NCBI GenBank assembly: GCA_965228735.1
Contig: OZ245838.1
Location: forward strand, 1,888,001-1,952,000
Source: Planctomycetota bacterium
GTDB lineage: Bacteria; Planctomycetota; UBA1135; UBA2386
DNA length: 64,000 nucleotides
Reading direction: 5' to 3'
In this document: in pieces, positions 1-64,000 of the stretch
Numbering within the stretch: the first letter of the stretch is position 1
Layout: every line of letters starts with the position of its first letter
The notes under the pieces: model-generated
Seen by the model: the letters and a program-made list of their open reading frames with translations, nothing else
What the model was told of the DNA's origin: nothing
Database searches by the model: none
Program-made: the position numbers and the translations under genes

Positions 1-655
1 ACTGGCCGCCGCCGTCCTTGGTGGTGACCGAGTAGTCGGCCTGCAGGGTCTTCTGACCCTGGAACTGCATGTCCAGCCCGGCCTTGCTGCCCTCGGGGTA
101 GATCAGGTGGACGGAGCTCGGGCCCCAGCCGATCACCCACATCGAGCGCCACTGCGGCGAACCGCTCGCGGGGCCGACGATGATGTTCGAGCCGTTGGGC
201 GCGTTCTTGTCGTCGAACCGCGGCAGCAGCCCGGTGAACTGCGCGTCGTCGGTGTCCTCGTTGCCGCGGAAGATCGTGCCGGCGATCTCGATCCCGAACG
301 CGTGCATCTTGTCCGCGTTCTGGACCAGCATGAACTGCGCCGGATCCTTGGCCTTGTCGACGAGCTTCTTGTCGGCCTGGAAGTAGTCCGTGAGCTCGCC
401 GCAACCGTCACGCACCTGCGTGGTGCTGCCGGTCGACGGCTGCACGCCGCCGTAGAGCTTGCGCCACGTCGGCTGCGAGTAGCCGGTCCGAAGGTTCGTC
501 AGGTTGGTCGAACCATCGTTCGCCTCGAGCATCACCGCCTCTTCGAGGACGTCGTTCTCCTCGGCGATGATCTCCATGACCCGACCGATCTTGCCGTCGG
601 GTCCCTCCAGTGCCTTGAGGTCCGAAAGGGTCGGCCTCGTGTTGGAAAGTGCCAT
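1..655 (-). CDS. Major capsid protein (Bbp17-like), 3' end outside window
   Basis: Not in ORF track. Manual translation from ATG at 655 (GGAGGGG RBS): MALSNTRPTLSDL...EANDGSTNLTNLRTGYSQPTWRKLYGGVQPS...FTGLLPRF...WGPSSVHLIYPEGSKAGL, typical of BPP-1-like capsids; directly follows the scaffold. Confidence 0.88.
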   Translation of the reverse strand, partial: MALSNTRPTLSDLKALEGPDGKIGRVMEIIAEENDVLEEAVMLEANDGSTNLTNLRTGYSQPTWRKLYGGVQPSTGSTTQVRDGCGELTDYFQADKKLVDKAKDPAQFMLVQNADKMHAFGIEIAGTIFRGNEDTDDAQFTGLLPRFDDKNAPNGSNIIVGPASGSPQWRSMWVIGWGPSSVHLIYPEGSKAGLDMQFQGQKTLQADYSVTTKDGGGQ

Positions 656-678
656 GCGTCAAACCCCTCCCTGGGGCC

Positions 679-1371
679 CTATTTCTTGCCTACGTCACCA
701 AACAGGATGTCGGCGGTGCGGCGTTCCCCGCCCGCTCCGCCGGCGCCGACGACCAACGAGTCGTCTTCGCTGACCAGGTCTCCGGCCTTCGCGAGTGCCT
801 TCAGCACCTGCAGGTTGCTGCCGAGTCCCGTGGTCTTGAGCAGACCGGACAGCTCTCCGCTCGGATCGAGCGCCTTCAGGGCGCGGCCGACCTTGCCGAG
901 GTTGCTCTTGAGGTTGTCGCCTCCGAACTCCGGGTCGTTCCGGGTCTCGTTGAGCATCTCGTCGTGCTGCTTGCGCATCGCCTCGAGCTGCTGCTCGGCG
1001 ACCTGCTGCTGCACCACGGGCGCCATGGTGTCGATCACCATCTGCGCGTTGTCCTGCGTCAGGTTGAGCTTGCGCGCGACCTGCTCGGAGAAGTGCTCGA
1101 GCACCTGACCGCCGAGCTCGCTGCCGTCGGGGGCAGTCAGCTCGTAGGTCTCGGGTGCACCGGGCGCCGCCTCTCCGTCGCCGTCTTGCGTCTGCTCACC
1201 GGCCTCGGGCGGCTGTTCGCCGCCTTCCTGGCCGCCTTCGGCAGGTTGCTGTCCCTGCTCGCCTGACTGCTCTCCCGATCCCTCCGAGGAATCGAGCAGC
1301 GTGGCCAGGCCGTTGTCCGTGCCACCGTCGCTGTTTGGTGTTTCGGTCGGGTTTGGCTGCGGCTCACTCAT
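679..1371 (-). CDS. Capsid scaffolding protein (Bbp18-like)
   Basis: Acidic disordered N-terminus, APETYEL, DPEFGGDNL..N, TGLGSN, C-terminal TADILFG; immediately upstream of the capsid gene. Confidence 0.82.
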   Translation of the reverse strand: MSEPQPNPTETPNSDGGTDNGLATLLDSSEGSGEQSGEQGQQPAEGGQEGGEQPPEAGEQTQDGDGEAAPGAPETYELTAPDGSELGGQVLEHFSEQVARKLNLTQDNAQMVIDTMAPVVQQQVAEQQLEAMRKQHDEMLNETRNDPEFGGDNLKSNLGKVGRALKALDPSGELSGLLKTTGLGSNLQVLKALAKAGDLVSEDDSLVVGAGGAGGERRTADILFGDVGKK

Positions 1372-1676
1372 TCGTCTCGCTCCTTCAGCATCTCCGCGTA
1401 GAGCTCAATGCACGTCGTACGCGCGAGCCGTTCGATCCGTCGCCCCAGCTTCTGCTCTCCGAGCTGCATGTACGTCGTCAGGGCGTTGGAGCCGTAGGCG
1501 ACGTTGTCGAGATCGCTCTCGCTCAGAATCCAGGCGACGAACGCGCGGCCTTGCGGCGTGCTCATCTGCGAACGAAGCAGTTCGATGACCCGCTGTTGCT
1601 TCGCCTGCTCGCGCTTGGCCTTGTCGGCCTGCGCCAGCTGGCGTTCGTCGCGGTTCAACGGGCGTCGCTCGCTCAT
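1368..1676 (-). CDS. Bbp19-like small head-module protein
   Basis: MSTPQGRAFVAWIL...LGEQKLG pattern, 102 aa, position upstream of scaffold. Confidence 0.75.
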   Translation of the reverse strand: MSERRPLNRDERQLAQADKAKREQAKQQRVIELLRSQMSTPQGRAFVAWILSESDLDNVAYGSNALTTYMQLGEQKLGRRIERLARTTCIELYAEMLKERDE

Positions 1677-1686
1677 GACGCCCGGA

Positions 1687-1723
1687 ACGCTAGGCCAGGG
1701 TGGGTGCCTTACGGTTACACCCC
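1687..1723 (-). promoter_or_regulatory. Putative phage late promoter, copy 1
   Basis: Minus strand GGGGTGTAACCGTAA-N14-CCTAGCGT, 10 nt before the ATG at 1676; same boxes and spacing at 7261-7297. Confidence 0.7.
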
Positions 1724-1743
1724 GGCCCTTCGCCCGTGCCGGG

Positions 1744-3480
1744 TTAGACGCCGATCCCCAGCCCGCTGGTCATCCGCGTCTGGCGCCGGCCACCCGGAGC
1801 CGGCCCGCCCCCACCCCCAACCGAGTACTCGAACGCGCCGGCATCCGGCGCCACCAGGTCTCGGATGTCGTGCCCGATCGCGTCGTAGTCGTCGAGCACC
1901 GGCACCGGCGTGCCATAGCCAATCGCAGGTGACGTCGCCTGCAGATTCCAGTCCGTTGCCGAAACGAACAGCGGATCGACGTCCTCGAGGTTGTTCGAAG
2001 CCGTGACCGGCGAGCCGCCAGAGACCGACGTCGACGTCGCGTTCGGGCAGTACAGCAGGTTGTTGCGCACGAGCACGCTGGTGTCGGATGCCGCGACGTG
2101 GATCATCCGCGTGTTCGCCAGCACCTCCGTCGTGTGCAGCGTGTTGTGGTAGAACACCACGTCGCGGGGGTTCGGCGTGCCCGCGCCAATCTGATCGACG
2201 CGCACCCACTGGATCTCCAGCAGGTTCGTCGAGTCGTTCACGATGAACCGGTTGTTCCGGATCGTGCAGCCGTCATTGTTGACTTGGATCGGCGTCGGGT
2301 AGGCGTTGTCGCGGTGCAGCACCTCGAGGTCGTTCCGCTCGACGATGACATCCTCGACGCGGTTGTCTTGACCCGACGAAGCCGAGCCGAACGCCATGCA
2401 CCAGGCCGTGCGGTGCGTGAAGTAGTTACCCTGGATCACGTAGTGCCGCGACGTCGTGGTCGCGTCGACGTGCGACTTGCTGTGCAGCTTGATCGACAGC
2501 TTGTCGGCCTGCGCGTTCGCGAGGTTGCAGCCGGACACCACAACACGCTCGCCGAACGGGAAGCGCAGCAGGTGCTCGGTCGTGATATCTGCGAAGTTGC
2601 AGTTCAGGATCGCGCCGTCGCGAGCCGAGAAGTAGGCGCCGTACTGCGTGCCGCCAGGGTGATCGCAGTTCGCAATGCAAACGCCGTGGCAGATGTCGAC
2701 GGCGAAGAAGTCCGGCGTCTCATGGCCGAAGCCGTAGCACTGCGAGAACTCGCTCGCGCGGATGTGCGAGAACAGCAGATCATCGCCACGGTAGCTGAGG
2801 TTGAACAGCTTTCCGGGCGTGCCGCCGTTGATGTAGTCGAACTCGACGTCCACGAACCGGAGGTCGTCGCATTCGATGGTGCTGCCGCCGTTGCCGATCT
2901 GGACGACCGAATCGTCGGTCTGCACCTGCACGATCGGGTTGTTGTCGAAGATCCCGCGGACGTCGGGGTTGGTGCCCGTTCCGAAGGCGCCGATCGACAC
3001 CGGGGCTCCAGTGCCAGCACAGGTCACGCCGCTCGTCTGCAGGAAGCTATCGCCGCGCTTCATCAACAGCCGCCTGTCCGTGGCGTAGTAGCTCATCACG
3101 GTGTTGAAGCTCGACGTCGTGACCTGCGTCGCTCCGGCCGGAGCTCCGGTGAAGTCCGCGGTATTCGAGAAGCAGATCGTCTTCGTCCCCGCGAACACCA
3201 CGTCGGGGTCGGTCACCGTAATCACGACGTTCTGGGTCACGAACGAGCCGTCCGGCTCGGCGACGAGCAGCCGCACGGTGTAGGTGCCCGGCGTGCGGTA
3301 CACGTGCGCGGCGACCGCGCTGCTCGCGTGCCGCAGGTTATCGTCCATGTCCCAGTCGAACGTCAGCTCGTGGAACGGCCGCGTGGTCACCGTGCTCGTC
3401 GTGCCCGTGGCGTTGAAGTGGACGCTCAGCGGAGCGACGCCGGTGACCCGGCTCGTCGCCAAGGACACGGTGATCGCCAT
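1744..3480 (-). CDS. PKD domain plus right-handed beta-helix protein; candidate head-spike fibre
   Basis: PKD motifs (GVAPLSVHF, AHVYRTPGTYTVRL), beta-helix repeats, SPAIGYG...PDAGAFEY, then a Gly linker and terminal GLGIGV; no signal peptide; follows the spike-base gene. Confidence 0.75.
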   Translation of the reverse strand: MAITVSLATSRVTGVAPLSVHFNATGTTSTVTTRPFHELTFDWDMDDNLRHASSAVAAHVYRTPGTYTVRLLVAEPDGSFVTQNVVITVTDPDVVFAGTKTICFSNTADFTGAPAGATQVTTSSFNTVMSYYATDRRLLMKRGDSFLQTSGVTCAGTGAPVSIGAFGTGTNPDVRGIFDNNPIVQVQTDDSVVQIGNGGSTIECDDLRFVDVEFDYINGGTPGKLFNLSYRGDDLLFSHIRASEFSQCYGFGHETPDFFAVDICHGVCIANCDHPGGTQYGAYFSARDGAILNCNFADITTEHLLRFPFGERVVVSGCNLANAQADKLSIKLHSKSHVDATTTSRHYVIQGNYFTHRTAWCMAFGSASSGQDNRVEDVIVERNDLEVLHRDNAYPTPIQVNNDGCTIRNNRFIVNDSTNLLEIQWVRVDQIGAGTPNPRDVVFYHNTLHTTEVLANTRMIHVAASDTSVLVRNNLLYCPNATSTSVSGGSPVTASNNLEDVDPLFVSATDWNLQATSPAIGYGTPVPVLDDYDAIGHDIRDLVAPDAGAFEYSVGGGGGPAPGGRRQTRMTSGLGIGV

Positions 3481-3492
3481 GACGCGCCCCTC

Positions 3493-3765
3493 TCAGTAGC
3501 CGACCGCGAAGTCGGAAGCCGTCGTGTTCGTCTGCATGATCCGCTTCGGACGGAACGGCAGAACTGTGCCGTCAGGGACATTCAGGAATGGCACGATCTC
3601 GTCGTCAAACGACATCAGGTAGACGTTGCCTCCGGTGCCGACGTAGACGCACTCCGGAGTCGGAACGAGGTCGGCACTGTCGCTGACGCCCACCGCTGCA
3701 AAGGCCGACGACGTGCCGCCCCGACCACGACCGGGATACCCCGGGTCACTCGTTGGAGCCCCCAT
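3493..3765 (-). CDS. Head-spike base protein, RcGTA Rcc01079-like
   Basis: 90 aa, SDSADL...VYVGTGGNV...FLNVPDGTVLPFRPKRIMQTNTTA matches the family pattern. Confidence 0.8.
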   Translation of the reverse strand: MGAPTSDPGYPGRGRGGTSSAFAAVGVSDSADLVPTPECVYVGTGGNVYLMSFDDEIVPFLNVPDGTVLPFRPKRIMQTNTTASDFAVGY

Positions 3766-3766
3766 C

Positions 3767-4081
3767 TCAGCCCCCCTTGCCCTGCTCGAGCAGCGCGATG
3801 ATCGCGGCCAACGTCCCTGGCTCGAGCTCCTGCAGCGCGAGCAGCTCGTCGACGTCGACCAGGTGGTCGCCGTTCTTGTCGAGGACCGGGATGAGCTCGG
3901 GCCGCTCTTCGGCGAGGTACTCGGTCGCCTTCAGTGCCACGAACGCCCTGCTCAACTCCTCCGCGAGCCCCTGCAGGTTCGTCGCGCGGCCGCCGCTCGA
4001 CTCGCACGAGCAAAGCAGCAGCGACAGCGGGATCAGAAGAAGCAGCGCCAGACGCCGCACGTATCGGTAGATCGGGTTCAT
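3767..4081 (-). CDS. Small lipoprotein with EF-hand-like loop
   Basis: Signal peptide ending LLCSC; 12-residue loop DKNGDHLVDVDE. Confidence 0.6.
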   Translation of the reverse strand: MNPIYRYVRRLALLLLIPLSLLLCSCESSGGRATNLQGLAEELSRAFVALKATEYLAEERPELIPVLDKNGDHLVDVDELLALQELEPGTLAAIIALLEQGKGG

Positions 4082-4359
4082 CGGTTCCCGAGGGCCTTCA
4101 GCACCTCGTCGTAGAGCTCACGGTTTCGGGTCAACGTGCCCGCCATCACCGTTTCGTGGCGGGCATTGATCTCGATCAGTTGGGCCTCGTGGCGTGCGTT
4201 GATCGCGTCCAGCTGGGCCTCATGGCGCGCTGACTGCGCGTCCATCTGCTTGGCGTGCGCCTCGGTGATCCGCTCGAGGTACTTCAGCGCGTGGAGCACC
4301 AGGAACACGATCGCCGCGATCCCCGGCATCTGCTTCGCGATCTCGACGAGCAGGTCCAT
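4078..4359 (-). CDS. Small membrane-anchored coiled-coil protein (holin-like?)
   Basis: ATG at 4359 overlaps the upstream stop; one N-terminal TM segment, then 11-aa repeats (ARHEAQLxxIN). Confidence 0.6.
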   Translation of the reverse strand: MDLLVEIAKQMPGIAAIVFLVLHALKYLERITEAHAKQMDAQSARHEAQLDAINARHEAQLIEINARHETVMAGTLTRNRELYDEVLKALGNR

Positions 4360-4748
4360 CAGATGCCCACCAGGATGCGCGCGCGGTAGCGCGCGGTGTA
4401 GACGACTGCCATGACCGACCAGAACGCCACGCCGACGTGGCCAATCGTGAACAGGTGGTACGGTGCCCACCAGAACGCGACGACGTTCTCGACGATGTGC
4501 ATCAGGCCGCACGCCATGATGAACGAACCGTAGACCTGACGGGCGTGCAGACTCTGCTCCGGAGTCAGGCGCGCAAGGTGTGTCGCCGACTCTGCGCCAG
4601 GCATGCGCAGGATCCACCGAATCGCGAAGTAGCTCACGCCGGTCGCGAGGTTGGCCATGATGTAGACCCACTCGAACAGCAGGTTCCACTCCATGCAGCA
4701 GCCGCGGGTCGAGCCGGTGCGCAGCAGCATCTCGAACAACATCTGCAT
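4359..4748 (-). CDS. Stand-alone ETR1-like (ethylene-receptor N-terminal) 3-TM domain protein
   Basis: SYFAI and YGSFIMACGLMH align with ETR1 AYFSI and FGAFIVLCGATH; three hydrophobic segments. Confidence 0.65.
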   Translation of the reverse strand: MQMLFEMLLRTGSTRGCCMEWNLLFEWVYIMANLATGVSYFAIRWILRMPGAESATHLARLTPEQSLHARQVYGSFIMACGLMHIVENVVAFWWAPYHLFTIGHVGVAFWSVMAVVYTARYRARILVGI

Positions 4749-4751
4749 GCT

Positions 4752-6455
4752 TCAGACCCCCGCAGCCGAGAGAGCTCCCAGCGCTTCGTTCGCCGCGTTC
4801 GCATCGCCACCCGTCGGCACACCGGCCAGGTCCCGCATCGTCTTCGCCTGCACCGCACCAGCCTCGATCTGCGCCTGCGCCGCCTGCGCGTCGGCGCGCG
4901 CCTTGCGCACCACCGCGACCTGCTGCCCGCCGTGCACATGCTCGGGATCGACCCCCATCCGATCCGCCACGCGATCGGCGATCGAATCGGCGTTCACCTT
5001 GTCGGTGACGTCCCTGCGGAAGTCCGCCAGGATCCCGACCGTGCCGAGCCACCGCTCGGTCGAGCGCGTCTCGTAGGCCTGCTGCGCCTGCGCCAGCAGC
5101 GAAACGAACTCGATGTTCAGCTCGTGCCCGACTAGGTCCGGCGGCGGCGGCGGGATCTCGCCAGCCTCGGCCAACCGCAGGAACGCGTTGTCGACGAGCG
5201 GCTCGAGCAGCTCGTTGTGCGTCCGCTGCAGCATCGGGCCGAGCATCAGCATCTTCTCTTCCTGCAGCTGGCTGACCTCGAACTTCGTCCGCTCCTGGTT
5301 CGTGGTGTTGGCCAGCAGCAGGAACATGTCGACGTTCATCGCGCGGTTGATCCGCTGCTGCACGTCGAGAAGGTCCGCCCGCAGTTCCCCGAACGGGATG
5401 TTCGGCTCGAACAGCGGCTTGATGCCGCCGTTGGGGTGCGGCGTGTCGACCGGGTTCCAGCCGCCCGGCAGCGAGTCGATCTCGTGACCGTCGACGCGGG
5501 TCGGCCCCTGCAGCGACGGATCGAGGTAGAGGTCGATCGCGTTGCCCTTCTGCAGCTGCTCGTGATTGAGCTGCCGCATGTCGCCGAGCGCCTGCATGCC
5601 GGGCCCGTAGCCGTAGATGTCGCCGCCGTAGGTCCACCACCTCGGTACCACCGCGGGGAACTCGCGGAAGCCGCCGACCTTCAGCAGCCCGTCAGTCCCG
5701 TCGTTGCCGTTGAGCTCGAAGTAGACCGACTCGAACGCCATGTCCTCGCGGTGCGGGCTGGCCTTGTCGCGCTTCATGCGCGGTTCGATGGCGTGGCAGA
5801 CCGGGACCCACTCGTCGTAGTGCTGCCGGTTCCACTTCTCCTTCGTCCCCTGCGAGCAGTTCTCGAGCCCGAACTGCTCGACCAGCGCGTGCACCGGCAT
5901 CTCGAACTCGCGGTAGATCGTGTTGATCAGGCCGTCCCAAGACGCCCCGACCGAATACTCGCCGATCGTCAGAGGGTGCAGGTGGATCAGGTTCTTCGGG
6001 TGCGGAACGATGATCCCGGCCCCGGTCCCGAACGCGCCCTCCTCCTGGAAGATGTTGTGCAGGCCGTGGTAGACGTTGCTCTTCTGGAACAGCCGCAGGA
6101 TCCGCTCGGTGACCGCGTACAGCCACTTCTTGACCGGCCGGAACTTGTTCAGGCTCGGGTCCGCGGTCGCCATGCGGATCCACGGCATCGTGCTCGGGGC
6201 CGCGCCTGCCATGAGGCCTGCGGTCTGCACCTGCAGCGACCAGTGCGGCGTGCTGTCGTAGATCGCGTGATCGCGGCGGTGGCCCTTGTTGCGGTCCTGA
6301 ATGAAGAACCGGCCCGCGCGCGGCAGCAGAACCTCGCTGATGTCCTTCCAGTGCGGATCCCAGGTGCTGCGCTCGTTCTTGAGCACGTCCAGGCGCTTCC
6401 GCTTCTGCTTCCGGTCCGGCAGGTTGCGCGCGCGGTATCCCTCGACGTCCACCAT
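4752..6455 (-). CDS. Portal / head-to-tail connector (Bbp21, T7 gp8-like)
   Basis: 567 aa; IYDST, GAFGTG, PRW...YGYGPG..ALGD, LGPML.R...ELL.PL, IEFVSLLAQAQ. Confidence 0.93.
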   Translation of the reverse strand: MVDVEGYRARNLPDRKQKRKRLDVLKNERSTWDPHWKDISEVLLPRAGRFFIQDRNKGHRRDHAIYDSTPHWSLQVQTAGLMAGAAPSTMPWIRMATADPSLNKFRPVKKWLYAVTERILRLFQKSNVYHGLHNIFQEEGAFGTGAGIIVPHPKNLIHLHPLTIGEYSVGASWDGLINTIYREFEMPVHALVEQFGLENCSQGTKEKWNRQHYDEWVPVCHAIEPRMKRDKASPHREDMAFESVYFELNGNDGTDGLLKVGGFREFPAVVPRWWTYGGDIYGYGPGMQALGDMRQLNHEQLQKGNAIDLYLDPSLQGPTRVDGHEIDSLPGGWNPVDTPHPNGGIKPLFEPNIPFGELRADLLDVQQRINRAMNVDMFLLLANTTNQERTKFEVSQLQEEKMLMLGPMLQRTHNELLEPLVDNAFLRLAEAGEIPPPPPDLVGHELNIEFVSLLAQAQQAYETRSTERWLGTVGILADFRRDVTDKVNADSIADRVADRMGVDPEHVHGGQQVAVVRKARADAQAAQAQIEAGAVQAKTMRDLAGVPTGGDANAANEALGALSAAGV

Positions 6456-6458
6456 GCG

Positions 6459-6785
6459 CTACTCCCCGAGTAGAGTGGTGCGGCCGAGACGGAGCCGCGA
6501 GCGGTCGACGCCGCCTGGCCCCGTCAGAAAGGAACTCCCCAGTCCCCCGAGCTCGTCTTGTTCGCTGGTGGCGAGCAGCGCGGCGAGGTTCGGGCGACTG
6601 CGCCGCTCCTCGGCGATCTCGCGTTGTGCGGCCTCGCGGCGTGCGGCGCTGGCCTCGCCCGTGGCGCGGTCCTGCGCGAGCGCCTGGCGCTTGTTCGCGC
6701 GCTGCTGCTGGTTCTGCGCCTGGTGCTGGTTGGCGGCGCTCGCCGCCGAGATCAGCAGCCCGAATGCCGGGATCGCCTGCGCCAT
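6459..6785 (-). CDS. Small virion-module protein upstream of portal
   Basis: ATG at 6785; C-terminal FLTGPGGV...LGRTTLLG is typical of this locus in BPP-1-like phages. Confidence 0.7.
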   Translation of the reverse strand: MAQAIPAFGLLISAASAANQHQAQNQQQRANKRQALAQDRATGEASAARREAAQREIAEERRSRPNLAALLATSEQDELGGLGSSFLTGPGGVDRSRLRLGRTTLLGE

Positions 6786-6787
6786 GG

Positions 6788-7252
6788 TCAGAGCGCCCTC
6801 CGGTAGACGGTCTCGAGCGGCTTGAACCCGAGCTCCTGCAGCAGTGCGACCGCGTTGGTTTGCGCCTTGGCCGCGAACTCGATGTCGGTGGCCTGGAAGT
6901 CGCGGCCGAGCTCCATGGCGGCCTCGATGAGATCGACGCCGAGGCGGCCGCGGCGCGCGTCCTCGGCGAGAAACAGCGCCTCGACCCTGGCGACGCGCTC
7001 GTGCTGGGCCTGCGGCAGCTCGGCGAACGTGACGGCGGCGTAGCCGACCCACTCGTCGCCGCGGCGGACCGCGACGCAGCGCAGGCGCCCGCAGCCAGCA
7101 GCGGCCTGGTAGAGCTGCCAGTCGATGTCGAGCGGTGTGGTGGCGGCGCGGCCGGAGAGATCCCGCCAGTGCTGCTCGAAGAGCGCCTGGCAGTTCTCAC
7201 GTAGCTCGGCGACGGTCGCCGGCTCGATCCTGCAGGTCAGGGTCTCGGCCAT
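6788..7252 (-). CDS. GNAT-family acetyltransferase-like phage protein
   Basis: WVGYA, LFLAEDARRGRLG acetyl-CoA-binding motif, LGFKPLE. Confidence 0.75.
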   Translation of the reverse strand: MAETLTCRIEPATVAELRENCQALFEQHWRDLSGRAATTPLDIDWQLYQAAAGCGRLRCVAVRRGDEWVGYAAVTFAELPQAQHERVARVEALFLAEDARRGRLGVDLIEAAMELGRDFQATDIEFAAKAQTNAVALLQELGFKPLETVYRRAL

Positions 7253-7260
7253 CGACCGAG

Positions 7261-7297
7261 ACGCTAGGAGGCGATTCAGGCGTTACGGTTACACCCC
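7261..7297 (-). promoter_or_regulatory. Putative phage late promoter, copy 2
   Basis: GGGGTGTAACCGTAA-N14-CCTAGCGT, 8 nt before the ATG at 7252. Confidence 0.7.
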
Positions 7298-7792
7298 CTG
7301 GCCGGGAGGCACCTTCGGATGCACCTTGTTCCCAGCTCGATCGTAGAGCTCGAACGGCAGCTGCAGCCGCAGCTCGCCTCCATCACCGACCGAGACTGGC
7401 ATCCCAGTCCGCACCTCGAATTGCTCCGCGAACTGCTCGGGGGTCAGACCTCGCGCAGCGCACTCCTTCACGACCCACCTCTCGAGCTGCAGGTACAGTT
7501 CTCGGTGAACCCTCCGCGCGACATCGGCCGCTGACGCGGCCATCGTCTCGACGGGCTCCACGCCATCCCCGTCCGGGTCCGGATCCTCGAACTCCTCGTA
7601 GTCCGCGATGTCGTCGCGCTCATGATCGCACAGCAGCACGAGCGGCTTGCCGCGAGTGTGCTCGAGGAACCGGTGCAGGCGCCGCATGACGCTCGGCTGC
7701 CCCCAGTAGAACGATGTCATCGAACGCCAACCCTGACCGACCCAGATCGTCTGTCGGGTCTCGTGACACACCAAGCTGAACGTCTGGCTCAT
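7289..7792 (-). CDS. Hypothetical phage protein
   Basis: Coupled start/stop with neighbours, plausible composition. Confidence 0.65.
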   Translation of the reverse strand: MSQTFSLVCHETRQTIWVGQGWRSMTSFYWGQPSVMRRLHRFLEHTRGKPLVLLCDHERDDIADYEEFEDPDPDGDGVEPVETMAASAADVARRVHRELYLQLERWVVKECAARGLTPEQFAEQFEVRTGMPVSVGDGGELRLQLPFELYDRAGNKVHPKVPPGQGV

Positions 7793-8058
7793 TGGTCTTT
7801 CGCGTCTTGCATCCTGCCGTCCTGGTCCAACGGATACCGCTCCAGGTAGTCCTCGATCAACCCGTCGACCACCTCCTGATCCCCCGCGAGGACGATCTCA
7901 TACGTCTTCAGGAGTTCATGCGTCTTCGGCCACTGCAGATCGCTGCGATCTTCGATCCCGAGCTGGTAACAGCGAGCTCGGAGCCCCGCGAGAGTGCGCC
8001 CCGCGACCTCCCAGCCCAGCGTCAGGTAGAACGTCCGCTCGTAGTTGGTCGTCGTCAT
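7789..8058 (-). CDS. Hypothetical phage protein
   Basis: 89 aa, abuts the TerL stop, overlaps the next gene by 4 nt. Confidence 0.65.
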   Translation of the reverse strand: MTTTNYERTFYLTLGWEVAGRTLAGLRARCYQLGIEDRSDLQWPKTHELLKTYEIVLAGDQEVVDGLIEDYLERYPLDQDGRMQDAKDQ

Positions 8059-8059
8059 T

Positions 8060-9631
8060 TCACTTGTCCCTCCGATACGGGTCCCGCACCTGCTTCTTGC
8101 GCTGGCTCCGCTTCTTCGCGAACTCCCGCCGCTTCGGCGTGTGCATCAGCGCCAGGAAGTAGGCGCTCGCCTTGTCCGGAGAATACCCGAGCTTGTCGAC
8201 CACCTCCTCCCGCGACGCCACCTTGATCTCCCGCCGCGGCTGCGACCACGTGTATGCGCACAGCTCCGCCAGCAGCTGGCGATCCGGCGGCAGGCAGATC
8301 CCGGTGTTACTCACCGGGTCCAACGCCTCCCGCATGCGCCAGACCAGCTCCGATCGGAGGTTGAACAGCGGCTGCGCGCCATTCTCGGTCACACCCATCG
8401 CCGGGTCGCCGACGTTGACGCCGATCACGTGCTGGTCCATCGCCATGAGGTGGCCGTACGGCTGCGCCCCGACCCCGAACAGGTCGAGGTGGATCACCGC
8501 CTCGTCACGCTTCGCCGCCACGATGTATCCGGCGATCGTCGGCCCGTTCGGGCAGTCCTTGCCCTCGTAGACGATCGGCTCGTCGAACCAGTAGCCGTGC
8601 CGCCGCGCAATCACCGTGCGGTCGTCGCCGCCCATGGCGACGTCAACGCCGAGGCTCTCCATCGGCGGCAGCCGTTCCGGACGGGACCACCGCTCCATCG
8701 CGGCCTCGACCCATGCTGTGGGAATCACCTGGAAAGCGTCGTCCTTCAGTCCCGCGTCGAAGTCCCCGTAGAGCAGCTGCGAGCGCCGCGGCTCGGGCTG
8801 GCTCTGGATCTGGCTCACGTAGTCCGTGGCCATGTAGAACGGGTTGTCGGTCACGCGCGCCGGGATGAACGTGCGTGACTTCGGTCGGATGATCTGCTCC
8901 GGCGTGAATTCCTCGGGGTCGAAGTCGTAGACCGGCTTCTCATCGACGACCACGAACGGGCGGTCGTCCGGCAGCTCTCGGTCCTTCTTCGCGATCGTTG
9001 TGAACCACCGGAGCTCGCCAGGCACCGCCGGGTTCGGGTGCTTGCGGTCAAGCCATGGGGCGAAGAACCGGATCACCCACTGGCCCTCCACCGTCATCGG
9101 CGGGTTGAACGTCATCATGACGCGCGAGCGCTGATCGGGGTTGCTGGTGCGGTTCCAGCCCATGATGAACCGCACCTGGTCCTCCCGCATCTCGGTGACC
9201 TCGTCGAAGGCCTTCAGGTCGTGCGGCCGGCCGGCCCAACGCCGCTCGTCGCCCTTGTTGTCGAGGCCGCCGAACTCGATCAGGCGGCGCTCGACCATCC
9301 ACTTCGACTTCTGACTGCTGTAGCCGCGCGTGTCACCGAGCAGCTCCGTCATTCGCTGCACGATACCCTCGGTCTGCGCCTTCTCGCGCCGGATGATCAG
9401 CGTGCGTTCGTGCTCGGTCAGCGCGAGGCCCGCGACCAGGTCGGTCTTGCCGCCGCCGGCGGCGCCGCCGTATCCGACGATGTCAGCCTCGCTCTCGAAT
9501 GCCTGCAGCTGGGGGCCCGGAAGCGGCCGCCAGATTCGGCCGTCGTCGAGCAGGCCCTCGAGCTTCTCGCGCTCCTCGGGAGTCATGTACGCGAGGAGCG
9601 ACGGGTCGTACTCAAAGGCGTCAGTCGCCAT
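8060..9631 (-). CDS. terL: Terminase large subunit (prophage)
   Basis: Walker A YGGAAGGGKT, Walker B AFDEVTE, MTFNPP, nuclease LGVDVAMGGDD, SPDKA. Confidence 0.93.
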   Translation of the reverse strand: MATDAFEYDPSLLAYMTPEEREKLEGLLDDGRIWRPLPGPQLQAFESEADIVGYGGAAGGGKTDLVAGLALTEHERTLIIRREKAQTEGIVQRMTELLGDTRGYSSQKSKWMVERRLIEFGGLDNKGDERRWAGRPHDLKAFDEVTEMREDQVRFIMGWNRTSNPDQRSRVMMTFNPPMTVEGQWVIRFFAPWLDRKHPNPAVPGELRWFTTIAKKDRELPDDRPFVVVDEKPVYDFDPEEFTPEQIIRPKSRTFIPARVTDNPFYMATDYVSQIQSQPEPRRSQLLYGDFDAGLKDDAFQVIPTAWVEAAMERWSRPERLPPMESLGVDVAMGGDDRTVIARRHGYWFDEPIVYEGKDCPNGPTIAGYIVAAKRDEAVIHLDLFGVGAQPYGHLMAMDQHVIGVNVGDPAMGVTENGAQPLFNLRSELVWRMREALDPVSNTGICLPPDRQLLAELCAYTWSQPRREIKVASREEVVDKLGYSPDKASAYFLALMHTPKRREFAKKRSQRKKQVRDPYRRDK

Positions 9632-10304
9632 CCCCCTCGCCTTCCGCCTCCGCCTTCCGCTGCGCCGCCACCTGCAGCAGCGCCTGAATCTGCGCCCCGC
9701 GCTCGACGTCCGTCATCTTGATCGCGGGCGCGTCGGGGTCCCCGCCGATCGCCAGCTTGTCGCCGAACGTCTTCGGCAACATCTTGCACAGCGCCCATTT
9801 GAGCGTGTCCACGTGTAGCCGCCGGTGCGCCACCATGTCCTGCTTCACGACCTTGCGCTCGAGCACGGGCATCTCGGTCTGCTCACCGTCCTCGCCGTCC
9901 TTGACGATCACCTTCGACTCCTCGGTGACGATCTCGCCGACCTGCGGATTCCTCGCGACCTCGATGAGCTCTTCGGCCCAGTTCATGGCGCGCAGCTGGA
10001 TGGCGCGCGCGTACTGCTCGGCAAACCCTTCCCGGTCCTCGATGACCCAGGTGTGCACCGTGGTCGCTGGTGGCAGGTGCTCGTCCTCGCAGATCCGCCG
10101 CACGCTCTCCGTCGGGATGCGGCGGAGGATCTCCTCGGCGATCTCCGGCGTGTAGCGCGTTGGCCGGCCGCGCGGTCGTTTCGCCGCCGGCTTCGATGCT
10201 TTACGCGCGTTACGCGTTGCGTTACGCGTCGCCTTGCGCTTCGTCGTCGCCTTCTTTCGTGGCGCCTTCTTGCGGGTCTTCTTGGTCATCGTGGACTCGG
10301 ACAC
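9621..10304 (-). CDS. terS: Terminase small subunit (Sf6-like)
   Basis: GRPTRYTPEIAEEI...SVRRIC...TVHTW...F.EQYARA...RLHVDTLKW...PK.FGDK. Confidence 0.85.
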   Translation of the reverse strand: MSESTMTKKTRKKAPRKKATTKRKATRNATRNARKASKPAAKRPRGRPTRYTPEIAEEILRRIPTESVRRICEDEHLPPATTVHTWVIEDREGFAEQYARAIQLRAMNWAEELIEVARNPQVGEIVTEESKVIVKDGEDGEQTEMPVLERKVVKQDMVAHRRLHVDTLKWALCKMLPKTFGDKLAIGGDPDAPAIKMTDVERGAQIQALLQVAAQRKAEAEGEGDGD

Positions 10305-10581
10305 GGCGCCAGGACCGCGGGAACTGCGCGCGTCGTTCGCAGCGCGCGATCTTGGCGACCGTGTCTCTCGACAGGTTCAGCTGCTTGGCGATTGTGCCAT
10401 ACCCTTGGCCGTCGTCGCGCAGCTGGAAGATGCGACGCACCACCGCGTCGGGGATGGTCGCGTTGTGGTGAGACTCGCCGACGCGACGACCGTCCTCGTT
10501 GACGCCGACCAGCCGTGTGGTGCCCGGCGCCGGACGGAGCTTGTCGCTAAGTCGGACGCGTTTGGTCATCAACCCCCTCAC
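10222..10581 (-). CDS. HTH DNA-binding protein
   Basis: GESHHNATI...V..I followed by HTH GYGTIAKQLNLSRDTVAKI. Confidence 0.65.
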   Translation of the reverse strand: MRGLMTKRVRLSDKLRPAPGTTRLVGVNEDGRRVGESHHNATIPDAVVRRIFQLRDDGQGYGTIAKQLNLSRDTVAKIARCERRAQFPRSWRRVRVHDDQEDPQEGATKEGDDEAQGDA

Positions 10582-10582
10582 G

Positions 10583-10828
10583 TCATAGCGTCGCCTTGGC
10601 GAACTCCCCGCACTTGACGGACGCCGGCGGGAACCGGTAGGCGCCGCCGACCAGGGCTCCGGGTTGCTGTGGGTGCGGGTGTGGCAGAATGAACGACGGC
10701 GGGTATCGGCGGCAGTCGCCCTTCACGCTGTGGCGGCAGTCGTGGCAGCCGACCTTCGTGATGTCGACACCGCCGGCGAGGTCTGCCGGCGTGATTCTGG
10801 GGCGGTCGTTGGGGTTGCTGTTGGCCAT
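10583..10828 (-). CDS. Small 4-Cys protein
   Basis: CHDC...CRRYPP...FP...CGEF. Confidence 0.65.
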   Translation of the reverse strand: MANSNPNDRPRITPADLAGGVDITKVGCHDCRHSVKGDCRRYPPSFILPHPHPQQPGALVGGAYRFPPASVKCGEFAKATL

Positions 10829-10831
10829 GCC

Positions 10832-11071
10832 CTACAGCCCCCCTCGCCCCAGCTTGGTCTCGTCGAGCTTGTGATCGCCGCACCAGTCGCGCTCGAACAC
10901 CGCGGGGAACCCGTTCATCGTCGGTGCCGCGCGCCGACAGCGCCCGAGCGCACCGCGCGCGTCGCCCGTCGTCTTCGGCTCCTTCGCGACGAACCACATG
11001 CAGCTCGAGCACGGCATGCCGGCGCTTCGGTGTACCCACGGGTCCTTCGATTCTTGCTCTTGCATCCTCAC
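10832..11071 (-). CDS. Small 4-Cys protein, paralog of neighbour
   Basis: CSSCMWF...CRRAAP...FPAV...WCGDH. Confidence 0.65.
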   Translation of the reverse strand: MRMQEQESKDPWVHRSAGMPCSSCMWFVAKEPKTTGDARGALGRCRRAAPTMNGFPAVFERDWCGDHKLDETKLGRGGL

Positions 11072-13038
11072 CTCCAGTTGCTGTCCAAAAGCGCCTCAGG
11101 CGCCATCCACTGCCCACGCTCACGGCGGGCCTTGATCCACTCGCCGACGATCGCCCGCGCCCGCGGGTGATCCGGCACCTCCTGGCTCACGACCACCGCC
11201 GCAAGCCCCATCCACGACGTCGTCCCCGGGCCCTCGCTCGCACCGTCACCCTCGACGAGCTGCGACAGCTCCGGTTCCTTGCCGTCCGTTCCGGCCTCGA
11301 CGCCGACCAGCGACCAGCCGACCCAGCGGCCGTCGCGTTGACTGAACGCGCCCTCGACGACCGCGAGCGCGCCTTCCAGGCCCAGCCCGCGCATCCGCTC
11401 CTGTCCGAACGTGACGCCGAGCGACCAGGTGGCGTAGGCCGCGGCGGCCTGCTGGTACATCACCGCATTGTCGCGGCGGTTGGTGTCCTTCGTGAACCGC
11501 GCTTCGTTGCTGCGCAGGTCCCAGAGCGTCGCCGCGCCCCACTTCGGCCAGGCCAGCTGCTCGAACCGCGCGATCGCGCGCGCGCGCACCAGCTTCGCGA
11601 CCTCGCGGTCGGCCAGGCAGTGCCAAAGCTGCTCGGCTTCCCAGCACTCCCAGAGCCACTCGCGTGCTTTACCGACTCGTGTCGTCGTCAGCCGCCGGTC
11701 GAGCGTGCGGCTGTGCAGGAACAGCGCGGCGCGGTTTTCGATCTGCCACTGCAGTGCGGGGTCGCCGGTCTGGCGGTACGCCAGGTAGAGCCGGCGGGCG
11801 TAGTAGTGCTCCCACCAGCTCTCCCAGCCGTGGCGCTCCCGCTTCGTCGGGTTGCGGTCCTTGCCGAGGCCGTCGGGGCTGAACAAGCGACCTTTGCCGT
11901 CCCGGTGCGGCATGTCGTTGTAGAGCGCCAGGTCGGGGTGTGCGCCGATCAGCAGCGGGCTGCCGTCGGCTTCGCGCGGGTTGCTGCGGCGGGCGTAACC
12001 GTAGGCGATCCAGGTGTTCGTGAGTTCGGCGCCGAGGCTGGCGGCGCCAAGGCCGAGCTCGCCGCCGGGCCAACCCCAGTCCCAGTCGCGGCCGGTGCGG
12101 CGGGCGTCCTCGTAGATCCCGAACTCGTTGCGGTCCCAGGTGTCGAGTTGCTGCAGCGCTTTCTGGCCGACGGTCTGCGACCAGGTGCGTGGGTCACCGT
12201 TGCTGGCGGGCCACTGGGGGTTGCCGCGGGGCCAGGCGCGTTGCGCGGCGAGGCAGCTGATGAACGGCGCGGCTTGGGCGGAGGACGCGGCGTCGGCGTC
12301 GGGCGATGGCCAGAGGATCGTGGCCCACCTGGTGGCACGGCCGTGCCAGGTCGCGATCGTCGTGCCGGCAGGTGCGAGCTCGGCGCCGATGACGGTGGCG
12401 CCGGGCACCTCAAGGCGGAAGCCGTCGGGGACGGTGGCGGTGAGGTCGGCGACGTTCGGGTTGTTGGCGTGCGTCTGGATGCGGGCGACGGTCCAGGATT
12501 GGCCTGGGTACAGCGTCAACCAGACGTCGACGAGCAGCATGCGGCCGACGCGGGTGCGCAGGTGCACGTCGAGGCCGGCGCCGTTTCGGATCGCCGACAG
12601 GACGTGGAGCGCCCTGCCGGCCACGGTCAGAAGGGGCGGTGGCGGCGGGGGCAGTCGCGCGACGGGCTCGGGTGCCTCGCGGGGTTCGGTTGCGGTTGCG
12701 TCGGCGTCCGCATCGGGGCGGAGCTTGCCGAGGTCGATGGTCTTGGCTTCGAAGGGCGCGAGCTCGACGCGGAAGTCGATGTGGCGCAGGCCTTCGCCGC
12801 AGGGGTTGCCGAGGACGTAGCGGACGCCGTCGATGGTGCCGGTGCGCGGCACGTCGACGTCGATGGCGCGGCGGACCCAGCCGTGGAAGTGGCTGGGGGT
12901 TGCGCCGCCGGGTTTGCCGTCGTTGGCGAAATGGACCTGTTGGGCTGGGGCGAACGCGGCTGCGAGCAGCGCGATCAGCCCAGCCAGGATGCCGGCGAGC
13001 GCAGAGCGCCAGGCGGCGGGGTCTTCGTGGTCAGTCAT
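11068..13038 (-). CDS. Large exported hypothetical protein (~656 aa)
   Basis: True start probably ATG 13038, overlapping the RusA stop; Sec-type signal ...LLAAAFAPAQQ; Trp-rich body. Confidence 0.7.
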   Translation of the reverse strand: MTDHEDPAAWRSALAGILAGLIALLAAAFAPAQQVHFANDGKPGGATPSHFHGWVRRAIDVDVPRTGTIDGVRYVLGNPCGEGLRHIDFRVELAPFEAKTIDLGKLRPDADADATATEPREAPEPVARLPPPPPPLLTVAGRALHVLSAIRNGAGLDVHLRTRVGRMLLVDVWLTLYPGQSWTVARIQTHANNPNVADLTATVPDGFRLEVPGATVIGAELAPAGTTIATWHGRATRWATILWPSPDADAASSAQAAPFISCLAAQRAWPRGNPQWPASNGDPRTWSQTVGQKALQQLDTWDRNEFGIYEDARRTGRDWDWGWPGGELGLGAASLGAELTNTWIAYGYARRSNPREADGSPLLIGAHPDLALYNDMPHRDGKGRLFSPDGLGKDRNPTKRERHGWESWWEHYYARRLYLAYRQTGDPALQWQIENRAALFLHSRTLDRRLTTTRVGKAREWLWECWEAEQLWHCLADREVAKLVRARAIARFEQLAWPKWGAATLWDLRSNEARFTKDTNRRDNAVMYQQAAAAYATWSLGVTFGQERMRGLGLEGALAVVEGAFSQRDGRWVGWSLVGVEAGTDGKEPELSQLVEGDGASEGPGTTSWMGLAAVVVSQEVPDHPRARAIVGEWIKARRERGQWMAPEALLDSNWR

Positions 13039-13421
13039 TCGTCGGTCTCCGGGGTCAGCCGCACGACCACCTGGCCGTGCGGCACGGGGGACTCGATCAC
13101 CGGGCGATCCATCGCGAACCGGTGATCGTTGATGCCGAGCGCGTCGGCGATGCCGTCGAGGCCGGCCTTCACGGCGGCCTGCATGCCGTCCTCGTCGCGG
13201 TTGCGGCGGTCCGGCGGGCGGAAGGTGAGCTGCACGCGGACGCGTGGTGCGTCGCGCACGGCGTCGACGTCGCGGCCGAAGCCCTCGAACGCGGACATCG
13301 CGGACCAGTAGGCGTTGCCGCGGTAGGCCTTGGTGACGCGGGCCTTCTGCTGGCGGTGTGGGCGGCCGTTCGGGTGCAGGGGCTGCGGGGGCCAGGGGAG
13401 GAGGACGGTCAGCATGGTCAC
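13035..13421 (-). CDS. rusA: RusA-like Holliday junction resolvase
   Basis: LPWPP..L.PN, F.PPDRR.RD.D...K...DG.ADALG.ND. Confidence 0.85.
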   Translation of the reverse strand: MTMLTVLLPWPPQPLHPNGRPHRQQKARVTKAYRGNAYWSAMSAFEGFGRDVDAVRDAPRVRVQLTFRPPDRRNRDEDGMQAAVKAGLDGIADALGINDHRFAMDRPVIESPVPHGQVVVRLTPETDE

Positions 13422-14320
13422 GCAACCCCCTCACGCAGCAGCCCAGCCGGGAACAGCTTCGCCGACACCCGCTCCGCCGAGTCGGCGTAGACGTCCTCGA
13501 GCGTGTCCTCGTGCCGCCCCACGCGGCGCAGCGTCGACTCGCGGCGCTTCATGCGCTGCTCGTCAAGCACCTCGCGCCACAGGTTGTGCTCGAGCCAATG
13601 CGCCAGCAGCGCGCCCTTCTCGCGGGCCTTCTCGCGATCGAGCACCGCGAGCGCGGTCACGTGGTCTCGCGTCAGGCCGGTGGGCGCGGCCTTGCGAGCG
13701 ATCTTGACCAGCTCCGCCATGCGGCGATCGCTGCGCATCCCGCTCCGCAGCGGCGTCGCCGCGAGCGCCCGAACGAGGTCGAGGACCTCCGGCGGATCGG
13801 GTGGCTCTGGCTTCGGACCTTCGGGCGGATCGCTGGCCCCTCGCGCGCCCGCGCGCGCGTTCTGGGGCTGTTCCCTTCCTTTCCCTTCCCTTCCCTTCCT
13901 AGGCCGAAATCCGGCGGGGCCCGCCGGATCGTCGGGGGGCCCCGCCGGTTTTTCGGCGGGGTCCGCCGGATTGCTGGCGGGAGAGTCGGGCGGCGGCGGC
14001 AACTTCGACTTCGATCGCTTGTCGATCTTCTGATGCCGATCGAAGTTACGAACGAACGCGTAGGTCTGGCCGTGATGCTCGTAGCGAACGACCAGCCCGA
14101 GCTCGACCAGTTCGTCGAGCCATGCGGCGACTTCGGTGTCCTCGTCGTATGGGAAGAGTTCTCCACGGATCAGCGCAGGATGTGCACGGAGCCTCCCGTC
14201 GTCGTCGGCCATGTTGCACAGGCCGATGAACATGAGCCGGGCGTCGCGGGACGCGCGCGCAAGGCGTTCGTCCTTGAAGAACTCGGGTTTGACGGTGCGG
14301 ATCTTCATGGTCGCATCCAC
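13418..14320 (-). CDS. Phage replication initiator (replisome organiser)
   Basis: IRTVKPEFF.DE...RL.FIGL...ADD.GR...F..HQ N-terminal domain, Pro-rich linker, GREGKGRE. Confidence 0.8.
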   Translation of the reverse strand: MDATMKIRTVKPEFFKDERLARASRDARLMFIGLCNMADDDGRLRAHPALIRGELFPYDEDTEVAAWLDELVELGLVVRYEHHGQTYAFVRNFDRHQKIDKRSKSKLPPPPDSPASNPADPAEKPAGPPDDPAGPAGFRPRKGREGKGREQPQNARAGARGASDPPEGPKPEPPDPPEVLDLVRALAATPLRSGMRSDRRMAELVKIARKAAPTGLTRDHVTALAVLDREKAREKGALLAHWLEHNLWREVLDEQRMKRRESTLRRVGRHEDTLEDVYADSAERVSAKLFPAGLLREGVA

Positions 14321-15435
14321 GCGGCCATCGCCGCGGCCTCCGTGTCCAGCCAGTCCTTCCGCAGCCGCACCTTCAGGAACCGCGCGTAGACGTCCCGCAG
14401 CAACTCGAACAGCTGCAGCCAGCTCGCCGCGCGCGCACAGGTGCGGTCACCCTGCGACTCGACGTCCTCCGGGTCCGCCGGCAGCCTCACCGCCGCCAGC
14501 GTCATGCGCGCCCCGTCGAGCGTGCACGTCCACTGCTCGCTGCCCTCGGCCACGATCAGCTTCGCGCGCGCCAGGCGATGGCCCTCGCGCAGCGCCGCGC
14601 GCGCGGCGGCCGACCTGGTCGGCATGCCGTCCCGCAGCGTGTAGACGGTCTCGTCAAAGCACGCCGAGAACACCAGCAGGTCATCCAGCGCGATCCCGAC
14701 CCGGCGGCCGCGCGCCAGGTCGAACTCGCCGCCGTTCGTTTCCCACTGGTGCCAGAGCCACAGCAGGAACTCCTCACCCAGGAACCCGAACGTCGTGTCG
14801 ATGTCGATCTTGGTCTGCTTCGGCGAATCGCCACTGCCGCCGCCGGGCCACCTGGTGGGCGTGGCCTTGTTCAGCGCCGCGGCGCTGAACTTCGCGGCCT
14901 CTGCGAGCTCGCCTGGGCCCAGCCCCTCGACGGGGCAGCCTGCGAAGGTCTCCGACCAGAGCCTGGCGGCCTCTTCGCGCGCGGCGTTGCTGCTCGCGAG
15001 CACCAGCAGCAGCTCGCGATCGGGCATCAGCAGCATGTCCACGTGCGTCGTGCTCGGCAGCACCCGCGGCAGCAGCTTCTCCGCCAGGTCCTGCTTGAGC
15101 TCGCGGCGCTCGCGGGGCGCCAGGCGCTTGCCTCGGGCGTGCTCCTCGGCGGCCAGGTGGTTCTCGATCACCGCGCGCGGCATCGCCTTCCGGTCGATGC
15201 GCATGCGCAGCCAGAAGTGCTCGCCGGCGTCGAGGTCCTCCGGCGTGAAGCTGTTGCCGGTCGGGTCGGCCGGCGTCACCCAGCCGATGGAGACCTCCTC
15301 GCTTGCGGCGTTGTCGATCAGCCGGAACCGGCGCTCGCTGAGCTGCTCGCAGAGCTCGGGGAGGCGGAGGTCGGGATTCGATCCCGCCCAGGTGAGTGCG
15401 GCCAGGCCGCCGGACTTGCGAAGAGCCTTCGTCAT
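14305..15435 (-). CDS. RdgC-like recombination-associated protein
   Basis: Start ATG 15435; EEVSIGWV, LRMRIDRK..P, FLGEEFLLWLW. Confidence 0.65.
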   Translation of the reverse strand: MTKALRKSGGLAALTWAGSNPDLRLPELCEQLSERRFRLIDNAASEEVSIGWVTPADPTGNSFTPEDLDAGEHFWLRMRIDRKAMPRAVIENHLAAEEHARGKRLAPRERRELKQDLAEKLLPRVLPSTTHVDMLLMPDRELLLVLASSNAAREEAARLWSETFAGCPVEGLGPGELAEAAKFSAAALNKATPTRWPGGGSGDSPKQTKIDIDTTFGFLGEEFLLWLWHQWETNGGEFDLARGRRVGIALDDLLVFSACFDETVYTLRDGMPTRSAAARAALREGHRLARAKLIVAEGSEQWTCTLDGARMTLAAVRLPADPEDVESQGDRTCARAASWLQLFELLRDVYARFLKVRLRKDWLDTEAAAMAAWMRP

Positions 15436-15854
15436 GGTGTCGTCGCTGCCTCCCGCGCCTTCCGCAGGATCTGGTACACGCGGTTCCGGTGGATCCCGAA
15501 CCGCTCGGCAAGCTGCGGGTGCGTCATGCCCCCCGCGGCGAGCTCGACGATCTGCGCGTCGCGGTCCACGTTGACCGCCTTGCGCTTCTTGCGCCGACGT
15601 GGCGCGTCCGACTCCTCGCCGGCGGCGGCGCCTGCCGGCCGGACCTCGAGCGGCTTCCGGCTCATCCGGTCCATCAGGCGCGCGCGCGCCTGGCCGAGCT
15701 CGGCCAGGCGGCATTCGCGGAGCACCAGGCCGCACGTCGTGCACGTCGGTTGGCCCATCCCGCCCGTGAACGACGAGAGCGGGACCCAACGGAACTCGTG
15801 GCCCTGCTCGTGGCAGCGCGCGACGGCGTCGTCGGTGAGCACCTGGTTGGTCAC
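15432..15854 (-). CDS. HTH regulator with CxxC motif
   Basis: C-terminal RDAQIVEL..GGMT..QLAERFGIHRNRVYQIL. Confidence 0.65.
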   Translation of the reverse strand: MTNQVLTDDAVARCHEQGHEFRWVPLSSFTGGMGQPTCTTCGLVLRECRLAELGQARARLMDRMSRKPLEVRPAGAAAGEESDAPRRRKKRKAVNVDRDAQIVELAAGGMTHPQLAERFGIHRNRVYQILRKAREAATTP

Positions 15855-16399
15855 GCGTCCCCCAACTTCTCAAACACCGAGAACACCCGCGCTCGGTTGT
15901 TGAAGCCCATGAGCACCGCCACCGCCGCAATGCTGCGGGCGTGCTTCGGCGGCTGCGGCCACAGGTAGTGCAGCACGCCGACGCGATCGCCGGCGGCGAC
16001 ACAGTCCAAGCCAACGCGGAGAAGATGCCCCGCACTCGGAAGCGCCGCATCGGTCCGATACTTGGCGTGGTCCTCCGGCGTGTACGGCGGATCTGCCAGC
16101 ACGGCTCGTGCGTCGGGCACCTCCGACCAGTTACCCGACGCAGAGAGGTCCGCGACGACGTCGGGCTCAGTGGCCGGATCCGAGTCCACCGTGATGGCCT
16201 TCTGGACCAGGCGCTTGTTCGGGTAGTCCTTCGCGCGACCGCCGCAGAGGTGCAGGCACGCGTCGCACTCGGGGTTGACGCCGAGCAGAGGCAGCGCGCG
16301 CTCCAGGAAGCCGTTCGGGTAGGCCCCGTAGTACTTCACCTTCGGACGCGCGAGGATCCAGACGTCGGTGATCGGGCGATACGTCACGAGAACCACCAC
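15851..16399 (-). CDS. Small DNA amino-methyltransferase-like protein
   Basis: LHLCGG SAM-binding-like motif followed by LADPPY. Confidence 0.65.
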   Translation of the reverse strand: MVVLVTYRPITDVWILARPKVKYYGAYPNGFLERALPLLGVNPECDACLHLCGGRAKDYPNKRLVQKAITVDSDPATEPDVVADLSASGNWSEVPDARAVLADPPYTPEDHAKYRTDAALPSAGHLLRVGLDCVAAGDRVGVLHYLWPQPPKHARSIAAVAVLMGFNNRARVFSVFEKLGDA

Positions 16400-16746
16400 C
16401 CGATGACGAGCGCGACCGCGAGCATGGCGAGGACGCTGCCGACGAACGCCATCGCGGCCATCTGGAGCATCCGGCGCGCGGACGCGGCCTCGAGGCGTTC
16501 GCGGAGCAGGGGGACGAGGGTCTCGGCGAACGCGTTGGCGTGGCCGGGGTCGCAGGGGCCGAGTTCGAGGGTGTCGATGATGTCTGTGCGTTCCGCCGCA
16601 GCCTCGCCGAGTCGCTTGAACAGCCGGCCGTTCTGCTCCCGCAGCTTCTGCGCGTGGCGCTGGCAGCTCGCCACACGCTCCTCGGCTTCGGAGAGCCGAC
16701 GGCGGAGGTCACCGATCTGGGCGTGGAGTTGGGCGTTGCCGGACAT
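16384..16746 (-). CDS. Hypothetical coiled-coil protein with C-terminal TM
   Basis: ATG 16746 overlaps the upstream stop; hydrophobic C-terminus. Confidence 0.55.
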   Translation of the reverse strand: MSGNAQLHAQIGDLRRRLSEAEERVASCQRHAQKLREQNGRLFKRLGEAAAERTDIIDTLELGPCDPGHANAFAETLVPLLRERLEAASARRMLQMAAMAFVGSVLAMLAVALVIGWWFS

Positions 16747-17357
16747 CAGCGAGCCCCCTCGGCAACCGGCGCGTGCGCGGCGTCGTACTGCCCGATGCCC
16801 CACGAGATCGCGTGCAGGTTCCACAGGAACGCCCAGTCCCACGTGGTCAGGTCGTGCTCCCAGAAGTCCCCGATGCGGTAGCGATGCCCCGCATGCTCGA
16901 CCTCGAGGCCGTCAACGAACTCGCGGAACCCCCGTTCGTCCTCGGGCTCAATCAAGGCGTCATCGAGTTCGGCGAACGCCTGACGTCGCGCTTCCGCGTG
17001 CCAATCCTCGGTGGCGTATGCGAACGCCGCGCGGGCCGCAGCCTGATCGAAGACCTTCACGCTGCGGCGACCGGAGCAGTCGGCCGCCAACAGCTTCTCC
17101 GCCCAGTATCCGGCGTTGATTCCGCCGTCGGGTCGCCGGAAGAACTCGAACATGTCCGCGATGCGCGCGAACGCGTACGTGCCCATGTCGCCGTTGATGA
17201 CCAGCACACCCGGCCAGGTCACGAGGTCGAACCAGTAGACGCTCCCGCGGTTGCCGCGGAACTTGAGATGCCGCCGCAGCCCGTCGTCCTGCTCGACCGT
17301 CATTCGGTGCAGGCGAACGTCGTGGCGGAACGTCTCAACAACGTCGGGGCTACCCAT
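16746..17357 (-). CDS. Conserved hypothetical phage early protein
   Basis: RHL.F....YWFDLVTWPG.L.I.GDMG...F.R..DMFEFFR...IN..YWAEKL pattern seen in phage proteins. Confidence 0.75.
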   Translation of the reverse strand: MGSPDVVETFRHDVRLHRMTVEQDDGLRRHLKFRGNRGSVYWFDLVTWPGVLVINGDMGTYAFARIADMFEFFRRPDGGINAGYWAEKLLAADCSGRRSVKVFDQAAARAAFAYATEDWHAEARRQAFAELDDALIEPEDERGFREFVDGLEVEHAGHRYRIGDFWEHDLTTWDWAFLWNLHAISWGIGQYDAAHAPVAEGAR

Positions 17358-17644
17358 CAGCGAGCCTCCTCGGCGACCGCCACCGGAGTGACCTTCTTCC
17401 GCACCTTCAGCCGGTAGGCGTTCCACTCCTTCGGCGCCGCGTCGCGGCACGCGGCCGCGATCGTCGATCCCACGCCCCGGGCGACGTAGGCCGTCTCATC
17501 GCCGGGGTCCCAGTACCCGACCGTGAACCCCTCGATATGAAACTCCGGATCTGGACCGAAGCACTCGGCCGTCGGGCCGTACACGCCGCGAGCGAACTCG
17601 TCGGCGTCGCGCAGGCTGAGCTCCGGGCGTTTGCGGGCGGCCAT
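17357..17644 (-). CDS. Hypothetical phage protein
   Basis: 95 aa, TGATG coupling at both ends. Confidence 0.6.
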   Translation of the reverse strand: MAARKRPELSLRDADEFARGVYGPTAECFGPDPEFHIEGFTVGYWDPGDETAYVARGVGSTIAAACRDAAPKEWNAYRLKVRKKVTPVAVAEEAR

Positions 17645-17897
17645 CAGCGCGCCCCCTCGAGGTCCGCGACCTCACCCCCGAGCGCGACGATCAGCTCCGC
17701 CTCGCTCAGCCCGACCGGCAACCGGCCGCGGCGGACCCCTCCCAGTCCCACCTGACCACGGCGTGCGATGTTGTCCACAGCCGTTCGCCCGCGCTCGCCG
17801 CGCGAACGGATTTCGTAAGCACCCGTCTGAGTCCCGAGGCCTTCCTCGGTACTATCTACGTCGCGGCTACGCCCCGACTTCGCATATGGCGAGGTGC

Positions 17898-17927
17898 GGG
17901 TTCGATTCCCGCCGCCTCCACCATTCT
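17898..17927 (+). repeat. att core copy 1 (tmRNA/ssrA-type 3' end)
   Basis: GGGTTCGATTCCCGCCGCCTCCACCATTCT: T-arm, Ala-type acceptor strand and CCA; exact 30-bp repeat at 34080-34109. Confidence 0.9.
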
Positions 17928-17945
17928 CAGTTTGCTCACCGAAAC

Positions 17946-17974
17946 TCACCGGGGCGCGCAGAGCGCCCCGGTGA
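17946..17974. terminator. Hairpin between att and integrase 3' end
   Basis: TCACCGGGGCGC-GCAGA-GCGCCCCGGTGA, perfect 12-bp stem. Confidence 0.6.
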
Positions 17975-17989
17975 ACTAGGTTACGAGCA

Positions 17990-19306
17990 CTACCCGGCGC
18001 TGCGCTCGCGCACCGACCCGCTCTGAGGATCACCCGTGCGCTGAGAATATGGTCGACTATTTGGTCGGCTCTCGGAGTCCGGGATCAGCCCCTCCACCGT
18101 CGCGATCGCGGCCGGGATCTCATTGATGAACTGCCGTAGCTTGGCGGCGTCCGTGCGCCGGTAGTGCTTGCGGGTGACCCCACCGGGGGTGTGGCGGAGG
18201 ATCGCGGCGACGATCCCGTCCGGCACCGCCTCGTCGAGCGCGTTCGCAAGCGACGTGCGCATGGCGTGCAGGTCGAGGCGCCGCCCGGCGTGATCGACAA
18301 CCGGCAGCTTGGCCCACTTCGCATCGTCCCGGATCCTCGCGGCGAGGTGGCGCGGCAGCGTCGGGTAGCCGCTCGGGTCGGGGTAGCCGACGACCAGCTC
18401 GTCATCGTGGACCGGCTTGCCGGCCTGGACACCGCGGTGTCGACGAACGTCGCGCAGCAGGTCGCGCAGTCCATCGTGCAGCGGCACCGACTGCTGCGTG
18501 CCGGTCTTAGTGATCTCCGCCGGCAGGTCGATCGTCTCGTCGGAGATCATCCCCCACCGCAGGTTCGCCAGCTCGTTGTTGCGCAGCCCGGCCAGGAACG
18601 CGATGACGACCGTGAGCGCCCGGCGCCGCGCGATCTCCATGTGCTTCTCGATGTTCGCCGGCCGGGCCCGGCTCTGCAGCGTGCGCTGGATGGCCGCCTT
18701 CGCGAGCTGGTTGACGCCCTCGGGAGTCAGGGCCTGCCGGTGCTGGCGCTGCTCCGAGGGCGTCCTGCGCAACGCTACGACCGGGTTCTTGAGGGCGCGG
18801 TCACCCTCTTCGAGCCACCGGCCAAACTGCTTCAGGAGGGACGCGTATTCGTTCCTCGTCTTGACCGTGGCGCCGCCGTCCAGAAGGCCGTTCAGGAAGC
18901 GCGTCGCCCGGTCGAGAGTCACGTCCGCAATCGACGTCGCGCGCATCCGCTTGAACGCCTTCTTCAATCGCGCGGTGACGAGCTTGACGTGCTTGTCACC
19001 CTGCTTGCGCACGCGCCGGCGAAGACCGGACCGCACGTGCTCGATGAAGTCGTCGAGGTGCTCGTCGATCGGGCGCTCGCGTTGCTCTGCGTGTGGGTCA
19101 AAGAGACCGGCAGCTTTCTTGTCGTAGTCCGCCTTCGCCGCACGCAGAAACGTGTTGGCGGCAGTCTTCGTCTTGAACCCCTCGCGCTTGGACCAGGGGT
19201 TCCGTTTGTGCCGGTTCTCGTAGCGCCGGAACTTGACCGTGAACGGCCCACGCCCCTTTGCCGGGAAGATCGAGCCGTTCCAGTCTTTGCCCGAGGAGAG
19301 CGTCAT
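17990..19306 (-). CDS. int: Tyrosine integrase
   Basis: AGLRNNEL, TKTG, LHAMRTS, ILRH, KHY catalytic set; adjacent to att. Confidence 0.92.
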   Translation of the reverse strand: MTLSSGKDWNGSIFPAKGRGPFTVKFRRYENRHKRNPWSKREGFKTKTAANTFLRAAKADYDKKAAGLFDPHAEQRERPIDEHLDDFIEHVRSGLRRRVRKQGDKHVKLVTARLKKAFKRMRATSIADVTLDRATRFLNGLLDGGATVKTRNEYASLLKQFGRWLEEGDRALKNPVVALRRTPSEQRQHRQALTPEGVNQLAKAAIQRTLQSRARPANIEKHMEIARRRALTVVIAFLAGLRNNELANLRWGMISDETIDLPAEITKTGTQQSVPLHDGLRDLLRDVRRHRGVQAGKPVHDDELVVGYPDPSGYPTLPRHLAARIRDDAKWAKLPVVDHAGRRLDLHAMRTSLANALDEAVPDGIVAAILRHTPGGVTRKHYRRTDAAKLRQFINEIPAAIATVEGLIPDSESRPNSRPYSQRTGDPQSGSVRERSAG

Positions 19307-19608
19307 GAGGCGCTCCTGGCCCGAGTCACCTTCGCCTTGACTTGCGCGCGCCAGTCGCGGCCGAGGCGCTCGGCGACGATCGCAGCCCAGTCCTGGCAGT
19401 TCGCGTAGGCCTCGACCTCGCGGGCGATGAACTGCGTCTTGCGGCCCTCGCCGTCGCCCCTCGTGGACGGCACGGTGATGCGCGGCGGGAAGTCACCGCG
19501 GGCCTCGAACTCGCGGACCGTGTTCGGACTCAGCCCCGTCACATGCGCCGCCTCGGCCAACGAGAAGCGGAACTTGGGGAGATCGATCGAGGACTTCTTC
19601 GCCTTCAT
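19303..19608 (-). CDS. AlpA/excisionase-like HTH protein
   Basis: SLAEAAHVTGLSPNTV......GDFP.RI...FIAREVEAY; start uncertain (ORF open to 19767). Confidence 0.75.
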   Translation of the reverse strand: MKAKKSSIDLPKFRFSLAEAAHVTGLSPNTVREFEARGDFPPRITVPSTRGDGEGRKTQFIAREVEAYANCQDWAAIVAERLGRDWRAQVKAKVTRARSAS

Positions 19609-19770
19609 CTTCGGCACGAGGGCCACCTTGCGCGACTGCGCGGCTGCGGTCCGGCGCCGAGCTACCCGGCGCGCTGGGAACGCACGCGGCGACCGTGCCG
19701 CATGCAGTCCACCATCTATTCCGCGCCGCGGGAGAATTCCGCCGCATGTTGATCGGTGCGCTTGCATGAC

Positions 19771-20751
19771 TCACACCTCCAGGATCGCCAGTGCCCGCCG
19801 CCGCTCGGTCGCTTGGCGATCGATGTATACCTGCGCCGCGCTCAACGACTTCCAACCACCGGTCGCCATCAGGGTCGCGATCGACCCCTGCCCCGCGACG
19901 AAGGTCGCTGCCGAATGCCGCAGCCCGTGCGGGCGCACGATCGTCTTGATGCCCGCCTCCTTTGCCCTGGCGCGCACCATGCGGCGCACGCCCTCGGCTC
20001 CGATCGCCGTGATCGCGTTCGTCGGGGCCGCCGCGTCGAGGCGCTGGAACAGCGGGCCGGCGACGTTCCCGCGGTAGGTGAACCACCGGCGCAACGAGTC
20101 GGCGCAGCCCTTGCTGATGAGGACGCGCTGCCGCTCCCGCTGCCCCTTCCGCTTCGCCAGGACGACCGGACCATCGGGGTGGTCGAGCTGCACGTGGCGG
20201 CGCAGCAGGCTCGTGACCTCGGATACGCGCAACGCCGCGGTGTAGAGCAGGCGAAGGATCGCCGCGTTCCGCTTGGCCAGCGGGGAGCCGTTGTCGGCGT
20301 CCTGGTCGAGGCGCTCGATCATCCGCTCGACGTCACCGCGGTGCGGGCCGCTGCGATCCTCCCGGGGTTCAACGCGCGGGGCGACCTGTTCCAGCCGCCA
20401 CGTGATGAGCCCAGCACGCCGACAGGCCTTGACCAGGGACGCGACGCCGCTGACCCGCAGCTTCGCCGTCGCGGTCGACTTGCCGGCGTCGAGCAAGTGA
20501 TCTCGCCAGTCCCCGACAAGCGCATGGGCTTTGCCGGCGCCGGCGGTGACGAGCAGTTCGAGCGCGCGCTCGGGCGGCGCTTCGGTGTCGGACAACGCCC
20601 AGCCCGCGAACGCGCGCATCGACCGCGTGTAGGACCGCGCGCTCTCGGGTGAGAGGGCAGCGAGCCAACGGCGAATGATTTCCTGTGGCGTCGTGTCGAT
20701 CGCCGCGAGCGCGGCAGGCGTCAGACCCGTCGACTTCGGAACGAGGCTCAC
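19771..20751 (-). CDS. Second tyrosine recombinase (XerC/D-like)
   Basis: ALRVSEV, KRKG, PHGLRHSAAT, GGWKS...VY. Confidence 0.9.
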   Translation of the reverse strand: MSLVPKSTGLTPAALAAIDTTPQEIIRRWLAALSPESARSYTRSMRAFAGWALSDTEAPPERALELLVTAGAGKAHALVGDWRDHLLDAGKSTATAKLRVSGVASLVKACRRAGLITWRLEQVAPRVEPREDRSGPHRGDVERMIERLDQDADNGSPLAKRNAAILRLLYTAALRVSEVTSLLRRHVQLDHPDGPVVLAKRKGQRERQRVLISKGCADSLRRWFTYRGNVAGPLFQRLDAAAPTNAITAIGAEGVRRMVRARAKEAGIKTIVRPHGLRHSAATFVAGQGSIATLMATGGWKSLSAAQVYIDRQATERRRALAILEV

Positions 20752-21209
20752 GACTCACCTCCCGGCAGGGCGTGGAACGACTCGTCCGCGAAGCTGAAGA
20801 ACCGACCGTCGCCGATCACGAGGTGGTCCAACACCGGGATGCCGAGCAGGTCGCCGACCTCGCGCAGACGGCGAGTGACACCTCGATCATCGGCGCTCGG
20901 TTCTGGATCCCCGGACGGATGGTTGTGCGCGATGACGATCGCGGTTGCTGCGAGGGCGACAGCAGGACCGAAGACTTCGCGCGGATGCGCGGGCGACGCG
21001 TCGGCCGTGCCGACGTGCGCATCGTGAACCGCGATCGCCCGGTGTCGAGCGTCGAGGTAGACAGCCGCGAATCGCTCGCGCGGGTCGTCGCGCAGAAACT
21101 CCTGCAGCAGGCCGACCACGTCGCCGGCGCGACGCACAGCGTAGGGCTGCTGCGCTCGTTCGCGGACGAGAGACAGGCGCACGCGGCGCCACGTGCGACG
21201 CTCCTTCAC
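20748..21209 (-). CDS. RadC-like JAB domain protein
   Basis: HPREVF, AHNHPSGDPEPSADD, GIPVLDHLVIG. Confidence 0.9.
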   Translation of the reverse strand: MKERRTWRRVRLSLVRERAQQPYAVRRAGDVVGLLQEFLRDDPRERFAAVYLDARHRAIAVHDAHVGTADASPAHPREVFGPAVALAATAIVIAHNHPSGDPEPSADDRGVTRRLREVGDLLGIPVLDHLVIGDGRFFSFADESFHALPGGES

Positions 21210-21472
21210 TGCTGCACCTCCGCGAGCTGCGCGTCGATCGACTCGACCTCGGCCATCGCGCGGGCCCGCAGCTCGGCGAGCAAGCGCGGCAGGCCCTTCG
21301 TGCTCTGGGCGATGAGGATTCCGCGCTGCTCGCGAATAGCGAACGTCGCGTAGTCGACCGCAGCACGGAGCGTGCCAATGTAGACGCTCGTGAGATCGTG
21401 GCCGGTGGCTGCGGCGGCGATGACGGTCCGGTGAGTCGACTTCGAGAGGTCGACATTCTTCGTCTTGGTCAT
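21206..21472 (-). CDS. Hypothetical protein
   Basis: 88 aa, AAGGAAG RBS, coupled to the RadC-like gene. Confidence 0.6.
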   Translation of the reverse strand: MTKTKNVDLSKSTHRTVIAAAATGHDLTSVYIGTLRAAVDYATFAIREQRGILIAQSTKGLPRLLAELRARAMAEVESIDAQLAEVQQ

Positions 21473-21703
21473 GGTGCTTCCTTGGTCAGGAGCACCGAGA
21501 CACGGCGCACGGGCGCCGCGGAGCTAGGTTCGCCGGACGATCGTCCGAACGCACATCTGCGGGAGCCGACAGGACGCCCGCATCACCACCGTGCCGCTCC
21601 AGGCCGGTTGGTCGTCAACTCGCAGTTGACATCTCGATGCGCTGCCGAGGTTACCGCGCCCTTCGGAGAGTACAAGGCGGTAGCGCCCGCCTGGCGGAAG
21701 TGG

Positions 21704-22204
21704 CTACGGCTTCTTCGCGGCGTGAGCTTCCATGTCCTGGCGAAGTTGCTCCCGGACTGCGACGCTGCGCTTGTTGAGGAACAGCAGTTTCCCCAAGCGG
21801 TCCGCGATCAACTTCTTCTTGACCGGGAACATGAGCTTGCCGGATTGCTCTTCGATCGTCCCCGACCGCAGCTCTCCCATCAGCTCCGTCACCTGATGCC
21901 GGATCATCATCGCCGCTTGGAATGCGTCGTTGCCTTCGTTGGCTAGCAATGCGCGCTGTCCAGCCCGCTCTGCAAGCTCCGTCATCCCGATCACAGTGAG
22001 GCCGCGATCTTCATGGGTCTCATAGATCTCAGCAGCTGGCTTCCCGGCGGCCAAGTCTGCCTCGATAGCGAGGACCAACTCTTGCGCTGCTTCGGCTGCG
22101 ACGATCGCTGCATCAATAGGGTTCTCCGGCATCCACCCTGATTGCCCTGGCCGGGCGACACAGGCCGCAAGAAGGATCGGGAACGTCAAGAGCAACCAAC
22201 GCAT
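21704..22204 (-). CDS. Hypothetical lipoprotein
   Basis: MRWLLLTFPILLAAC lipobox; lower GC. Confidence 0.55.
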   Translation of the reverse strand: MRWLLLTFPILLAACVARPGQSGWMPENPIDAAIVAAEAAQELVLAIEADLAAGKPAAEIYETHEDRGLTVIGMTELAERAGQRALLANEGNDAFQAAMMIRHQVTELMGELRSGTIEEQSGKLMFPVKKKLIADRLGKLLFLNKRSVAVREQLRQDMEAHAAKKP

Positions 22205-22385
22205 GAGCCCAAGAAGATCGGCGCCACCGTTGCCCCGCAATCGAAACCGCCCATTTCAAACGAGGCCCGATACGGTCGCCGTCGAAGAGAAGACCAGATG
22301 TCATGAAGGGCGTGCTGATCGTGATCGGCGTGATCTTTCTGTTCAACCTCGCCCGCGGCTGCAGCAGGTAGCCCCCCTTAGACCC

Positions 22386-23048
22386 TCACTGACTCGCTCT
22401 TCGCTCGTCTCGCTCGGCACGAAGCTGGATGAACTGCCGGATCGAGTCCGCCAACTTGAACCACTCACCTCGGACGCGGTGCTCGGCGAACGCGTCGTGC
22501 AAGAGGCTCTCTGTCTCCCGAGTGCCTCGGAACGAATAGAGCACCTCAAGGGACTCGCTCGGGTTGTCGGTCATCATCTGCCCGAGACGGGCCTTCACGC
22601 TGCGCGCGAGACCGATCTTCACGAGGTCGGTCGAAGTGTCCGCAATGAAGTAGATGAAGCCCGGTTTGTGCAGCCGGGATCCCTGGCCGCGTTGCCGACG
22701 GAGACGATCCCGGCGCTCCATCAGTTCCGTTTCGCGTTCGAGCAGGTCAAGCCCGCGCTTCCCGTCCAGGATCGGGGCGAGGAGGTTGATCAGCTCGCGG
22801 AGGCGCATGTGGTGCGCCGGCGGCCGGCTGCCGTTCTCGGTGCCCAAGATGGCCTGCTCCTCGCGCATCAGGACGCCGTCGGCATGTGCCTCCTCGGGCG
22901 TGTCGCGGGATGAACCGACCACTGTCTTCCCCGCGATGACCGCCCAGCCGCGATACTTGTAGCCATCCTTCCGGCGAAGGCGCTGAACGTAGGGCGGCAG
23001 CTTGGCGCCGTCTCCCAGGTCCGAGCTGCCGTTCTCGGAGTCGCTCAT
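22386..23048 (-). CDS. GIY-YIG (T5orf172/MUG113-like) protein with AP2-like N-terminal domain
   Basis: GFIYFI...VKIG...R...E..LH..F...R.RGEWF; N-terminal YRGWAVI.GK......DTPEEAH. Confidence 0.75.
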   Translation of the reverse strand: MSDSENGSSDLGDGAKLPPYVQRLRRKDGYKYRGWAVIAGKTVVGSSRDTPEEAHADGVLMREEQAILGTENGSRPPAHHMRLRELINLLAPILDGKRGLDLLERETELMERRDRLRRQRGQGSRLHKPGFIYFIADTSTDLVKIGLARSVKARLGQMMTDNPSESLEVLYSFRGTRETESLLHDAFAEHRVRGEWFKLADSIRQFIQLRAERDERRASQ

Positions 23049-23336
23049 GCGGCACAGCCTACGCGAAGCGCGCGCAGCGCCGACCCGAGCAGTTCTATGC
23101 ACGCAGCCCGACTCAGATCACCGCGGAATTCCATCGCCGCGCGGCATAGGTTCCGCGCCGGCAGCGATCCCACATCGCGGAAAAAAGTTCGCGGCCGCGT
23201 TTCGTGAGAGCGGTCGAGCAATGGGTTTTGAAGAGCCGACTTACGTGATACCACTGTCTACCCAAGTGTCTACTGTGCGGTAGTTTAGAGGACTGCGTCC
23301 GTCGACCCTCGGCTCCAACGGCATAGATGGTAGGCC

Positions 23337-23621
23337 ATGCCACTATCGACTCCGAACGAGCCATCACCGGCCGTCCAAGAGCTACGCCTCCGCCTCGAAG
23401 CCGGACAGCTTGAACCCGTCGGCGCTGTCATCGAGCGCGTCCTCGGCGAAGCCATCTCGGGCGTCACCCTGGCCCGCTGGTGCGAGGTCGGCCGAGCCGG
23501 CATCCGAATCCCCACCGTGCGCGGCGCGCGCCTGAAGCGCCTGACGACGGAGAGCGCCTTCCGCCACTGGCTCTCGGTGACGAGCGACCTCGTCGAGGAG
23601 GAGGGCTGCGACGATGCGTGA
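23337..23621 (+). CDS. DUF1580-like winged-HTH protein
   Basis: TLARW...G..G.RIPT......TTE.A..W. Confidence 0.65.
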   Translation: MPLSTPNEPSPAVQELRLRLEAGQLEPVGAVIERVLGEAISGVTLARWCEVGRAGIRIPTVRGARLKRLTTESAFRHWLSVTSDLVEEEGCDDA

Positions 23622-23829
23622 GCACGAGGAGCTGCTCCACGTCGGTGACCTGGAGCCCGTCGAAGTCGTCGTCGAGCGCGTGATGGGTCACGTGGATCCG
23701 TTCCACCTTCGGCGCTGGATCGAGCACGGACGCGCCGGACGCATCGTGTTGCCGACCGTCGTCGAGGGTGGAGAGAGGATGACGACCGAGGCGGCCCTGC
23801 GCTCGTGGCGCGATGCAACGTCGGCCTGA
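23614..23829 (+). CDS. DUF1580-like protein, tandem paralog
   Basis: LRRW...GRAG...LPT..GG..TTEAALRSW. Confidence 0.6.
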   Translation: MREHEELLHVGDLEPVEVVVERVMGHVDPFHLRRWIEHGRAGRIVLPTVVEGGERMTTEAALRSWRDATSA

Positions 23830-23849
23830 AGGCGAAGAGGGAGACGGAG

Positions 23850-26015
23850 ATGACCGAGATCGACTACACGCAGACGGCAGAGGGGATCGAGATCCCCGAC
23901 CGCCTGAAGCAGCAGCACCGGTGGTGCCGGTGGAGTCTGCAGCGCAACGAGCAAGGGCGGATGACCAAGAAGCCCGACCGCTCGACCTCCGACGTGGAGG
24001 CGCTGTCGCCCTTCGAGCCGGGCGCGATGTCAGACACCCGAGGAATCGGGTTCGTTTTCACCGACGGTGTCGAGGACGACGAGGGCTGCACGCTCATCGC
24101 GATCGACATCGACGCGTGCCGCGTGCCGACGCGCAACGCGAACGACGAGTCAGGCGAGGACGCCGGGCAACTGACCGATTGGGGTCGTGAGGTCATCGAG
24201 ATGTGCGGCCACAGCTATACCGAGGTGTCGCCGTCGGGCACAGGGCTGCGCGTCTTCGTGTTCGTGCGCGCCCTCAACCGCGAGATCACCACGAAGATGC
24301 GCGCGCCCGGCGCAGCCGCGCCCGGTGTCGACAAGAACCCCGAGGTTCAGCTTTTCGGCGTTCACGGCGCGGCTCAATACGTGACCGTCACCGGGCAGCG
24401 CCTGCTCGCAACGTCGCCCGACATCCTCACGCTCGACAACCTCGACGAGCTGATCGCGCAGTATCGCCTCGACCAGGACTACAAGGAGCGCGGCGACGGG
24501 TCACTGCCCGAGGGCAATGGCGAGCGGCGAACGCTGGAGCAGATCGCGGAGCGGGTGCGGGACGCCTCCTGGAAGTGCGAGCACCTGCTGAAGGGCGATT
24601 GGGATCACGAGGATCTCGACTACGCCAGCCCGAGCGAAGGCTACGCCGCGATCGTTGGGTTCGTGCTGAAGGCCGCGAACGGGCACGGCGACCTCGCCCT
24701 CGACTTCCTGATGGACTTGCCCGTGTGGGCTGCGGGCACCGTGCGCGAGAGCGCCGACCCCGGCAAGTATGGGCGGCGAGCATGGGTCCACGGCGAGGTG
24801 TGCCGGCTCCACCAGGGCAATGCAGACCCTGACCCGGCGCGCGTGTTTGAGCCGCTCGGTGAGCTGCCGCCCGAGGAGCGTCCCCCGTCGCACAAGCGGG
24901 CGCGCATAGTCACGTTCGAGGAGTTTGACCGGAGCGTTCAACCCGAGCGATTCCTGATCGACGGTCTGCTCCCGCGCACGGGACTCGCGCAGTTCTTCGG
25001 CGACCCCGGCAGCGGCAAGACACCGTTTGCGATGAACGTCGCGCTCGCGGTCGCGCTCGGCGAGGCGCGGTTCTTCAACCGCGACGTCGACCACCACGGC
25101 AAGGTGCTCTACATGGTCGGCGAGGACGCCAACGGGCTGGGACACCGGTTGCGCGCGGAGCTGAATGCCCGAGGGCTAACCCGAACAGATCTCCAAGGCC
25201 GCCTGTTCCTCACGACTCAGCCCGGGCAGCTCTGCGACGAGGAGGACGCCGCGCGGTGGCGCGACGAGATCCACGCTTTCGGCGAGTTCGCGATGGTCGT
25301 GATCGACACGCAGTCGAGGAACTTCGGCGCCGGCAACGAGAACGACACGCAGGACATGACGCGCTTCGTGAACAACCTCGCGCGGCTCGCCGAGCAACTC
25401 CAGCTCCTGGTCGTCCTGGTTCACCACACGGGCCACAAGTCGAAGGAGCGCGCCCGCGGCAGCTCGGTGATGTTCGGCGCTCTCGACGCGTCCTACGAGG
25501 TCACGAAGGAGGAGATCGGCGACATCAAGGCGGTCGTCGCGAAGTCCACCAAGGCGAAGAATTGGGCTAACCCTTCGCCGCTGCGCGGGACGCTCGTGCC
25601 GGTCACGCTCGACATCGACGGCAAGGGGCGCCCAATCACCGCGATCACATTGAGCCAGAAGGCTCCAGAGGATCAGCCGCTCGGCGACCTCGTCGCGGCC
25701 GAGTTGGAGGACGACGCGGACCTGCGCGCCCTGCTGGCTTTCTTCGTCGGCAGCGAAGGGGAGTGGGTTTCTCGGGCGAAGGCGCGCTCGGTCACCCGAC
25801 TCAGCGATCACAAAGTGAAGGCCAAGACGAGGCGCCTCGTGGAAGTTGGGCTCCTGGAGATCATCGCCGAGAGCGCGACGCGGGGCCGTCAATACCGACT
25901 GCCGCAGGCTCCCAATTCCGAGGGTCAGAGGGGCTCTGAAGCTGGCGATTTCGGGCCGCCAGCTCAGTTGGAGCTGGCGATTTCACCAGCTAGCGCCAGC
26001 TCGGAGGGCCAGTGA
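23850..26015 (+). CDS. Primase-polymerase (NrS-1-like) fused to RepA/AAA_25 helicase
   Basis: IP..LK...W..W, GIGFVF, IDID, YTEVSPSGTGL; Walker A GDPGSGKT, VVIDT, VHHTG, RGSS. Confidence 0.88.
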   Translation: MTEIDYTQTAEGIEIPDRLKQQHRWCRWSLQRNEQGRMTKKPDRSTSDVEALSPFEPGAMSDTRGIGFVFTDGVEDDEGCTLIAIDIDACRVPTRNANDESGEDAGQLTDWGREVIEMCGHSYTEVSPSGTGLRVFVFVRALNREITTKMRAPGAAAPGVDKNPEVQLFGVHGAAQYVTVTGQRLLATSPDILTLDNLDELIAQYRLDQDYKERGDGSLPEGNGERRTLEQIAERVRDASWKCEHLLKGDWDHEDLDYASPSEGYAAIVGFVLKAANGHGDLALDFLMDLPVWAAGTVRESADPGKYGRRAWVHGEVCRLHQGNADPDPARVFEPLGELPPEERPPSHKRARIVTFEEFDRSVQPERFLIDGLLPRTGLAQFFGDPGSGKTPFAMNVALAVALGEARFFNRDVDHHGKVLYMVGEDANGLGHRLRAELNARGLTRTDLQGRLFLTTQPGQLCDEEDAARWRDEIHAFGEFAMVVIDTQSRNFGAGNENDTQDMTRFVNNLARLAEQLQLLVVLVHHTGHKSKERARGSSVMFGALDASYEVTKEEIGDIKAVVAKSTKAKNWANPSPLRGTLVPVTLDIDGKGRPITAITLSQKAPEDQPLGDLVAAELEDDADLRALLAFFVGSEGEWVSRAKARSVTRLSDHKVKAKTRRLVEVGLLEIIAESATRGRQYRLPQAPNSEGQRGSEAGDFGPPAQLELAISPASASSEGQ

Positions 26016-26138
26016 TGCAAGTCGCGGGAAACACGTACTTTAAGCTGGCGACACACAACCGCCAGCTAACCGCCAGCCATAGCTGGCGGGCTGGTGTGCC
26101 CCTTATAGAGGGGCACCAGCTCCGCCAACCAGCTAGCG
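25939..26138. repeat. CCAGCT iteron cluster, putative satellite origin
   Basis: About a dozen CCAGCT/AGCTGG hexamers in both orientations around CCCC-TTATAGA-GGGG at the primase 3' end. Confidence 0.55.
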
Positions 26139-26634
26139 ACCTCGGACAACCCCACCCCTCCGGTGGCGAATCGCTGCAAAGCGAGCACGCGAAGAGGGCC
26201 ACTCGATCGCGATGCAGCGCGACGCGAGCGGATCGCCGCGAGCGATCCCCGCGCATCCGGTGTCGCCACTCTGGCGCCCGACGCATTAACCCGCAGGGCG
26301 CGCGCCCGGCAGCCCGAGCAACTTGGTCATGGGCTCCGGCCGCTGGCGCGCGGCCCTGCACTTCCTCTTTGGCGAGGCGCAGCCCGGACGGGGTGCTCCG
26401 TTTCCATCCCGCACGCGATCGGCTGGTCCCCGATCCGGTTGCCGGGCTGCGCCTCGCCTTCTTCTTCCGCGCTACGCCAGCGCGTGCTGCGCGATCTCGC
26501 GCCGAGGCACCCAGGAGAGGTTGCGACCAGCAGAGCCGCGCACAGCGACGCTCACGAATTCACAGCACCTATGTCTCGGCACGGCGCCGGTCGACCGCCC
26601 TCCGCGTGACAAAACTCAAGTTACCCAAAGCCCA

Positions 26635-27060
26635 ATGAACTCCGAACCAGTTCGCTTCGATCCTCTCGACTACCCCGTCGGGCACCACCTCGATCCGCAC
26701 ATCACCGGCCGGCCCCGTCCGCGTCCGGGTGAGGTCGAGTTCGATCTCGACACGCGTCGGTGCCCGCGGTGTCGGCCCGATCTCTTCCCGGGCGACGTCG
26801 CGCTCGCCGCGCCGGTCTGCTGCGACGGCCCTGCGATCATGCGGTTCGACCTTCGTGCGGCCCGCGCCTACCGCATCTGGCGGGGCTGGCCGACGGAGGA
26901 GGATGTCCTCGTGCTGGCGTTCGTCGTTGGCGACGAGCCCTATCCGAGCCGCCGCCGCGGCGCGCGGGAACCCATGGATGCGCAAGTCATCTGCGCGCTC
27001 GTCGCCGGCGACCCGGTGCCGACGGGCGCCAACATCACCGACTACCCGGCGCGCGCATAG
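26635..27060 (+). CDS. Hypothetical protein (CxxC, CC)
   Basis: ATG 26635 after an AT-richer stretch; GC-rich third positions. Confidence 0.55.
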   Translation: MNSEPVRFDPLDYPVGHHLDPHITGRPRPRPGEVEFDLDTRRCPRCRPDLFPGDVALAAPVCCDGPAIMRFDLRAARAYRIWRGWPTEEDVLVLAFVVGDEPYPSRRRGAREPMDAQVICALVAGDPVPTGANITDYPARA

Positions 27061-27099
27061 CCGCGGGCGCCATCAGCCACACAGCAACACGACAGAACT

Positions 27100-27888
27100 A
27101 TGACGACAGCAAATCTACAAGCCCGGCTCCGAGAGCGCGAGGCATCCCAGCGGCGCCAGAAGGCCGATCAGATCGCCCAGGCCCAGCGAACCTACTCCGA
27201 CCTCGTGATCGCCGCCTACCGCGGCGAGGTCACCAGCGAGGCCGACGTCGAGCAGCTCGAAGCAGCGATGGCCGTGCTCGATCTGGCGCCCCACAACTTC
27301 GACGAAGACGTCGCTGCCCTCGCGGTGCTGAAGCAGACCCGCGACAACGTCTCGGTCGCCCAGGCCGGCGAAGCCGTCGAAGCCGCCCGCGGAGCGGAGA
27401 CCGACGGCAGAAGGCGCGCGAAGCAGATGCGCGAAGAAGCCGACCAACTCGAACGGGCGCTCGCCGCAGACGTCGGAACCGCCAAGGCCGGGGTCCGGGA
27501 GACGCGCGCGAAGCTCGCGTATGCCGATCGCCTCGTAGCCACCCTCAGCGAGCACGGCGTCGTCGTCCCGGCCGATGCGCAACCGGTGACGACGGCGACC
27601 GAACGTGTGCCGCACCGCGTCATCGAGGTCGCCCAGATCGACAACTGCCTGCACGAGCCGGGCGCGGTCGTCTTGTGGCCCGCGGGCGAGCCGCACGCCT
27701 GCCTCCAACCCATCGAGCCGGGTCGCGAGGGCGACCCGTGGGTGCCTCCTCCCGCGCCGCCGTTGCCGCCCACGAGCAGCTCGGTGCTGGCGGAAGCACG
27801 CCGCGACGTCGAGGCCGCCCTCGTGCGCGGTGAACCGGTCCTGCCGAATGTCTTTGGCGGCTTGCCGAAGTCCGAGGAGGAGAAGTAG
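27100..27888 (+). CDS. Hypothetical coiled-coil protein
   Basis: 262 aa, helical Ala/Glu/Arg-rich, 2 nt before the scaffold-like gene. Confidence 0.7.
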   Translation: MTTANLQARLREREASQRRQKADQIAQAQRTYSDLVIAAYRGEVTSEADVEQLEAAMAVLDLAPHNFDEDVAALAVLKQTRDNVSVAQAGEAVEAARGAETDGRRRAKQMREEADQLERALAADVGTAKAGVRETRAKLAYADRLVATLSEHGVVVPADAQPVTTATERVPHRVIEVAQIDNCLHEPGAVVLWPAGEPHACLQPIEPGREGDPWVPPPAPPLPPTSSSVLAEARRDVEAALVRGEPVLPNVFGGLPKSEEEK

Positions 27889-27890
27889 AG

Positions 27891-28514
27891 ATGACTGACC
27901 AAGAACTCACGCTCGCGCAGCGCATGTTCGGTCGTCCTGAGGGTGCCCAGGACGCTGCACCCGACGATGCCCTCGTGCCCGACACCGCGAAGGACGACGC
28001 GCCAGAGGAGCGCAGCGTGGCATCAAGGATGTTCGCGAAGCAGGAGCCAGTCGATTCCAACGACACCGAGGACGCCGAGGGCACCGACGACCCCGGTGAT
28101 GAAACCCCGGGCGACGTTGACGATGAGCAGTCGGGGTTCCGCCGTCGCTATCAACTGCAGGTCGAGGGCACCGAAGTCGACCCGCGGATGAACGACACGA
28201 TCCTGGACGCAGCCCACGAGGCCGGCATGAGCCAGGACGCCACGGAGAAGTTCGTCGAGAACATCGCGCCGCGACTGATCGCCGAGCATCAGGCGCAGGC
28301 TCGAGCGCGATTCAACGAGTGGACAGAAGCGACGAAGTCGGACGCCGAGATCGGCGGCGCTCGCCTCGACGAATCCATCGGTGTCGCCAAGCGCACCCTC
28401 GACGCCGTCAAAGTCTCGCCCGAGTTCCGCCAGTTCATCTTCGACTCGGGCCTCGGGAATCACCCGGACTTCGTTCGCCTCTTGGTCCGGGCCGGCAAGC
28501 GCATGGGGGTTTGA
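27891..28514 (+). CDS. Satellite scaffold-like protein, homolog of 679-1371
   Basis: SDAEIGGARL.ES...A.R.L...DSGLGNHP..VR....GK aligns with helper NDPEFGGDNL.SN...RAL...TGLGSN...AG. Confidence 0.8.
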   Translation: MTDQELTLAQRMFGRPEGAQDAAPDDALVPDTAKDDAPEERSVASRMFAKQEPVDSNDTEDAEGTDDPGDETPGDVDDEQSGFRRRYQLQVEGTEVDPRMNDTILDAAHEAGMSQDATEKFVENIAPRLIAEHQAQARARFNEWTEATKSDAEIGGARLDESIGVAKRTLDAVKVSPEFRQFIFDSGLGNHPDFVRLLVRAGKRMGV

Positions 28515-28516
28515 TC

Positions 28517-28891
28517 ATGCCCAAGAAGAATTCCAAGGGATCCGATCCGCCGCAGCAGATCGCGCTCTCGGGAAACCGCGCAAAGGACGGCAAGTTCCTT
28601 CCGGGTCATAGCCTCCCAGGCCCCGGACGGCTGCGCGGCTACGACCCTGTGAAGGCGGCGGTCGCGGCGTGCGAGCGCAACGGCACGACGCTCGAACACG
28701 AGCTTGGCGAAGTCTTGTTCACGCTCATCTCGCTGGCCAAGAAGGGCGACGTCGCCGCTGCACGCGAAGTCCTGAGCCGCACAACCGCTGACATGAAGTG
28801 GACCGCATCGAATGACGGGAAGTTCACGGTGACGGTCGTCAACACCGGCGTACCAACCGGGAACGACCAGATCGAGGAACTGCTCTCATGA
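28517..28891 (+). CDS. Putative terminase small subunit
   Basis: RAKDGKFLPGHS.PGPGR, AKKGDVAAA; ATGA-coupled to TerL. Confidence 0.65.
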   Translation: MPKKNSKGSDPPQQIALSGNRAKDGKFLPGHSLPGPGRLRGYDPVKAAVAACERNGTTLEHELGEVLFTLISLAKKGDVAAAREVLSRTTADMKWTASNDGKFTVTVVNTGVPTGNDQIEELLS

Positions 28892-30285
28892 AACCACCAC
28901 CGCAGATCGATCTCGGCTACCTACCACGCGACTGGCAGCGTGAGTGCCACCAGCTCAAGCGCAAGAACCGGTTCGCGGTGCTGGCGCTCCACCGCCGCGC
29001 CGGCAAGACGCTCTGGGCGTTGATGGAACTCGTCCATGCGGCGCTGCAGTTCGACAAGGAGCTGGGCCTGTTCTTCTTCGTCGCCCCGACCCTGAAGCAG
29101 GCGAAGGCGATCGCGTGGCGCGAGCTGAAGCGCATCCTCGAACCACTCCGAATCGCCGGCCTCGTTGAGATCCGGGAGACGGAGTTGACAGTCGAGTTCA
29201 AGCACAACGGCGCGCGCATCTCGCTGTTCGGCGCCGACAACCCGGACGCCATGCGTGGCGTTCGCCTCGATGGCGTCGTCATCGACGAGGTCGGCCACGT
29301 TCCACCGGACACCTGGTTCTCGATCCTCCAGCCGACGTTGTCCGACCGGCTCGGGTGGGCAGTGTTCATCGGGACGCCGAATGGGATCAACCTCTTCAGC
29401 GAGTTGTTCTTCAAGGCGACGGACGAGGACGAGTGGCACGCTGGTCGCTACACGGTGAGCGAGACACAGGCCCTCGACGCCAAGGAGGTCGAACGCCTCC
29501 GGCGCGACATGCCAGACACCGCGTTCGCCCGCGAGTATCTCTGCGACTTCTCGGCCGGCGGTGAAGACCAACTGATCTCGCTGTCCGACGTCGAATCCGC
29601 CGCGCAGCGTGAGTGGACAGAGCGCGAGGTCGCCGGTGCGCCGCGCATCCTCGGTGTCGACGTCGCCCGATTCGGTTCGGACCGCAGCGTCGTCATCAAG
29701 CGCCAGGGCCTGCACACCTGGAAGCCGATCGTCTACAAGGACGTCGACCTGATGACGCTCGCGAGCGCGGTGGCGAGCATCATCCAGCAGTGGCGCCCGG
29801 ACGCCGTGTTCGTCGACTCAGGCGGCGTTGGTGCCGGACTGGTGGACCGACTGCGGCAGCTCCACTTCGACGTGCATGAGGTCAACTCGTCGAGCAAGGC
29901 CGGCAAGCCGGACGCGTTCACGAACCGACGTGCAGAGTGCTGGTCTGCGATGGCCGACTGGGTCCGCGGCGGCGGGTCGATCCCGAACGACACCGCGTTG
30001 AAGCAGGAGCTGGCAACGCCCGTCTACTCGTTCGACGCGAGCGGCCGGAAGAAGCTCGAATCGAAGGACGACATCAAGAAGCGCCTCGGTGGCGGTAGCC
30101 CCGACACCGCGGATGCACTCGCGCTCACGTTCGCGAGCCCAGTGACACCAGCCACCGAGGTCGACCGCGTCCTGGAACAGTTCGACGTCCACCGTCCGCG
30201 TGCGAAGACGTATGGCGACCACGACCCCTTCGCGGTCCTCGACGAGGTCGAGAAGAGCCACGATCCGTTCGCCTGGAGGCGCTGA
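28888..30285 (+). CDS. terL: Terminase large subunit (satellite)
   Basis: HRRAGKT, VVIDEVG, FIGTPNG, F.REY.CDF, LGVDVARFGSD, SPDTADALALTFA. Confidence 0.93.
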   Translation: MKPPPQIDLGYLPRDWQRECHQLKRKNRFAVLALHRRAGKTLWALMELVHAALQFDKELGLFFFVAPTLKQAKAIAWRELKRILEPLRIAGLVEIRETELTVEFKHNGARISLFGADNPDAMRGVRLDGVVIDEVGHVPPDTWFSILQPTLSDRLGWAVFIGTPNGINLFSELFFKATDEDEWHAGRYTVSETQALDAKEVERLRRDMPDTAFAREYLCDFSAGGEDQLISLSDVESAAQREWTEREVAGAPRILGVDVARFGSDRSVVIKRQGLHTWKPIVYKDVDLMTLASAVASIIQQWRPDAVFVDSGGVGAGLVDRLRQLHFDVHEVNSSSKAGKPDAFTNRRAECWSAMADWVRGGGSIPNDTALKQELATPVYSFDASGRKKLESKDDIKKRLGGGSPDTADALALTFASPVTPATEVDRVLEQFDVHRPRAKTYGDHDPFAVLDEVEKSHDPFAWRR

Positions 30286-30484
30286 TCGCTTTCATGCTGT
30301 GCTCCCTCACCAACGGAGAGCGCGGTTCCCGGTTGGATCCTCCGAAAGAAAAACTGCGGGTGGGAACGCTTCCTAGCGCATAGACGCAGACGGCGTTGCA
30401 ACGAATCGTGCAACGCAGTTCACCCTGCGCATTTTTGAATCATGAAGCGAACATTGGTGTGGGCACAGACGTCCAGAGCGAGCA

Positions 30485-31045
30485 ATGCCAACTCCAACGA
30501 AAGTCCCCGAACGATACTGGACCACCTGCTGGGCGACCCTCAGGTTGCGGAGCATCAAGTGGTGCACCAAGTTCGGATTCCCCTACCCCTGTGGCCTGAT
30601 TCGATTCACGATCCGATTGCCATACCCTTGCCGAAAAACACGAATGGTCGATGGCTGGTGCTATCACTGCCAACCTCTTGAGACACGCGGCTCGGGTTTG
30701 TTCCGTTGCCGGCAAGAATGCTGCGAGAACGGAGTCCTCTACGAGCGTTCGATCTGGTGTGCCGGAGGGCGCCTCCGGAAACTCGTTGCAGACCTTTGCG
30801 TCAAGGACAAGCTCTCCTCCGCAGGTTCCTGTGGCTCACCTAACAGCGGTCCCACCACGTTCGAAGAAGCACTGGAGAAGGCGCCGATGCCGGTTGAATC
30901 TCGAGCGACCCGCGGACTTGGTGACATCGTCGAAAAGATCATCCGATTCATGACGCTCGGATTGGTCGAGCCGTGCGCTGCCTGCAAGACACGGCAGGCT
31001 CTACTGAACAGGCTGTGGCCCTTCAGACGCATGAGGCCAGCCTGA
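30485..31045 (+). CDS. Cys-rich hypothetical protein
   Basis: C-terminal GLGDIV...C..C..RQ..LN motif; start uncertain; low GC. Confidence 0.45.
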   Translation: MPTPTKVPERYWTTCWATLRLRSIKWCTKFGFPYPCGLIRFTIRLPYPCRKTRMVDGWCYHCQPLETRGSGLFRCRQECCENGVLYERSIWCAGGRLRKLVADLCVKDKLSSAGSCGSPNSGPTTFEEALEKAPMPVESRATRGLGDIVEKIIRFMTLGLVEPCAACKTRQALLNRLWPFRRMRPA

Positions 31046-31304
31046 AAAGAGCGGGGCGTTCGCCGATGCGATGCAGGAACAGCGGCGGGCTGCGCTACGC
31101 GCGCCCGCCGACCAGGCGAAAGCAAGCATCCCGCCTAGCGTCACGATGCGGCGACCGCGCGCCGGATCTACGAGACGTCTACCCACGTCGACCGCGCGGA
31201 GGCACGGGCCGCGTGGCTCGAAGCGGCCGAGGACTTGAGGTGGTGCGGTGCGGCGATCGCGGAGTGCAGCACCACATGTTCACTCCCGGTGCTACGATCG
31301 TCTA

Positions 31305-31979
31305 ATGGGCACCAACAAGGAGCAGCGAGGGACCGACTATGACCTGGACAAAAGGTTCGAGAACTACTGCTTCTTGAGACTTTGCATGATCGATCTCAGC
31401 GCCGCGAAGCGCCGCGTTGCGCAGTTAGAACCGCTGAAAGACGACAGCGTTCGCATCCCCCTGCTTGAGAACGTTGTGGTCGTCTACGCCCGCCCGTTCT
31501 CGGGGAACAAGGGGAGAGTGCAAGGCAAGCACCGCCTGCCGAAGTCGCACATACCGAGCGATTCTCTGGATCTGCATCGAGAGCTAATCGCACTTCGAAA
31601 CGAGCTGTTCGCCCACAGCGATGCGACGTTCCACGACCCGGTGGTCATGCGAAACATCGGGCCGCCGGAAGCACCATTGCATCCAGTGCGGTTTCGGGTC
31701 GCCGACTTCCAGAGTCTGTCGACGCGGATTCCTGACCTTCGAACGCTGTTCGAAGGTGTCGAGGCTATTGTACGAAGGGCAGTAGACGCGGCCCATCGAG
31801 ACCCTTGGTTCGCCGATGCGGCGAAAGCGGGGAAGCTCGAACACACGATTCACATGGGCTCGTTCAACTTTGCTGGAAAGGGCCCGGGCACCTACACCAC
31901 TCCCTATCTTGTAGACATGGGGGCGACGACTGAGGTCGCGCGAGATTCGTCGGCAGAAGATGATGAGGCGAGCGAGTAG
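31305..31979 (+). CDS. HEPN-like hypothetical protein
   Basis: LH..L..LRNELFAH (Rx5H) in a helical protein. Confidence 0.6.
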   Translation: MGTNKEQRGTDYDLDKRFENYCFLRLCMIDLSAAKRRVAQLEPLKDDSVRIPLLENVVVVYARPFSGNKGRVQGKHRLPKSHIPSDSLDLHRELIALRNELFAHSDATFHDPVVMRNIGPPEAPLHPVRFRVADFQSLSTRIPDLRTLFEGVEAIVRRAVDAAHRDPWFADAAKAGKLEHTIHMGSFNFAGKGPGTYTTPYLVDMGATTEVARDSSAEDDEASE

Positions 31980-31987
31980 CGACGCGC

Positions 31988-33256
31988 TTATTCCGAGGCA
32001 AAGAGGTTGGGCAGGTCTGCGGCCTGCTCGCGTGCTTCGTCAGACAGCTCTAGTAGCGCGACTACGTCGTAGGCCCTGCCCCCGGCCGCCGTTGAGTTCG
32101 TCGCCACCACGATGCCCCTCTTGGTGTCGGAGTTGACGACGGCAGAAACGAGAACCGCGCCGGCAAACTTGATTCGCTCGCCGCGAGGTTCGTCGCTGTA
32201 CACGAAGACATACGCACAGTCGTTCGTGATCCACCTGAAGTACTGCACCGACCCGTCCTCCGCGTCGCGAGCAGCCCGGTGCATCAGCTTGCCCATTTCA
32301 ATTCGACGGGACCGAGTCAGGTCAGACAGGAGAACAATTGCCGCGGCCACATCAGCTTTGGTTCCGGCTTCGTTCCACTCTTGCTCAGGGTCTCGCTCGT
32401 GCATTCGAGCGATCACGTCGTCGACCAACAGCCCATACTGCCGATCCGGAGAGTCTCGCAACTCGCCAGAGAGGAGTGAGTGGGCGTGGCCCATCGTCTT
32501 GCGCAGGATCTCGCCGTCGATATCGGGCCGGACGCGAACGAGCCAATCCGGGAGTTCGACCAACACCTGACTGACGAACGAGAACTCGTCATGCACGCGG
32601 GCGACGACGCCGGACAACACTAGGTCCTGGCGCAACCCCAGATACCAGAGCAGGTCACCCGCGGTGTCCATCCGCGTTGCAAGCTCGATGAAGTCTCGCA
32701 GCGACACCACGTGGACCGGGAACCCAACATCGGCCAGCTCCGGCTCCATCTCGCTCGCTACGAACGGTGTATCGTCCGGCATATCGATCACGATCAACCC
32801 GAACCGAACGGGGTAGCAGTCCGGATCGAAAGGCATTGGGCCGAGAGTGTCGCTCACGACCTCGGGAACAAGGCGCTCGCGCAGCATGCGCTCGCCATAG
32901 GTGACCTGCTTCAGTGCCTTCTTGAGGTTCTTCCGAGCCCAGCCCGTCCCTGCACGCTCGCCAGTCTGCGCCTTGCATTGCACGAAGAGCGCGGTGTCGT
33001 CGAAGAGCACGAGTCCATCTGCCAGCTCGCCCTTGCCCCCTTTTCCAGGCTGCTCGCGAAACACGAAGTCGCGAAAGAACGCTGCCTCCAGAAGCCAGTT
33101 CGTCAGCTTTTCTTCATACTTGCCGTCGGCACGCTCGGGCGGTGCCGACATGTTGAAGCGGCGCCACGGCTCCTCTTCGATGACCATTGGCCCATCGTGA
33201 CCCTCTTGCCAACCAGTGTCGATACCGGGGGGCATTTCGGTAGCCGTGCGACCCAA
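31988..33256 (-). CDS. NERD/PD-(D/E)xK-like nuclease domain protein
   Basis: GELADGLVLFDDTALFVQCKA...ALKQ; start uncertain. Confidence 0.6.
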   Translation of the reverse strand: MGRTATEMPPGIDTGWQEGHDGPMVIEEEPWRRFNMSAPPERADGKYEEKLTNWLLEAAFFRDFVFREQPGKGGKGELADGLVLFDDTALFVQCKAQTGERAGTGWARKNLKKALKQVTYGERMLRERLVPEVVSDTLGPMPFDPDCYPVRFGLIVIDMPDDTPFVASEMEPELADVGFPVHVVSLRDFIELATRMDTAGDLLWYLGLRQDLVLSGVVARVHDEFSFVSQVLVELPDWLVRVRPDIDGEILRKTMGHAHSLLSGELRDSPDRQYGLLVDDVIARMHERDPEQEWNEAGTKADVAAAIVLLSDLTRSRRIEMGKLMHRAARDAEDGSVQYFRWITNDCAYVFVYSDEPRGERIKFAGAVLVSAVVNSDTKRGIVVATNSTAAGGRAYDVVALLELSDEAREQAADLPNLFASE

Positions 33257-33268
33257 CGGTCTACGGCA

Positions 33269-33724
33269 TCATTCAAAGAGCAGGGGGCGCATCCGCGTGT
33301 AGAGACGCGTCAGCTCGTAGAGGCCGTCCCCGGATGCCCTTCTAAAGTCGGCGACGCCACCCTGGTCGTGGTCGGAATCGAACACGCTGTGCCAACCGGA
33401 TCGCTCGTCGACGATCACGGGTCCGGGCGCGTCTGAGAACTGGTCGGCCGTTATGTCGACGACCAAGTCGCCCCGCTGTAGCCACGAGTGGCACCACCAG
33501 TCTCCGCCGTAGGGCCTCTGACTGTTGACATACTCGAAACCGGAGATGCCGCTGTCCACGAGATACGCCCCAAGCAGCATCGTGGCATCGCCACACGCTC
33601 CGTGGGGGAAGTCGCGCATCTGAACCGGTAGCTGCGCGGGCGGCACCTCGGGAACCGTCTCGTCGAGCACGCGCCGCATCCGATGCGCGAGGTCCTCGAT
33701 CTGCTGTCGCTCAGGATCAGTCAC
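33269..33724 (-). CDS. Papain/transglutaminase-like Cys-His-Asp protein
   Basis: FPHGAC...HSWL...VVDITADQF; GTG start at 33724. Confidence 0.65.
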   Translation of the reverse strand: MTDPERQQIEDLAHRMRRVLDETVPEVPPAQLPVQMRDFPHGACGDATMLLGAYLVDSGISGFEYVNSQRPYGGDWWCHSWLQRGDLVVDITADQFSDAPGPVIVDERSGWHSVFDSDHDQGGVADFRRASGDGLYELTRLYTRMRPLLFE

Positions 33725-33725
33725 T

Positions 33726-33932
33726 TCACGGCCTGCGCGGATCGTAGAGCCGGGCAGCCTGCTCGTCGGCCGCCTTGACCCCGTCGGCGCCGCACTTCCG
33801 CATCCACGCCTCGTAGGCGGAGACGGCGTCGTGCATGAGCGGGTTCTCCTCGTCGGGCACCCGGTCAACGCCGATGCGGCGGGTCAGCTCGTCGAACGCC
33901 TCGATGTGCTCGGGACCGGTGTCGTTGGTCAT
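33726..33932 (-). CDS. Small hypothetical protein
   Basis: 68 aa, abuts the downstream gene. Confidence 0.45.
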   Translation of the reverse strand: MTNDTGPEHIEAFDELTRRIGVDRVPDEENPLMHDAVSAYEAWMRKCGADGVKAADEQAARLYDPRRP

Positions 33933-34079
33933 GCCCAAGGATTGTCGCGACGGCGCGATCGATCGCCACTCGGGGCCGCGATCTGGTCGGGGCGTCGATT
34001 TGGTCGACTATCTGGTCGGCTTTCGATCACCCGGTGTCGTAACGTCAAGCGCGCACGCGGCGTGCGGCAAGTCTGACCA

Positions 34080-34109
34080 GGGTTCGATTCCCGCCGCCTC
34101 CACCATTCT
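34080..34109 (+). repeat. att core copy 2 (attR of satellite)
   Basis: Exact repeat of 17898-17927. Confidence 0.9.
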
Positions 34110-34138
34110 TCAAAACGACCTGATTGGTCCGTTCCAGT

Positions 34139-34189
34139 CCGGCCGAGTTCGGAAGTTTCTTTTAAAGAAGCGCTTCCTTGCTCGGCCGG
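34139..34189. terminator. Long imperfect hairpin downstream of attR
   Basis: CCGGCCGAG..GGAAG.TTCTTT / AAAGAA..CTTCC..CTCGGCCGG. Confidence 0.45.
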
Positions 34190-34282
34190 CTCACTTTCAG
34201 AGTCCGACGAATTCCGAGACGAACCGCTGGCGGTTGCAGACTCAGATATCCGTTCGAGTATCTGCGGTCGATCCGCCATCTG

Positions 34283-35645
34283 GGGAGTGTGCGATGAACG
34301 GTGTATTCGCGTGACGGCTGGTGGGATCCTTTGACCCGTAGGGAGCCCACCGATGACCCCGAAGAAGAATGACCGCCACCGAATCCCGGACGAGCTGATC
34401 GACCAGCTCCTCGCCAACTACGAGAAGCCAGAAGACCTGACAGGAAAGGACGGCATCCTCAAGGAGCTGACGGCCCGGCTGCTCGGCCGAGCCCTCGAAG
34501 GCGAGATGACCGAGCACCTCGGCTACGAGAAGCACGCACCGCGTGCCGAGGGCACGAGCAACGCGCGCAACGGATCACGCAGCAAGACGATCAAGGTCGA
34601 GGACGGCGAGCTCGAGATCGAGGTGCCGCGCGATCGCGACAGCACGTTCGAGCCCGAGATCGTCAAGAAGCGCCAGAGACGCTTCGCGGGCTTCGACGAG
34701 AAGATCCTGGCGCTCTACGCCCGCGGCATGACCGTCCGCGACATCCAGGCCACCTGGAGGAGCTGTACGGCGTCGAGGTCTCGCCATCGCTGATCTCGAG
34801 CGCCACGTCGGCGGTCCACGAAGGCGTCCTGGCCTGGCAGAGCCGGCCGCTCGAGCCGGTCTACCCGATCGTCTTCCTCGATGCGCTCGTCGTGAAGGTG
34901 CGCGACGAAAGCGTCGTCCGAAACAAGTCGGTTTACCTGGCGATCGGCGTCACGCTCGACGGCCGCCGCGAAGTCCTCGGGATCTGGATCGAGCAGACGG
35001 AGGGCGCGAAGTTCTGGCTGAAGGTCATGAACGAGCTGAAGACGCGCGGCGTCCAGGACATCCTGATTGCGTGCTGCGATGGCCTGAAGGGCTTCCCGGA
35101 CGCGATCGAGCACGTGTTCCCGCAGGCCACCGTGCAGACCTGCATCGTGCACATGATCCGGAACTCGCTGCGCTTCGTCAGCTACAAGGATCGCAAGGCC
35201 GTCGCCAAGGACCTCAAGCCGATCTACACGGCCGCCAACCGCGAAGCGGCCGAGGCAGCGCTGGATGCCTTCGACAAGAAGTGGGGCCGCCGCTACGAGA
35301 TGATCACCTCGTCCTGGCGAGCGAACTGGGAGCGTGTCGTGCCGTTCCTCGACTTCCCGCCCGAGGTCCGGCGCGTGATCTACACGACCAACCAGATCGA
35401 GGCGCTCAACTCGAGCCTGCGCAAGCTGCTGCAGTACCGCGGCCACTTCCCGGACGACAAGTCCGTCACCAAGCTGCTCTACCTCGCGCTGCGTCGCTTC
35501 GAGAAGAAGTGGACGCGTGCGCTCTGGAATTGGAGCGCCGTCCTCGGGCAGCTCGCTATCTTCTTTCAAGGCAGGATACCTGCCCTGTAACCGTGACCTC
35601 ACTCCGCCAGCTGGTCGCCGTTTACACCGTTAGCTGCACACTCCC
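34283..35645 (+). mobile_element. IS256-family insertion sequence
   Basis: Imperfect terminal IRs GGGAGTGTGC-N4-AACGGTGTA; 8-bp target duplication GCCATCTG (34275-34282, 35646-35653). Confidence 0.92.
34353..35590 (+). pseudogene. IS256 transposase with 1-bp frameshift near 34750
   Basis: RNG, VPRDR..FEP, YARGM..RDI in the first frame; DGLKG, CIVH..RN, YTTN.IE in the second; DIQA-HLEE broken by a missing C. Confidence 0.88.
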
Positions 35646-35985
35646 GCCATCTGCGTCGGAGTCGCGGAGTCCGACTCAACGTCCACCTTTCCAGTCCTCG
35701 AATCCCGCCCTGGCACGTTCCGCAAAACGCCGAAGATCACGGAGCGCACGACTCCCACCCAGCTCCGCCAAGGCGCACTCGACGGCGGCAGCCAGGGAAC
35801 TGTGGTGCTCCATGCGTGCCTGGAGCTGCGACAACAGCCCTAAAGCCTGCACCTGATCACCGGCTCTAATGGCTAGTTCAAGATCTTCAAGAAGCTGCTC
35901 CACTGCTCGCCTCCGGCTCGTGTAGCCTTCCCATTGGGAGAGTAGAAGGAAGCGTGGCGAACAGCCAGCTAAAGGAGCAGACGAA

Positions 35986-36681
35986 ATGTCGAAGAAGGAA
36001 GGCAATCTAGTCCTGCGATTCCCCGCCGTCGATTCAGCGGACCCGGACGCCAAGGACATCGCAGAGTTCATAATGCTCTTCCGTGGCGCATACGTCGCCG
36101 CCAAGAAGCTGCGCAGCAGGCCCCGGCACCCCTCCCCCGACAAACTGCGATCGGTCATCGAGAACCTGAGCGCCGAGGAGATCGAAGCACTATTCGACGA
36201 GGGGCCAAGACCCGGTGCGCTCCGCATCCGCCGCGTCTCGCACGAGAGCCCGATCGAGATCGAGCTGATCGGGCTTCTCACGCAACTCGTGTGGGCCGTC
36301 ATCTTGCTCGGCGGGACCGTCACGGTCGGAGTAGCCAAGGTCGAGCTGCCGAGGGGCATCCTGGAGACGATCGCAACGCTGACACGGCTGTTCGCTCAAC
36401 GTGCCAAGACCCAGGTCGCCTACGGTCCCCGCGACCGCACGGTCAAGCTCACGAAGGAGCAACTCGCGGAACTCATGAAGCACGATCCTTCGAAGAGAAC
36501 GCGAGGTGGGTTCCAGCGATTCCTGATCAGCCTCCAGTTCCGGGTAGACCGCCGCACACGTGAGTTGACGCTGTCCCCTGCGGACATAGACATCATCCTG
36601 CAGTACGGCTCGCAGCCCAGTAGTGGCGGTTGGCAACGCAGCATCCGCCGGATCTTCGACACGCACTTCGACTGGAACTAA
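35986..36681 (+). CDS. Hypothetical protein with GGFQ/GGWQ C-terminal domain
   Basis: AAAGGAG RBS, 231 aa, central hydrophobic segment. Confidence 0.7.
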   Translation: MSKKEGNLVLRFPAVDSADPDAKDIAEFIMLFRGAYVAAKKLRSRPRHPSPDKLRSVIENLSAEEIEALFDEGPRPGALRIRRVSHESPIEIELIGLLTQLVWAVILLGGTVTVGVAKVELPRGILETIATLTRLFAQRAKTQVAYGPRDRTVKLTKEQLAELMKHDPSKRTRGGFQRFLISLQFRVDRRTRELTLSPADIDIILQYGSQPSSGGWQRSIRRIFDTHFDWN

Positions 36682-36765
36682 CCCCTGCATGACCACGATC
36701 GCGGCAACCCCGGAGGCCGCCAGAACGGGAGTGCATGTCCAAGCTCGTGCGGTAAGGTCAAGGTC

Positions 36766-37752
36766 ATGCAGAGGGCTAGCGGCGCAAGCGACCTGATCCA
36801 AGTCCTACGCGGAGACTGCCGCGAATGGATGCGGGCGCAGCGTGCCGGCTCGATCCGCTGCATAATCACGTCGCCGCCCTACAACCTCGGTATCGACTAC
36901 GGGTCTTACGAGGACAGTCAGCCGCGCCGGGACTACCTGAAGTGGCTCGATCAGATCTTCGGCGACATCGCGAGGGTGATGCACCGCGAGGGGCACTTCT
37001 TCCTCAACCTCGGCTACAGCAACACCGACCCCTGGGTCGACTTCGAGGTCGCAGCCGTCGCCCGCAAGCACTTCGTGCTGCAGAACCGGATCACCTGGGT
37101 AAAGAGCATCTCGATCGGCGACGAGACCTACGGGCACTTTAAGCCGATCAACTCCCCGCGCTTCGCCAACGTGACCAATGAATTGATCTTCCACTTCACG
37201 AAGTCGGGGAACGTCCCGGTCAACCGCCGAGCCATCGGGGTCCCTTACAAGTGGAAGTGCAACCTCGACAAGCGAGGTCGGATTCGTGGACGCCTCGCCA
37301 AGGCCCACGGGTTTCGGAACTGGCGAGAGTTCGACGCAAGCGCTTCCGACGCGCAGCGTAAGGAACTTCAAGACGAACTCGAAGCCCGCGTCCAGCGGGT
37401 CGGCGACATCGAAGACAAGCGATGCCGGGGCAACACCTGGTTCGTCCCCTACGACACGATCCGTGACCGCGAGTTGGACAGGGGCTCACATCCGGCCACC
37501 TTCCCAGTCGCCCTCCCCGAGATGTGCATCCGCTTCGCCGACTGCAAGAAGGGCACACTCGTCTACGACCCGTTCGCAGGAAGCGGAACGACACTCATCG
37601 CAGCACGGGATCTGGGCATGAGAGGAGTCGGAACCGACATCGATGAGCGCTACGTGTCCTACGCTCTCGACCGCCTCAAGCAGACCCAACAGGACAGGAT
37701 CCGCAGCCGAGGCGCCCACACGAACGGGGCGCATCAGCTCTCCGGCGAGTAG
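36766..37752 (+). CDS. DNA methyltransferase, N4-C/N6-A beta class
   Basis: ITSPPYN precedes HPATFP and DPFAGSGTT. Confidence 0.9.
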   Translation: MQRASGASDLIQVLRGDCREWMRAQRAGSIRCIITSPPYNLGIDYGSYEDSQPRRDYLKWLDQIFGDIARVMHREGHFFLNLGYSNTDPWVDFEVAAVARKHFVLQNRITWVKSISIGDETYGHFKPINSPRFANVTNELIFHFTKSGNVPVNRRAIGVPYKWKCNLDKRGRIRGRLAKAHGFRNWREFDASASDAQRKELQDELEARVQRVGDIEDKRCRGNTWFVPYDTIRDRELDRGSHPATFPVALPEMCIRFADCKKGTLVYDPFAGSGTTLIAARDLGMRGVGTDIDERYVSYALDRLKQTQQDRIRSRGAHTNGAHQLSGE

Positions 37753-37904
37753 CCCGATCGCTTGGCGGCGTCGCGGGGAGGCTACGTGCCGCTGGCAACT
37801 AACCCCGAGTGCGTCTGCTTTGGGGTTCCATTGAGCGTGGGCCTCTCGATGACAAGAGTTCGGTCCCATCCGCACCCACGGCGAGACCGCTTCGCCCGAC
37901 CCCG

Positions 37905-40178
37905 TCACTTCACGACCGGCACCGACAGACGACGTGTGCTCTCGAACTGCGAGCCGTTGAGGATCCAATCCTGGAAGTGCAGGGTCGTCGGCGGGAGCCA
38001 CTCGGGCAGCGGAAACCGCCACACCACGTCGTCGCCGACCCGGAAGCCCATGTTGCCCAGGTAGGCCGGACCCGTGTCGATCAGCAGCCGACATCCCGTG
38101 AGCACGCCCGGGTTCACGACCGGCAGGTCCGCCGCGGCGAGCGAAACCGCCAGGAAGTGGCCGGCGCTCGCCGGGAGCTGCACGCGCACGCCGCTGAACT
38201 CCGCGCCGATCTGCTGGTTGCCGGCCCAGGTTATCGGAGCCGGGTTGCACCCGGCCCCGCCGTTGCTCCAGGGCGCGGGCGTCGCGTACTCGAGCGTGTG
38301 GCCGTACTGACGGGTGAACGACCCCGACCGAACGCCGTAGAAGAACAGCGTCTCGCTGTCGTCCCGCTTGAACGTGCACGCCGGCGGCGTCGTCGACTGA
38401 CCGGCCACGCCGTTCAACGTGAATGGGCCTTCGGTCGGCGCGCCGTTGAATCCGACGCGCACACCATAGGCGCCGTTGACCGGCGCGAGACTCGTTCGAT
38501 AGGCCGCGACGAAGTGCGACTGATCCCACTCGTCGATCGACATCGCGGAGGGTTCGAAGATGCGATTCGTGGCGCTCGCGATCGTGACCGTCGGATAGTC
38601 GGGTGACGGCGCAGTGGTGTCGAATCGCTCGATGCGGAGCTCCTTGCCGAGCGCCCCGCTGGTGCTCGGCGTGCTCGCGACGTCGACCGTCGAGAACGCG
38701 ACGGCGAAGCGACCCCACACGCCGGCGATGACGGGCGCGAGCTGATGGTGGGAGTTCGCGATCGCGATGTCGGGACTCCACGCCCCGAGGACGTTGCCGT
38801 TGATGTCGTACAGCTCCGCGACGACGACCCAGGCGTCACCGGGCACGCCGGACCTCCGCAACTGGAACGCGCAGGCCCAGCGGTTGTCGCCGCCACTGAC
38901 CTGGTTCACCGCCGGGCGTTCGCAGTCCAGGTTGCCGAAATCATGGATCTCGAACGTCGGCGAGAACGCGACCGTGCCGGACGTCGACAAGGTCGCGCCG
39001 CGGATCGCGCTGTCGGGCACGTTCGCCAGGTGGCCAGCGGAGTTCGAGTTGTCCTCCCGCTGGAAGACGACGAAGGCTCTCGGGTCCCACCCAGCACCGA
39101 CGTCCGGTCGCCAGTCGTTGTACCCCGATGGCGGGATCAACGTGACGACGGCCGGCGAGAAGGTCGTCGATCCGGCGGGATGCACGTGGGCCTGGATGAA
39201 GCTGCGGCGGATCGGATTGTTCATGAAGTAGCGCCGATACACGAGCGCCCAGCGTTGGCTGGTATGAACGAACGCGCAGCTGATCGCGTCGGTGTCCCAC
39301 GACGAGCTCAGGTCGCTGAAGACGATCGATCCGTTCGTGAAGTCATCGTCGAAAACCGCGCCGTAGACATCGTCGTCGAACTGCGAAGCCGCTCGCGTAT
39401 ACACGGTCATCACGTTCGAGCTCAGCGATCCGAGCTCGTGGCCAATGTCGTTCTGGCCGCCCTGCAGCGTGGACGAGAACAGCCAGACGCGACTCAGCAG
39501 CGGATCGACGGTCACGGGCAGCTGCGCCTCCGCGAGCCAGCTTCCCGGCACGGTCAGGGTGATCTCGCCGCCGCGATACCCGGTCGTGACGAGCACGTGC
39601 CGGCCGCTCGCATCGAAAGCGAACGCCTCGCCATAGCCGACGACCGGTCGCCCCGCGGCGTCCGAGAACGTCAATGACCGATGCGCCGCGGTGACGTCGT
39701 CGCTGACGAGCGCGCTCGTGACCGCCCCTCGCACGACGAGGTCACCCGCGGCGGGCCGCTCGCTGACGACGAACGACTGCTCGAGCCCGCCCACCATCAC
39801 GTCGTAGGCCTCGGTGACGTTGCCGAACCGGTACTCGAAGCGGAAGTCGTCGTGCCACTGCCGTGGCGGTCCGGAGCCCTCGAGGAGTTCGACCCCGCCG
39901 ACCGCGACGGACAGGGTCCGCCACGACCACGGCTGGTTGTGCGGGTAGTCGGCGCCGAGGTACGGCACGAACGTCATGCCGTCGTGGAACGATGCCTTGA
40001 AGGTATTGCCCGCGCCCCAGGTGCCGTATGCGACCCCTTCGGCGCCTGCCCCCGTGTGGATCGGAGTGCGGAGCGGCGCCACGGGGCGGCCGGTTCGCGC
40101 CCGGTCGGGTGCCGTCTGGGCATCAGCGATTCCTGCGAGCGCGAGGCACGCCAGGACTTGGAATGCGAGGTGATGCAT
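37905..40178 (-). CDS. Large exported protein
   Basis: Signal peptide ...GIADAQ; GLEQSF, PVTVDP, beta-rich repeats, C-terminal HFQDW domain. Confidence 0.8.
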   Translation of the reverse strand: MHHLAFQVLACLALAGIADAQTAPDRARTGRPVAPLRTPIHTGAGAEGVAYGTWGAGNTFKASFHDGMTFVPYLGADYPHNQPWSWRTLSVAVGGVELLEGSGPPRQWHDDFRFEYRFGNVTEAYDVMVGGLEQSFVVSERPAAGDLVVRGAVTSALVSDDVTAAHRSLTFSDAAGRPVVGYGEAFAFDASGRHVLVTTGYRGGEITLTVPGSWLAEAQLPVTVDPLLSRVWLFSSTLQGGQNDIGHELGSLSSNVMTVYTRAASQFDDDVYGAVFDDDFTNGSIVFSDLSSSWDTDAISCAFVHTSQRWALVYRRYFMNNPIRRSFIQAHVHPAGSTTFSPAVVTLIPPSGYNDWRPDVGAGWDPRAFVVFQREDNSNSAGHLANVPDSAIRGATLSTSGTVAFSPTFEIHDFGNLDCERPAVNQVSGGDNRWACAFQLRRSGVPGDAWVVVAELYDINGNVLGAWSPDIAIANSHHQLAPVIAGVWGRFAVAFSTVDVASTPSTSGALGKELRIERFDTTAPSPDYPTVTIASATNRIFEPSAMSIDEWDQSHFVAAYRTSLAPVNGAYGVRVGFNGAPTEGPFTLNGVAGQSTTPPACTFKRDDSETLFFYGVRSGSFTRQYGHTLEYATPAPWSNGGAGCNPAPITWAGNQQIGAEFSGVRVQLPASAGHFLAVSLAAADLPVVNPGVLTGCRLLIDTGPAYLGNMGFRVGDDVVWRFPLPEWLPPTTLHFQDWILNGSQFESTRRLSVPVVK

Positions 40179-40642
40179 CCTGCCCTAGGGCGGGACTCGC
40201 GCCGATCTGACCGCCCGCGCCCTGATTTTTCGGGCTCTCCTGAGCTGAATGGGCGTGCGACGCAGCCAGGCAAGCGACTCCCGCGCGCAGGAGTGCTTCA
40301 TCGTCGCGGGGTTGGCGACGCCCGCCGAGCCCAGGCCACGCCCCCATCGCTTTCCACGCAGTCACGGCTTGCCGCTGCGAGGGACACGCTTGTGACGGTT
40401 GCCGCATTGGCCGCGGGCCGCACCCGGACCTTGCTCCCGGTAAGATGGCCTCGCCGGGCAACCGGTGATCCTCAAGCATGGATGTGCGGCACCGTCGATC
40501 TCGCGATCGGCGGTGCCGTTTTCACCGGGACCCGGCCGAGACGTGAGTAGGACGTTCGGGGCCTAGATGAGGATCCCTTGAATCCATGCTTTCTGACCGG
40601 CCGGGAAGATCGCATTGGGTGCCCCCGGTCGCTCGGCGAGGC

Positions 40643-41011
40643 TCAGAGGAACCACCGCAGCAACCGCGCGATCGCGTGAAGGGCGTGACCGACGCCCGAA
40701 TCACCTCGAACCAGATACGCAGCAGCTGCGCAGAAGAGGAGGAAGACGAGCACGCGAATCACGTTCTTCGTCGGCGAGTCGCTGTCTTCGGCGGCCTCGG
40801 GTTCGGGCACCGGCATCGCGAAAGGTCGTGGCTGCGGCGTGAATCCGAGCCCGACGACTCCGACCAGAACCAGCAAGACCACCCCGAGGGTGACGAAGCC
40901 GATCCCAGCACCGCACACCAGCGCCAGAACGACGGCCAGGATCAACGCGACGACCACGAGGACGACGAGCGTCCGGCGAGTCGCCTGAGCCTCGGTGCGC
41001 TCCTTCGACAC
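40643..41011 (-). CDS. Small membrane protein
   Basis: Three hydrophobic segments; GTG start inferred. Confidence 0.5.
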   Translation of the reverse strand: MSKERTEAQATRRTLVVLVVVALILAVVLALVCGAGIGFVTLGVVLLVLVGVVGLGFTPQPRPFAMPVPEPEAAEDSDSPTKNVIRVLVFLLFCAAAAYLVRGDSGVGHALHAIARLLRWFL

Positions 41012-41117
41012 GCGCAGCAGTGTCGGCGCTTCCTCGTGAACGGAACAGCCCCAACGGCCCCGAATCGGCGCGTCGCAGCCCACCCGAGGGCTAGCCTGCA
41101 GCACCCCGACCACCGCC

Positions 41118-41498
41118 ATGCGCCGCAGAGAACCGAAGCCGAAGACGCGCAAGCCGACGCCACTGCCGGCTGACCTGCAGGCGTTTCTCGCCGAAGTCCA
41201 CGGCCGGATCGAGGCCGGGGACGAGACCACGCTGGTCGAGTCCGACGACTTGCTGCAGTGCGCGAACGCCTACGGCGGTCGCTGCGTCGGCGGCAACGGT
41301 GAGTTCGGGTTCACCTACTTCCCGGAGTCCAGCGCCCGCCCGGGATGGGAGTTCGTGCTCACCGCCGCGGAGATCGGCCACATCGCACGCCGCGCCGTGA
41401 CGCAGCTCGAGCTGTGGTGCTGCGAAGCGCCCGGCTGCACGTTCCGTTCCTCGCTGCAGGACGACACGTGCCGTGTGCACGACTGGGTCGACGAGTAA
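41118..41498 (+). CDS. Hypothetical Cys-containing protein
   Basis: 126 aa, GC-rich third positions. Confidence 0.6.
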   Translation: MRRREPKPKTRKPTPLPADLQAFLAEVHGRIEAGDETTLVESDDLLQCANAYGGRCVGGNGEFGFTYFPESSARPGWEFVLTAAEIGHIARRAVTQLELWCCEAPGCTFRSSLQDDTCRVHDWVDE

Positions 41499-41565
41499 CT
41501 GCGCAGCAACTAGACCGTTCCCGAGTGCGACCGTGGCCGGCGGCACGGCGGGCGACACCGACGTC

Positions 41566-44064
41566 TCAGTTCCCCACGATCATCCTGGCCGCATCCGACA
41601 TCACCGCGCCGGCCTGGTTCGCTGCCGAGTCGAGAACCACGCACTGACTGTAGAGCGTCGTGCCGAGATAGGAGACGCTGCTCGGGATCGCGATCCCCCA
41701 CGTGGCGACGTTGTTCTGGCCGACGAGGAACGTGACGCGGTCGAGGCTGACGGACAGCGCGCAGCCGGCAAGACCGAACGGATCGAGCAACAACGGCAGC
41801 GACCCGAGGAGCGAACTCGTGTCGCTGAAGCCCACGACCAACAGGCCAGCGTCCTGCGGCATGTTCGTGACCTGGGCCGTCATCGTCGCGCCGAGCCGGG
41901 GCGGCTGAATCGCGACGTTGCCGGGCACGCCGAGGGTGCCGCCGCAGCCGGTCGCGAATGTGGAGTAGATCGGCAGACAGGTCTCGAAGCGGGCGGCTGC
42001 CGGACTCACGACGCTGCCGGCTCCCGTGAACCAACCGCCGGCAACGACGTCGCCGCCCGGAGTCACGACCAGCGCGTTCACCGCGGGCGAAGGCGAGAAC
42101 CAGCCGGCGACGCCGGTGTCGAGCGGCGACCAGGCGGTGCCGTCCCAGCGCGCGACGTAGTCGGCCGCGACGCCGCCAGCGGTCGTGAACCAACCGCCCG
42201 CGACGAGTTCGCCGCTCGGCAGCGCCGCGAGGGCGAGGACCGGCGAGAAGTAGGGTATCGCGCCGGTGTTCGTGCCGCCGCCGAGCGCTGACCACGTGAC
42301 GCCGTCCCAACGCGCCACGTGATTGGCGGGAACGCCACCCGCCGCCGTGAAGAAGCCGCCGACCGCCAGGTCCCCGTTCGACAGGACCGCGATCGCCTCG
42401 ACGACACCGTTGACCCCGGCGCCGAGCGCGGACCAGGCGTTGCCGTCCCAACGCGCAACACCGTTCGCCGGAGCTCCCCCCGCCGTCGTGAAGCTGCCGC
42501 CAGCCACGACGTCGCCGTTGTCGCTCGCCGCGAGCGCGAGCACGGGGGAACTCGTCCCCGCCCCCAGGGCCGACCAGGCGCTGCCGTCCCAGCGCGCGAG
42601 GTGATTCACGGTCAGCCCGCCGGCCGTCGTGAAATCGCCGCCGACGATGAGGTCGCCGTTGGGCAGGACCGCGAACGTCCGGACCGCGCCGTTCGTGCCG
42701 ACACCGAGCGGCGACCAACCGACCCCATCCCAGCGCGCGATGTGATTCACCGGGAGGCCACCGGCAGACGTGATCGCGCCTCCGGCGACGAGGTCACCGT
42801 TCGGCAGGGACGCCAACGCGAACACCCAGCCGTGCACCCCCGACCCGAGCGCAGACCAGCCGCTGCCATCCCAGCGCGCTACGTTGTCGCCGGTCACGGC
42901 ACCGTTGAGCCAGCCGCCCGCCACGACGTCGCCATTCGGCAGCGCCGCGAGGGCCCAAACGACCTGATCGAACCCCGCGGCGAGGGCAGACCACGTGCTA
43001 CCGTCCCAGCGCGCAACGTTCTTCGCAGGAACCCCACCGGCAGCACTGAACGCGCCGCCAACGATCAGTTCACCGGTCGCCAGAGTCGAGACCGTCCACA
43101 CTGAAGAAACGGCGATCCCCGCGCCGAGGGGCGACCATCCGGTCCCGTTCCACACTGCGATGCCGTCGATGGCGACGTTGCCCACCTGCCCGAACGTGCC
43201 GCCGGCCACGACGTCGCCGTTCGGCAGCGTCGTGAGCGCATACACGCCGTTGGTCGGACCAGCGCCCAATCCCACCCAGGAGCTGCCGTTCCAACGCGCA
43301 ACCCCGCCGGTCGGCAAGTTGGGTCCGCCCGCCACGACGTCACCGTTCGGCAGGGCGGTAAGCGCACGAACCGAGCCGGTCAGCCCGGGGCCGAACGCCG
43401 ACCAGTTCATGCCGTCCCAGCGCGCCACGTTGTTCGCCCCGAGTCCGCCGGCCTGCGTGAAGTTCCCGCCGACCACGATATCACCGCCGGGAAGCCGCAT
43501 CAGCGCGTGCACGGTGCCGTTCACGCCAGCCGCCAGCGGCGACCAGGCGGTCCCGTTCCAACGCGCGACACCATTCGCCGGCAAGCCGCCGGCCGTCGTG
43601 AAGCTGCCGCCGACGAGGACGTCACCGCCGGGCAGCGTGATCAGCGCGTTCACGTCGCCGTTCGTCCCGGCCCCGAGCGCAACCCAACCCGTGCCGTTCC
43701 AACGCGCGATGTGATTCGCGCTCACCCCGCCGGCCGTCGTGAACTGCCCCCCGGCCACGAGGTCACCGTTCGCCACCGCCGCCACCGCGAACACCGAGCC
43801 GTCCAGGCCTGCGCCGAACGCCGACCACGCGCCGGTCGCCGGATCCCAGGCCGCGAGATCGTCGCCGCGGATCGTTCCGGCCGCCCAGAACCGGCCGCCC
43901 ATGACGAGCCGCGAGGCGGCCGGCCCCGGGCCATCGGGGTCCCACATCGCCGTGGCGTGCACCGCGCCGTTGACGCCCGGAAGACCGCCCATCGAGGTCC
44001 ATTGGTCGCACTGAGCCGTGACGACGGAGGCGGCGGTCAGGGCGCAGGTGACGAGGAGGCGCAT
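41566..44064 (-). CDS. Exported beta-propeller repeat protein
   Basis: A dozen or more ~50-aa repeats V.AL..LPNGD.VAGG.FTTAGG..AN.VARWDG..WS.LG.G; signal peptide; C-terminal LYSQ domain. Confidence 0.88.
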   Translation of the reverse strand: MRLLVTCALTAASVVTAQCDQWTSMGGLPGVNGAVHATAMWDPDGPGPAASRLVMGGRFWAAGTIRGDDLAAWDPATGAWSAFGAGLDGSVFAVAAVANGDLVAGGQFTTAGGVSANHIARWNGTGWVALGAGTNGDVNALITLPGGDVLVGGSFTTAGGLPANGVARWNGTAWSPLAAGVNGTVHALMRLPGGDIVVGGNFTQAGGLGANNVARWDGMNWSAFGPGLTGSVRALTALPNGDVVAGGPNLPTGGVARWNGSSWVGLGAGPTNGVYALTTLPNGDVVAGGTFGQVGNVAIDGIAVWNGTGWSPLGAGIAVSSVWTVSTLATGELIVGGAFSAAGGVPAKNVARWDGSTWSALAAGFDQVVWALAALPNGDVVAGGWLNGAVTGDNVARWDGSGWSALGSGVHGWVFALASLPNGDLVAGGAITSAGGLPVNHIARWDGVGWSPLGVGTNGAVRTFAVLPNGDLIVGGDFTTAGGLTVNHLARWDGSAWSALGAGTSSPVLALAASDNGDVVAGGSFTTAGGAPANGVARWDGNAWSALGAGVNGVVEAIAVLSNGDLAVGGFFTAAGGVPANHVARWDGVTWSALGGGTNTGAIPYFSPVLALAALPSGELVAGGWFTTAGGVAADYVARWDGTAWSPLDTGVAGWFSPSPAVNALVVTPGGDVVAGGWFTGAGSVVSPAAARFETCLPIYSTFATGCGGTLGVPGNVAIQPPRLGATMTAQVTNMPQDAGLLVVGFSDTSSLLGSLPLLLDPFGLAGCALSVSLDRVTFLVGQNNVATWGIAIPSSVSYLGTTLYSQCVVLDSAANQAGAVMSDAARMIVGN

Positions 44065-44238
44065 GGGTTTGGAATAGTCCGGGTTCCGGGCCAACGTCAC
44101 GCCGTTCTCGGGTCGGCCGAGTCTCGGCGGTCCGAGGCGATCGACTGGGCCCCCGGCCGCCGAACCGCAGCCACGCGAACGGAATCCACCCTCCGCCGGT
44201 ATCCTCTGACAGCGCCCTCACCCGCCACCCAACACCCC

Positions 44239-45063
44239 ATGAGCTACTTCGCCGACGAACCCGACCTCAACGATCCCACGCACTGCCAGGTCACCGAACT
44301 CGAACGGGACGTCGAGATCGCCGACGGGGTCACCGTCGAGCGCCGCAGCGTGCTCCTGCTGTCCGCCGCCGCGGTCGGGGCGATGCTGACCGGCTCGCGC
44401 ACCGTGCGCGCCCAAGACCCGAGACCACAGAACCCGAAGCCACAAGGCCCCGAGGCAACACCGTCGAACGGGCTGACCTACGAGGAGTTCCTCGCCGAGG
44501 TCCTGCCGCAGTCGCGCCAGCTGCTCAGCAACGCGGGCAAGGGCGAGAGCGCCTACCTGATGACGGTCGCGGCCGCGATGCTGCGCATCCGCGATCACGA
44601 AGCGCCTCTACGCCAGACGATGCAGGCGTTCCGCAAACAGCACGCGACCGATGGCGAACGATTTCCGCTGTCGGCCATGGCGATGAAGCTCGGCGCCGGC
44701 AAGGGCTTCAAGCATCACGATCACCTCGACTACAACGGCGTGATCCTCGGCATCGAGGGCGAGGTCCGGATCCGCAACTACGACTTCGTCGGCGAGGCGC
44801 CGGCGCTGGATTCGGAGAAGACGTTCGAGATCCGCGAGACGCGCGACGAGCTGATCCTGCCGGGCGGGATCTCGACGCTCGGCAGCAAACGGAACAACGT
44901 CCACGACCTCGTCGCCGGCAAGGAGGGCGCGCGCGTCCTCGACGTGTTCACGTTCTTCAGCAAGCGCGCGACGTCGCGCTGGCTCGACGTCGAGCCCGAG
45001 CCCGTCGACGCCGAGCGCCGCGTCTACGAGGCGCGCTGGCGGCCGCGGCGTCGCCGGCGCTGA
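44239..45063 (+). CDS. Cupin / thiol-dioxygenase-like protein with Tat-like signal
   Basis: ERRSVLL...VRAQ; HHDH..YNG, NNVH.L, VLDVF. Confidence 0.65.
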   Translation: MSYFADEPDLNDPTHCQVTELERDVEIADGVTVERRSVLLLSAAAVGAMLTGSRTVRAQDPRPQNPKPQGPEATPSNGLTYEEFLAEVLPQSRQLLSNAGKGESAYLMTVAAAMLRIRDHEAPLRQTMQAFRKQHATDGERFPLSAMAMKLGAGKGFKHHDHLDYNGVILGIEGEVRIRNYDFVGEAPALDSEKTFEIRETRDELILPGGISTLGSKRNNVHDLVAGKEGARVLDVFTFFSKRATSRWLDVEPEPVDAERRVYEARWRPRRRRR

Positions 45064-45065
45064 CG

Positions 45066-45497
45066 ATGCGGTTGCTCTGCTTCCTCGCGAAGCGCTTCCA
45101 CTGGCAGAGCTTCAGCAAGACGCTCGAGCAGGTCGGGAACGCGCCGCTCCCCGATGTCGACGTCGATGACGGGTTGGCGAACTGCGTCGTCGTGTTCGCG
45201 CACGCCGAGGCCGCGGACGAGCCCGAGGAGGCCCGGAAGCGCGTGTTCAAGCACACGCTCAAGCACGTCAAGTGGCTCGCGAACAAGCGCGACCTGCGCC
45301 ACGTCGTGCTGCACTCGTTCACCCACCTCGGCGCCACGAGCTCGACGCCGGAGTTCGCCCGCACGTTCCTGGACGATCTCGCGCAGCGGCTGACCGACAC
45401 GGGCTACGTCGTCAAGACGACGCCGTTCGGCTACTTCTGCGAGTGGAGCCTCGATGTGTTCGGCGAGAGCCTCGCGAAGGTCTACAAGCAGATCTGA
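45066..45497 (+). CDS. Stand-alone archaeal-type threonyl-tRNA synthetase editing domain
   Basis: VVF.H.E..D, VLHSFTHL, PFGYF, GESLAK. Confidence 0.8.
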   Translation: MRLLCFLAKRFHWQSFSKTLEQVGNAPLPDVDVDDGLANCVVVFAHAEAADEPEEARKRVFKHTLKHVKWLANKRDLRHVVLHSFTHLGATSSTPEFARTFLDDLAQRLTDTGYVVKTTPFGYFCEWSLDVFGESLAKVYKQI

Positions 45498-45568
45498 GAG
45501 GCGTGGCGGGCGGCCGCGCCGTTGACTTCGGGGCAGTCTACCCGTCGCATCGGGGGCAGAATCGACCG

Positions 45569-46159
45569 ATGGCCAAGCACCTCCGTTACCCCACTCTCGT
45601 CGCCCTCCCCACCCTCCTGTTCGCGAGCTGCCAGAGCGGCCCGATCGACAACGCCTGGGCGTTGCGCGCCAGCAAGGTCGAGGCCGCCGTCGACGGCAAC
45701 GGGCGGTTCGTCGAGGTCGAGTATCACATCTCGCCGGACCTCGTTCCGGTGGCCGTTCGCGGCGCGATGTCCGACCTCCGACCCGGCACGACGATCGACG
45801 GCGCCGAGTACGAGATCGAGAACGGCGCGACGTTCTACGAACTCACGGGCACGCATGACGGCCGCGGCGTCGCGGCGATGTTCTCGGCGGCCGGCGAGCT
45901 ACACGTTCTCGAGATCCAGATCGACCCGAGTTCCGAACCCGCGATCACGCGCGCGGTCCTGCGGCGCTGGCCCGGCGGGACGGTACAGGCGGTCGAGGAG
46001 GTCCGGGACGGCGAACAGCTGCTCGTCGCCTATCACGTCGACCTCGAGTTCGAGGGCCGCGCGCTGAAGGTCACGGTCGATCGCGACGCGAACGTCACCG
46101 CGGCCGTGCGCGAGATGGAGGCCGAGCTCGAGGTGCCGGTCGAGCTGCCGAAGCTGTAG
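45569..46159 (+). CDS. Lipoprotein, PepSY/BLIP-like
   Basis: LFASC lipobox; VP.AV, YEL, F...G pattern. Confidence 0.6.
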   Translation: MAKHLRYPTLVALPTLLFASCQSGPIDNAWALRASKVEAAVDGNGRFVEVEYHISPDLVPVAVRGAMSDLRPGTTIDGAEYEIENGATFYELTGTHDGRGVAAMFSAAGELHVLEIQIDPSSEPAITRAVLRRWPGGTVQAVEEVRDGEQLLVAYHVDLEFEGRALKVTVDRDANVTAAVREMEAELEVPVELPKL

Positions 46160-46174
46160 CGGGCGCCACGGCGA

Positions 46175-49039
46175 CTATCGCTCGTGCTCCTGCGCCAGGG
46201 CCCGGATCCGCGGATCCGAGTCGAGCACACCCTCATGCACGAGTAGTCCGCACCGCCACAGCCCCGGATCGCGCGAAGCAAGCGCTCGATATGCCGCGAG
46301 TCGGACACCGGCGTCCACGTGCAACGTCTGATGGACGACGTCACGCTCGAGAGCCGTGGACCACGTCGGCTGTTCGGCGGCCAACTCGAGCGCGCTGCGT
46401 CTCGTCACCGGCGACCCGGCCAAGAACCCGGCCAACTGCTCCTGTCGCAAGGCCGGGTAGATCTCACGGATCGTAGCCTCGTCGACATCGATACCGGCCA
46501 GGGCAACTTCCGCCGGCCGCACCCTCGGTGAAGCTCGCAGACGCGCGGCAGGATCCAGCCTGAGCTGGGCCGCCACCAGAATCGGACTCGGATTGGTCGA
46601 GCCTTTTCGTCCACTCGCGGGCAGCCGATCGGTCAGCCCCCCCAGGTTCGGGATCGGCAGGTTGGCGAGCAAAGCGGCTCCGACGACCGCCGCCAAGGCC
46701 CGCGACTCCGACTGACCGAGCTGCCGTTCGACGACCTCGGCCGCGATCTCGCGCCCCGCCTCGCCGAGTGCGCTCGAACGCCGAATCACTGCGAGCCCGA
46801 CTTCGAGCGCGGTAGCCGCACCCAACGCTCGCAGCGCGCGCAAGTCGTCGGCCGGCGACGAAGGCGACGCGCGCGCGATGCTCCCGGCAAGCCCGGGGCC
46901 CCATTCGTCCGCCGTCGCGCGATCGGCTGGGAGAATCGCCGCCAGTTCCGGGAGCGAGCGGAACGAGTTGCCGAGTGCGCGAACCGCAAGTTCCTTGGGC
47001 ACCTGGCCCCCGCTGGCCAGCGCGATCAGGCGTTCCCAGCGATCAGGGCTCAGCCCGGACAACGCCCAAGCGAGGTCCTGACGTCGCTGCCCACCAGCAC
47101 GCCATTCCCGAACGAGCACATCGGGCGCGAATACGCCGACCGCCTGGACTGCATGACGGTCGCACCCAGTCTGAAGCACGTGTTGCGCCCGCTCAGCCGG
47201 CACCACATCGAGCCGCCTGAGATCCAGCAACAACGAATGGCGCTCGTCCTCGCCGGCGAGTGCCTCGTCGTATGCCGGCAGCACCTCTTCCGGCACGCTC
47301 ACGAACAGCGCCCGGATCGCGGCCGGGATGAGCACCGATTCCGGATCGGATGTCGGGGCGAACCCCAATCCCGCTCCGCCCAGACGTGGATGCAGCAACT
47401 TGAACAGCCGCTTCGCCTCCGGCGGCGACAACGCTGGCGCGAGGCGAACGACGCACTCGAGCAGCAACCGGCGGTGCGAGGCCGAGGTGTCCAGCGTGTT
47501 CGGCATGCGCGCTCTGCGAGGCCGGTTCTTCGCCGCCAACGCGGACTCCAACGCAGCCATCAGCGGCTCCGCGAGGGGCGTGGCATGGTGCGATGCAGCC
47601 GTGAACAAGGCCTGCGAGGGCCGGTTGGCGGGCGGCCCCACCGGAGGCGGCCCCATCATGCAGATCGTGGACCGCGCGCGAGCGAAGAACAACCGCGCCC
47701 GATCCTGATCGAGCGCGTCGACCGCGATCGCGACGAGTCGATCGAGCAACGCGGAATCCGCCGTCTGCGCGAGCAGCCGATCGGCCAGTATGGCCGCGGC
47801 ATCCTCGACCCGCGCGTCGCCGTGATCGAGCAACGCGAGCACGATGCCGGCCGAACGCTGCGCCACCGCCAGCGGCATCGTGTCGAGCTGCGCGAGCGCG
47901 TGCATCGCACGCACGGTGACATCGCCGGTGTCCGCGTTCGCGGCCAGGCCGAGCACCGTCCGGTAGTGCTCCGGGTGCAGCTCCGCGGCCTGTCGGAAGT
48001 ACTCCGTTGCCAGTTGGAACTCTGGCGTCGGCGCCCGCACCCGCGATCCACTTGCCCCGCTTGGCCCCGGCTTTCGCCCCTTCGGATCTGGATCCGGCGG
48101 AACCCGCTCTGCTGCCGCAAGGAACGCTCGTGCGAGGCGCCGCCGCGCCGCCGCCGGCAGCGCACCCTGCGTCGTCGATCGCACCATCGCCCCCGCGGGC
48201 GACCGCCCGGCGTCGAGCGCACGCGCCATGCGTCGCGCGGTCCGCTCGTTGAGACCGAGACGCGGGATGTGCGTTTCCTCGCCGAGCATCGCGACGATCT
48301 CCGGTCGCTGCTCGTACTTCAGCAATCGTCGAAGCGCCCAACTCGCCCGCGCCCGCACGCGGTCGTCGGGGTCCGCGAGGGCACCACGCAAGACGAACGG
48401 GCTCACGCGGTAACGATCGTTCGCGACGAACGCCCACACGTGAAAGGCAGACTGCTCCCGGGCGACCGCCGTGCACGCCTCCACCTGCTCGATCTGCCCA
48501 GTGGCCGCGGCCCGGTAGAGCGCCCGTCCGGACGCCTGCAGCCGAGCGTCGCGATGGCGCAGCCAGGATTCGAACACCGCAGGCACCGCCTGCGCAGCCA
48601 CGAACTCGAAGTCCACGCGCTCGTCCGCGTCCGCAGCCGCGTGACGTGCGACCGACTCATCGTGAAACCACTCGCACTTCGCGAGCACGCTCGCCCAACG
48701 CCGGCGACACTCCGGTCGCTCGTCCCACGATGCCCAGATCTCGGTCCGGCGCGTCGCCAGCGCCGCCACGACGCGATCCCTCGACCCCCCTGGCAAGTCC
48801 GCCCGTCGCGCGGCGACCGCCACGAACAGGTCGTCGAGCGCCGCAGCCGCGACGAGTTCGCGCAGATCGGTCTGATCGAAACGCGAAGCCGCAGCGACCA
48901 CACGAACCCCGAGATCCATCTGCTCCGCCGAAGGCTCCTGCGCGAGCGGCTCCTGCGCGATCAGGCAGATCGAACCCGCCAAGGGCAGCCAACCAGCGGC
49001 GGCCAGCGCGACGTTCTGCCAGACTCGTCCCACGCTCAT
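46175..49039 (-). CDS. Exported HEAT/ARM-like repeat protein, paralog A
   Basis: 954 aa Ala/Leu/Arg helical; L.D.D..VR..A motifs. Confidence 0.75.
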   Translation of the reverse strand: MSVGRVWQNVALAAAGWLPLAGSICLIAQEPLAQEPSAEQMDLGVRVVAAASRFDQTDLRELVAAAALDDLFVAVAARRADLPGGSRDRVVAALATRRTEIWASWDERPECRRRWASVLAKCEWFHDESVARHAAADADERVDFEFVAAQAVPAVFESWLRHRDARLQASGRALYRAAATGQIEQVEACTAVAREQSAFHVWAFVANDRYRVSPFVLRGALADPDDRVRARASWALRRLLKYEQRPEIVAMLGEETHIPRLGLNERTARRMARALDAGRSPAGAMVRSTTQGALPAAARRRLARAFLAAAERVPPDPDPKGRKPGPSGASGSRVRAPTPEFQLATEYFRQAAELHPEHYRTVLGLAANADTGDVTVRAMHALAQLDTMPLAVAQRSAGIVLALLDHGDARVEDAAAILADRLLAQTADSALLDRLVAIAVDALDQDRARLFFARARSTICMMGPPPVGPPANRPSQALFTAASHHATPLAEPLMAALESALAAKNRPRRARMPNTLDTSASHRRLLLECVVRLAPALSPPEAKRLFKLLHPRLGGAGLGFAPTSDPESVLIPAAIRALFVSVPEEVLPAYDEALAGEDERHSLLLDLRRLDVVPAERAQHVLQTGCDRHAVQAVGVFAPDVLVREWRAGGQRRQDLAWALSGLSPDRWERLIALASGGQVPKELAVRALGNSFRSLPELAAILPADRATADEWGPGLAGSIARASPSSPADDLRALRALGAATALEVGLAVIRRSSALGEAGREIAAEVVERQLGQSESRALAAVVGAALLANLPIPNLGGLTDRLPASGRKGSTNPSPILVAAQLRLDPAARLRASPRVRPAEVALAGIDVDEATIREIYPALRQEQLAGFLAGSPVTRRSALELAAEQPTWSTALERDVVHQTLHVDAGVRLAAYRALASRDPGLWRCGLLVHEGVLDSDPRIRALAQEHER

Positions 49040-49126
49040 GACCCGATGATCGCAAGTCCCGAGCGTTCCGCAAGGGGCGCGGCGGTCACCGCACTGGGCG
49101 AGGGAGCAACGAGTGTGGAATCGCGT

Positions 49127-51931
49127 CTACCGCCTCTGCTCATGCGCAAGGGTCCGGATCCGCGGATCCGGGTCGAACGCGCCCTCGTGCACGAGCAGTC
49201 CGCACAGCCACAGCCGAGAATCACGCGTTGCCAACGCGCGGTACGCCGCCAGGCGAACGTCGGCATCCACGTGCGAGGTCTGGCGAACGATCCCCTGCTC
49301 GAGCCGTTCGGGCCACACCGCGAACTCGCCGGCGATCGTCAGGGCGCTGCAGCGAGTCGCATTCGATCCGGACAACAGACGACGCAACCACTCGACGCGC
49401 AGGTTCGGATAGATCTGGCGCAGCGTCGGCGCATCGACGTCGATGCCCGCGAGTGCGATCTCATGGGGCGTCGGCGGAATCCGCGCGTGCAGTCGCTCCT
49501 TCGGTCGTGCTCTGAGCTCGGCGGCGTTCGCGACCCTCCTGGCCTCGCCTCGCGCCGGCGAACCGTCGTTCCGCAGTCGCTGCAACAGCAACGGCAAATC
49601 AGGCAGCGGCAGGTTCTGCTCGAGCGCGCACCGTACGACCGCGGTCAGTTCACGCACGTCGACTTGTGCGGTCTGCCGCTCGACGACTTCGGCAGCGAGC
49701 GTGCGCCCCGCGTCACCGAGCTTGCCCGCGCGCCGGATCACCGCGAGGCCGACGTCGAGCACGGGTGAGACGCCGAGGACGCGCAAGGCCTCGAGGTCCG
49801 CCGCGGCGCTGGATGGTCGCGCCCTCGCGATCTGCTTCGCGAGATGGCGCCCCCAGAGTTCGACCGTCGTCAAGCTGGTCGGCAACAACGCGGCAAGCTG
49901 CGGCAGCGAACGCACGTCGTCGTCCAATGCGGCGACGACGAACTCCCGCGGCAGCACGCCGCCCTCCGCGAGTGTCACGAGCCGGTCGGACCGGCCCCTG
50001 CCGCGATGCCGCAGCGCCACCACAGCCGTCCGCCGCCGCTCACCGCCCGCGCGCCACTCTGCCGCGAGTTCTTTCGGCGCGAACAAACCGACGGCCGCGA
50101 GCGCGGCCTGGTCTCTCCCGGCATCGAGCACGTAGCGGGCACGGTCGGCGGGCACCTCGTCGAGCGTGCCGAGGTCCCGGAGCATGGCTCGACGCGCATT
50201 CGGTTCCGCGAGCATCGCGTCATACGACGACAGCAGTTCCGGCGGCACGCTGACGAAGAGGCCACGCATCGCGGCCTTCGCGAGTTCGAGCTCCGGGTCG
50301 TAATCGTGCTCCGCACGCGCCTCGCCAGCACGAACTCTCGGCATCACCAGCCCATGCAGTCGTTTCGCGTCCTCCGGCGACAGCGATGGGGCCGCTTGTG
50401 CGGCGCAGTCGAGCAGGAAACGCGATTCATAGCTCCGATTCTCGACACCGCGGCGAGCGCCCTGCCGGGCCAATCCGCGGGTCAGCGCATCTACCAAAGG
50501 GGCACCGATTGCACGCGGTCGCAGCCTGGCCAAGGCGTAAACGGCCTGCGACGCCAGGTTCGCGGGCGGCCCCACCGGCGGTGGCCCAACGCCGCAGAAG
50601 GCGAGTGTCGCGGCGAACGCCAGTTCGCCTGGTTCGTGCTCCAACGCTCCGACGGCGATCTCGGAGAGCCGGCGCCGCAGCGCGGGATCGTCGTCGATCG
50701 CCAGCGCCCGTGAAGCCAACTCCGCCGCGGCGACGGCCACACCGGCGTTCTCGTGATCGAGCAATGCGCGAACTACGCCCGACGAACGCCCCGCGACCTC
50801 CGGCGGCATCCGATCCAGGGAGATGAGACCTCGAAGCGCGCGTGCCGTCACGGCCGGGCTCTCGGCATTCACCGCGAACGCGAGCACCGCCATGAACTCT
50901 TCGGGGTGGAGCCGCGCCGCCGCCGCGAACCACTGTACCGCGGCGTTGTCCCGCTGCCGCCGTACCAGCTCCTTCAGCGTCCCCTGGGCCCGACCCGAAC
51001 CATCCACGACAGGGACCCTGGCCGCCGCCGCGATCAATGCGCGCGCCAGTTCACGGCGGACCGGTTTCGACAAGACGGCTGGCGATTCGAAGCCAGGAAC
51101 GAGGACCGTTAGCGTGCCGGCCTGCAGCTCGCGGAGCAAGCGGCGCGCCACCTCGTCGTTCAGCCGCGGGGGCGGCTCGATCTCGCTACCGAGCAGACGC
51201 GAGACCTCGGCCGGCGGCTCCCACTTCATGAGCCGACGCAGCGCCCAGCAAGCGCGCGCGCGCACGTGCGCGTCACCGTCGAACAATGCATCGCGGAGCA
51301 CGAACGGGCTGAGGCGGGGGAACCCGTTCCATACATGGGCTCGCACGAGGAATGCCGAACGCACGCGCGCCACGGCCGTGCAGTCGTCAGCATGAGCAGC
51401 CTGTCCCGCAACCGCCGCCCGATAGAGCGCGTGGCCGGACGCCCGCAGCCGGTCGCTCGGCGTGCGAAGCCAACGCTCGAGCAGCACGGGCGGGGCGTGC
51501 TGCGCCACCTGCTCGAGGTCGGCCCGCTCGCGCGCGTCGGCGTTGCTGTGCATCGGGACGACGGCAGACCAGAACCACCGACTGTGCGCGAGACCACGAG
51601 CCCAGGCCGATCGACGCTCCGGCCGCTCGCCCCAGGCTCGTTCGATGTCGGGCTGCCGCGCGGCCAGCGCCTGCTCGACGTTGCTCCATGCGCCCCAGTA
51701 GGACAACTCGGCCTGGTGCTCCGCGACGACAGTGAGCAACTCGTCGATCTCGGTTGCGTCACACAGTGACTGCAGATCCGTATCCGTGGTCGCCCCTCGC
51801 GCAGCGAGAAGGAGTCGGCCCCAGAGTTCCTCCTCCTGCGCCGGCAGTCGAACGAACCCACCGGCAACCAGGAGCACACCGAGCACCCGCCCGATGCTTC
51901 GATCGAAGCCTCGCCCGCTCATCACGGCCAT
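49127..51931 (-). CDS. Exported HEAT/ARM-like repeat protein, paralog B
   Basis: Colinear with paralog A (SPFVLR.AL, GPPPVGPPAN, CGLLVHEG..D.DPRIR). Confidence 0.75.
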   Translation of the reverse strand: MAVMSGRGFDRSIGRVLGVLLVAGGFVRLPAQEEELWGRLLLAARGATTDTDLQSLCDATEIDELLTVVAEHQAELSYWGAWSNVEQALAARQPDIERAWGERPERRSAWARGLAHSRWFWSAVVPMHSNADARERADLEQVAQHAPPVLLERWLRTPSDRLRASGHALYRAAVAGQAAHADDCTAVARVRSAFLVRAHVWNGFPRLSPFVLRDALFDGDAHVRARACWALRRLMKWEPPAEVSRLLGSEIEPPPRLNDEVARRLLRELQAGTLTVLVPGFESPAVLSKPVRRELARALIAAAARVPVVDGSGRAQGTLKELVRRQRDNAAVQWFAAAARLHPEEFMAVLAFAVNAESPAVTARALRGLISLDRMPPEVAGRSSGVVRALLDHENAGVAVAAAELASRALAIDDDPALRRRLSEIAVGALEHEPGELAFAATLAFCGVGPPPVGPPANLASQAVYALARLRPRAIGAPLVDALTRGLARQGARRGVENRSYESRFLLDCAAQAAPSLSPEDAKRLHGLVMPRVRAGEARAEHDYDPELELAKAAMRGLFVSVPPELLSSYDAMLAEPNARRAMLRDLGTLDEVPADRARYVLDAGRDQAALAAVGLFAPKELAAEWRAGGERRRTAVVALRHRGRGRSDRLVTLAEGGVLPREFVVAALDDDVRSLPQLAALLPTSLTTVELWGRHLAKQIARARPSSAAADLEALRVLGVSPVLDVGLAVIRRAGKLGDAGRTLAAEVVERQTAQVDVRELTAVVRCALEQNLPLPDLPLLLQRLRNDGSPARGEARRVANAAELRARPKERLHARIPPTPHEIALAGIDVDAPTLRQIYPNLRVEWLRRLLSGSNATRCSALTIAGEFAVWPERLEQGIVRQTSHVDADVRLAAYRALATRDSRLWLCGLLVHEGAFDPDPRIRTLAHEQRR

Positions 51932-51967
51932 GATCTTCGACCGCTGTCCGAGCGCAAGGACCCGGGG

Positions 51968-52540
51968 CTACGGGACAACCCCTGCCGCCCAACCCTGTAC
52001 GTCAGGCACCACGGCGGCCAGCAGCTTCCGCACCGCGCGGATCCGCGACTCGTACAGATTGCTGTTCGCCAGCTCCCAACCCGACTCGCCGGCGTTGGAG
52101 TCGATCTCGTAGCTGCGCTCGAAGACCCGCCCGTCGTGGTCGATCGTCAGCTGCGCGTCGATCGTCAGCTGATGATACGACGGGCGATAGTGCGTGCCGC
52201 GGAACGCAAACGTCACGTGCACCGGCTCTGGGTCGGCCTTGCGCCCCTCGCGCATCGCCGCGAAGACTTCGAGACGAACGAGCTCACTGCGCAGCAGCTC
52301 CCCGAACTCGATCTGCTCCTCCGCTCCGAAGTTGGTCGTCTCGGACGGCAGCCTGTTGCCGCCGAACGGCACGATGACGGGCACCTCACTCGTCGCCACG
52401 CCCTTGACGAGCTGCAGCGTGGCGTCGACGCCGGTTCGCACACTCGGTTCGGCATCGAGCTTCACCGTGTCGAACGGAATCGGCGCGACGCAGCTGGCGA
52501 CCAGGGCGAAGAACAGGACGGGAGTTCGGACAACGCGCAC
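51968..52540 (-). CDS. Hypothetical lipoprotein
   Basis: LVASC lipobox; start uncertain. Confidence 0.55.
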   Translation of the reverse strand: MRVVRTPVLFFALVASCVAPIPFDTVKLDAEPSVRTGVDATLQLVKGVATSEVPVIVPFGGNRLPSETTNFGAEEQIEFGELLRSELVRLEVFAAMREGRKADPEPVHVTFAFRGTHYRPSYHQLTIDAQLTIDHDGRVFERSYEIDSNAGESGWELANSNLYESRIRAVRKLLAAVVPDVQGWAAGVVP

Positions 52541-52591
52541 AGCAGCAGTGCAGCGACAGTTGAGCAAACGCGCAAGGCGCCTGCCGCAGAT

Positions 52592-55306
52592 TCAACGAAG
52601 CGTCCGCGCCGGCCGCAGCCCCAGGTCGGCGATGTTCGTCCACTTGCTACGACGGTCGCGCTTCGCAACGCGCAAGTCCTGGGGTCGCGTCAGGTACGCA
52701 CCGCCACGAAGCTGCCGAAAGCCGGGATGGCCACCACTGTGCCGACCGTCCCCTGCGGCGTGCGGCACGGAGTACCCGACCGGGGTATCGAGGCACCATT
52801 CGCCGACGTTGCCGAGCATGTCGTGCAGTCCGAACGCGTTCGGGCGATAGCTGCCGACCGGGGCGACGTGCACGACGCCGTCGTCGAGAGCCCACGCCAC
52901 CGGGTTGGAGGCCGCGGTCGACGGCTCGTGCTGCATGTAGACCCGGTCGTAGCAGTTCACGGCGCCGGCCAGCGACGCGGGGTCGTCGCCCCACGGGTGA
53001 ATGGTGCTCGAGCCGGCTCGGGCCGCGTACTCCCACTGCGCTTCGGTCGGCAGCGTCAGTCCGAGCGCGCGGGTGACCTCGTCGCAGCCGACCCAATGCA
53101 CCGTTTCGACCGGATCGCGCGGCCCGAAATCGTTGAAGTCGTCGTGCGTGCCGCGCAACTGCCCGGCTCGGCGGCCCGTGAAGAACCGCCACTGCGCCTT
53201 CGTCATCTCGAACTTGGAGAGCAGGAACGGGTCGAGTTCGACCTCGTGAACGGGCCGCTCGATCGAAACGGACCCCGGATCGACGTTCGCCGATCCGGGC
53301 GGGTGACCCGCGTCCGGCAGCCGCGCTCCCATCCAAAACCGACCACCCGGCAACAGCACGAAGACGAGGCCCACGTCGTCGGTCAGGACCAACTCGCCGT
53401 CGTCGTCCCGTTCCGCAATTCGTCCCGTCTGCGGATGCCCGAACTCGTGGTATCCGGTCCGCGGATCGCGACCGAGCGGGACGAGCCCGATCTGCGGGGC
53501 GATCGCCAGGCCACCGTACCACGGACTGGTCTCGAGGTTCGCGATGTCCGCGACCACCTGCGACCAGAGCTCCGCGTGCTCGTCGATCGTGATGCGCGCC
53601 AGCCGCGGCACGATCTCCAACCACCGCGCCACCGTGTGGAGTGATCCCGACTCGGGATCCGAGAACTCGTCGCAGAGCGCGAGCACCCGAGTCAGGCTCT
53701 CGTGCTCCCATTCGTCCGCCGGGTCGGCGAAGCGCCATGGCTGCCCCACTTCGGCATCGATCTCGGCCAGCCGTCGTTCGAGCGCGGCGATCTCCTGCCG
53801 CTGCGCCGCCGTGGGAGTCGCCCCGAGTTCGGACCGCCGATGGTCCAGCCGGTGGCCGAGCTCGCGGCGTTCGTCCCAGGTCGGATGGCGCCGGCGATGC
53901 CGCTCGATGTCGGCCGCGACGTTGACGAGCGCCCGCCGGCGAACGGCTGCGAGCGCGCGGGCGTGCAGCGGCCGCCGCGCGACAGCCGCGCGCCCCTTCG
54001 CGAGCCAGACGCGCAGTGTGTCGGCGTCCGAAACGCGCGCCGCCGGGAGGTGGGCGAATTCGTTCTGCAGTTGCTCGATCAAGCGCCCATCGGCCAGTCG
54101 CCGGAGATCGCCCACGGTCTCGTCGAGCGCCCGGTTCTGCCGCAGCGTCGCCACGAACGCCACCACCACGGTGATGAACAACGCCGCCCCGAGTCCGGCC
54201 GGCAGCGGGTTGCGGCGCACGAACTTGCGGAGCCTGACCCACGCCGATGCCGGCCGCGCGACGATCGGACGATCGGCGAGCACGCGCCGCACTTCCGCCG
54301 CGAGTTCGGGCACCGAGTGGTAGCGGCGGCTCGGATCCTTGTCGATCGCCGTGGCAAGGACGACCGCGAGATCACCACCGAGGCGGCGATCGCGGCGTCC
54401 CAGCGGCACCGGCTCGGTCTCGACGATCGTGCGGGCCGCGGTCGCGACGTCGCGCCCGTGGACCTCGAACGGCAACTGGCCCGTGAGCAACTCGTAAGCG
54501 ATGACCCCGAGCGACCAGACGTCACTGCCGACAGTCACCTCGTCGCGACGCCCCTACACCTGCTCGGGGCTCATGTAGGCGAGCGTTCCGACCATGCGGC
54601 CGGCGTCGGTCAATCTCGTGCCATTGGCGCCGTCGCCGTCGATCGCACGCGCCACGCCGAAGTCGAGCACCTTGGGCTCGCCCGCAGCGGTGACCAGGAT
54701 GTTGTCCGGCTTGAGGTCCCGATGGAGCACACCTTTGTGATGGGCATGAGCGACGGCGTCGCAGATCGCAACGAACAGCTCGAGACGTTCGCGTCGCCCG
54801 ATCCGACGTTCGTCCACGTACTCGTCGAGCGGCTGCCCCTCGACGTACTCCATGGCGAAGAACGGCGCCACCCCGTCGCCGTCGCGATACGTTCCGGATC
54901 CGAAGACCTGCGTGATGCCCGGGTGCTGCAGGCTCGCGAGCGCCTCGACCTCGTACTCGAAGCGCCGCGCCAGCCCGGGCACCGTTCCGGCCCGCATGAC
55001 CTTCAGCGCGACGCGGCGGTTGGGTTGATCCTGGATCGCCTCGTAGACCACCCCCATCCCGCCGGCGCCGATGCGGCGCACGATCGTGTACTCGGCGATC
55101 CGCCCCGGCACCGCATTGCACTCGATCGCCATCGGCGTCGCCCCGATCACGTCGACCTCGGCATGGGCCAACAAGGATCGCACTTCGGCGAGCAACTCCG
55201 CGTCCGCGCCGCAACGTTGCTCGACCCAGGCCGCTCGCGCCGCGCGGTCGACGTCGAGCGCGGCGCTGACGACGTCCCAGGCCGTTCGGAACCGGCGGGC
55301 ATCCAT
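52592..55306 (-). pseudogene. Ser/Thr kinase-TM-FGE/SUMF1 domain protein interrupted by in-frame TAG
   Basis: GAGGMG, VALK, HRDLKPDN, DFG, YMSPEQV*GRRDEVTVGSDVWSLG; C-terminal LPTEAQWEYAARAG, DMLGNVGEW. Confidence 0.85.
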
Positions 55307-55310
55307 GCCG

Positions 55311-55883
55311 CTACTCCGCCTCGTCGGGTCGGAGCTCGCGCGCGAGCCAACCGCGCGCGATCGCGAGGTCCTTGTCGATCGTTCGTCGCGACACACCGAC
55401 GACCAGCGCGATCTCCTCACCCGTCATGTTCGCAAACACGTGCATCTCGAGAACGCGAGCCGGCCGCGGGTGCAGCCCGGCCAGCTGCTCGAGCAGGTCA
55501 TCGACGGCCAGAACGTCGAACGCGCGGTCGGGCACGGCCACGTCGCCGACCGTGATCGCGGCGCGCGGACCACCGCGCTTCTGCGCGTTGCGGCGGCGGG
55601 CATGATCCACGAGGATCTGACGCATCAGCCGAGCCGCCACGGCGGCGAACTTCGCCTTGTTCTCGAAGCCGCGCGCTTCGGCTCCGGCGAGCCGCACGTA
55701 GGCCTCGTTGACGAGCGCCGTCGGCTGGATCGACTGGGCGCGCTGCTCCCGCTCCAACAGCCGCGCCGCGAGATCGCGCAGCTCGTCGTAGACCAGGGGA
55801 ACGAGCTCCTCGGCCGCGCCGTCCTCGCCCGCGACCAGCAGATCGAGCAATCGATGCGTTCTGGCGTGTGGGGAATCGGACAT
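55311..55883 (-). CDS. ECF sigma factor, Ser/Thr-kinase-associated type
   Basis: LVPLVYDELR.LA, IQPTALVNEAY.RL, MRQILVDHARRR.AQKRGG; 4 nt upstream of the kinase. Confidence 0.9.
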   Translation of the reverse strand: MSDSPHARTHRLLDLLVAGEDGAAEELVPLVYDELRDLAARLLEREQRAQSIQPTALVNEAYVRLAGAEARGFENKAKFAAVAARLMRQILVDHARRRNAQKRGGPRAAITVGDVAVPDRAFDVLAVDDLLEQLAGLHPRPARVLEMHVFANMTGEEIALVVGVSRRTIDKDLAIARGWLARELRPDEAE

Positions 55884-55998
55884 GCGGCGCGAGGCTCCAG
55901 GGCATTGTGCGCCGAATCGGCCGGGTTCGTGATTTCCGCTGCGCTTTTTCCGGGCCCGCGGCCGCATTGGGGGCGACGCCGACCCAACGGAACCCGAC

Positions 55999-58110
55999 AT
56001 GCCGATCTCTCCCGACCCGCGTAGCGCCCGCCGCCTCTCCCTGCACCTGCTCCCCTTGATCCTCGTCGGCGCGACAAGCTGCAGCGGCAGCGGTGGCTCG
56101 GCCCCACCCGCACGACACCCAGAACTCGCGATCGGCTTCCCCTCCGACGGCGCGGTCACGACCGCCCCGCAGGTCACCGTGCGTGGCATCGCATCCCAGC
56201 CAGTCACCGCGGTCGTCGTGGACGGACTGGCCGCGAACACCGCCGACGCGTTCCAGAACTGGCAGGCGATCGCGCAGCTCGGGCAGGTTCCGCGCCGGCT
56301 GGCGATCGAGTTCCAGACCGATCCCACGAGCCCCTTGTTGCCCGCAACGACCCTCGGACTGCGGCGGGTCGGCGGCTTGCTCGAAGCCCCGACCAGCATG
56401 GCGTTCGGCCCCGGGGGCCAAGCCGTGGTCTTCGACGACGCGATCGGCGCGCTGCTCGAGATCGACGTGCCGGGTGCCGGCAATCGCGTGGTCAGCGACG
56501 CCGAGCGCGGCACGGGCCCCGCACTCGGCAGCATCGGCGACGCGGTCTACGATCCGACCGGCACGGCGATCTACGCCATCGCCCCCCCGGATCGGGTCTA
56601 CGAGATCGACGTCGCCACCGGCAACCGAACGCTGTTACCCGATCCGACGACGGCCGGGTTGTTCTGGAACCCCGGGGCGCTCGCGCTCGACGCCGCCCGC
56701 AATCGTCTGCTCGTCGCGGGCGGGTTCTACAACGATCTGATCGCGATCGAACTCGATGCCGCGAGCCGCGGTCGCAGGACGCGCGTTTCGGGCAACGGTG
56801 CCGGGTCGGGGATCGCCCTGCGGCGGCCGGAGGATCTCGCGGTCGACGAAGTCGGCTCCCGCGCCCTCGTCGTGTGTGAGGACACGCAGAACGTCATCGC
56901 CATCGACGTGGTCGACCTCGGGCTCGGCGTCGGCCACCGCGAAGAAGTGCGCGGTGGATTCATCGAGCCGAGCGGGATCGCGATCGACCCGCAGACGCAA
57001 CGCGTCTACGTCGTCGACACCGGCAACAGCGCGCTGTACGAGCTGCCGAGCCTGGGCGGGTTGCGCATCGTCGCGGGCGGGTTTCAGAGCGCCGGCAACG
57101 GCCCGACGCTGATGCGACCGCGACGGGTCGACTTCGCACCAGGAGCCGTGAAGGCGACCGTTCTCGACACGACGGGCAACGCGCTCGTCGACGTCGACGT
57201 GGACTCGGGCGACCGTTCGATCCGTCACCGCCCGGGCGCGGCGACCGGCCCCGAGCCGATCGCACCCCGCGGCATCTGCCGCGACGTGGCGGCCCAGCGC
57301 GCCCTCCTCGTCGACCGCGCCCGCGCCATCGTCCTGGCCATCGACCTCGTGACCGGCGAACGCACCGTCTTCTCGAGCGGGCAGGTCAACTCGAGCGTCG
57401 GCACCGGCCCCGGGTTCGAGGCCCCGGCGGCGATCGCGCTCGACCCGACCCGCGGCCGGGTTCTCGTGACCGACCTCGATCACGTCATCGCCGTCGACCT
57501 GGTGAACGGCGATCGCACGGCCTTGACCGGAGCGCTCAGCGGGCAGGTGCCACCACAAGAGTTCGTGCATCTCGACATCGACGACGGTCAGACCGCGCTG
57601 CTGGCCACGGCAACGGAGCTGTGGACCCTCGACCTCGAAACCGGCCTGGCCGAGGTCGCGAGCTCGAGCATCCGCGGTGCGGGCGCCGTGTTCACCTCGA
57701 TCCACGGCATCGCCGCCGACCCGACGAACCGTCGCGCGATCGCCCTCGCGACGACGGCCACGGGCGACGGCCTGTTCGGCGTCGACGTGACCACCGGCAA
57801 CCGAATCCAGCTGTCCGGCGCCACGGTCGGCGGCGGTCCGCCGCTCAGCAGCGCACAGGCTCTGACGTACGATGCATCGACTGGCCTCGCGTGGGTGAAG
57901 AACGACACCAGCATCCTGACCGTTGCGACCGGCACGGGCGTCCGATTCGAGATCGCCGGGCCAGGTCGGGGCAACGGGCCGGCGCTGAGCCATGCCGCGG
58001 CAATGTGCTTCGGCGCGACGAACGACACCCTGCTCGTCAGTGCGAGCACGATTGCCGGGGTTCTCGCGATCGACCGACCGAGCGGTGAGCGCGTGTTGAT
58101 GTCACGGTGA
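55999..58110 (+). CDS. Lipoprotein with beta-propeller (NHL/YVTN-like) repeats
   Basis: ATSC lipobox; repeated ID..TG.R..S....G.GP; divergent from the ECF gene. Confidence 0.8.
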   Translation: MPISPDPRSARRLSLHLLPLILVGATSCSGSGGSAPPARHPELAIGFPSDGAVTTAPQVTVRGIASQPVTAVVVDGLAANTADAFQNWQAIAQLGQVPRRLAIEFQTDPTSPLLPATTLGLRRVGGLLEAPTSMAFGPGGQAVVFDDAIGALLEIDVPGAGNRVVSDAERGTGPALGSIGDAVYDPTGTAIYAIAPPDRVYEIDVATGNRTLLPDPTTAGLFWNPGALALDAARNRLLVAGGFYNDLIAIELDAASRGRRTRVSGNGAGSGIALRRPEDLAVDEVGSRALVVCEDTQNVIAIDVVDLGLGVGHREEVRGGFIEPSGIAIDPQTQRVYVVDTGNSALYELPSLGGLRIVAGGFQSAGNGPTLMRPRRVDFAPGAVKATVLDTTGNALVDVDVDSGDRSIRHRPGAATGPEPIAPRGICRDVAAQRALLVDRARAIVLAIDLVTGERTVFSSGQVNSSVGTGPGFEAPAAIALDPTRGRVLVTDLDHVIAVDLVNGDRTALTGALSGQVPPQEFVHLDIDDGQTALLATATELWTLDLETGLAEVASSSIRGAGAVFTSIHGIAADPTNRRAIALATTATGDGLFGVDVTTGNRIQLSGATVGGGPPLSSAQALTYDASTGLAWVKNDTSILTVATGTGVRFEIAGPGRGNGPALSHAAAMCFGATNDTLLVSASTIAGVLAIDRPSGERVLMSR

Positions 58111-58200
58111 CCGGATCGGTCACCGGTGCCGCGGATCCACGCTCCCCGCCTCGTTCACCGGGATCCGACCGTCGCGCACATCGACCAGCACCCGTTCCGC

Positions 58201-59910
58201 TCAGCGCTGCCGTCGACCGCGGCGAGACTCGAAGGCACCCGCGTCCGGACGCGCCCCCCTTCGTTCGCCGTCCATGTCGTCGGCCACCGGGGCGGGCTTG
58301 CCATGATCGATCGCCGGCGAGCCCGGTCGCGGGCGCCAGTCCGTCGGTGAGGTGAATCGCGGGTCGACGCCGACGAGGTTTCCCGACTCGTCGTAGAGCG
58401 CGGCGTTGCCGTGCGCGATGACCGCGTTGTCGACGTTCGGGGCCCACATGAGGCAGTTGCGGATGGGAACCGGGTCACCCTCGTGCGCGGCGACGCTGCC
58501 CAGCCGGAAGTTGCCAACCGACTCGTTCATCGTGTGCGCGGTGCAGTGATAGATCGCACAACCGGCGGGCACCTGGCCCTCTCCGCGCTTCTGGATCTGC
58601 ACCCCATAGCGACTTCGCCGATCCGTTGCGTCGACGCCGAACGTGCAATTGCGCACGGTCATCTGCCGCCCCCATAGCATGATCGCCGTAGCAGTCCGGT
58701 CTCGCAGCGTGAACCGGCAGCGCTCCACGATGACGTCCCGGACCCGTTCATCGCGAGAGGGACTCGCGGTACCGAAGCCGCATCCCCAATCGCTCGTGAC
58801 CTCGATCCGGCAATCGCGGACCACGATCTCTCGACTGACGTCATCCGGATCGCCACCGAACGGTCGCGAGTGGGCCTTGATCACGTGCTTCTTCGCGCCG
58901 GAGCCAGCGAGCTCGCACCCGGACACCACGAGGCGCTCGGAATACGGGAAGCGCAGGACGTGCTGCTTCATCGGCTCCCGGCTCACGATGCGGCAATCGA
59001 GCCATGCGCCGCCGCGCGCGCTGAAGTAGCAACCGTACTCCCAGCTGTCCACGAACTCACAGTTCGCCACCGTTGCGTTGGAGTGCGTATCGACATCGAA
59101 GTAGTCCGGCACGCTGTCGCCCCACGACACCGCGGTCTCGAATCCGGTCCCGCGACAACGGTAGAGCAACACGTCCTCGATGCGGTAGCCGACCCCGAAC
59201 AGGTCGCCCGGCGTCTCGGCCGACGAGCGGAACGTGATGTCCGTCACCCGCAGATCCCTGCACTCCACCCGCCTGCCGCTGCCGAAGACCAGCAGCGCCC
59301 CGCCGTGGTTTGCCACGACGACCGGGTTGTTGTCGCAAAGACCACGGCCGTCCGCACGCGTGCCGACCCCGAACGCCCCCAGGATCCACGGTCCCGAGCC
59401 ACCCGAGACGGATGCCCGAGACGTTGCGGTGAAGGTGTCGCCCCGCGCCAGGAGGACGCGCTTGCCCGCCTCGAGGTGCGCGATCACCGTGTCGAAGGAC
59501 GACGTCGTTACGCGTTTCGCGCGGGCCGGTGCGCCCTGGAAGTCCTTGTCGTTCGAGCAGACGACCGTGTCCTTCCCCGCGAACACCTCGTTCGGGTCGG
59601 CAACGGTGATCCGCGTCGTTGCTGAAGAACTCCCGCCGCCTGGTCTGGTGACGGTCAACGACACCGTGTAGCGGCCCGGAAGATCGAAGACGTGCGCCGC
59701 GACGGGACCGGACGAGTCGCCGCCGTCGCCCCACTGCCACGCATAGTGCAGGTCGTGGAACGGGCGCTGCACGCCGTCGGCCGTCGTCCCGATCGCATGG
59801 AAGTGGACGGCCAGCGGCGCGACACCCGACGTTCGGCTGGCGGTCAACGAAACCGTCTGCGCTCCAACCGTGACGGCGAAGCAGAACAACGCCAGGGCAG
59901 CGCGCACCAT
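58201..59910 (-). CDS. Secreted PKD plus beta-helix protein, paralog of prophage 1744-3480
   Basis: Signal MVRAALALFCFAVTVGAQ; colinear conserved blocks with the phage protein along the full length. Confidence 0.85.
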   Translation of the reverse strand: MVRAALALFCFAVTVGAQTVSLTASRTSGVAPLAVHFHAIGTTADGVQRPFHDLHYAWQWGDGGDSSGPVAAHVFDLPGRYTVSLTVTRPGGGSSSATTRITVADPNEVFAGKDTVVCSNDKDFQGAPARAKRVTTSSFDTVIAHLEAGKRVLLARGDTFTATSRASVSGGSGPWILGAFGVGTRADGRGLCDNNPVVVANHGGALLVFGSGRRVECRDLRVTDITFRSSAETPGDLFGVGYRIEDVLLYRCRGTGFETAVSWGDSVPDYFDVDTHSNATVANCEFVDSWEYGCYFSARGGAWLDCRIVSREPMKQHVLRFPYSERLVVSGCELAGSGAKKHVIKAHSRPFGGDPDDVSREIVVRDCRIEVTSDWGCGFGTASPSRDERVRDVIVERCRFTLRDRTATAIMLWGRQMTVRNCTFGVDATDRRSRYGVQIQKRGEGQVPAGCAIYHCTAHTMNESVGNFRLGSVAAHEGDPVPIRNCLMWAPNVDNAVIAHGNAALYDESGNLVGVDPRFTSPTDWRPRPGSPAIDHGKPAPVADDMDGERRGARPDAGAFESRRGRRQR

Positions 59911-59989
59911 GACCGCGAGCATACCGCGGAGTGAAGTTGCGCGCTCGCTGCTCCGGCGAGAGCAGCCGCGACCTCGGCGGTCGACGCCG

Positions 59990-61288
59990 TCAGCGATCCG
60001 CATCACGCGACCGCCGATACCCGGCGAGCGTCGTCTCCAGATGCGCATGCAGCGGCGCCCGCCGTGCCTTGTCGATCTGCACGCCGCGCGGCAACCGGCC
60101 GCGGGTCAGCCCCTGATGCAGCCGCCGCAGCACGCGCGCGCGCAGTGGCTCGGGCAGGGCCGCGAACGCCCGCGAGTGCACCATCGGCGAGAGTGGATAC
60201 TCGAACGTGCGGTCCCCGAGGTCGAGCCGGCCGAGGCGCATGCCGTCGGCGCCTGCGGGCCACAGCGACTCGAATGCGCGCGCGAACGTCGGGTCCGACG
60301 CCGCGCCGAGCCCCGCGAGCGTCATCTCACCGCCGAGGAACAGATCCCGCGTGATGTCGTGGGCCAGCGTTTCGAGGATCTCGGCGGTCCGTTCGCGCAG
60401 ACCGGTCGTGCCGTCGACCGCGTTCATCGCCCGATCGTCCGCGAGCAGACAGCGCACCTGCAGGCTGGCGCGGATCATCCGGTTGTGCACCGTCACCTGC
60501 TGTTCGAGCGCGAGCAGCGCGCCGATGTCGCTCGTCGCGGCGAGGTAGTCCGCGGCCTCGAACTCGGAGAACGCCCGCAGGTCGTTCGCCGGCGCGCTAT
60601 CGACGCGCCAACGCCCGTCCTCGTCGCGCGCGGCGATGCCGTTGCCACGGTGCGCGCCGTCGAACCGGCCGGTGACGAGCCAGCCGCCCCACCGGTGTTC
60701 GTGCGGCGTGCGAATCGTCACGCTGTCCTCGCCCGCGCTCGCGATCGGGTTGCCGTCCTCGTCGGGAAACACCGACCGCAACAGCAACCCGGGCTCGTCG
60801 TGCGTTCGTGATCCGGCGTGACAACGCAGACACGAGTCGTTGCGGCGCAGCACGGCCGGCTCGTGCGGGGCCTGCGGCAGTTCGTAGAACACGAGCCCGA
60901 GTCGGGCGTCGCTCGCCGCGATCTCGAGATTGTGCGCCCCCGGCGACCACGCGACGTAGACGTCGGGGCCGAAGTAGAGCGCGCGCGGCGACGCGGGCGA
61001 GATGCGATGGCGTTGCAGGCTGGTCTTGCTGAAGACCAGGACCTGGCTCGACTCCGGCACGGCGAGCTCGCGGAGCAGCGCCCGCAGTCGACCGCTCGCC
61101 CCCGCGGCCTCGAGCTGGACGTCCCCGCTCTCGATCCGGCGGTTGAGCGCGGTGATCGCGTTGTCGTCCGCGGCCCGGCGATAGCCGACGGCGCGGCGCG
61201 TGTGGAAGGCCTGCGTCAGCACCGCGTCCGCCGACACGAGGCAGGCCCCGATCATCAGGGCGAGGAGCCGGTTGGGTGGCGGAGGCAC
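59990..61288 (-). CDS. Exported c-type cytochrome-like protein
   Basis: Signal peptide, single CLRCH, SQVLVFSKTSLQ, RWGGW.VTG. Confidence 0.7.
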   Translation of the reverse strand: MPPPPNRLLALMIGACLVSADAVLTQAFHTRRAVGYRRAADDNAITALNRRIESGDVQLEAAGASGRLRALLRELAVPESSQVLVFSKTSLQRHRISPASPRALYFGPDVYVAWSPGAHNLEIAASDARLGLVFYELPQAPHEPAVLRRNDSCLRCHAGSRTHDEPGLLLRSVFPDEDGNPIASAGEDSVTIRTPHEHRWGGWLVTGRFDGAHRGNGIAARDEDGRWRVDSAPANDLRAFSEFEAADYLAATSDIGALLALEQQVTVHNRMIRASLQVRCLLADDRAMNAVDGTTGLRERTAEILETLAHDITRDLFLGGEMTLAGLGAASDPTFARAFESLWPAGADGMRLGRLDLGDRTFEYPLSPMVHSRAFAALPEPLRARVLRRLHQGLTRGRLPRGVQIDKARRAPLHAHLETTLAGYRRSRDADR

Positions 61289-61342
61289 GATGATTTCAAT
61301 CTACCCGGACCCTGCCGGCGGCGCATCCGGAGCGCGACGGCG

Positions 61343-62371
61343 TCACGCGCCAGCCACGGCCTGGCCGCTCCCGGCCGAGTCCGCCTGATCCGACATGCCG
61401 CCCATGGGGTCGTTCGAGTCCGTTCCCGGGGTGATCTGGCCCGGGGTGATCTGGCCCGGGGTGATCTGGCCCGGGGTGATCTGGCCCGGGGTGATCTGGC
61501 CGAGCGTGATTCGGCTCGCGGCGATCTCCCGGAACGCCGGCAGCAGCTCCGCCAGGCGCTCGGGGTTCGCCGCGACGAACAACCTGGCATAGTGGCGACC
61601 GGCACGTTCCTGGCTCGCGTCGAGCCCGGCGCTTTCGAGCACGTCGACGATGCCGCGCTGCTCCTCCTGGTCGAAGAACCGCCGCTGTGGCAGCAACACG
61701 TCGTCGACCTCACGCGTCACCAGCCCGAAGCGCTGGAGACAGCTCGCGATCGGTGCGGGGTCGAAGACCCGGAGCACCGTGAAGAGGAACACCGCGTCGC
61801 GCGCACCGTCGCCGAGTTGCCGCAGGAGCACGTCGATCGTGCGCTCCGTCACGTAGCCGATCGCACCGGTCGCCAGCAGCAGATTGACGGGCCGGACCCA
61901 CTCGGCATCGTCGGGCGCCAGTGCCGCGCCATCCCCTTCGAGGTCCGCGACGATGCCTCGATCGAGCAACCCGACGCGCTGCGCGAACCGAACGGCCGGG
62001 GTCGAGACATCGAGCCCGATGCACTCCATGTCCACCGCGAGACGGGCCGCAGCCAGGCCGGCGCGCGTCGCCTCGACTGCCGCCTCCGGTTCTCTCGGCC
62101 CGTGAATGGCGAAGTAGCGCGCGAGTTCGGCGAACGACAGACCGTGCCGCACGGCCGCGGAGTTGATGCCGTAGCTGCAGCCGATGTCGAGCATGCGAAC
62201 GCGGGCATCCCAGCGCCGCAGCAGGCCCGCGGCAGCCACAACGAACGGGCGCGCCTCGTCGCAGATGCTGTAGTCGAGCTTCACGAGCTCGCCAAAGTAA
62301 CCGTGTGGCGTGGGCTGCGTGTAGATGTCGTCGAACGAGGCCTTCGCGTCGTTGGCGGGATCGGTGTTCAT
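61343..62371 (-). CDS. Class I SAM-dependent methyltransferase-like protein
   Basis: LDIGCSYGINSA, GLDVS, TGAIGY. Confidence 0.75.
   Translation of the reverse strand: MNTDPANDAKASFDDIYTQPTPHGYFGELVKLDYSICDEARPFVVAAAGLLRRWDARVRMLDIGCSYGINSAAVRHGLSFAELARYFAIHGPREPEAAVEATRAGLAAARLAVDMECIGLDVSTPAVRFAQRVGLLDRGIVADLEGDGAALAPDDAEWVRPVNLLLATGAIGYVTERTIDVLLRQLGDGARDAVFLFTVLRVFDPAPIASCLQRFGLVTREVDDVLLPQRRFFDQEEQRGIVDVLESAGLDASQERAGRHYARLFVAANPERLAELLPAFREIAASRITLGQITPGQITPGQITPGQITPGQITPGTDSNDPMGGMSDQADSAGSGQAVAGA
61426..61515. repeat. 15-bp tandem repeat (encodes GQITP)
   Basis: CCGGGGTGATCTGGC, five perfect copies plus one degenerate. Confidence 0.95.
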
Positions 62372-62724
62372 CGGGTCGCGCAAGGGTCGGAGGAACGAAC
62401 TCTGGAGAGCGGCGAACTAGAGAACGCCATCGTGACGCAACACGCCGAGCAGTGCCGACGGACATCGCCAACCGCAACGCTCACGCATCGCGGCGACCGG
62501 CCGACGCGCTCGCGCGCCGGCATTCTCGTCGTCAGCCGCAACGCCTCGCAGCTCCACCCCGAAACTCGCCCTGGGCGATCGGGGAAGCCGCACGTCGCGC
62601 GAAAAAGTCTCTCGGCTCCCAGCATCGCACATGACATCCGCATTGCAAGAACTGCTCGTTCCCGTCGCGCCGTGGTAACGTCGAGCTCATCGGCACGCAG
62701 ATCGTGGCGCGTCGATTCGCGCTC

Positions 62725-64000
62725 ATGATCGCAACGCCCGAATCGACCAGTTCGACAGCGACCGGCACGCAGACCATCGACTCACCGACTGCCCCGGCAG
62801 TGGCGCGACCGCGCTTCGCGGCCATCGCAACGACGAGCGCAATCGCGGCAGCCGTCACGTTCATCGCGCTGTGGCTCACGCTGCGCAAAGGCCTCGCGGT
62901 CGGCCCCGATGCGTGGACCTACTGGGGTGCGTCGATCGCACTGCTCCAAGGCGAAGGCTACGTGAACGCGCACGGCCTGCCCGTGCAGAGCTGGCCGCCG
63001 CTCTACGCGACCTGGCTCGCGGCAGTGCAGTCGGTCTTCGGCGTGTCGATCGCGAGCGTGCGGCTCGCGGACTGCATCACGACGGCGGTCGCGGCGGCGG
63101 CGTTCACGGCCTGGGCCCTGCGCCGCGGCGCGAGTGCGACGAGCCGGCGCTGGCCGGTCGCCGTGTTCGTGGCCGCGCTCCTCGTGCTGCAGGTCCGCGG
63201 GCTCTCGCCGAACGCGCTCGTCCTCGCGCTGCTCGGCATGCTGCTGCTGGCCCTCGACCGTCTCGGCGCGGTTCGGCGCGTCGGCCCGCGACTGCTGCTG
63301 ACCACCCTCGCGAGCCTGCTCGCGGCCGGCATGTGCCTCAGCCATCACATCGCGCTCGCGCTCGTCTTGTCCGTGCCGCTGATCGTGCTCCATCCTCGTC
63401 GCCGCGCCCCCCTCCCGACGCGCCTCGTCACCGCGGCCGTCATCGTCGGTATCGCGCTCGCGACGTGGTGGAGCGTGCGGATCGCGCTCGGACAGAGCGA
63501 CAGCCATGGCTTCCTCAACAGCAACCGCGAGCTGTTCGACACGCTGTGGTACGCCACGCGCCAGGTCGGTCGACTGCTCGCGCCGTTCCCGATCGGGATC
63601 ATCACGTTCGCCCTGCTGCTCGGTGCACTCGCCCGGCGAACGCGCCAGCCCGATGCCGTGCTGTTCACCGGCTGCGCGCTCTGCGGTGTGCTCGGCATGT
63701 TCCTGCTCGTCCACGTCGCCGACCCGCCGGGCGCCCGCTTCATCGGCTTTGCCCCGCTCGTCGTCGGCGCCTTCGGAGTCGCGCTCGCGACCCGCATCGA
63801 GTCCCCCAAGCGCCGCTGGCTCGTGCTCGCCCTGCTCGTGCTGCCGCCGAGCGTTCGCGGCGCCCTGCACTTGCACGGCCGCGAGCAACCGACGAACGTC
63901 ACCCCGGACGGCGGCGTCGTCTTCGTGCCGCCGGAAGCAGCGCTCGACTGGCAGCGCCCCGCCGGCACCGAGCTCCCGGATGACCGCATCACGGTGACCG
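62725..64000 (+). CDS. Polytopic membrane protein, GT-C glycosyltransferase-like; runs off window
   Basis: Manual translation: TM1 then GPDAWTYW...G.GY...WPPLY, then many TM segments. Confidence 0.6.
   Translation, partial: MIATPESTSSTATGTQTIDSPTAPAVARPRFAAIATTSAIAAAVTFIALWLTLRKGLAVGPDAWTYWGASIALLQGEGYVNAHGLPVQSWPPLYATWLAAVQSVFGVSIASVRLADCITTAVAAAAFTAWALRRGASATSRRWPVAVFVAALLVLQVRGLSPNALVLALLGMLLLALDRLGAVRRVGPRLLLTTLASLLAAGMCLSHHIALALVLSVPLIVLHPRRRAPLPTRLVTAAVIVGIALATWWSVRIALGQSDSHGFLNSNRELFDTLWYATRQVGRLLAPFPIGIITFALLLGALARRTRQPDAVLFTGCALCGVLGMFLLVHVADPPGARFIGFAPLVVGAFGVALATRIESPKRRWLVLALLVLPPSVRGALHLHGREQPTNVTPDGGVVFVPPEAALDWQRPAGTELPDDRITVT

Follow-up and report, generated by a model that had tools for sequence, protein, structure and literature searches.

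The window, a stretch of 64,000 nucleotides from a contig assigned to Planctomycetota, carries the right part of a prophage and, directly beside it, an integrated island (island A hereafter). The island lies between two exact copies of a 30-bp repeat (GGGTTCGATTCCCGCCGCCTCCACCATTCT; 17898..17927 and 34080..34109, forward strand), whose coordinates and 16,182-bp spacing reproduce those of the original prediction. A search of the whole 7.19-Mb genome with up to four mismatches returned a single further copy, which shares 26 bp and forms the 3' end of a tmRNA gene lying 26 kb to the left of the window; the left att site copies this gene end and doubles as the right end of the prophage. An Rfam scan of the window gave no match. 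Both island ends are spanned by single contigs in two of the four sequencing runs covered, out of 11 that contain the sequence (possibly from the source sample itself). Only the integrated form is present in the contigs of the four runs; depth is flat and neither a circle junction nor an empty-site joint was seen in these contigs, which drop rare forms.

The island backbone opens with a 438-aa tyrosine integrase (17990..19306, reverse strand) that has all R-H-R-H-Y motifs and is 34% identical to the prophage integrase. The adjacent regulator (19303..19626, reverse strand), previously described as AlpA-like, is an HTH_17/excisionase-like gene (phrog_66, E 5e-6; HTH_17 at E 3e-5, below the cut-off) with no AlpA family match in Pfam or PHROGs; the other genes named in that description, namely the integrase, primase-helicase, scaffold homolog, TerS-like gene and TerL, are all present. 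Further along the reverse strand are a second, XerC-like tyrosine recombinase (19771..20751; 53% identical to a recombinase of sister island C) and, by family scan, a RadC/JAB protein (20748..21209) and a GIY-YIG-like protein (MUG113/T5orf172; 22386..23048). The forward strand carries two small DUF1580-like HTH genes (23337..23829; matches below the cut-off), a 736-aa replication protein joining primase-polymerase and AAA_25 helicase domains (23805..26015; primpol-AAA_25, phrog_906 and phrog_1829), and a 141-aa ORF of no family (26635..27060), unlike the gene of about 90 aa in the same position in islands B and C. Five cargo ORFs of 186, 243, 422, 199 and 68 aa, of lower GC and no known family, fill 30485..33932; PADLOC assigned the four larger ones to no defence family.

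Between backbone and cargo lies a forward-strand operon of four genes. It encodes a 262-aa coiled-coil protein (CC; 27100..27888), a 207-aa scaffold homolog (phrog_458, E 4e-30; 27891..28514), a 124-aa TerS-like protein of DUF5681 type (28517..28891; no match among PHROGs or TerS families) and a full-length TerL of 465 aa (phrog_2, E 1e-51; 28888..30285), with the TerS stop overlapping the TerL start. As originally predicted, no capsid, portal, tail or lysis family turned up when Pfam and PHROGs were run on 20 ORFs of the island and NCBIfam on 17, and HMMs of BPP-1-type capsids and portals found nothing in six-frame ORFs of at least 60 aa across the island (best E 0.33 and 0.78, respectively), including the stretches 26635-27888 and 30485-31045, where such homology had been allowed for.

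CC, which is neither capsid nor portal, is the hallmark of a family of such islands. Its homology between islands is clear (A-B z 10, A-C z 15; 0 of 1000 shuffles), and its profile matches 19 of 91 genomes of the host family in a genome-wide HMM search, through which alone the members were found; matches in G252 (a host gene), G026, G029 and G399 and a second match in G446 were set aside. As a direct homolog query the protein matched none of 7,994 candidates, and a three-row alignment retrieved only one of its own rows. CC occurs in none of 19 candidate stretches of viral contigs and in none of 170 related TerL loci. Its fold was modelled at pLDDT 66 from the single sequence and at pLDDT 96 from 23 rows, with helices at residues 3-40, 47-60, 64-83 and 86-151. 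Foldseek (PDB, viral) and VIA-align matched this fold to generic coiled coils only (Z at most 7.0, with no match reaching E 0.001), and the best PDB match by sequence is a designed coiled coil (E 0.002). An Atlas lead towards a P4-like Sid/Psu homolog (Psu 0.78) fell below 1% in hhalign (0.08% for Sid, 0.17% for Psu), and fold searches were non-specific; Sid and Psu are not among the CC fold matches listed, which does not exclude them.

The scaffold homolog is a rearranged relative of phage proteins. Its searches returned only phage-type matches at 33-38%, and homologs occur in five of 301 genomes of the order; of the other four, three are prophage scaffolds preceding a capsid gene and one (G270) is a weak partial match. 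The term scaffold is itself inferred, since PHROGs annotates phrog_458 as 'protease'; it is supported by the position ahead of the capsid gene, by PF05396 at E 0.011 and by an Atlas lead (0.91, with PF05396 in 16% of members). An (RDF)xxAxxLY-type motif forms the C-terminal end of 22 of 23 phage scaffolds, four of which also have an N-terminal copy. The island A protein has no such C-terminal motif and carries two copies instead at residues 4-14 and 39-49. The best motif match falls within the first 50 residues in five of six island scaffolds (shuffle P 0.002-0.016). The scaffold of a portal-bearing island lacks the motif; second copies taken alone are not significant in A, B and C (P 0.06-0.13), and a score of 7.8 was reached by one of the control proteins, CC itself. 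Alignment of the island A scaffold with the mini-scaffolds of B and C is not significant (z 1.8 and -0.3).

The island TerL has its catalytic motifs, namely Walker A, Walker B, the coupling motif and three nuclease Asp motifs, as well as two C-terminal DPF motifs. It is 63-64% identical to its nearest relative and, in a quick tree, nests among podovirus TerLs (SH-aLRT 99) with a prophage from this host family as its neighbour (86), on a somewhat long end branch (0.6 versus a median of 0.43). Of 50 distinct ends of close TerLs, 45 have a [DN]P[FYWL] motif in their final 25 residues, compared with 14 of 402 host genes; the motif is likewise present there in the island TerL, the prophage TerL and all three TerL remnants described below. 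In phage lambda, TerL docks on the portal through a C-terminal tether, according to the part of PMC9026076 drawn on here. The proposed BPP-1/epsilon15-like podoviral origin of scaffold and TerL is supported.

The prophage (1..17897, reverse strand, ending at the att site) is the right part of a 44,168-bp BPP-1-like element with portal (PF12236), capsid (PF20911), Bbp19-like and phrog_458 genes. Within the window are its scaffold (679-1371), portal (4752-6455), TerL (8060-9631) and TerS (9621-10304), all on the reverse strand, while its capsid gene straddles the window start. As the candidate helper it is only plausible: it is a real BPP-1-like prophage that shares the scaffold family and the TerL tail motif with the island, but its TerL belongs to a distant clade and resembles instead the remnants of sister islands (35-37%). 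Podovirus TerLs of at least three clades occur on the same portal family.

Three further CC islands are present in the same genome, among them island B at tRNA-Ala (7,516 bp, 47-bp repeat) and island C at tRNA-Asp (13,793 bp, 55-bp repeat). The order CC, scaffold-like gene, TerS-like gene, TerL or TerL remnant recurs in B, C and a same-genus genome, on backbones whose integrases are unrelated and whose replication genes differ. The independent recurrence that was originally expected exists for the module, but the exact set of scaffold, TerS and full TerL was found in island A alone. A full TerL is present in one of four module islands; islands B, C and D carry remnants of 182, 192 and 66 aa that have lost the ATPase and catalytic Asp residues but kept the tail motif. 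These remnants have no significant match to the island A TerL; they stem from another clade and hence are not its decay products. A 14,844-bp tmRNA island of a sister species carries CC, scaffold, GNAT, portal and TerS genes with neither TerL nor capsid, and a second island holds an intact TerL of independent capture. One genome's series of CC islands spans a full TerL, a dead TerL remnant and a siphovirus-type cassette. CC, usually with TerS, is constant across the family, and the remainder is a swappable helper-derived cassette, variously a mini-scaffold with a dead TerL remnant, a scaffold with a portal, a tape measure or a protease. The original prediction took intact TerL as the class-defining trait and did not single out CC (27100-27888); given the catalytically dead remnants of three sister islands and the portal, tape measure or protease of others, ownership of a whole TerL is best regarded as one of the cassette's states. 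Some CC islands have a small zinc-finger gene with a resemblance to Ogr/Delta, for which Pfam finds generic zinc ribbons only; Pfam and PHROGs scans gave no Delta/Ogr activator family for the ORFs of island A. Clusters of ParB, methylase, TerS and TerL in four other genomes (G026, G091, G064 and G059) belong to another TerL clade, have no CC and are left out of the family here.

Island A combines traits of several described satellites, as far as the parts of the cited sources used here describe them. With PICIs and SaPIs it shares an integrase between att repeats and a primase-replicase (phrog_906, phrog_1829, AAA_25), and like them it has no portal, head-tail, tail, holin or lysis genes (PMC10085698); it also has a candidate regulator, a candidate TerS and a candidate capsid-modifying gene. 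A putative scaffold mimic set against the helper scaffold (PMC12409344) and a size of about one third of the helper genome are further points of likeness. The capsid-modifying candidate is the phrog_458 homolog with its scaffold-end motif, which lies outside the known PICI families and belongs, in rearranged form, to the scaffold family of the helper itself. Also unlike PICIs, which rely on a helper TerL, the island encodes a full TerL (28888-30285), a trait listed as cfPICI-specific; it further differs in its probable podovirus helper, its CC gene and its probable planctomycetotal host, a phylum with no mention in the main text of PMC10085698. Like cf-PICIs, the island adds terminase genes, a full TerL and a TerS-like gene, to an integrase-primase backbone, yet cf-PICIs also encode a major capsid, a portal and head-tail adaptor and connector proteins and borrow tails alone, and none of these head genes was found here (PMC10085698; 10.1101/2022.09.08.507074). 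P4-like satellites (X51522) likewise have a long helical protein at the head of the late operon but no terminase, and the CC profile matches Sid and Psu at under 1% probability. The PLE of Vibrio cholerae (Gpi/GpsA/GpsB) also acts on the packaging motor, though it inhibits and redirects the helper TerL, whereas island A owns a TerL and its sisters have TerL-derived remnants (10.1101/2024.04.22.590561). PICI-like tycheposons and VEIMEs are tRNA-linked integrative elements whose replication genes are modular; they carry TerS or capsid, VEIME TerL being presumed helper-supplied (10.1101/2020.12.28.424599; PMC9618062). In line with the original prediction, a search of open-access main texts turned up no account of either the gene set or the host group; supplementary VEIME and tycheposon gene tables could hold TerL-bearing elements.

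Island A is probably a PICI-like, capsid-less satellite of BPP-1/epsilon15-like short-tailed phages, belonging to the CC-marked family. The integrase and excisionase-like gene would excise it at the tmRNA-type att site, and the primase-helicase would replicate the resulting circle. The doubled N-terminal motif of the scaffold homolog is predicted to bind, and compete for, the helper coat protein, probably together with CC, yielding smaller heads by analogy with SaPI CpmB. Scaffold mimics that compete with the helper scaffold have precedents in SaPI1 CpmB and SaPIpT1028 Rcm (PMC12409344, in the part drawn on here). The island TerS-TerL pair may then recognise island DNA, dock on the portal of the helper by way of the common DP[FY] tail and fill helper heads, so that no compatible helper TerL would be needed; in sister islands a TerL remnant with its tail kept would serve as a portal decoy. 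A fuller version is put forward more tentatively, at somewhat under even odds: that the CC family is so far undescribed and exchanges hijack cassettes derived from its helper, that island A itself works as a satellite owning a motor but no capsid, which remodels podovirus heads with a circularly permuted scaffold and packages itself with its own TerS-TerL, and that its sisters use a TerL tail decoy, their own portal or a tape measure. Against the main, satellite reading stand the single occurrence of the exact gene set, the integrated-only contigs and the TerL remnants of sister islands, which could be decay.

Those remnants, and the presence of full TerL in only one of the four module islands, are also what would be expected if TerL were a recent passenger or interference factor in a satellite packaged by island TerS with helper TerL and heading towards the state of B, C and D. 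The somewhat long end branch and stranded truncated TerLs of the same clade at two other loci (L129 and L132) point the same way. This reading is unlikely, as every catalytic motif has been kept despite the distance to the nearest relative, the sister remnants come from another clade, the TerS and TerL genes overlap, and a second island has captured an intact TerL independently. Less likely again is an anti-phage island in which a scaffold mimic, together with CC and parts of the terminase, sabotages the assembly of podovirus heads and so protects the host, with spread by other means or only rarely. Dead remnants that keep their tails and mini-scaffolds that are mostly motif do resemble decoys, a ShosTA-like pair is present in one sister island, and a satellite inhibitor of TerL is known in Gpi (10.1101/2024.04.22.590561, in the part consulted). 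Sabotage needs no intact motor, replication genes or TerS, however, and islands A, C and E measure 0.31-0.37 of the helper genome (16.2 of 44.2 kb, or 0.37, for A), which fits small-head packaging. The satellite-to-helper size ratios of SaPIs and P4 provide the comparison.

The satellite reading was preferred from the outset to that of a defective prophage, a podovirus remnant stranded by loss of capsid, portal and tail genes, and this preference holds: the remnant reading is largely refuted and the least probable of those considered. Close TerL relatives do lie almost entirely in full phages, with portal or capsid adjoining TerL in 81 of 83 informative loci, and a DUF5681-type TerS directly precedes this TerL type in four of 108 TerL loci, all of one phage lineage in which scaffold and capsid follow the pair. 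A deleted BPP-1-like prophage would be expected to show the phage order TerS-TerL-(portal)-scaffold, which the island does not. Phage loci holding both genes have the scaffold downstream of TerL, and none of 170 related TerL loci has one within 3 kb upstream, so the island order did not arise from deletion alone; with 81 of 83 relatives flanked by portal or capsid, simple prophage deletion is unlikely. Moreover, CC is found in no phage locus, the two att copies match exactly, unrelated backbones carry the same module, and island and neighbouring prophage DNA share no similarity except at att and over one 30-bp stretch.

Satellites described so far bring a whole head or else borrow the motor of their helper. 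A motor-only satellite, if true, would be freed from terminase matching and could exploit more helpers, and island A would bridge PICIs, with TerS only, and cf-PICIs, with a whole head. CC may also serve as a marker for satellites that models forbidding portal or tail genes would in part reject. Two interaction motifs in BPP-1/epsilon15-like phages become testable, one at the scaffold end and the other the DP[FY] tail of TerL, and the CC islands of one genome, adjoining a single resident candidate helper, form a natural series.

Island A, the 16-kb element at the tmRNA site (window 17898..34109), is real and looks intact. As the original prediction held, it is delimited by exact 30-bp repeats, at 17898 and 34080 (spacing 16,182 bp), the first 26 bases of which coincide with the 3' end of the tmRNA gene (G000:1861404-1861755). 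This end is the sole other copy in the whole genome under study (G000) at up to four mismatches, and a 44,168-bp BPP-1-like prophage (the left prophage) sits between it and island A. The leftmost genes of island A specify an integrase, an excisionase-like HTH protein, another recombinase, RadC, a GIY-YIG-like protein, a pair of small HTH proteins and a primase-helicase. These are followed by a 141-aa protein, a 262-aa coiled-coil protein (CC; 27100-27888), a putative scaffold (207 aa, phrog_458), a TerS-like protein of DUF5681 type (124 aa), a 465-aa TerL with all catalytic motifs, and cargo. The expected lack of a capsid and portal was borne out: family scans of the island's ORFs matched no capsid, portal, tail or lysis family, and HMMs for BPP-1-type capsid and portal gave no match in any of the six frames. 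To the right lies an IS256 copy (window 34283-35620) divided between two ORFs; IS256 is present in multiple copies (depth about ten-fold), and contigs of it show 7 letter differences and one additional base relative to the window copy. Beyond it, GC is lower and a type II methyltransferase accompanies a 231-aa ORF (window 35986-37752); this stretch may be what is left of an earlier island at that site. Among the host genes, window 42000-43900 has a repeat protein gene with a 141-bp period, and window 61410-61529 a 15-bp tandem repeat. The host itself probably belongs to Planctomycetota: DUF1501/1549/1553 genes, which mark that group, occur in a genome from its family.

Island A belongs to a satellite family that apparently has not been described before. 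A profile for the TerS-like gene, built from 48 of 59 hits, matches 33 of 91 genomes of the host family and five places in G000, two of which are tRNA islands: B (tRNA-Ala; G000:71007-78569; 7,516 bp) and C (tRNA-Asp; G000:5050562-5064409; 13,793 bp). In both, CC is followed by a 130/135-aa mini-scaffold, a TerS-like gene of DUF5681 type and a remnant of the TerL nuclease domain, which retains the C-terminal tail motif but no catalytic Asp residues. The CC of island A is homologous to those of B (z 10) and C (z 15); the integrases of the three islands share no significant likeness, and the Rep of island C is a different one. Iterated CC profiles matched 5, then 8, then 19 genomes (the last count is out of 91 family genomes at E 0.01, and its three weakest are doubtful), none of 248 other genomes of the order (8-row profile) and 4 of 400 phylum genomes. 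CC itself is confidently modelled as a long helical hairpin-and-rod, a predicted fold with no specific structural match; kinship with Sid or Psu is unsupported.

Members of the family differ in their packaging and head genes. Among 23 CC island loci inspected, a DUF5681-type TerS accompanies a scaffold or mini-scaffold in islands A, B and C, G002 and G117:C335; a second G117 locus (C250) has the DUF5681 pair and no scaffold. A 14,844-bp tmRNA island in another genome (G001:C12 162443-177314) combines CC, scaffold, GNAT, portal, a phrog_1482 TerS and a ShosTA-like pair as cargo, with an integrase 82% identical to the G000 prophage integrase; TerL and capsid were not found in it. Ten CC loci have a Nu1-like TerS (phrog_57), in some cases together with genes for a head protease, decoration, a tape measure or tail parts, and two more have a tape measure and no TerS in view. 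One tRNA-Leu island (L243; G000:1280414-1297798; 17.4 kb, scanned for families up to its last 3.8 kb) encodes a Nu1-like TerS, CC, S49 head protease, decoration-like protein, tape measure and zinc finger, and is a family member aimed at a lambda-like siphovirus. Tape measures also occur in the CC islands L242, L241, L273 and L274, with tail-tip genes (minor tail, J-like fibre) in G005. The 145 proteins selected for scanning, from contigs many of which are short, matched no major-capsid family; the one exception is the S49 protease, with a weak and partial hit to 'major head and protease'. A full TerL accompanies CC in island A alone. The independent occurrences sought for this architecture exist in part: islands B and C repeat the order CC, scaffold-like gene, TerS-like gene and TerL remnant, but scaffold, TerS-like gene and full TerL were found together only in island A. 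The own-motor state is unusual.

The closest TerL relatives of island A, 53-64% identical at best, are located in full podoviruses. In a quick tree, its TerL nests inside a podoviral clade (support 99) beside a prophage from the same host family (support 86), and that of the left prophage is placed far away. We compared 170 related TerL loci, taking the best 80 from a set of 349, a further best 80 from 321 and the 10 closest from 26. Where at least 3 kb downstream was available, portal or capsid adjoined TerL in 49/49 viral, 29/29 metagenomic and 3/5 genomic loci, the two exceptions being truncated TerLs. In all 170, CC is absent and the 3 kb upstream are free of a scaffold, which argues against a prophage remnant, as does the DNA shared with the left prophage, limited to att and one 30-bp stretch; this is the least probable reading. 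In one podovirus lineage (L027-L030), DUF5681-type TerS, TerL, Bbp19-like gene, scaffold and capsid are consecutive and uninterrupted by a portal; neither the DP[FY] tail of TerL nor the usual end motif of the scaffold is present there.

Phage scaffolds of the phrog_458 family end in (RDF)xxAxxL[YF] in 22 of 23 aligned rows (one truncated row dropped). The island A scaffold stops before this motif (LLVRAGKRMGV vs LLVRAGKAISED...AKSLYP) and carries it twice near its N-terminus, where the stretch preceding the second copy aligns with phage SEDxxV; together these suggest a circular permutation of the phage form. In 5 of 6 island scaffolds, the motif scores best near the N-terminus (P 0.002-0.016). 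Against this, the second copies do not reach significance by themselves (P 0.06-0.13 in A, B and C), CC used as a control scored 7.8, the scaffold of the portal-bearing island has no such motif, and an N-terminal copy is found in 4 of 23 phage scaffolds too. No Ser, Cys or His is invariant in the 23 rows (nearest are the His of GLGNHP and the Ser of SED, 21 rows each), so the alignment does not support the PHROGs 'protease' label. Close-clade TerLs end in [DN]P[FYWL] (45/50, against 14/402 in the background), an ending common to the TerLs of island A (twice) and the left prophage and to the three remnants, whose lengths are 182, 192 and 66 aa and from which the catalytic Asp residues are missing. 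A 142-aa ORF after the 66-aa remnant (L183:9970-10398) also ends in a DPF tail. By analogy with other phages, the scaffold end may bind coat protein and the TerL end the portal: CpmB has a motif in common with the 80alpha scaffold and competes with it (PMC12409344), and lambda TerL is tethered to the portal by its C-terminus (PMC9026076).

Island A is probably a PICI-like satellite that would excise and replicate by itself, compete for the coat protein of a BPP-1-like helper and be packaged by its own terminase. The left prophage encodes a portal (PF12236), capsid (PF20911), Bbp19-like protein and phrog_458 protein, the last with relatives in phiV10/epsilon15/Bordetella-type phages; its capsid and portal are the only BPP-1-type ones in G000. 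Its proposed role as helper stands in part: it could supply heads, given the matching TerL tail and families of scaffold and portal. The distant island A TerL does not come from it, however, and its fit to islands B and C is no worse. The island/prophage size ratio of 0.37 fits a small head. Against the satellite reading, the exact gene set is so far a singleton, and the search for a circle junction was negative, contigs of four runs containing no excised circle, empty site or raised depth. That TerL is instead a passenger or an inhibitor is unlikely; a pure defence island is more improbable still.

Island A would work like a SaPI or PICI that has a scaffold mimic; its own TerL sets it apart from PICIs, for which 'no TerL' is a feature, and it falls outside the cf-PICIs because it has no capsid or portal (PMC10085698). 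Tycheposons and VEIMEs carry TerS or capsid (10.1101/2020.12.28.424599; PMC9618062), PLE Gpi is described as inhibiting the helper TerL (10.1101/2024.04.22.590561), a DUF5681 protein occurs in a phage (PMC8954984), and archaeal SRCE satellites, a loose parallel, carry capsid, packaging ATPase or both (10.1101/2025.02.15.638363). Neither this gene set nor any satellite of this host group turned up in searches of the open-access literature.

Capsid-less TerL loci also occur without CC. One island (L187:1-6130; G199:C398), its left end cut by the contig, holds an integrase end, HTH, helicase, 209-aa ORF, intact TerL and DUF5681 gene; capsid, portal, scaffold and CC were not detected, and its TerL is sister to that of a BPP-1-like podoviral prophage (support 100). 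L116:8100-16400 (G044:C30), with a primase-like gene, small genes, TerS-like gene, TerL (phrog_2), recombinase-like gene and no capsid or portal seen, is another capsid-less terminase cassette. ParB/methylase-TerS-TerL clusters lie beside recombinases, with no head genes in view, in L106, L108 and L109-L112, and G064 has 10 TerL matches, several as tandem pairs. An 80-kb mobile cluster (G000:4707000-4786400) contains three more relatives of the prophage integrase and two more DUF5681-type genes.

Follow-up and report, generated by a model that had tools for sequence, protein, structure and literature searches.

The window that we analysed is the whole 64,000-nucleotide stretch of DNA (G000:C1:1888001-1952000); positions are counted from its first letter unless they are marked G000. 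A tmRNA ends at G000 1861755, and the 26-bp core of its 3' end recurs only at G000 1905898 and 1922080. The recurrence of this core at two sites indicates two tandem elements, a 44,168-bp prophage and a 16,182-bp element, whose main features in the window are as follows.

1..655 (-), prophage major capsid gene, 5' part, directly behind the scaffold gene; PF20911 GP7, phrog_212
679..1371 (-), prophage scaffold, 230 aa, with one tip near its C-terminal end (10.2 bits, 697-723)
4752..6455 (-), prophage portal / head-tail connector; PF12236
17898..17927 (+), att copy (tmRNA 3' end, tmRNA core repeat) at the prophage/element boundary
17990..19306 (-), tyrosine integrase of the element; PF00589
23805..26015 (+), primase-helicase; AAA_25, phrog_906
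27100..27888 (+), 262-aa ORF directly upstream of the scaffold homolog; long helices H3-40 and H64-151, no family match
27891..28514 (+), scaffold homolog, 207 aa, lacking a C-terminal tip; phrog_458 (Bbp18 / epsilon15 gp6 family)
27906..27932 (+), N-terminal tip-like motif 1 of the homolog, aa 6-14; 7.7 bits with a tail-trained matrix
28011..28037 (+), N-terminal tip-like motif 2, aa 41-49; 12.4 bits with the same matrix
28140..28511 (+), conserved all-helical core of the homolog, aa 84-207; pLDDT 85-98 from residue 91
28517..28891 (+), putative TerS, 124 aa, by position before TerL; DUF5681 E 0.097, below the cut-off
28888..30285 (+), TerL, 465 aa; Terminase_6N, phrog_2
34080..34109 (+), distal att copy of the element, lying 16,182 bp after the copy at 17898

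Besides these genes, the element encodes an HTH protein, a second recombinase, RadC and a GIY-YIG-like protein; an HTH_17/phrog_66 ORF and two weak DUF1580 ORFs scored below the Pfam cut-off. Scans of 18 element ORFs against Pfam and PHROGs returned no capsid, portal or tail family, very divergent or short ORFs aside. The sequence-only reading, which placed 27891-28514 in a satellite of about 16 kb, is supported both by the satellite-like context, where an integrase, TerL and a primase-helicase are encoded and recognisable genes for capsid, portal or tail are absent, and by the size, 16,182 bp between the att cores. The scaffold homolog precedes the putative TerS and TerL in a tight operon, away from any capsid gene. 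This order, scaffold followed by terminases, is new; in phages the order is TerL, portal, scaffold, capsid.

In four runs from four studies (X1, X4, X6, X8), positions 14500-34240 of the window had no listed base differences and X1 had one single-base gap; in X4 the whole stretch was on one contig. No att joint indicating excision was found in the contigs of the four runs, a kind of data in which rare forms are dropped. The depth of the element contig was about twice that of the prophage contig (8.63 vs 4.7 in X1, 9.35 vs 4.88 in X6), and X6 contained a second contig of 12.5 kb (depth 4.82) ending at the same att. Either of two neighbours may adjoin the element on its left, or it may replicate; the tmRNA of another organism is also possible.

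Other genes of the element and its border were recorded as well. Beside the integrase, 19771-21209 (-) encodes a RadC/JAB protein and another tyrosine recombinase, of 326 aa. The product of 22386-23102 (-) is of the MUG113/T5orf172 type and weakly matched PADLOC PDC-S57 (E 4.6e-6). The lower-GC stretch at the far end, 31248-33868, holds three cargo ORFs (243, 422 and 199 aa) of no clear family; these and the MUG113/T5orf172 protein are possible defence cargo. Just beyond the right att, at 34353-35590 (+), lies a transposase that we take to be IS256-like; it reads as two ORFs, and its left end has about 10 further copies in the genome.

The ATG of the ORF at 27891-28514 is preceded by a ribosome-binding-like run, GAGGAGGAG, and its junctions are tight, with 2 nt from the upstream stop to the ATG and 2 nt from its own stop to the next ATG. 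Its GC3 is 0.81, and that of the neighbouring genes is 0.79-0.88. The product matched phrog_458 with E 3.8e-30 (prophage scaffold, E 4.7e-40), and tblastn with it matched 73 phage records, Bbp18 and epsilon15 gp6 among them. Counted over the whole protein, 14 of the 18 family columns conserved at >=90% are kept, and the conserved helical core that marks phrog_458, DxExGG ... GLGNHP ... R.G, is present. The model combines a confidently predicted helical core with low confidence over the first 80 residues, and the acidic N-terminus is predicted to be disordered.

The protein is, as had been claimed from the letters, a homolog of the Bbp18-like family that ends directly after the core at RAGKRMGV, the 207-aa ORF leaving a tail of 5 aa. 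It carries LTLAQRMFG at aa 6-14 and RSVASRMFA at aa 41-49, set in acidic linkers with 9 D/E in aa 16-41 and 14 D/E in aa 51-83. The motif quoted earlier as the end of the prophage scaffold is present there, but the protein terminus itself is RRTADILFGDVGKK, five residues further on. Behind the stop of the element gene we found no tip relic in any frame, and a recent nonsense truncation is therefore ruled out.

Databases label the phrog_458 family 'protease'. In epsilon15, BPP-1, MW202640, MW202722 and the prophage, the phrog_458 gene immediately precedes that for the major capsid protein, a position that the element gene does not share. PF05396, the T7 capsid assembly family, was matched at E <=0.05 by 25 of 150 members (best 1.5e-5), and a stray peptidase match was seen in one; the element protein gave E 0.011, below the cut-off. 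A fold search with the scaffold model reached at best Z 4.0 among 48,161 chains, and the BFVD matches were mainly members of the same family, unnamed or called 'putative protease', with named scaffolds appearing only at E >0.1. No solved structure of a phrog_458 relative was found by sequence search, and the openly readable literature offered no demonstration of phrog_458 as a scaffold or of coat binding by its tip. The gene position, the helical model and the weak PF05396 matches favour a scaffold over a 'protease'.

To describe the tip we used a matrix of nine columns trained solely on the C-terminal tails of 148 relatives, which are the best 150 of the 4,945 phrog_458 clusters matched in the profile search at E <=0.001, minus P0077 and P0205. 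A C-terminal tip was scored in 144 of the 148, a circular count since these tails are the training set. The median tail of the relatives was 32 aa, whereas the 5-aa tail of the element protein had no matrix match. The prophage scaffold had one match in its tail (10.2 bits) and none at its N-terminus with the same matrix. Motif 1 of the element protein is weak, its 7.7 bits lying near the 5% quantile of natural tips. When the element N-terminus was shuffled, two matches of >=7.7 bits, a threshold taken post hoc from the weaker motif, arose in 2 of 20,000 sequences. Among 4,041 codon-filtered ORFs of the host genome, 57 had one match in the first 86 residues, and only the element scaffold gene had two. 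The natural tails SLAQRMYPN and TIAQRMYPN, from loci that also hold a portal gene, nearly match motif 1; the Phe-Gly common to motif 1 and the neighbouring prophage tip involves residues found at those columns in 20 (Phe) and 23 (Gly) of the 144 tips. The comparison of sequences thus supports the view that the N-terminal motifs of the element protein are copies of the C-terminal tip of the family.

We then asked how ordinary such an arrangement is. An N-terminal match of >=8 bits was seen in 8 of the 148 relatives (10 of 7,400 shuffled N-termini); one of these, P0181, is a misaligned fragment whose match is its own tail, which leaves 7, and all 7 also retain the C-terminal tip. Among another 122 proteins, 116 of them new and 6 already collected, the matrix found a tail tip in 119, one N-terminal copy in 2 and two copies in none; the three proteins without a tail match comprise two with long tails and variant tips and the tail-less P0337. 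A third set, chosen through the TerL of the element, contained 80 viral loci with 32 scaffolds that passed the core model, many of them near-identical, and every tail in it was at least 28 aa. Since 7/148 relatives and 6/32 TerL-chosen scaffolds carry one extra N-terminal tip and none carries two (0/148, 0/32), a single extra tip is, as far as these sequences tell, an uncommon normal feature, and doubling with loss of the tail is rare. The proposal of a rearranged scaffold had been made to depend on the N-terminal arrangement not being common in ordinary phages; the single copy does occur there, and the doubled form stays distinctive. The motif had also been described as moved and doubled. The lost tail and the two N-terminal copies agree with this, but a single N-terminal copy is already present in some ordinary phage scaffolds, so that duplication together with loss of the tail is a better description than a move. 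L018:517-1191, L024, L057 and L081 are ordinary epsilon15-like phages whose scaffolds have one tip per end, and these scaffolds provide a natural control for tip valency.

The top match among the 4,945, P0077, has the same design: its N-terminus carries two motifs, of 19.0 and 14.3 bits, and its tail is 5 aa long. It is only 38% identical to the element protein over the core, and both motifs have thus been retained over a long divergence, although their spacing (35 aa in the element protein, 45 aa in P0077) and the lengths of the linkers differ. Another variant of the tip is seen in P0205, which has one scored N-terminal motif and an 11-aa tail, and in P0337, which has two variant N-terminal motifs identified by eye and a 14-aa tail; this variant stands at the C-terminus in P0295 and P0058, the proteins most closely related to them. 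P0077, P0205 and P0337 come from contigs of 1,353, 1,079 and 3,834 bp. P0075 and P0076, 135-aa proteins with the last part of the scaffold core only and without a tip, are possible other truncated forms.

Further tail-less scaffolds with gene context did not turn up in word-based or sampled searches, which fall short of showing absence. A protein search of IMG/VR gave none, and a DNA pattern for the double motif there, covering spacings of 35-45 aa only, gave 12 matches with 0 scaffolds. Metagenome contigs yielded 5 loci, all false, and GTDB contigs 1 locus, which matched the same spurious stretch. In a sample of 401 genomes of the phylum and 339 of the class, the matches examined were of phage type with long C-terminal tails, apart from one that was spurious.

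A careful tree was built from 42 cores chosen by hand, over 116 columns; it is unrooted, and its bootstrap had not settled completely. In it the element protein pairs with P0077 (99/97), the two being nested in a modestly supported group (82/93) with 6 of the 10 one-extra-copy scaffolds, MW202640 included. P0205 and P0337 fall in a separate supported clade (98/95), and the prophage scaffold lies outside both tail-less groups. A quick tree of 160 rows agrees with the careful one. This split into two supported groups suggests two origins of the tail-less design, but only suggests them, as a single clade of all four tail-less proteins was not rejected by the AU test (p 0.056). Because the core of the element protein groups with one-extra-copy scaffolds, albeit with modest support, a single-step move of the motif is improbable. 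An origin from the scaffold of the adjacent prophage was considered and is unsupported, the two sharing 26% identity over 99 aa and standing apart in the tree.

Among annotated phages, the TerL proteins of MW202640 and MW202722 are the most similar to that of the element (61-62%), and the prophage TerL has 32% identity to it over 210 aa. The donor could have been a phage whose scaffold had a tip at each terminus; this scaffold would have been captured along with the phage TerL, after which the N-terminal tip would have been doubled and the C-terminal tail lost. This succession of capture, N-terminal doubling and tail loss is the likely history as read from the sequences, on a tree that is unrooted.

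The adjacent prophage is epsilon15/BPP-1-like, with an integrase, TerS, TerL, a portal, a phrog_458 gene and a capsid gene. The full capsid gene (339 aa, G000 1887636-1888655) belongs to the epsilon15 gp7/BPP-1 family, and the whole genome contains one phrog_212 match, this capsid, and two phrog_458 matches. The host is probably a planctomycete, as loci from its phylum resemble proteins named Planctomycetaceae. The sequence-only reading had treated the neighbour as the helper. It can stand as a candidate, and only as that, because the element has its own distant TerL (32% over 210 aa) and a scaffold whose derivation from the prophage is unsupported (26% core identity). A complex prediction with the prophage coat protein (25-row alignment) and element residues 1-55 scored 0.00 in two runs without folded controls and counts neither for nor against binding. 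Two other prophage proteins were noted. Between portal and scaffold, 1744-3480 (-) encodes a PKD-like/beta-helix protein of 578 aa that resembles by eye a chromosomal 615-aa protein at 58201-60048 (-). A 1,088-aa protein (G000 1883290-1886556 (-); L002:8294-11557) has a tail-tubular-like domain (phrog_394, residues 886-1087) behind a long region of weak fibre matches.

We propose that the two N-terminal tips of the element protein would bind coat protein made by a helper podovirus. The near-universal tip of phrog_458 would be the coat-binding site, by analogy with phage 80alpha, the scaffold of which binds coat protein through its last 16 residues, and with CpmB, which binds coat via an RIIK motif common to the helper scaffold and competes with it (PMC5644958, available part). 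Two tips on one chain would provide avidity and could bridge neighbouring coat subunits, and the element protein would displace the one-tip scaffold of the helper. Bridging might change the curvature as CpmB does, whose dimer straddles capsomers according to the same part of PMC5644958, and might bias assembly to smaller heads that suit the 16-kb element and would be filled by its own terminase. Coat binding by the element motifs seems to us probable, and redirection of head size, given such binding, somewhat more plausible than its absence; both are judgements, not computed values. Combined, they put the complete reading, in which the rearranged scaffold binds helper coat, displaces the helper scaffold and biases assembly to smaller heads, slightly short of an even chance.

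The size of the element bears on the last step. The ratio of element to prophage length is 16,182/44,168 = 0.366, and the available text of PMC5644958 gives head diameters of 45 nm for SaPI1 and 63 nm for 80alpha, for which (45/63)^3 = 0.364. This match is weak support for small heads, since satellites are commonly about 14 kb (PMC10085698, available part) and SaPIs that package by the headful are transduced just as well in large heads (PMC6893505, likewise). In addition, MW202640 is an ordinary phage with a genome of about 39 kb and a scaffold with one extra N-terminal tip, and from such phages it follows that more tips per chain alone need not shrink heads. The disordered linker, with a spacing of 35 aa in one protein and 45 aa in the other, would also be a poor ruler for curvature.

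These points lend themselves to a reading without resizing, in which the protein would be a coat-binding competitor or decoy that titrates coat protein or marks proheads of normal size for the element terminase, which would pack two to three tandem copies in them. A linker that is variable and disordered is what a decoy would allow, two tips per chain are tolerated by ordinary phages, and with its own TerL and a likely TerS the element could win packaging without changing the shell. Type 1 SaPIs, moreover, suppress phage and transduce normally without size genes, according to the portion of PMC6893505 at hand. We regard this reading as a serious minority possibility: a decoy peptide would not need the whole folded core, which is kept, and the length of the element falls at the 45/63-nm volume ratio.

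The tip might instead bind the portal, the terminase or the scaffold itself, and the doubled motif would then capture the portal vertex or co-polymerise. The C-terminal region of the P22 scaffold contacts portal as well as coat (PMC12005531, available part), no structure of the phrog_458 family was found by sequence, and the element scaffold gene is tightly linked to the terminase genes. The available part of PMC5644958, however, describes the coat-binding site of both the 80alpha scaffold and CpmB as a short amphipathic C-terminal motif, and nearly every member of the family, whose gene stands before that of the capsid, has the tip; this makes a partner other than coat improbable. Even less credible to us is that the element is a decayed podovirus prophage that lost portal, capsid and tail and kept the scaffold gene as a relic. 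The element TerL is 61-62% identical to ordinary podovirus TerL and the scaffold is likewise podovirus-like, the TerL-linked loci with a scaffold all have the ordinary phage layout, and a second such element with gene context was not found in the searches. Decay would hardly account, however, for a new gene order with tight junctions, a ribosome-binding site and no tip relic, nor for two att sites and core ORFs that are all intact, and the same architecture recurs in the 38%-identical P0077. The reading that we tentatively prefer remains the one with coat binding and smaller heads.

The first gene of the packaging operon, the 262-aa ORF, has about 150 residues of predicted long helices and is, on this model, a candidate external scaffold or decoration protein. 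Its single-sequence model had a pTM of 0.32, a weak JetC coiled-coil match was seen, and its nearest Pfam-bearing Atlas cluster was P4 Psu, with a weak score of 0.78. Fold searches gave no Foldseek match at E 0.001 and generic coiled coils only (Z <=6.9), and no relative was found in IMG/VR. P4 Sid/Psu and PLE TcaP (PMC10945586, available part) resemble it as long helical proteins, the ORF being one in the same operon as the scaffold homolog, but it has no significant sequence or fold match to them; these proteins are external scaffolds, whereas the scaffold homolog of the element is of the internal type.

Scaffold control of capsid size is partly understood, and few satellite redirectors are known: CpmB, Rcm, Ccm, Sid and TcaP. 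A testable natural pair occurs in this one genome, namely a coat protein accompanied by a scaffold with one tip, and a homolog that has two tips and no tail; it bears on whether tip valency and position alone alter shell size.

Among known proteins, CpmB is similar in being a satellite-encoded helical protein with the short terminal motif of the helper scaffold, and SaPI1 is similarly a capsid-less integrated element of about one third the size of its helper (PMC5644958, available part). The element protein carries that terminal motif in so far as one matrix scores both of its motifs and the prophage tip. CpmB, as the same source describes it, has 72 aa and one C-terminal RIIK and becomes bivalent by dimerising; the element protein, in contrast, is a full 207-aa scaffold homolog with two motifs per chain, N-terminal to the core. 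Unlike SaPI1, the element would have a podovirus-type helper, has its own TerL and is known here from sequence alone. Rcm of SaPIpT1028 is necessary and sufficient for small capsids and interacts with coat protein; this satellite protein is larger and multi-helical, has motifs in common with the scaffold of its helper and has been proposed to compete with that scaffold. The system is staphylococcal, and permutation or doubling is not described in the available part of the source (PMC12409344). We therefore liken the element protein to CpmB and Rcm by presumed function only and do not class it with them. Its homologous core is shared with Bbp18, epsilon15 gp6 and the phiV10 'protease' (29-33% over about 125 aa), which also have an acidic low-complexity N-terminus; these proteins retain about 30 aa of tail, built as ED-linker-tip, and their genes immediately precede the capsid gene, whereas the element protein has a tail of 5 aa.

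The openly readable literature, supplements aside, described no epsilon15/BPP-1-type satellite or doubled-tip scaffold. That TerL-bearing, shell-less satellites of epsilon15/BPP-1-like podoviruses form an undescribed class with a bivalent resizing scaffold, of at least two origins, is a possibility that we consider rather unlikely. If it were true, such a scaffold would represent a new way of setting capsid size and the first satellite-driven size control in this podovirus group, and the large 'protease'-annotated phrog_458 family would consist of scaffolds with a defined coat-binding tip. With the PICIs and cf-PICIs, as the accessible part of PMC10085698 presents them, the element shares an integrase (here with att sites), putative small HTH regulators, a primase-replicase, a packaging module and a size of about 14-16 kb, and no tail or holin match was seen in it. 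PICIs carry no structural genes beyond TerS and a capsid-morphogenesis gene, and the element has a full TerL; in SatelliteFinder, according to the same part of that paper, TerL is specific to cf-PICIs, which also encode the capsid, portal and head-tail proteins that the element lacks. Having TerL without capsid or portal, the element fits neither the PICI nor the cf-PICI model cleanly (PMC10085698, same part), and it extends satellites to a TerL-bearing, capsid-less layout.

Follow-up and report, generated by a model that had tools for sequence, protein, structure and literature searches.

Two members of one protein family are encoded near opposite ends of the window, the whole stretch of 64,000 nucleotides of Planctomycetota DNA that was analysed: a chromosomal protein with a PKD domain, a right-handed beta-helix and a choice-of-anchor Q domain (P0001), and a prophage protein that is likely a head-spike fibre (P0002) (Table 1). 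An earlier note on this DNA had described the two as full-length paralogs, and this was borne out by a colinear end-to-end alignment with 232 identities in 557 positions (42%, E = 1e-125), in which every colinear block listed in that note is present. The best DNA block reached 67.5% over 351 nt, and this low similarity indicates that the split is old. A whole-genome search added a third full-length copy, P0003, at G000:C1:4614611-4616920, 2.7 Mb away, with 39% identity to P0001 and 42% to P0002 (tblastn), so that a single genome holds three copies of one family, mutually 39-44% identical. P0003 is a predicted lipoprotein with two He_PIG domains ahead of the common core, and it lies beside an exopolysaccharide (EPS) locus. 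The two-copy picture of the earlier note stood for the pair; the third copy and the link with the EPS locus were not covered by it.

Table 1. Coordinates of the features discussed (positions of the window)
Feature	Position	Strand	Remarks
P0001, chromosomal PKD + right-handed beta-helix + choice-of-anchor Q protein	58201..59910	-	569 aa; alternative start 59922; likely secreted
Predicted type I signal peptide of P0001	59860..59910	-	17 aa, V-G-A/Q; by eye and hydropathy
PKD domain of P0001 (residues 20-103)	59602..59853	-	PF18911 E 1.2e-11; PF00801 E 4e-10
Choice-of-anchor Q domain of P0001 (residues 527-562)	58225..58332	-	NF041518, 27.6 bits, cut-off 25
P0002, prophage copy, likely head-spike fibre	1744..3480	-	578 aa; without signal peptide
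C-terminal anchor-like motif M-T-S-G-L-G-I-G-V of P0002	1747..1773	-	on disordered Gly-rich linker
P0236, 90-aa head-spike base homolog (Rcc01079-like)	3493..3765	-	6tb9 Rcc01079 E 7.5e-6; phrog_12296 E 4e-11
Major capsid protein	1..655	-	phrog_212; runs off the window
Scaffold / protease	679..1371	-	phrog_458
Small conserved head-region gene downstream of fibre gene	1368..1676	-	phrog_528
Podophage portal / head-tail connector	4752..6455	-	phrog_332 E 1e-139
Terminase large subunit	8060..9631	-	phrog_979, phrog_2
Right boundary of 44-kb prophage, 28-bp copy of tmRNA 3' end	17896..17923	+	prophage start G000:C1:1861728
Right boundary of second, 16-kb tandem element, 26-bp copy of tmRNA 3' end	34080..34105	+	bounds element at 17924-34105

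The prophage and the chromosomal surroundings

The prophage was assigned a terminase, portal, scaffold/protease, major capsid protein, podophage tail proteins and internal virion proteins by PHROGs, and it presumably resembles the BPP-1-type podophages. No PHROG match was obtained for P0002, the gene of which sits in the head-gene block, between the portal and the scaffold/capsid genes. The same prophage stretch was found, identical, in four runs from four studies, two of which may be the source of the present DNA; this points to a clonal lysogen and is uninformative on excision or display. The tail genes upstream of the window include, at L002:15290-18556 (-), a fusion protein whose last 200 aa form the tail tubular protein (phrog_394). 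The roughly 880 aa ahead of them open with a G-Q-S-N motif, which is presumed to be esterase-like, and the fused protein is possibly a second EPS-modifying virion enzyme. A large protein comparable to it was found at L042:16959-20375, and the tail protein at L002:12033-15887 (-) (phrog_376) holds inserted domains (phrog_7765, 4711 and 9370) in common with the phrog_394 fusion. Between the two right-hand boundaries lies a tandem 16-kb element at the tmRNA site (17924-34105), with two integrases, a primase/helicase and its own terminase large subunit on the + strand, that looks like a satellite or defective phage. Just outside its att repeat, an IS256-like transposase, broken into two pieces, and a gene resembling a DNA methyltransferase were recognized by reading (34353-35590 and 36766-37752).

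The gene for P0001 is chromosomal, since 24 kb separate it from the last att repeat of the two tmRNA-integrated elements. Its codon usage falls in the 19th percentile, that of P0003 in the 5th and that of P0002 in the 67th, and P0001 is not marked as foreign. Other genes of this region were also noted. Two tandem proteins of about 950 aa (46175-51931) show low codon adaptation (3rd-4th percentile) and gave no NCBIfam match. A gene for a Ser/Thr kinase with a formylglycine-enzyme-like part (52592-55420, -) lies downstream of an ECF sigma factor (TIGR02999) and is split over two frames near 54540-54560, by a frameshift or as a pseudogene. In a 346-aa ORF (61343-62383), six units of ITLGQ/ITPGQ close to the C-terminus stem from a short tandem repeat at 61255-61450 (-).

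Domains, predicted fold and the proposed head-spike assignment

The ends of the two proteins differ as the earlier note had described, with a signal peptide and no tail in P0001 and the reverse in P0002. The N-terminus of P0001 is hydrophobic (hydropathy peak of 2.6) and ends in V-G-A/Q, which by eye resembles a type I signal peptide, and the protein is without a terminal tail motif. P0002 begins directly at its PKD domain and ends in M570-T-S-G-L-G-I-G-V578. The PKD domain was found in all copies with Pfam, Beta_helix (PF13229) scored above the cut-off in P0003 and just below it in P0001, and the choice-of-anchor Q profile NF041518 (cut-off of 25 bits) was passed by P0001 and by the family member P0010 (26.5 bits), with P0002 (19.5 bits) and P0003 (21.1 bits) below. 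An AlphaFold2 model of P0002 from a 12-row alignment (pLDDT 86.8, pTM 0.89) is a right-handed parallel beta-helix, in which residues 551-578 are disordered (pLDDT < 50). The best solved Foldseek matches were GH136 lacto-N-biosidases, the pectate lyase Pel9A, GH28, GH110, PL6 and tailspikes, all of them distant (identity ≤ 13%, TM of about 0.3-0.4, E of 2e-7 to 1e-4). These matches mix lyases, hydrolases and epimerases, the fold neighbours being carbohydrate-active beta-helices; Atlas clusters matched PF13229/PF22842 at 0.96-0.97.

Over 346 distinct family rows, the most conserved residues were R306 (100%), H303 (94%), K331 (83%), H333 (76%) and W360 (75%), all five of which are retained in P0001, P0002 and P0003. 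The hallmark of the PL9 and PL6 families is a catalytic Lys or Arg together with Ca-binding acidic residues at family positions. By analogy with beta-helix enzymes in general, the five residues would line one groove acting on an acidic glycan. In P0001, seven rungs of the helix carry Cys where the ladder would have Asn (C306, 332, 367, 398, 422, 456 and 486), and Cys at two of the ladder positions is common to P0001 and P0002.

The label of spike fibre that the earlier note had given to P0002 gained support from the gene immediately upstream, P0236, which stops 13 nt ahead of the P0002 start and matches Rcc01079, and from the anchor-like tail. In the gene transfer agent RcGTA, the head spike consists of a base pentamer and one fibre, the I-A-L-G-L-G-L-G-L segment of which fills five hydrophobic pockets (PMC7296036, available text). 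The RcGTA fibre is reported to bind capsulated cells (PMC10218006), and its spike genes adjoin capsule genes and are inferred to be of phage origin (PMC5026251), according to the accessible parts of both papers. Of the five hydrophobic positions in the RcGTA motif, four are matched by the tail of P0002 and all five by that of its sister P0004; the motif is C-terminal in these two proteins and N-terminal in P0010, P0134, P0017 and the protein of contig L042. Together, the base homolog and the anchor-like tail make it likely, as predicted from the genes, that P0002 is a capsid-vertex fibre with a C-terminal anchor. A complex predicted from P0002 residues 547-578 and four copies of the base scored 0.00 and speaks neither for nor against this, since the real base is a pentamer. 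A clade relative, P0005, gave no PDB sequence match under E 0.47 and has at its end a domain with a weak likeness to the spike base (13.2 bits, compared with a best of 8.1 in 500 shuffles), its C-terminus ranking first of 234.

The Rcc01079-like base gene (phrog_12296) was not detected in 26 virus records, 19 of which are less than 90% complete, and a weak phrog_12296 match in genome G094 was discarded as a different, unrelated protein. Small beta-rich ORFs occupy the spike-base position in three viral contigs (L052:9470-9757, L042:9585-9929 and L047:3004-3545) and are possibly other base families; none of them matched the base profile, and the one from L042 folded poorly (pLDDT 48) and had no Foldseek match. 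A second ORF with a GLGIG-like end (genome 1007079-1012340) proved to be a shadow frame opposite real genes.

Distribution, EPS loci and phylogeny of the family

The family is patchy, being present in 16 of the 339 genomes of the order and in neither of the two congeners, one of which (G059) has a match to the upstream neighbour of P0001 followed by another gene. Cellular copies are frequently located within or next to clusters with genes for GT2/GT4 glycosyltransferases, Wzx, Wza, a priming transferase and exosortase, and the association with Wzx/Wzy/Wza/exosortase clusters recurs in several genomes. When EPS marker classes were counted on the fetched stretch of each cellular locus, at least two were found in 10 of 23 loci, one in 2 and none in 11, and at least two in 8 of 21 once the two loci that supplied the markers were removed. 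Among the 11 marker-free loci are two with an identical protein, and several loci cover a short stretch. Among genome tiles taken as background, at least two classes were met in 1 of 360, a tile that adjoins P0003; the markers are type-specific, and an apparent second EPS-type cluster near 1.0 Mb (by reading) is uncounted. No EPS marker was found within 10 kb of P0001 itself. The GT2 of the EPS locus was found in 12 of the 16 family-positive genomes (one of these twelve having supplied the query), in neither congener, and in 40 of the 323 others, which thus carry it without the family; these co-occurrence counts overstate the association, as the genomes are kin and not independent. Judged from gene neighbourhood and co-occurrence, the cellular copies track one EPS locus type. 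P0003 and the EPS cluster are immediately preceded by genes for an acyl carrier protein-like protein, an acyl-CoA dehydrogenase, a DUF1839 protein and a GH2-like protein (G000:C1:4608191-4614113).

Relatives were gathered by two homolog searches, which matched 203 and 307 proteins, 120 of each being among the matches listed. Known copies at 42% identity escaped both word-indexed searches, so that the sampling is incomplete and closer relatives may be unsampled. Loci were collected from viral contigs (26), metagenomes (76) and named genomes (25), and single-protein scans of viral contigs gave nothing usable. The copy in genome G068, of the same family as the present one, is identical to a protein labelled as Planctomycetota. 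After removal of rows with a core shorter than 380 aa (9 of 154 and 16 of 262), 41 rows, namely the near clade and 12 outgroup rows, were analysed with IQ-TREE (LG+C20+F+G4). The tree, ((P0003,P0008,P0009),(P0001,clade A)), places P0001, nested among secreted cellular proteins, as the sister of the nine-member clade A that includes P0002 (support of 100/99 for P0001 with clade A and 100/98 for clade A). The sister of this whole group comprises 16 rows, most of them lipoproteins or secreted proteins, and includes a second signal-less set, clade B (P0017 and P0022); the topology was unchanged in a FastTree analysis of 369 rows. Grouping of the phage copy with distant taxa, which the earlier note had named as evidence against an exchange between host and phage, was not found: the nearest relatives are proteins of the host lineage, with P0001 as sister.

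The closest relative of P0002 is another phage protein, P0004, with 56% identity. AU tests on 22 rows (IQ-TREE, LG+F+G4 and LG+C20) rejected the grouping of P0001 with P0002 (p = 9e-5 and 1e-3) and of P0001 with P0002 and P0004 (p = 0.0105 and 0.0078); also rejected under both models were P0003 with P0002 (p < 1e-5), clade A with clade B, and P0001 with the P0003 group (p = 0.002). In an earlier, faster run with a poorer free tree, P0001 with P0002 and P0004 was not rejected (p = 0.13). P0001 sits on a long branch (0.75), to which its Cys ladder may contribute, and has an unusual composition and no close cellular relative among those found, so that its exact placement calls for caution.

All nine members of clade A lack a signal peptide. 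Four were seen in phage DNA, namely P0002, P0004 (three IMG/VR contigs), the protein of L042 (located ahead of the portal on an IMG/VR contig) and P0007 (contig L065); the other five, as well as both rows of clade B, came without genomic context. The integrase of L065 is 55% identical over 397 aa to that of the present prophage, which suggests that these phages have a host lineage in common. A terminal GLG-type motif, the pattern for which was loosened after P0022 had been seen, was present in five of the nine members of clade A, in both of clade B, in a single one of the 17 remaining viral rows and in none of the 208 other rows. A hydrophobic N-terminal segment was found in none of the 11 rows of clades A and B, compared with 138 of the 208 other rows. 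The podophage L052 is related to the prophage (terminase 50%, portal 43% and capsid 39%). In L052 as in L047, the corresponding position behind the portal is taken by family members that branch elsewhere in the tree.

Proposed origin of the likely fibre and comparison with known systems

The exchange of genes between host lineage and phage that the earlier note had proposed, in the direction from host to phage, is supported by the tree. Of its further idea of phage capture of a host protein, capture from the host lineage stood, as an ancient event, and capture directly from P0001 did not, given the sister position of P0004 and the AU values for P0001 with P0002. The reading that is probably correct, on balance, is that the family binds or cuts the EPS of its own bacterium and that an ancestral phage of the host lineage captured a secreted member, which it shows on the capsid by means of a short tag. 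An EPS-associated, secreted beta-helix family would have existed in the host lineage, an Ig-like stalk would have been lost on the branch leading to P0001 and clade A, and one ancient capture into phages would have replaced the signal peptide by a capsid tag, with independent captures elsewhere in the family; that tagged versions arose more than once is the simplest account of their places in the tree. By analogy with RcGTA, five base subunits would cap each capsid vertex and grip one fibre by its alternating hydrophobic residues, P0002 being held, unlike the RcGTA fibre, from its C-terminus on a flexible linker. The groove of the helix would bind, and possibly cleave, an acidic EPS in a first reversible attachment. 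P0001 would then be a secreted, non-anchored EPS-remodelling enzyme descended from the donor branch, and P0003 the membrane-anchored form belonging to the EPS locus. The prophage and P0001 would lie within 55 kb of each other because the phage family infects hosts with this EPS type and this gene family, and not through recent copying of one gene from the other. A prophage in a host with the EPS locus and two cellular paralogs is as expected if the fibre recognises that EPS, in what is one case and carries no statistic.

Direct copying of P0001 or P0003 from this host by the present prophage or a recent ancestor would fit their occurrence in one genome and the full-length identity of 42%, but is very improbable, as the phage sister of P0002 is closer, there is little DNA similarity, and both pairings were rejected by the AU tests within the sampled rows. 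The opposite direction, in which P0001 is a domesticated phage fibre, returned by clade A or by a phage of an unsampled sister branch, that gained a signal peptide and lost its tag, has a small but real chance of being right. P0001 is sister to clade A and has its minimal architecture (no He_PIG domains and no lipobox), it lies outside the EPS locus and was not found in the two congeners, it shares two ladder Cys positions with P0002, and the fast AU run left nesting with P0002 and P0004 standing. Such nesting was, however, rejected in the fuller searches, P0001 has neither a tag remnant nor an adjoining base gene and is well outside the att repeats, and an additional transfer as well as the gain of a signal peptide would be required.

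The ligand and the place of the fibre could also be read differently. It is unlikely, if a little less so than the accounts that follow, that the family acts on outside glycans (e.g., algal polysaccharides) or other surfaces and that the fibre binds particles or biofilm matrix instead of a host receptor; the lack of a nearby EPS marker at P0001 and at 11 of the 23 cellular loci, the spread of the family over many phyla and its varied anchors would agree with this, whereas the copies in or beside EPS clusters in several genomes and the co-occurrence with one GT2 type argue against it. That P0002 acts off the capsid, as a soluble depolymerase released at lysis or an accessory gene expressed in the lysogen, is improbable: the small genes just upstream (3767-4748) were read as lysis-like, PHROGs gave no match, and P0007 follows similar small genes in L065 without a tag, but the adjacent Rcc01079 homolog, the anchor-like tail on its flexible linker, the head-gene block and the weak base-like fusion in P0005 all favour a capsid protein. 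Still less probable is a role of P0001 as a receptor-masking or receptor-destroying defence against phages with the paralogous fibre, which would suit a protein that is predicted to be secreted, retains the same groove residues and is closer to the fibre clade than any other known cellular protein. No result of the analysis supports such a role. The strain already carries a phage of this kind as a prophage, the EPS-locus members point to a housekeeping role, a common ligand is not assured at an identity of only 42%, and the simplest account does not require this function.

Within the preferred reading of ancient capture, it is suggested more tentatively, at somewhat less than even chances, that the Gly-hydrophobic nine-residue tag, at either end of the protein, is a plug that makes an enzyme of a host EPS locus into a capsid-vertex receptor-binding protein, in at least three captures (clade A, clade B and the L052/L047 group), and that the phage reads the EPS type whose cluster supplied the enzyme, so that the place of a fibre in the tree would predict the EPS type of the host. 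The origin of the glycan-recognising proteins of phages is usually argued on likeness of fold alone, whereas here the host and phage forms occur in one genome, can be aligned end to end and are joined by a tree with a direction, the signal peptide or lipid anchor being swapped for a capsid tag. If the mechanism is true, it would be a short route from bacterial EPS enzyme to phage adhesin that was taken repeatedly, of use in assigning hosts to phages of this uncultured, likely Planctomycetota lineage, and the family is a candidate for a new family of beta-helix enzymes. A literature search of openly readable main texts, on which supplements could bear, yielded no paper on the family or its capture. 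Three features appear to be new, namely the directional, sequence-level link from an EPS-locus family to capsid-tagged fibres, the placing of the anchor at the C-terminus, and the recurrence of capture; the spike architecture is already known from RcGTA and a host EPS enzyme with a tailspike fold from WceF, as far as the accessible texts describe them.

The likeness to solved enzymes is one of fold: the right-handed parallel beta-helix is common to PL9 (Pel9A, 1ru4), GH136 (LnbX, 5gqc), PL6 and P0002, and the predicted fold looks like that of the monomeric PL9 and GH136 enzymes, but identity is at most 13% and the family adds an N-terminal PKD and a C-terminal choice-of-anchor Q domain. With the tailspike depolymerases of HK620 and Det7, P0002 has in common the beta-helix fold and a presumed glycan target; it differs in its N-terminus, which is a PKD and not a tail-anchor domain, and in its place in a head-gene block with a head-spike base. 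A trimeric tailspike depolymerase was rejected as an identity for P0002, both the N-terminal tail anchor and the tail-gene position being absent. Pantoea stewartii secretes WceF, a host beta-helix enzyme whose fold resembles a tailspike and whose substrate is the EPS of the cell itself; WceF is a Tat-exported trimer with a structural similarity to phage proteins (PMC7949094, available text), whereas the host and phage copies described here are 42% identical over their full length, and a WceF-like placement in or beside a Wzx/Wzy EPS cluster is seen for P0003 and not for P0001. The closest counterpart is RcGTA (Rcc01079 and Rcc01080; PDB 6tb9), with which the prophage shares, as far as the accessible RcGTA text goes, a small base gene followed by a fibre gene, a homologous base and an anchor-like Gly-hydrophobic repeat. 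The repeat is N-terminal in RcGTA and C-terminal in P0002, and the cargo here, a PKD and beta-helix protein, is akin to proteins secreted by cells and is carried by a temperate podophage of a likely Planctomycetota host. In the available part of PMC5026251 the spike genes of RcGTA are considered phage-derived, and the transfer proposed here, from host to phage, would have run in the opposite direction.
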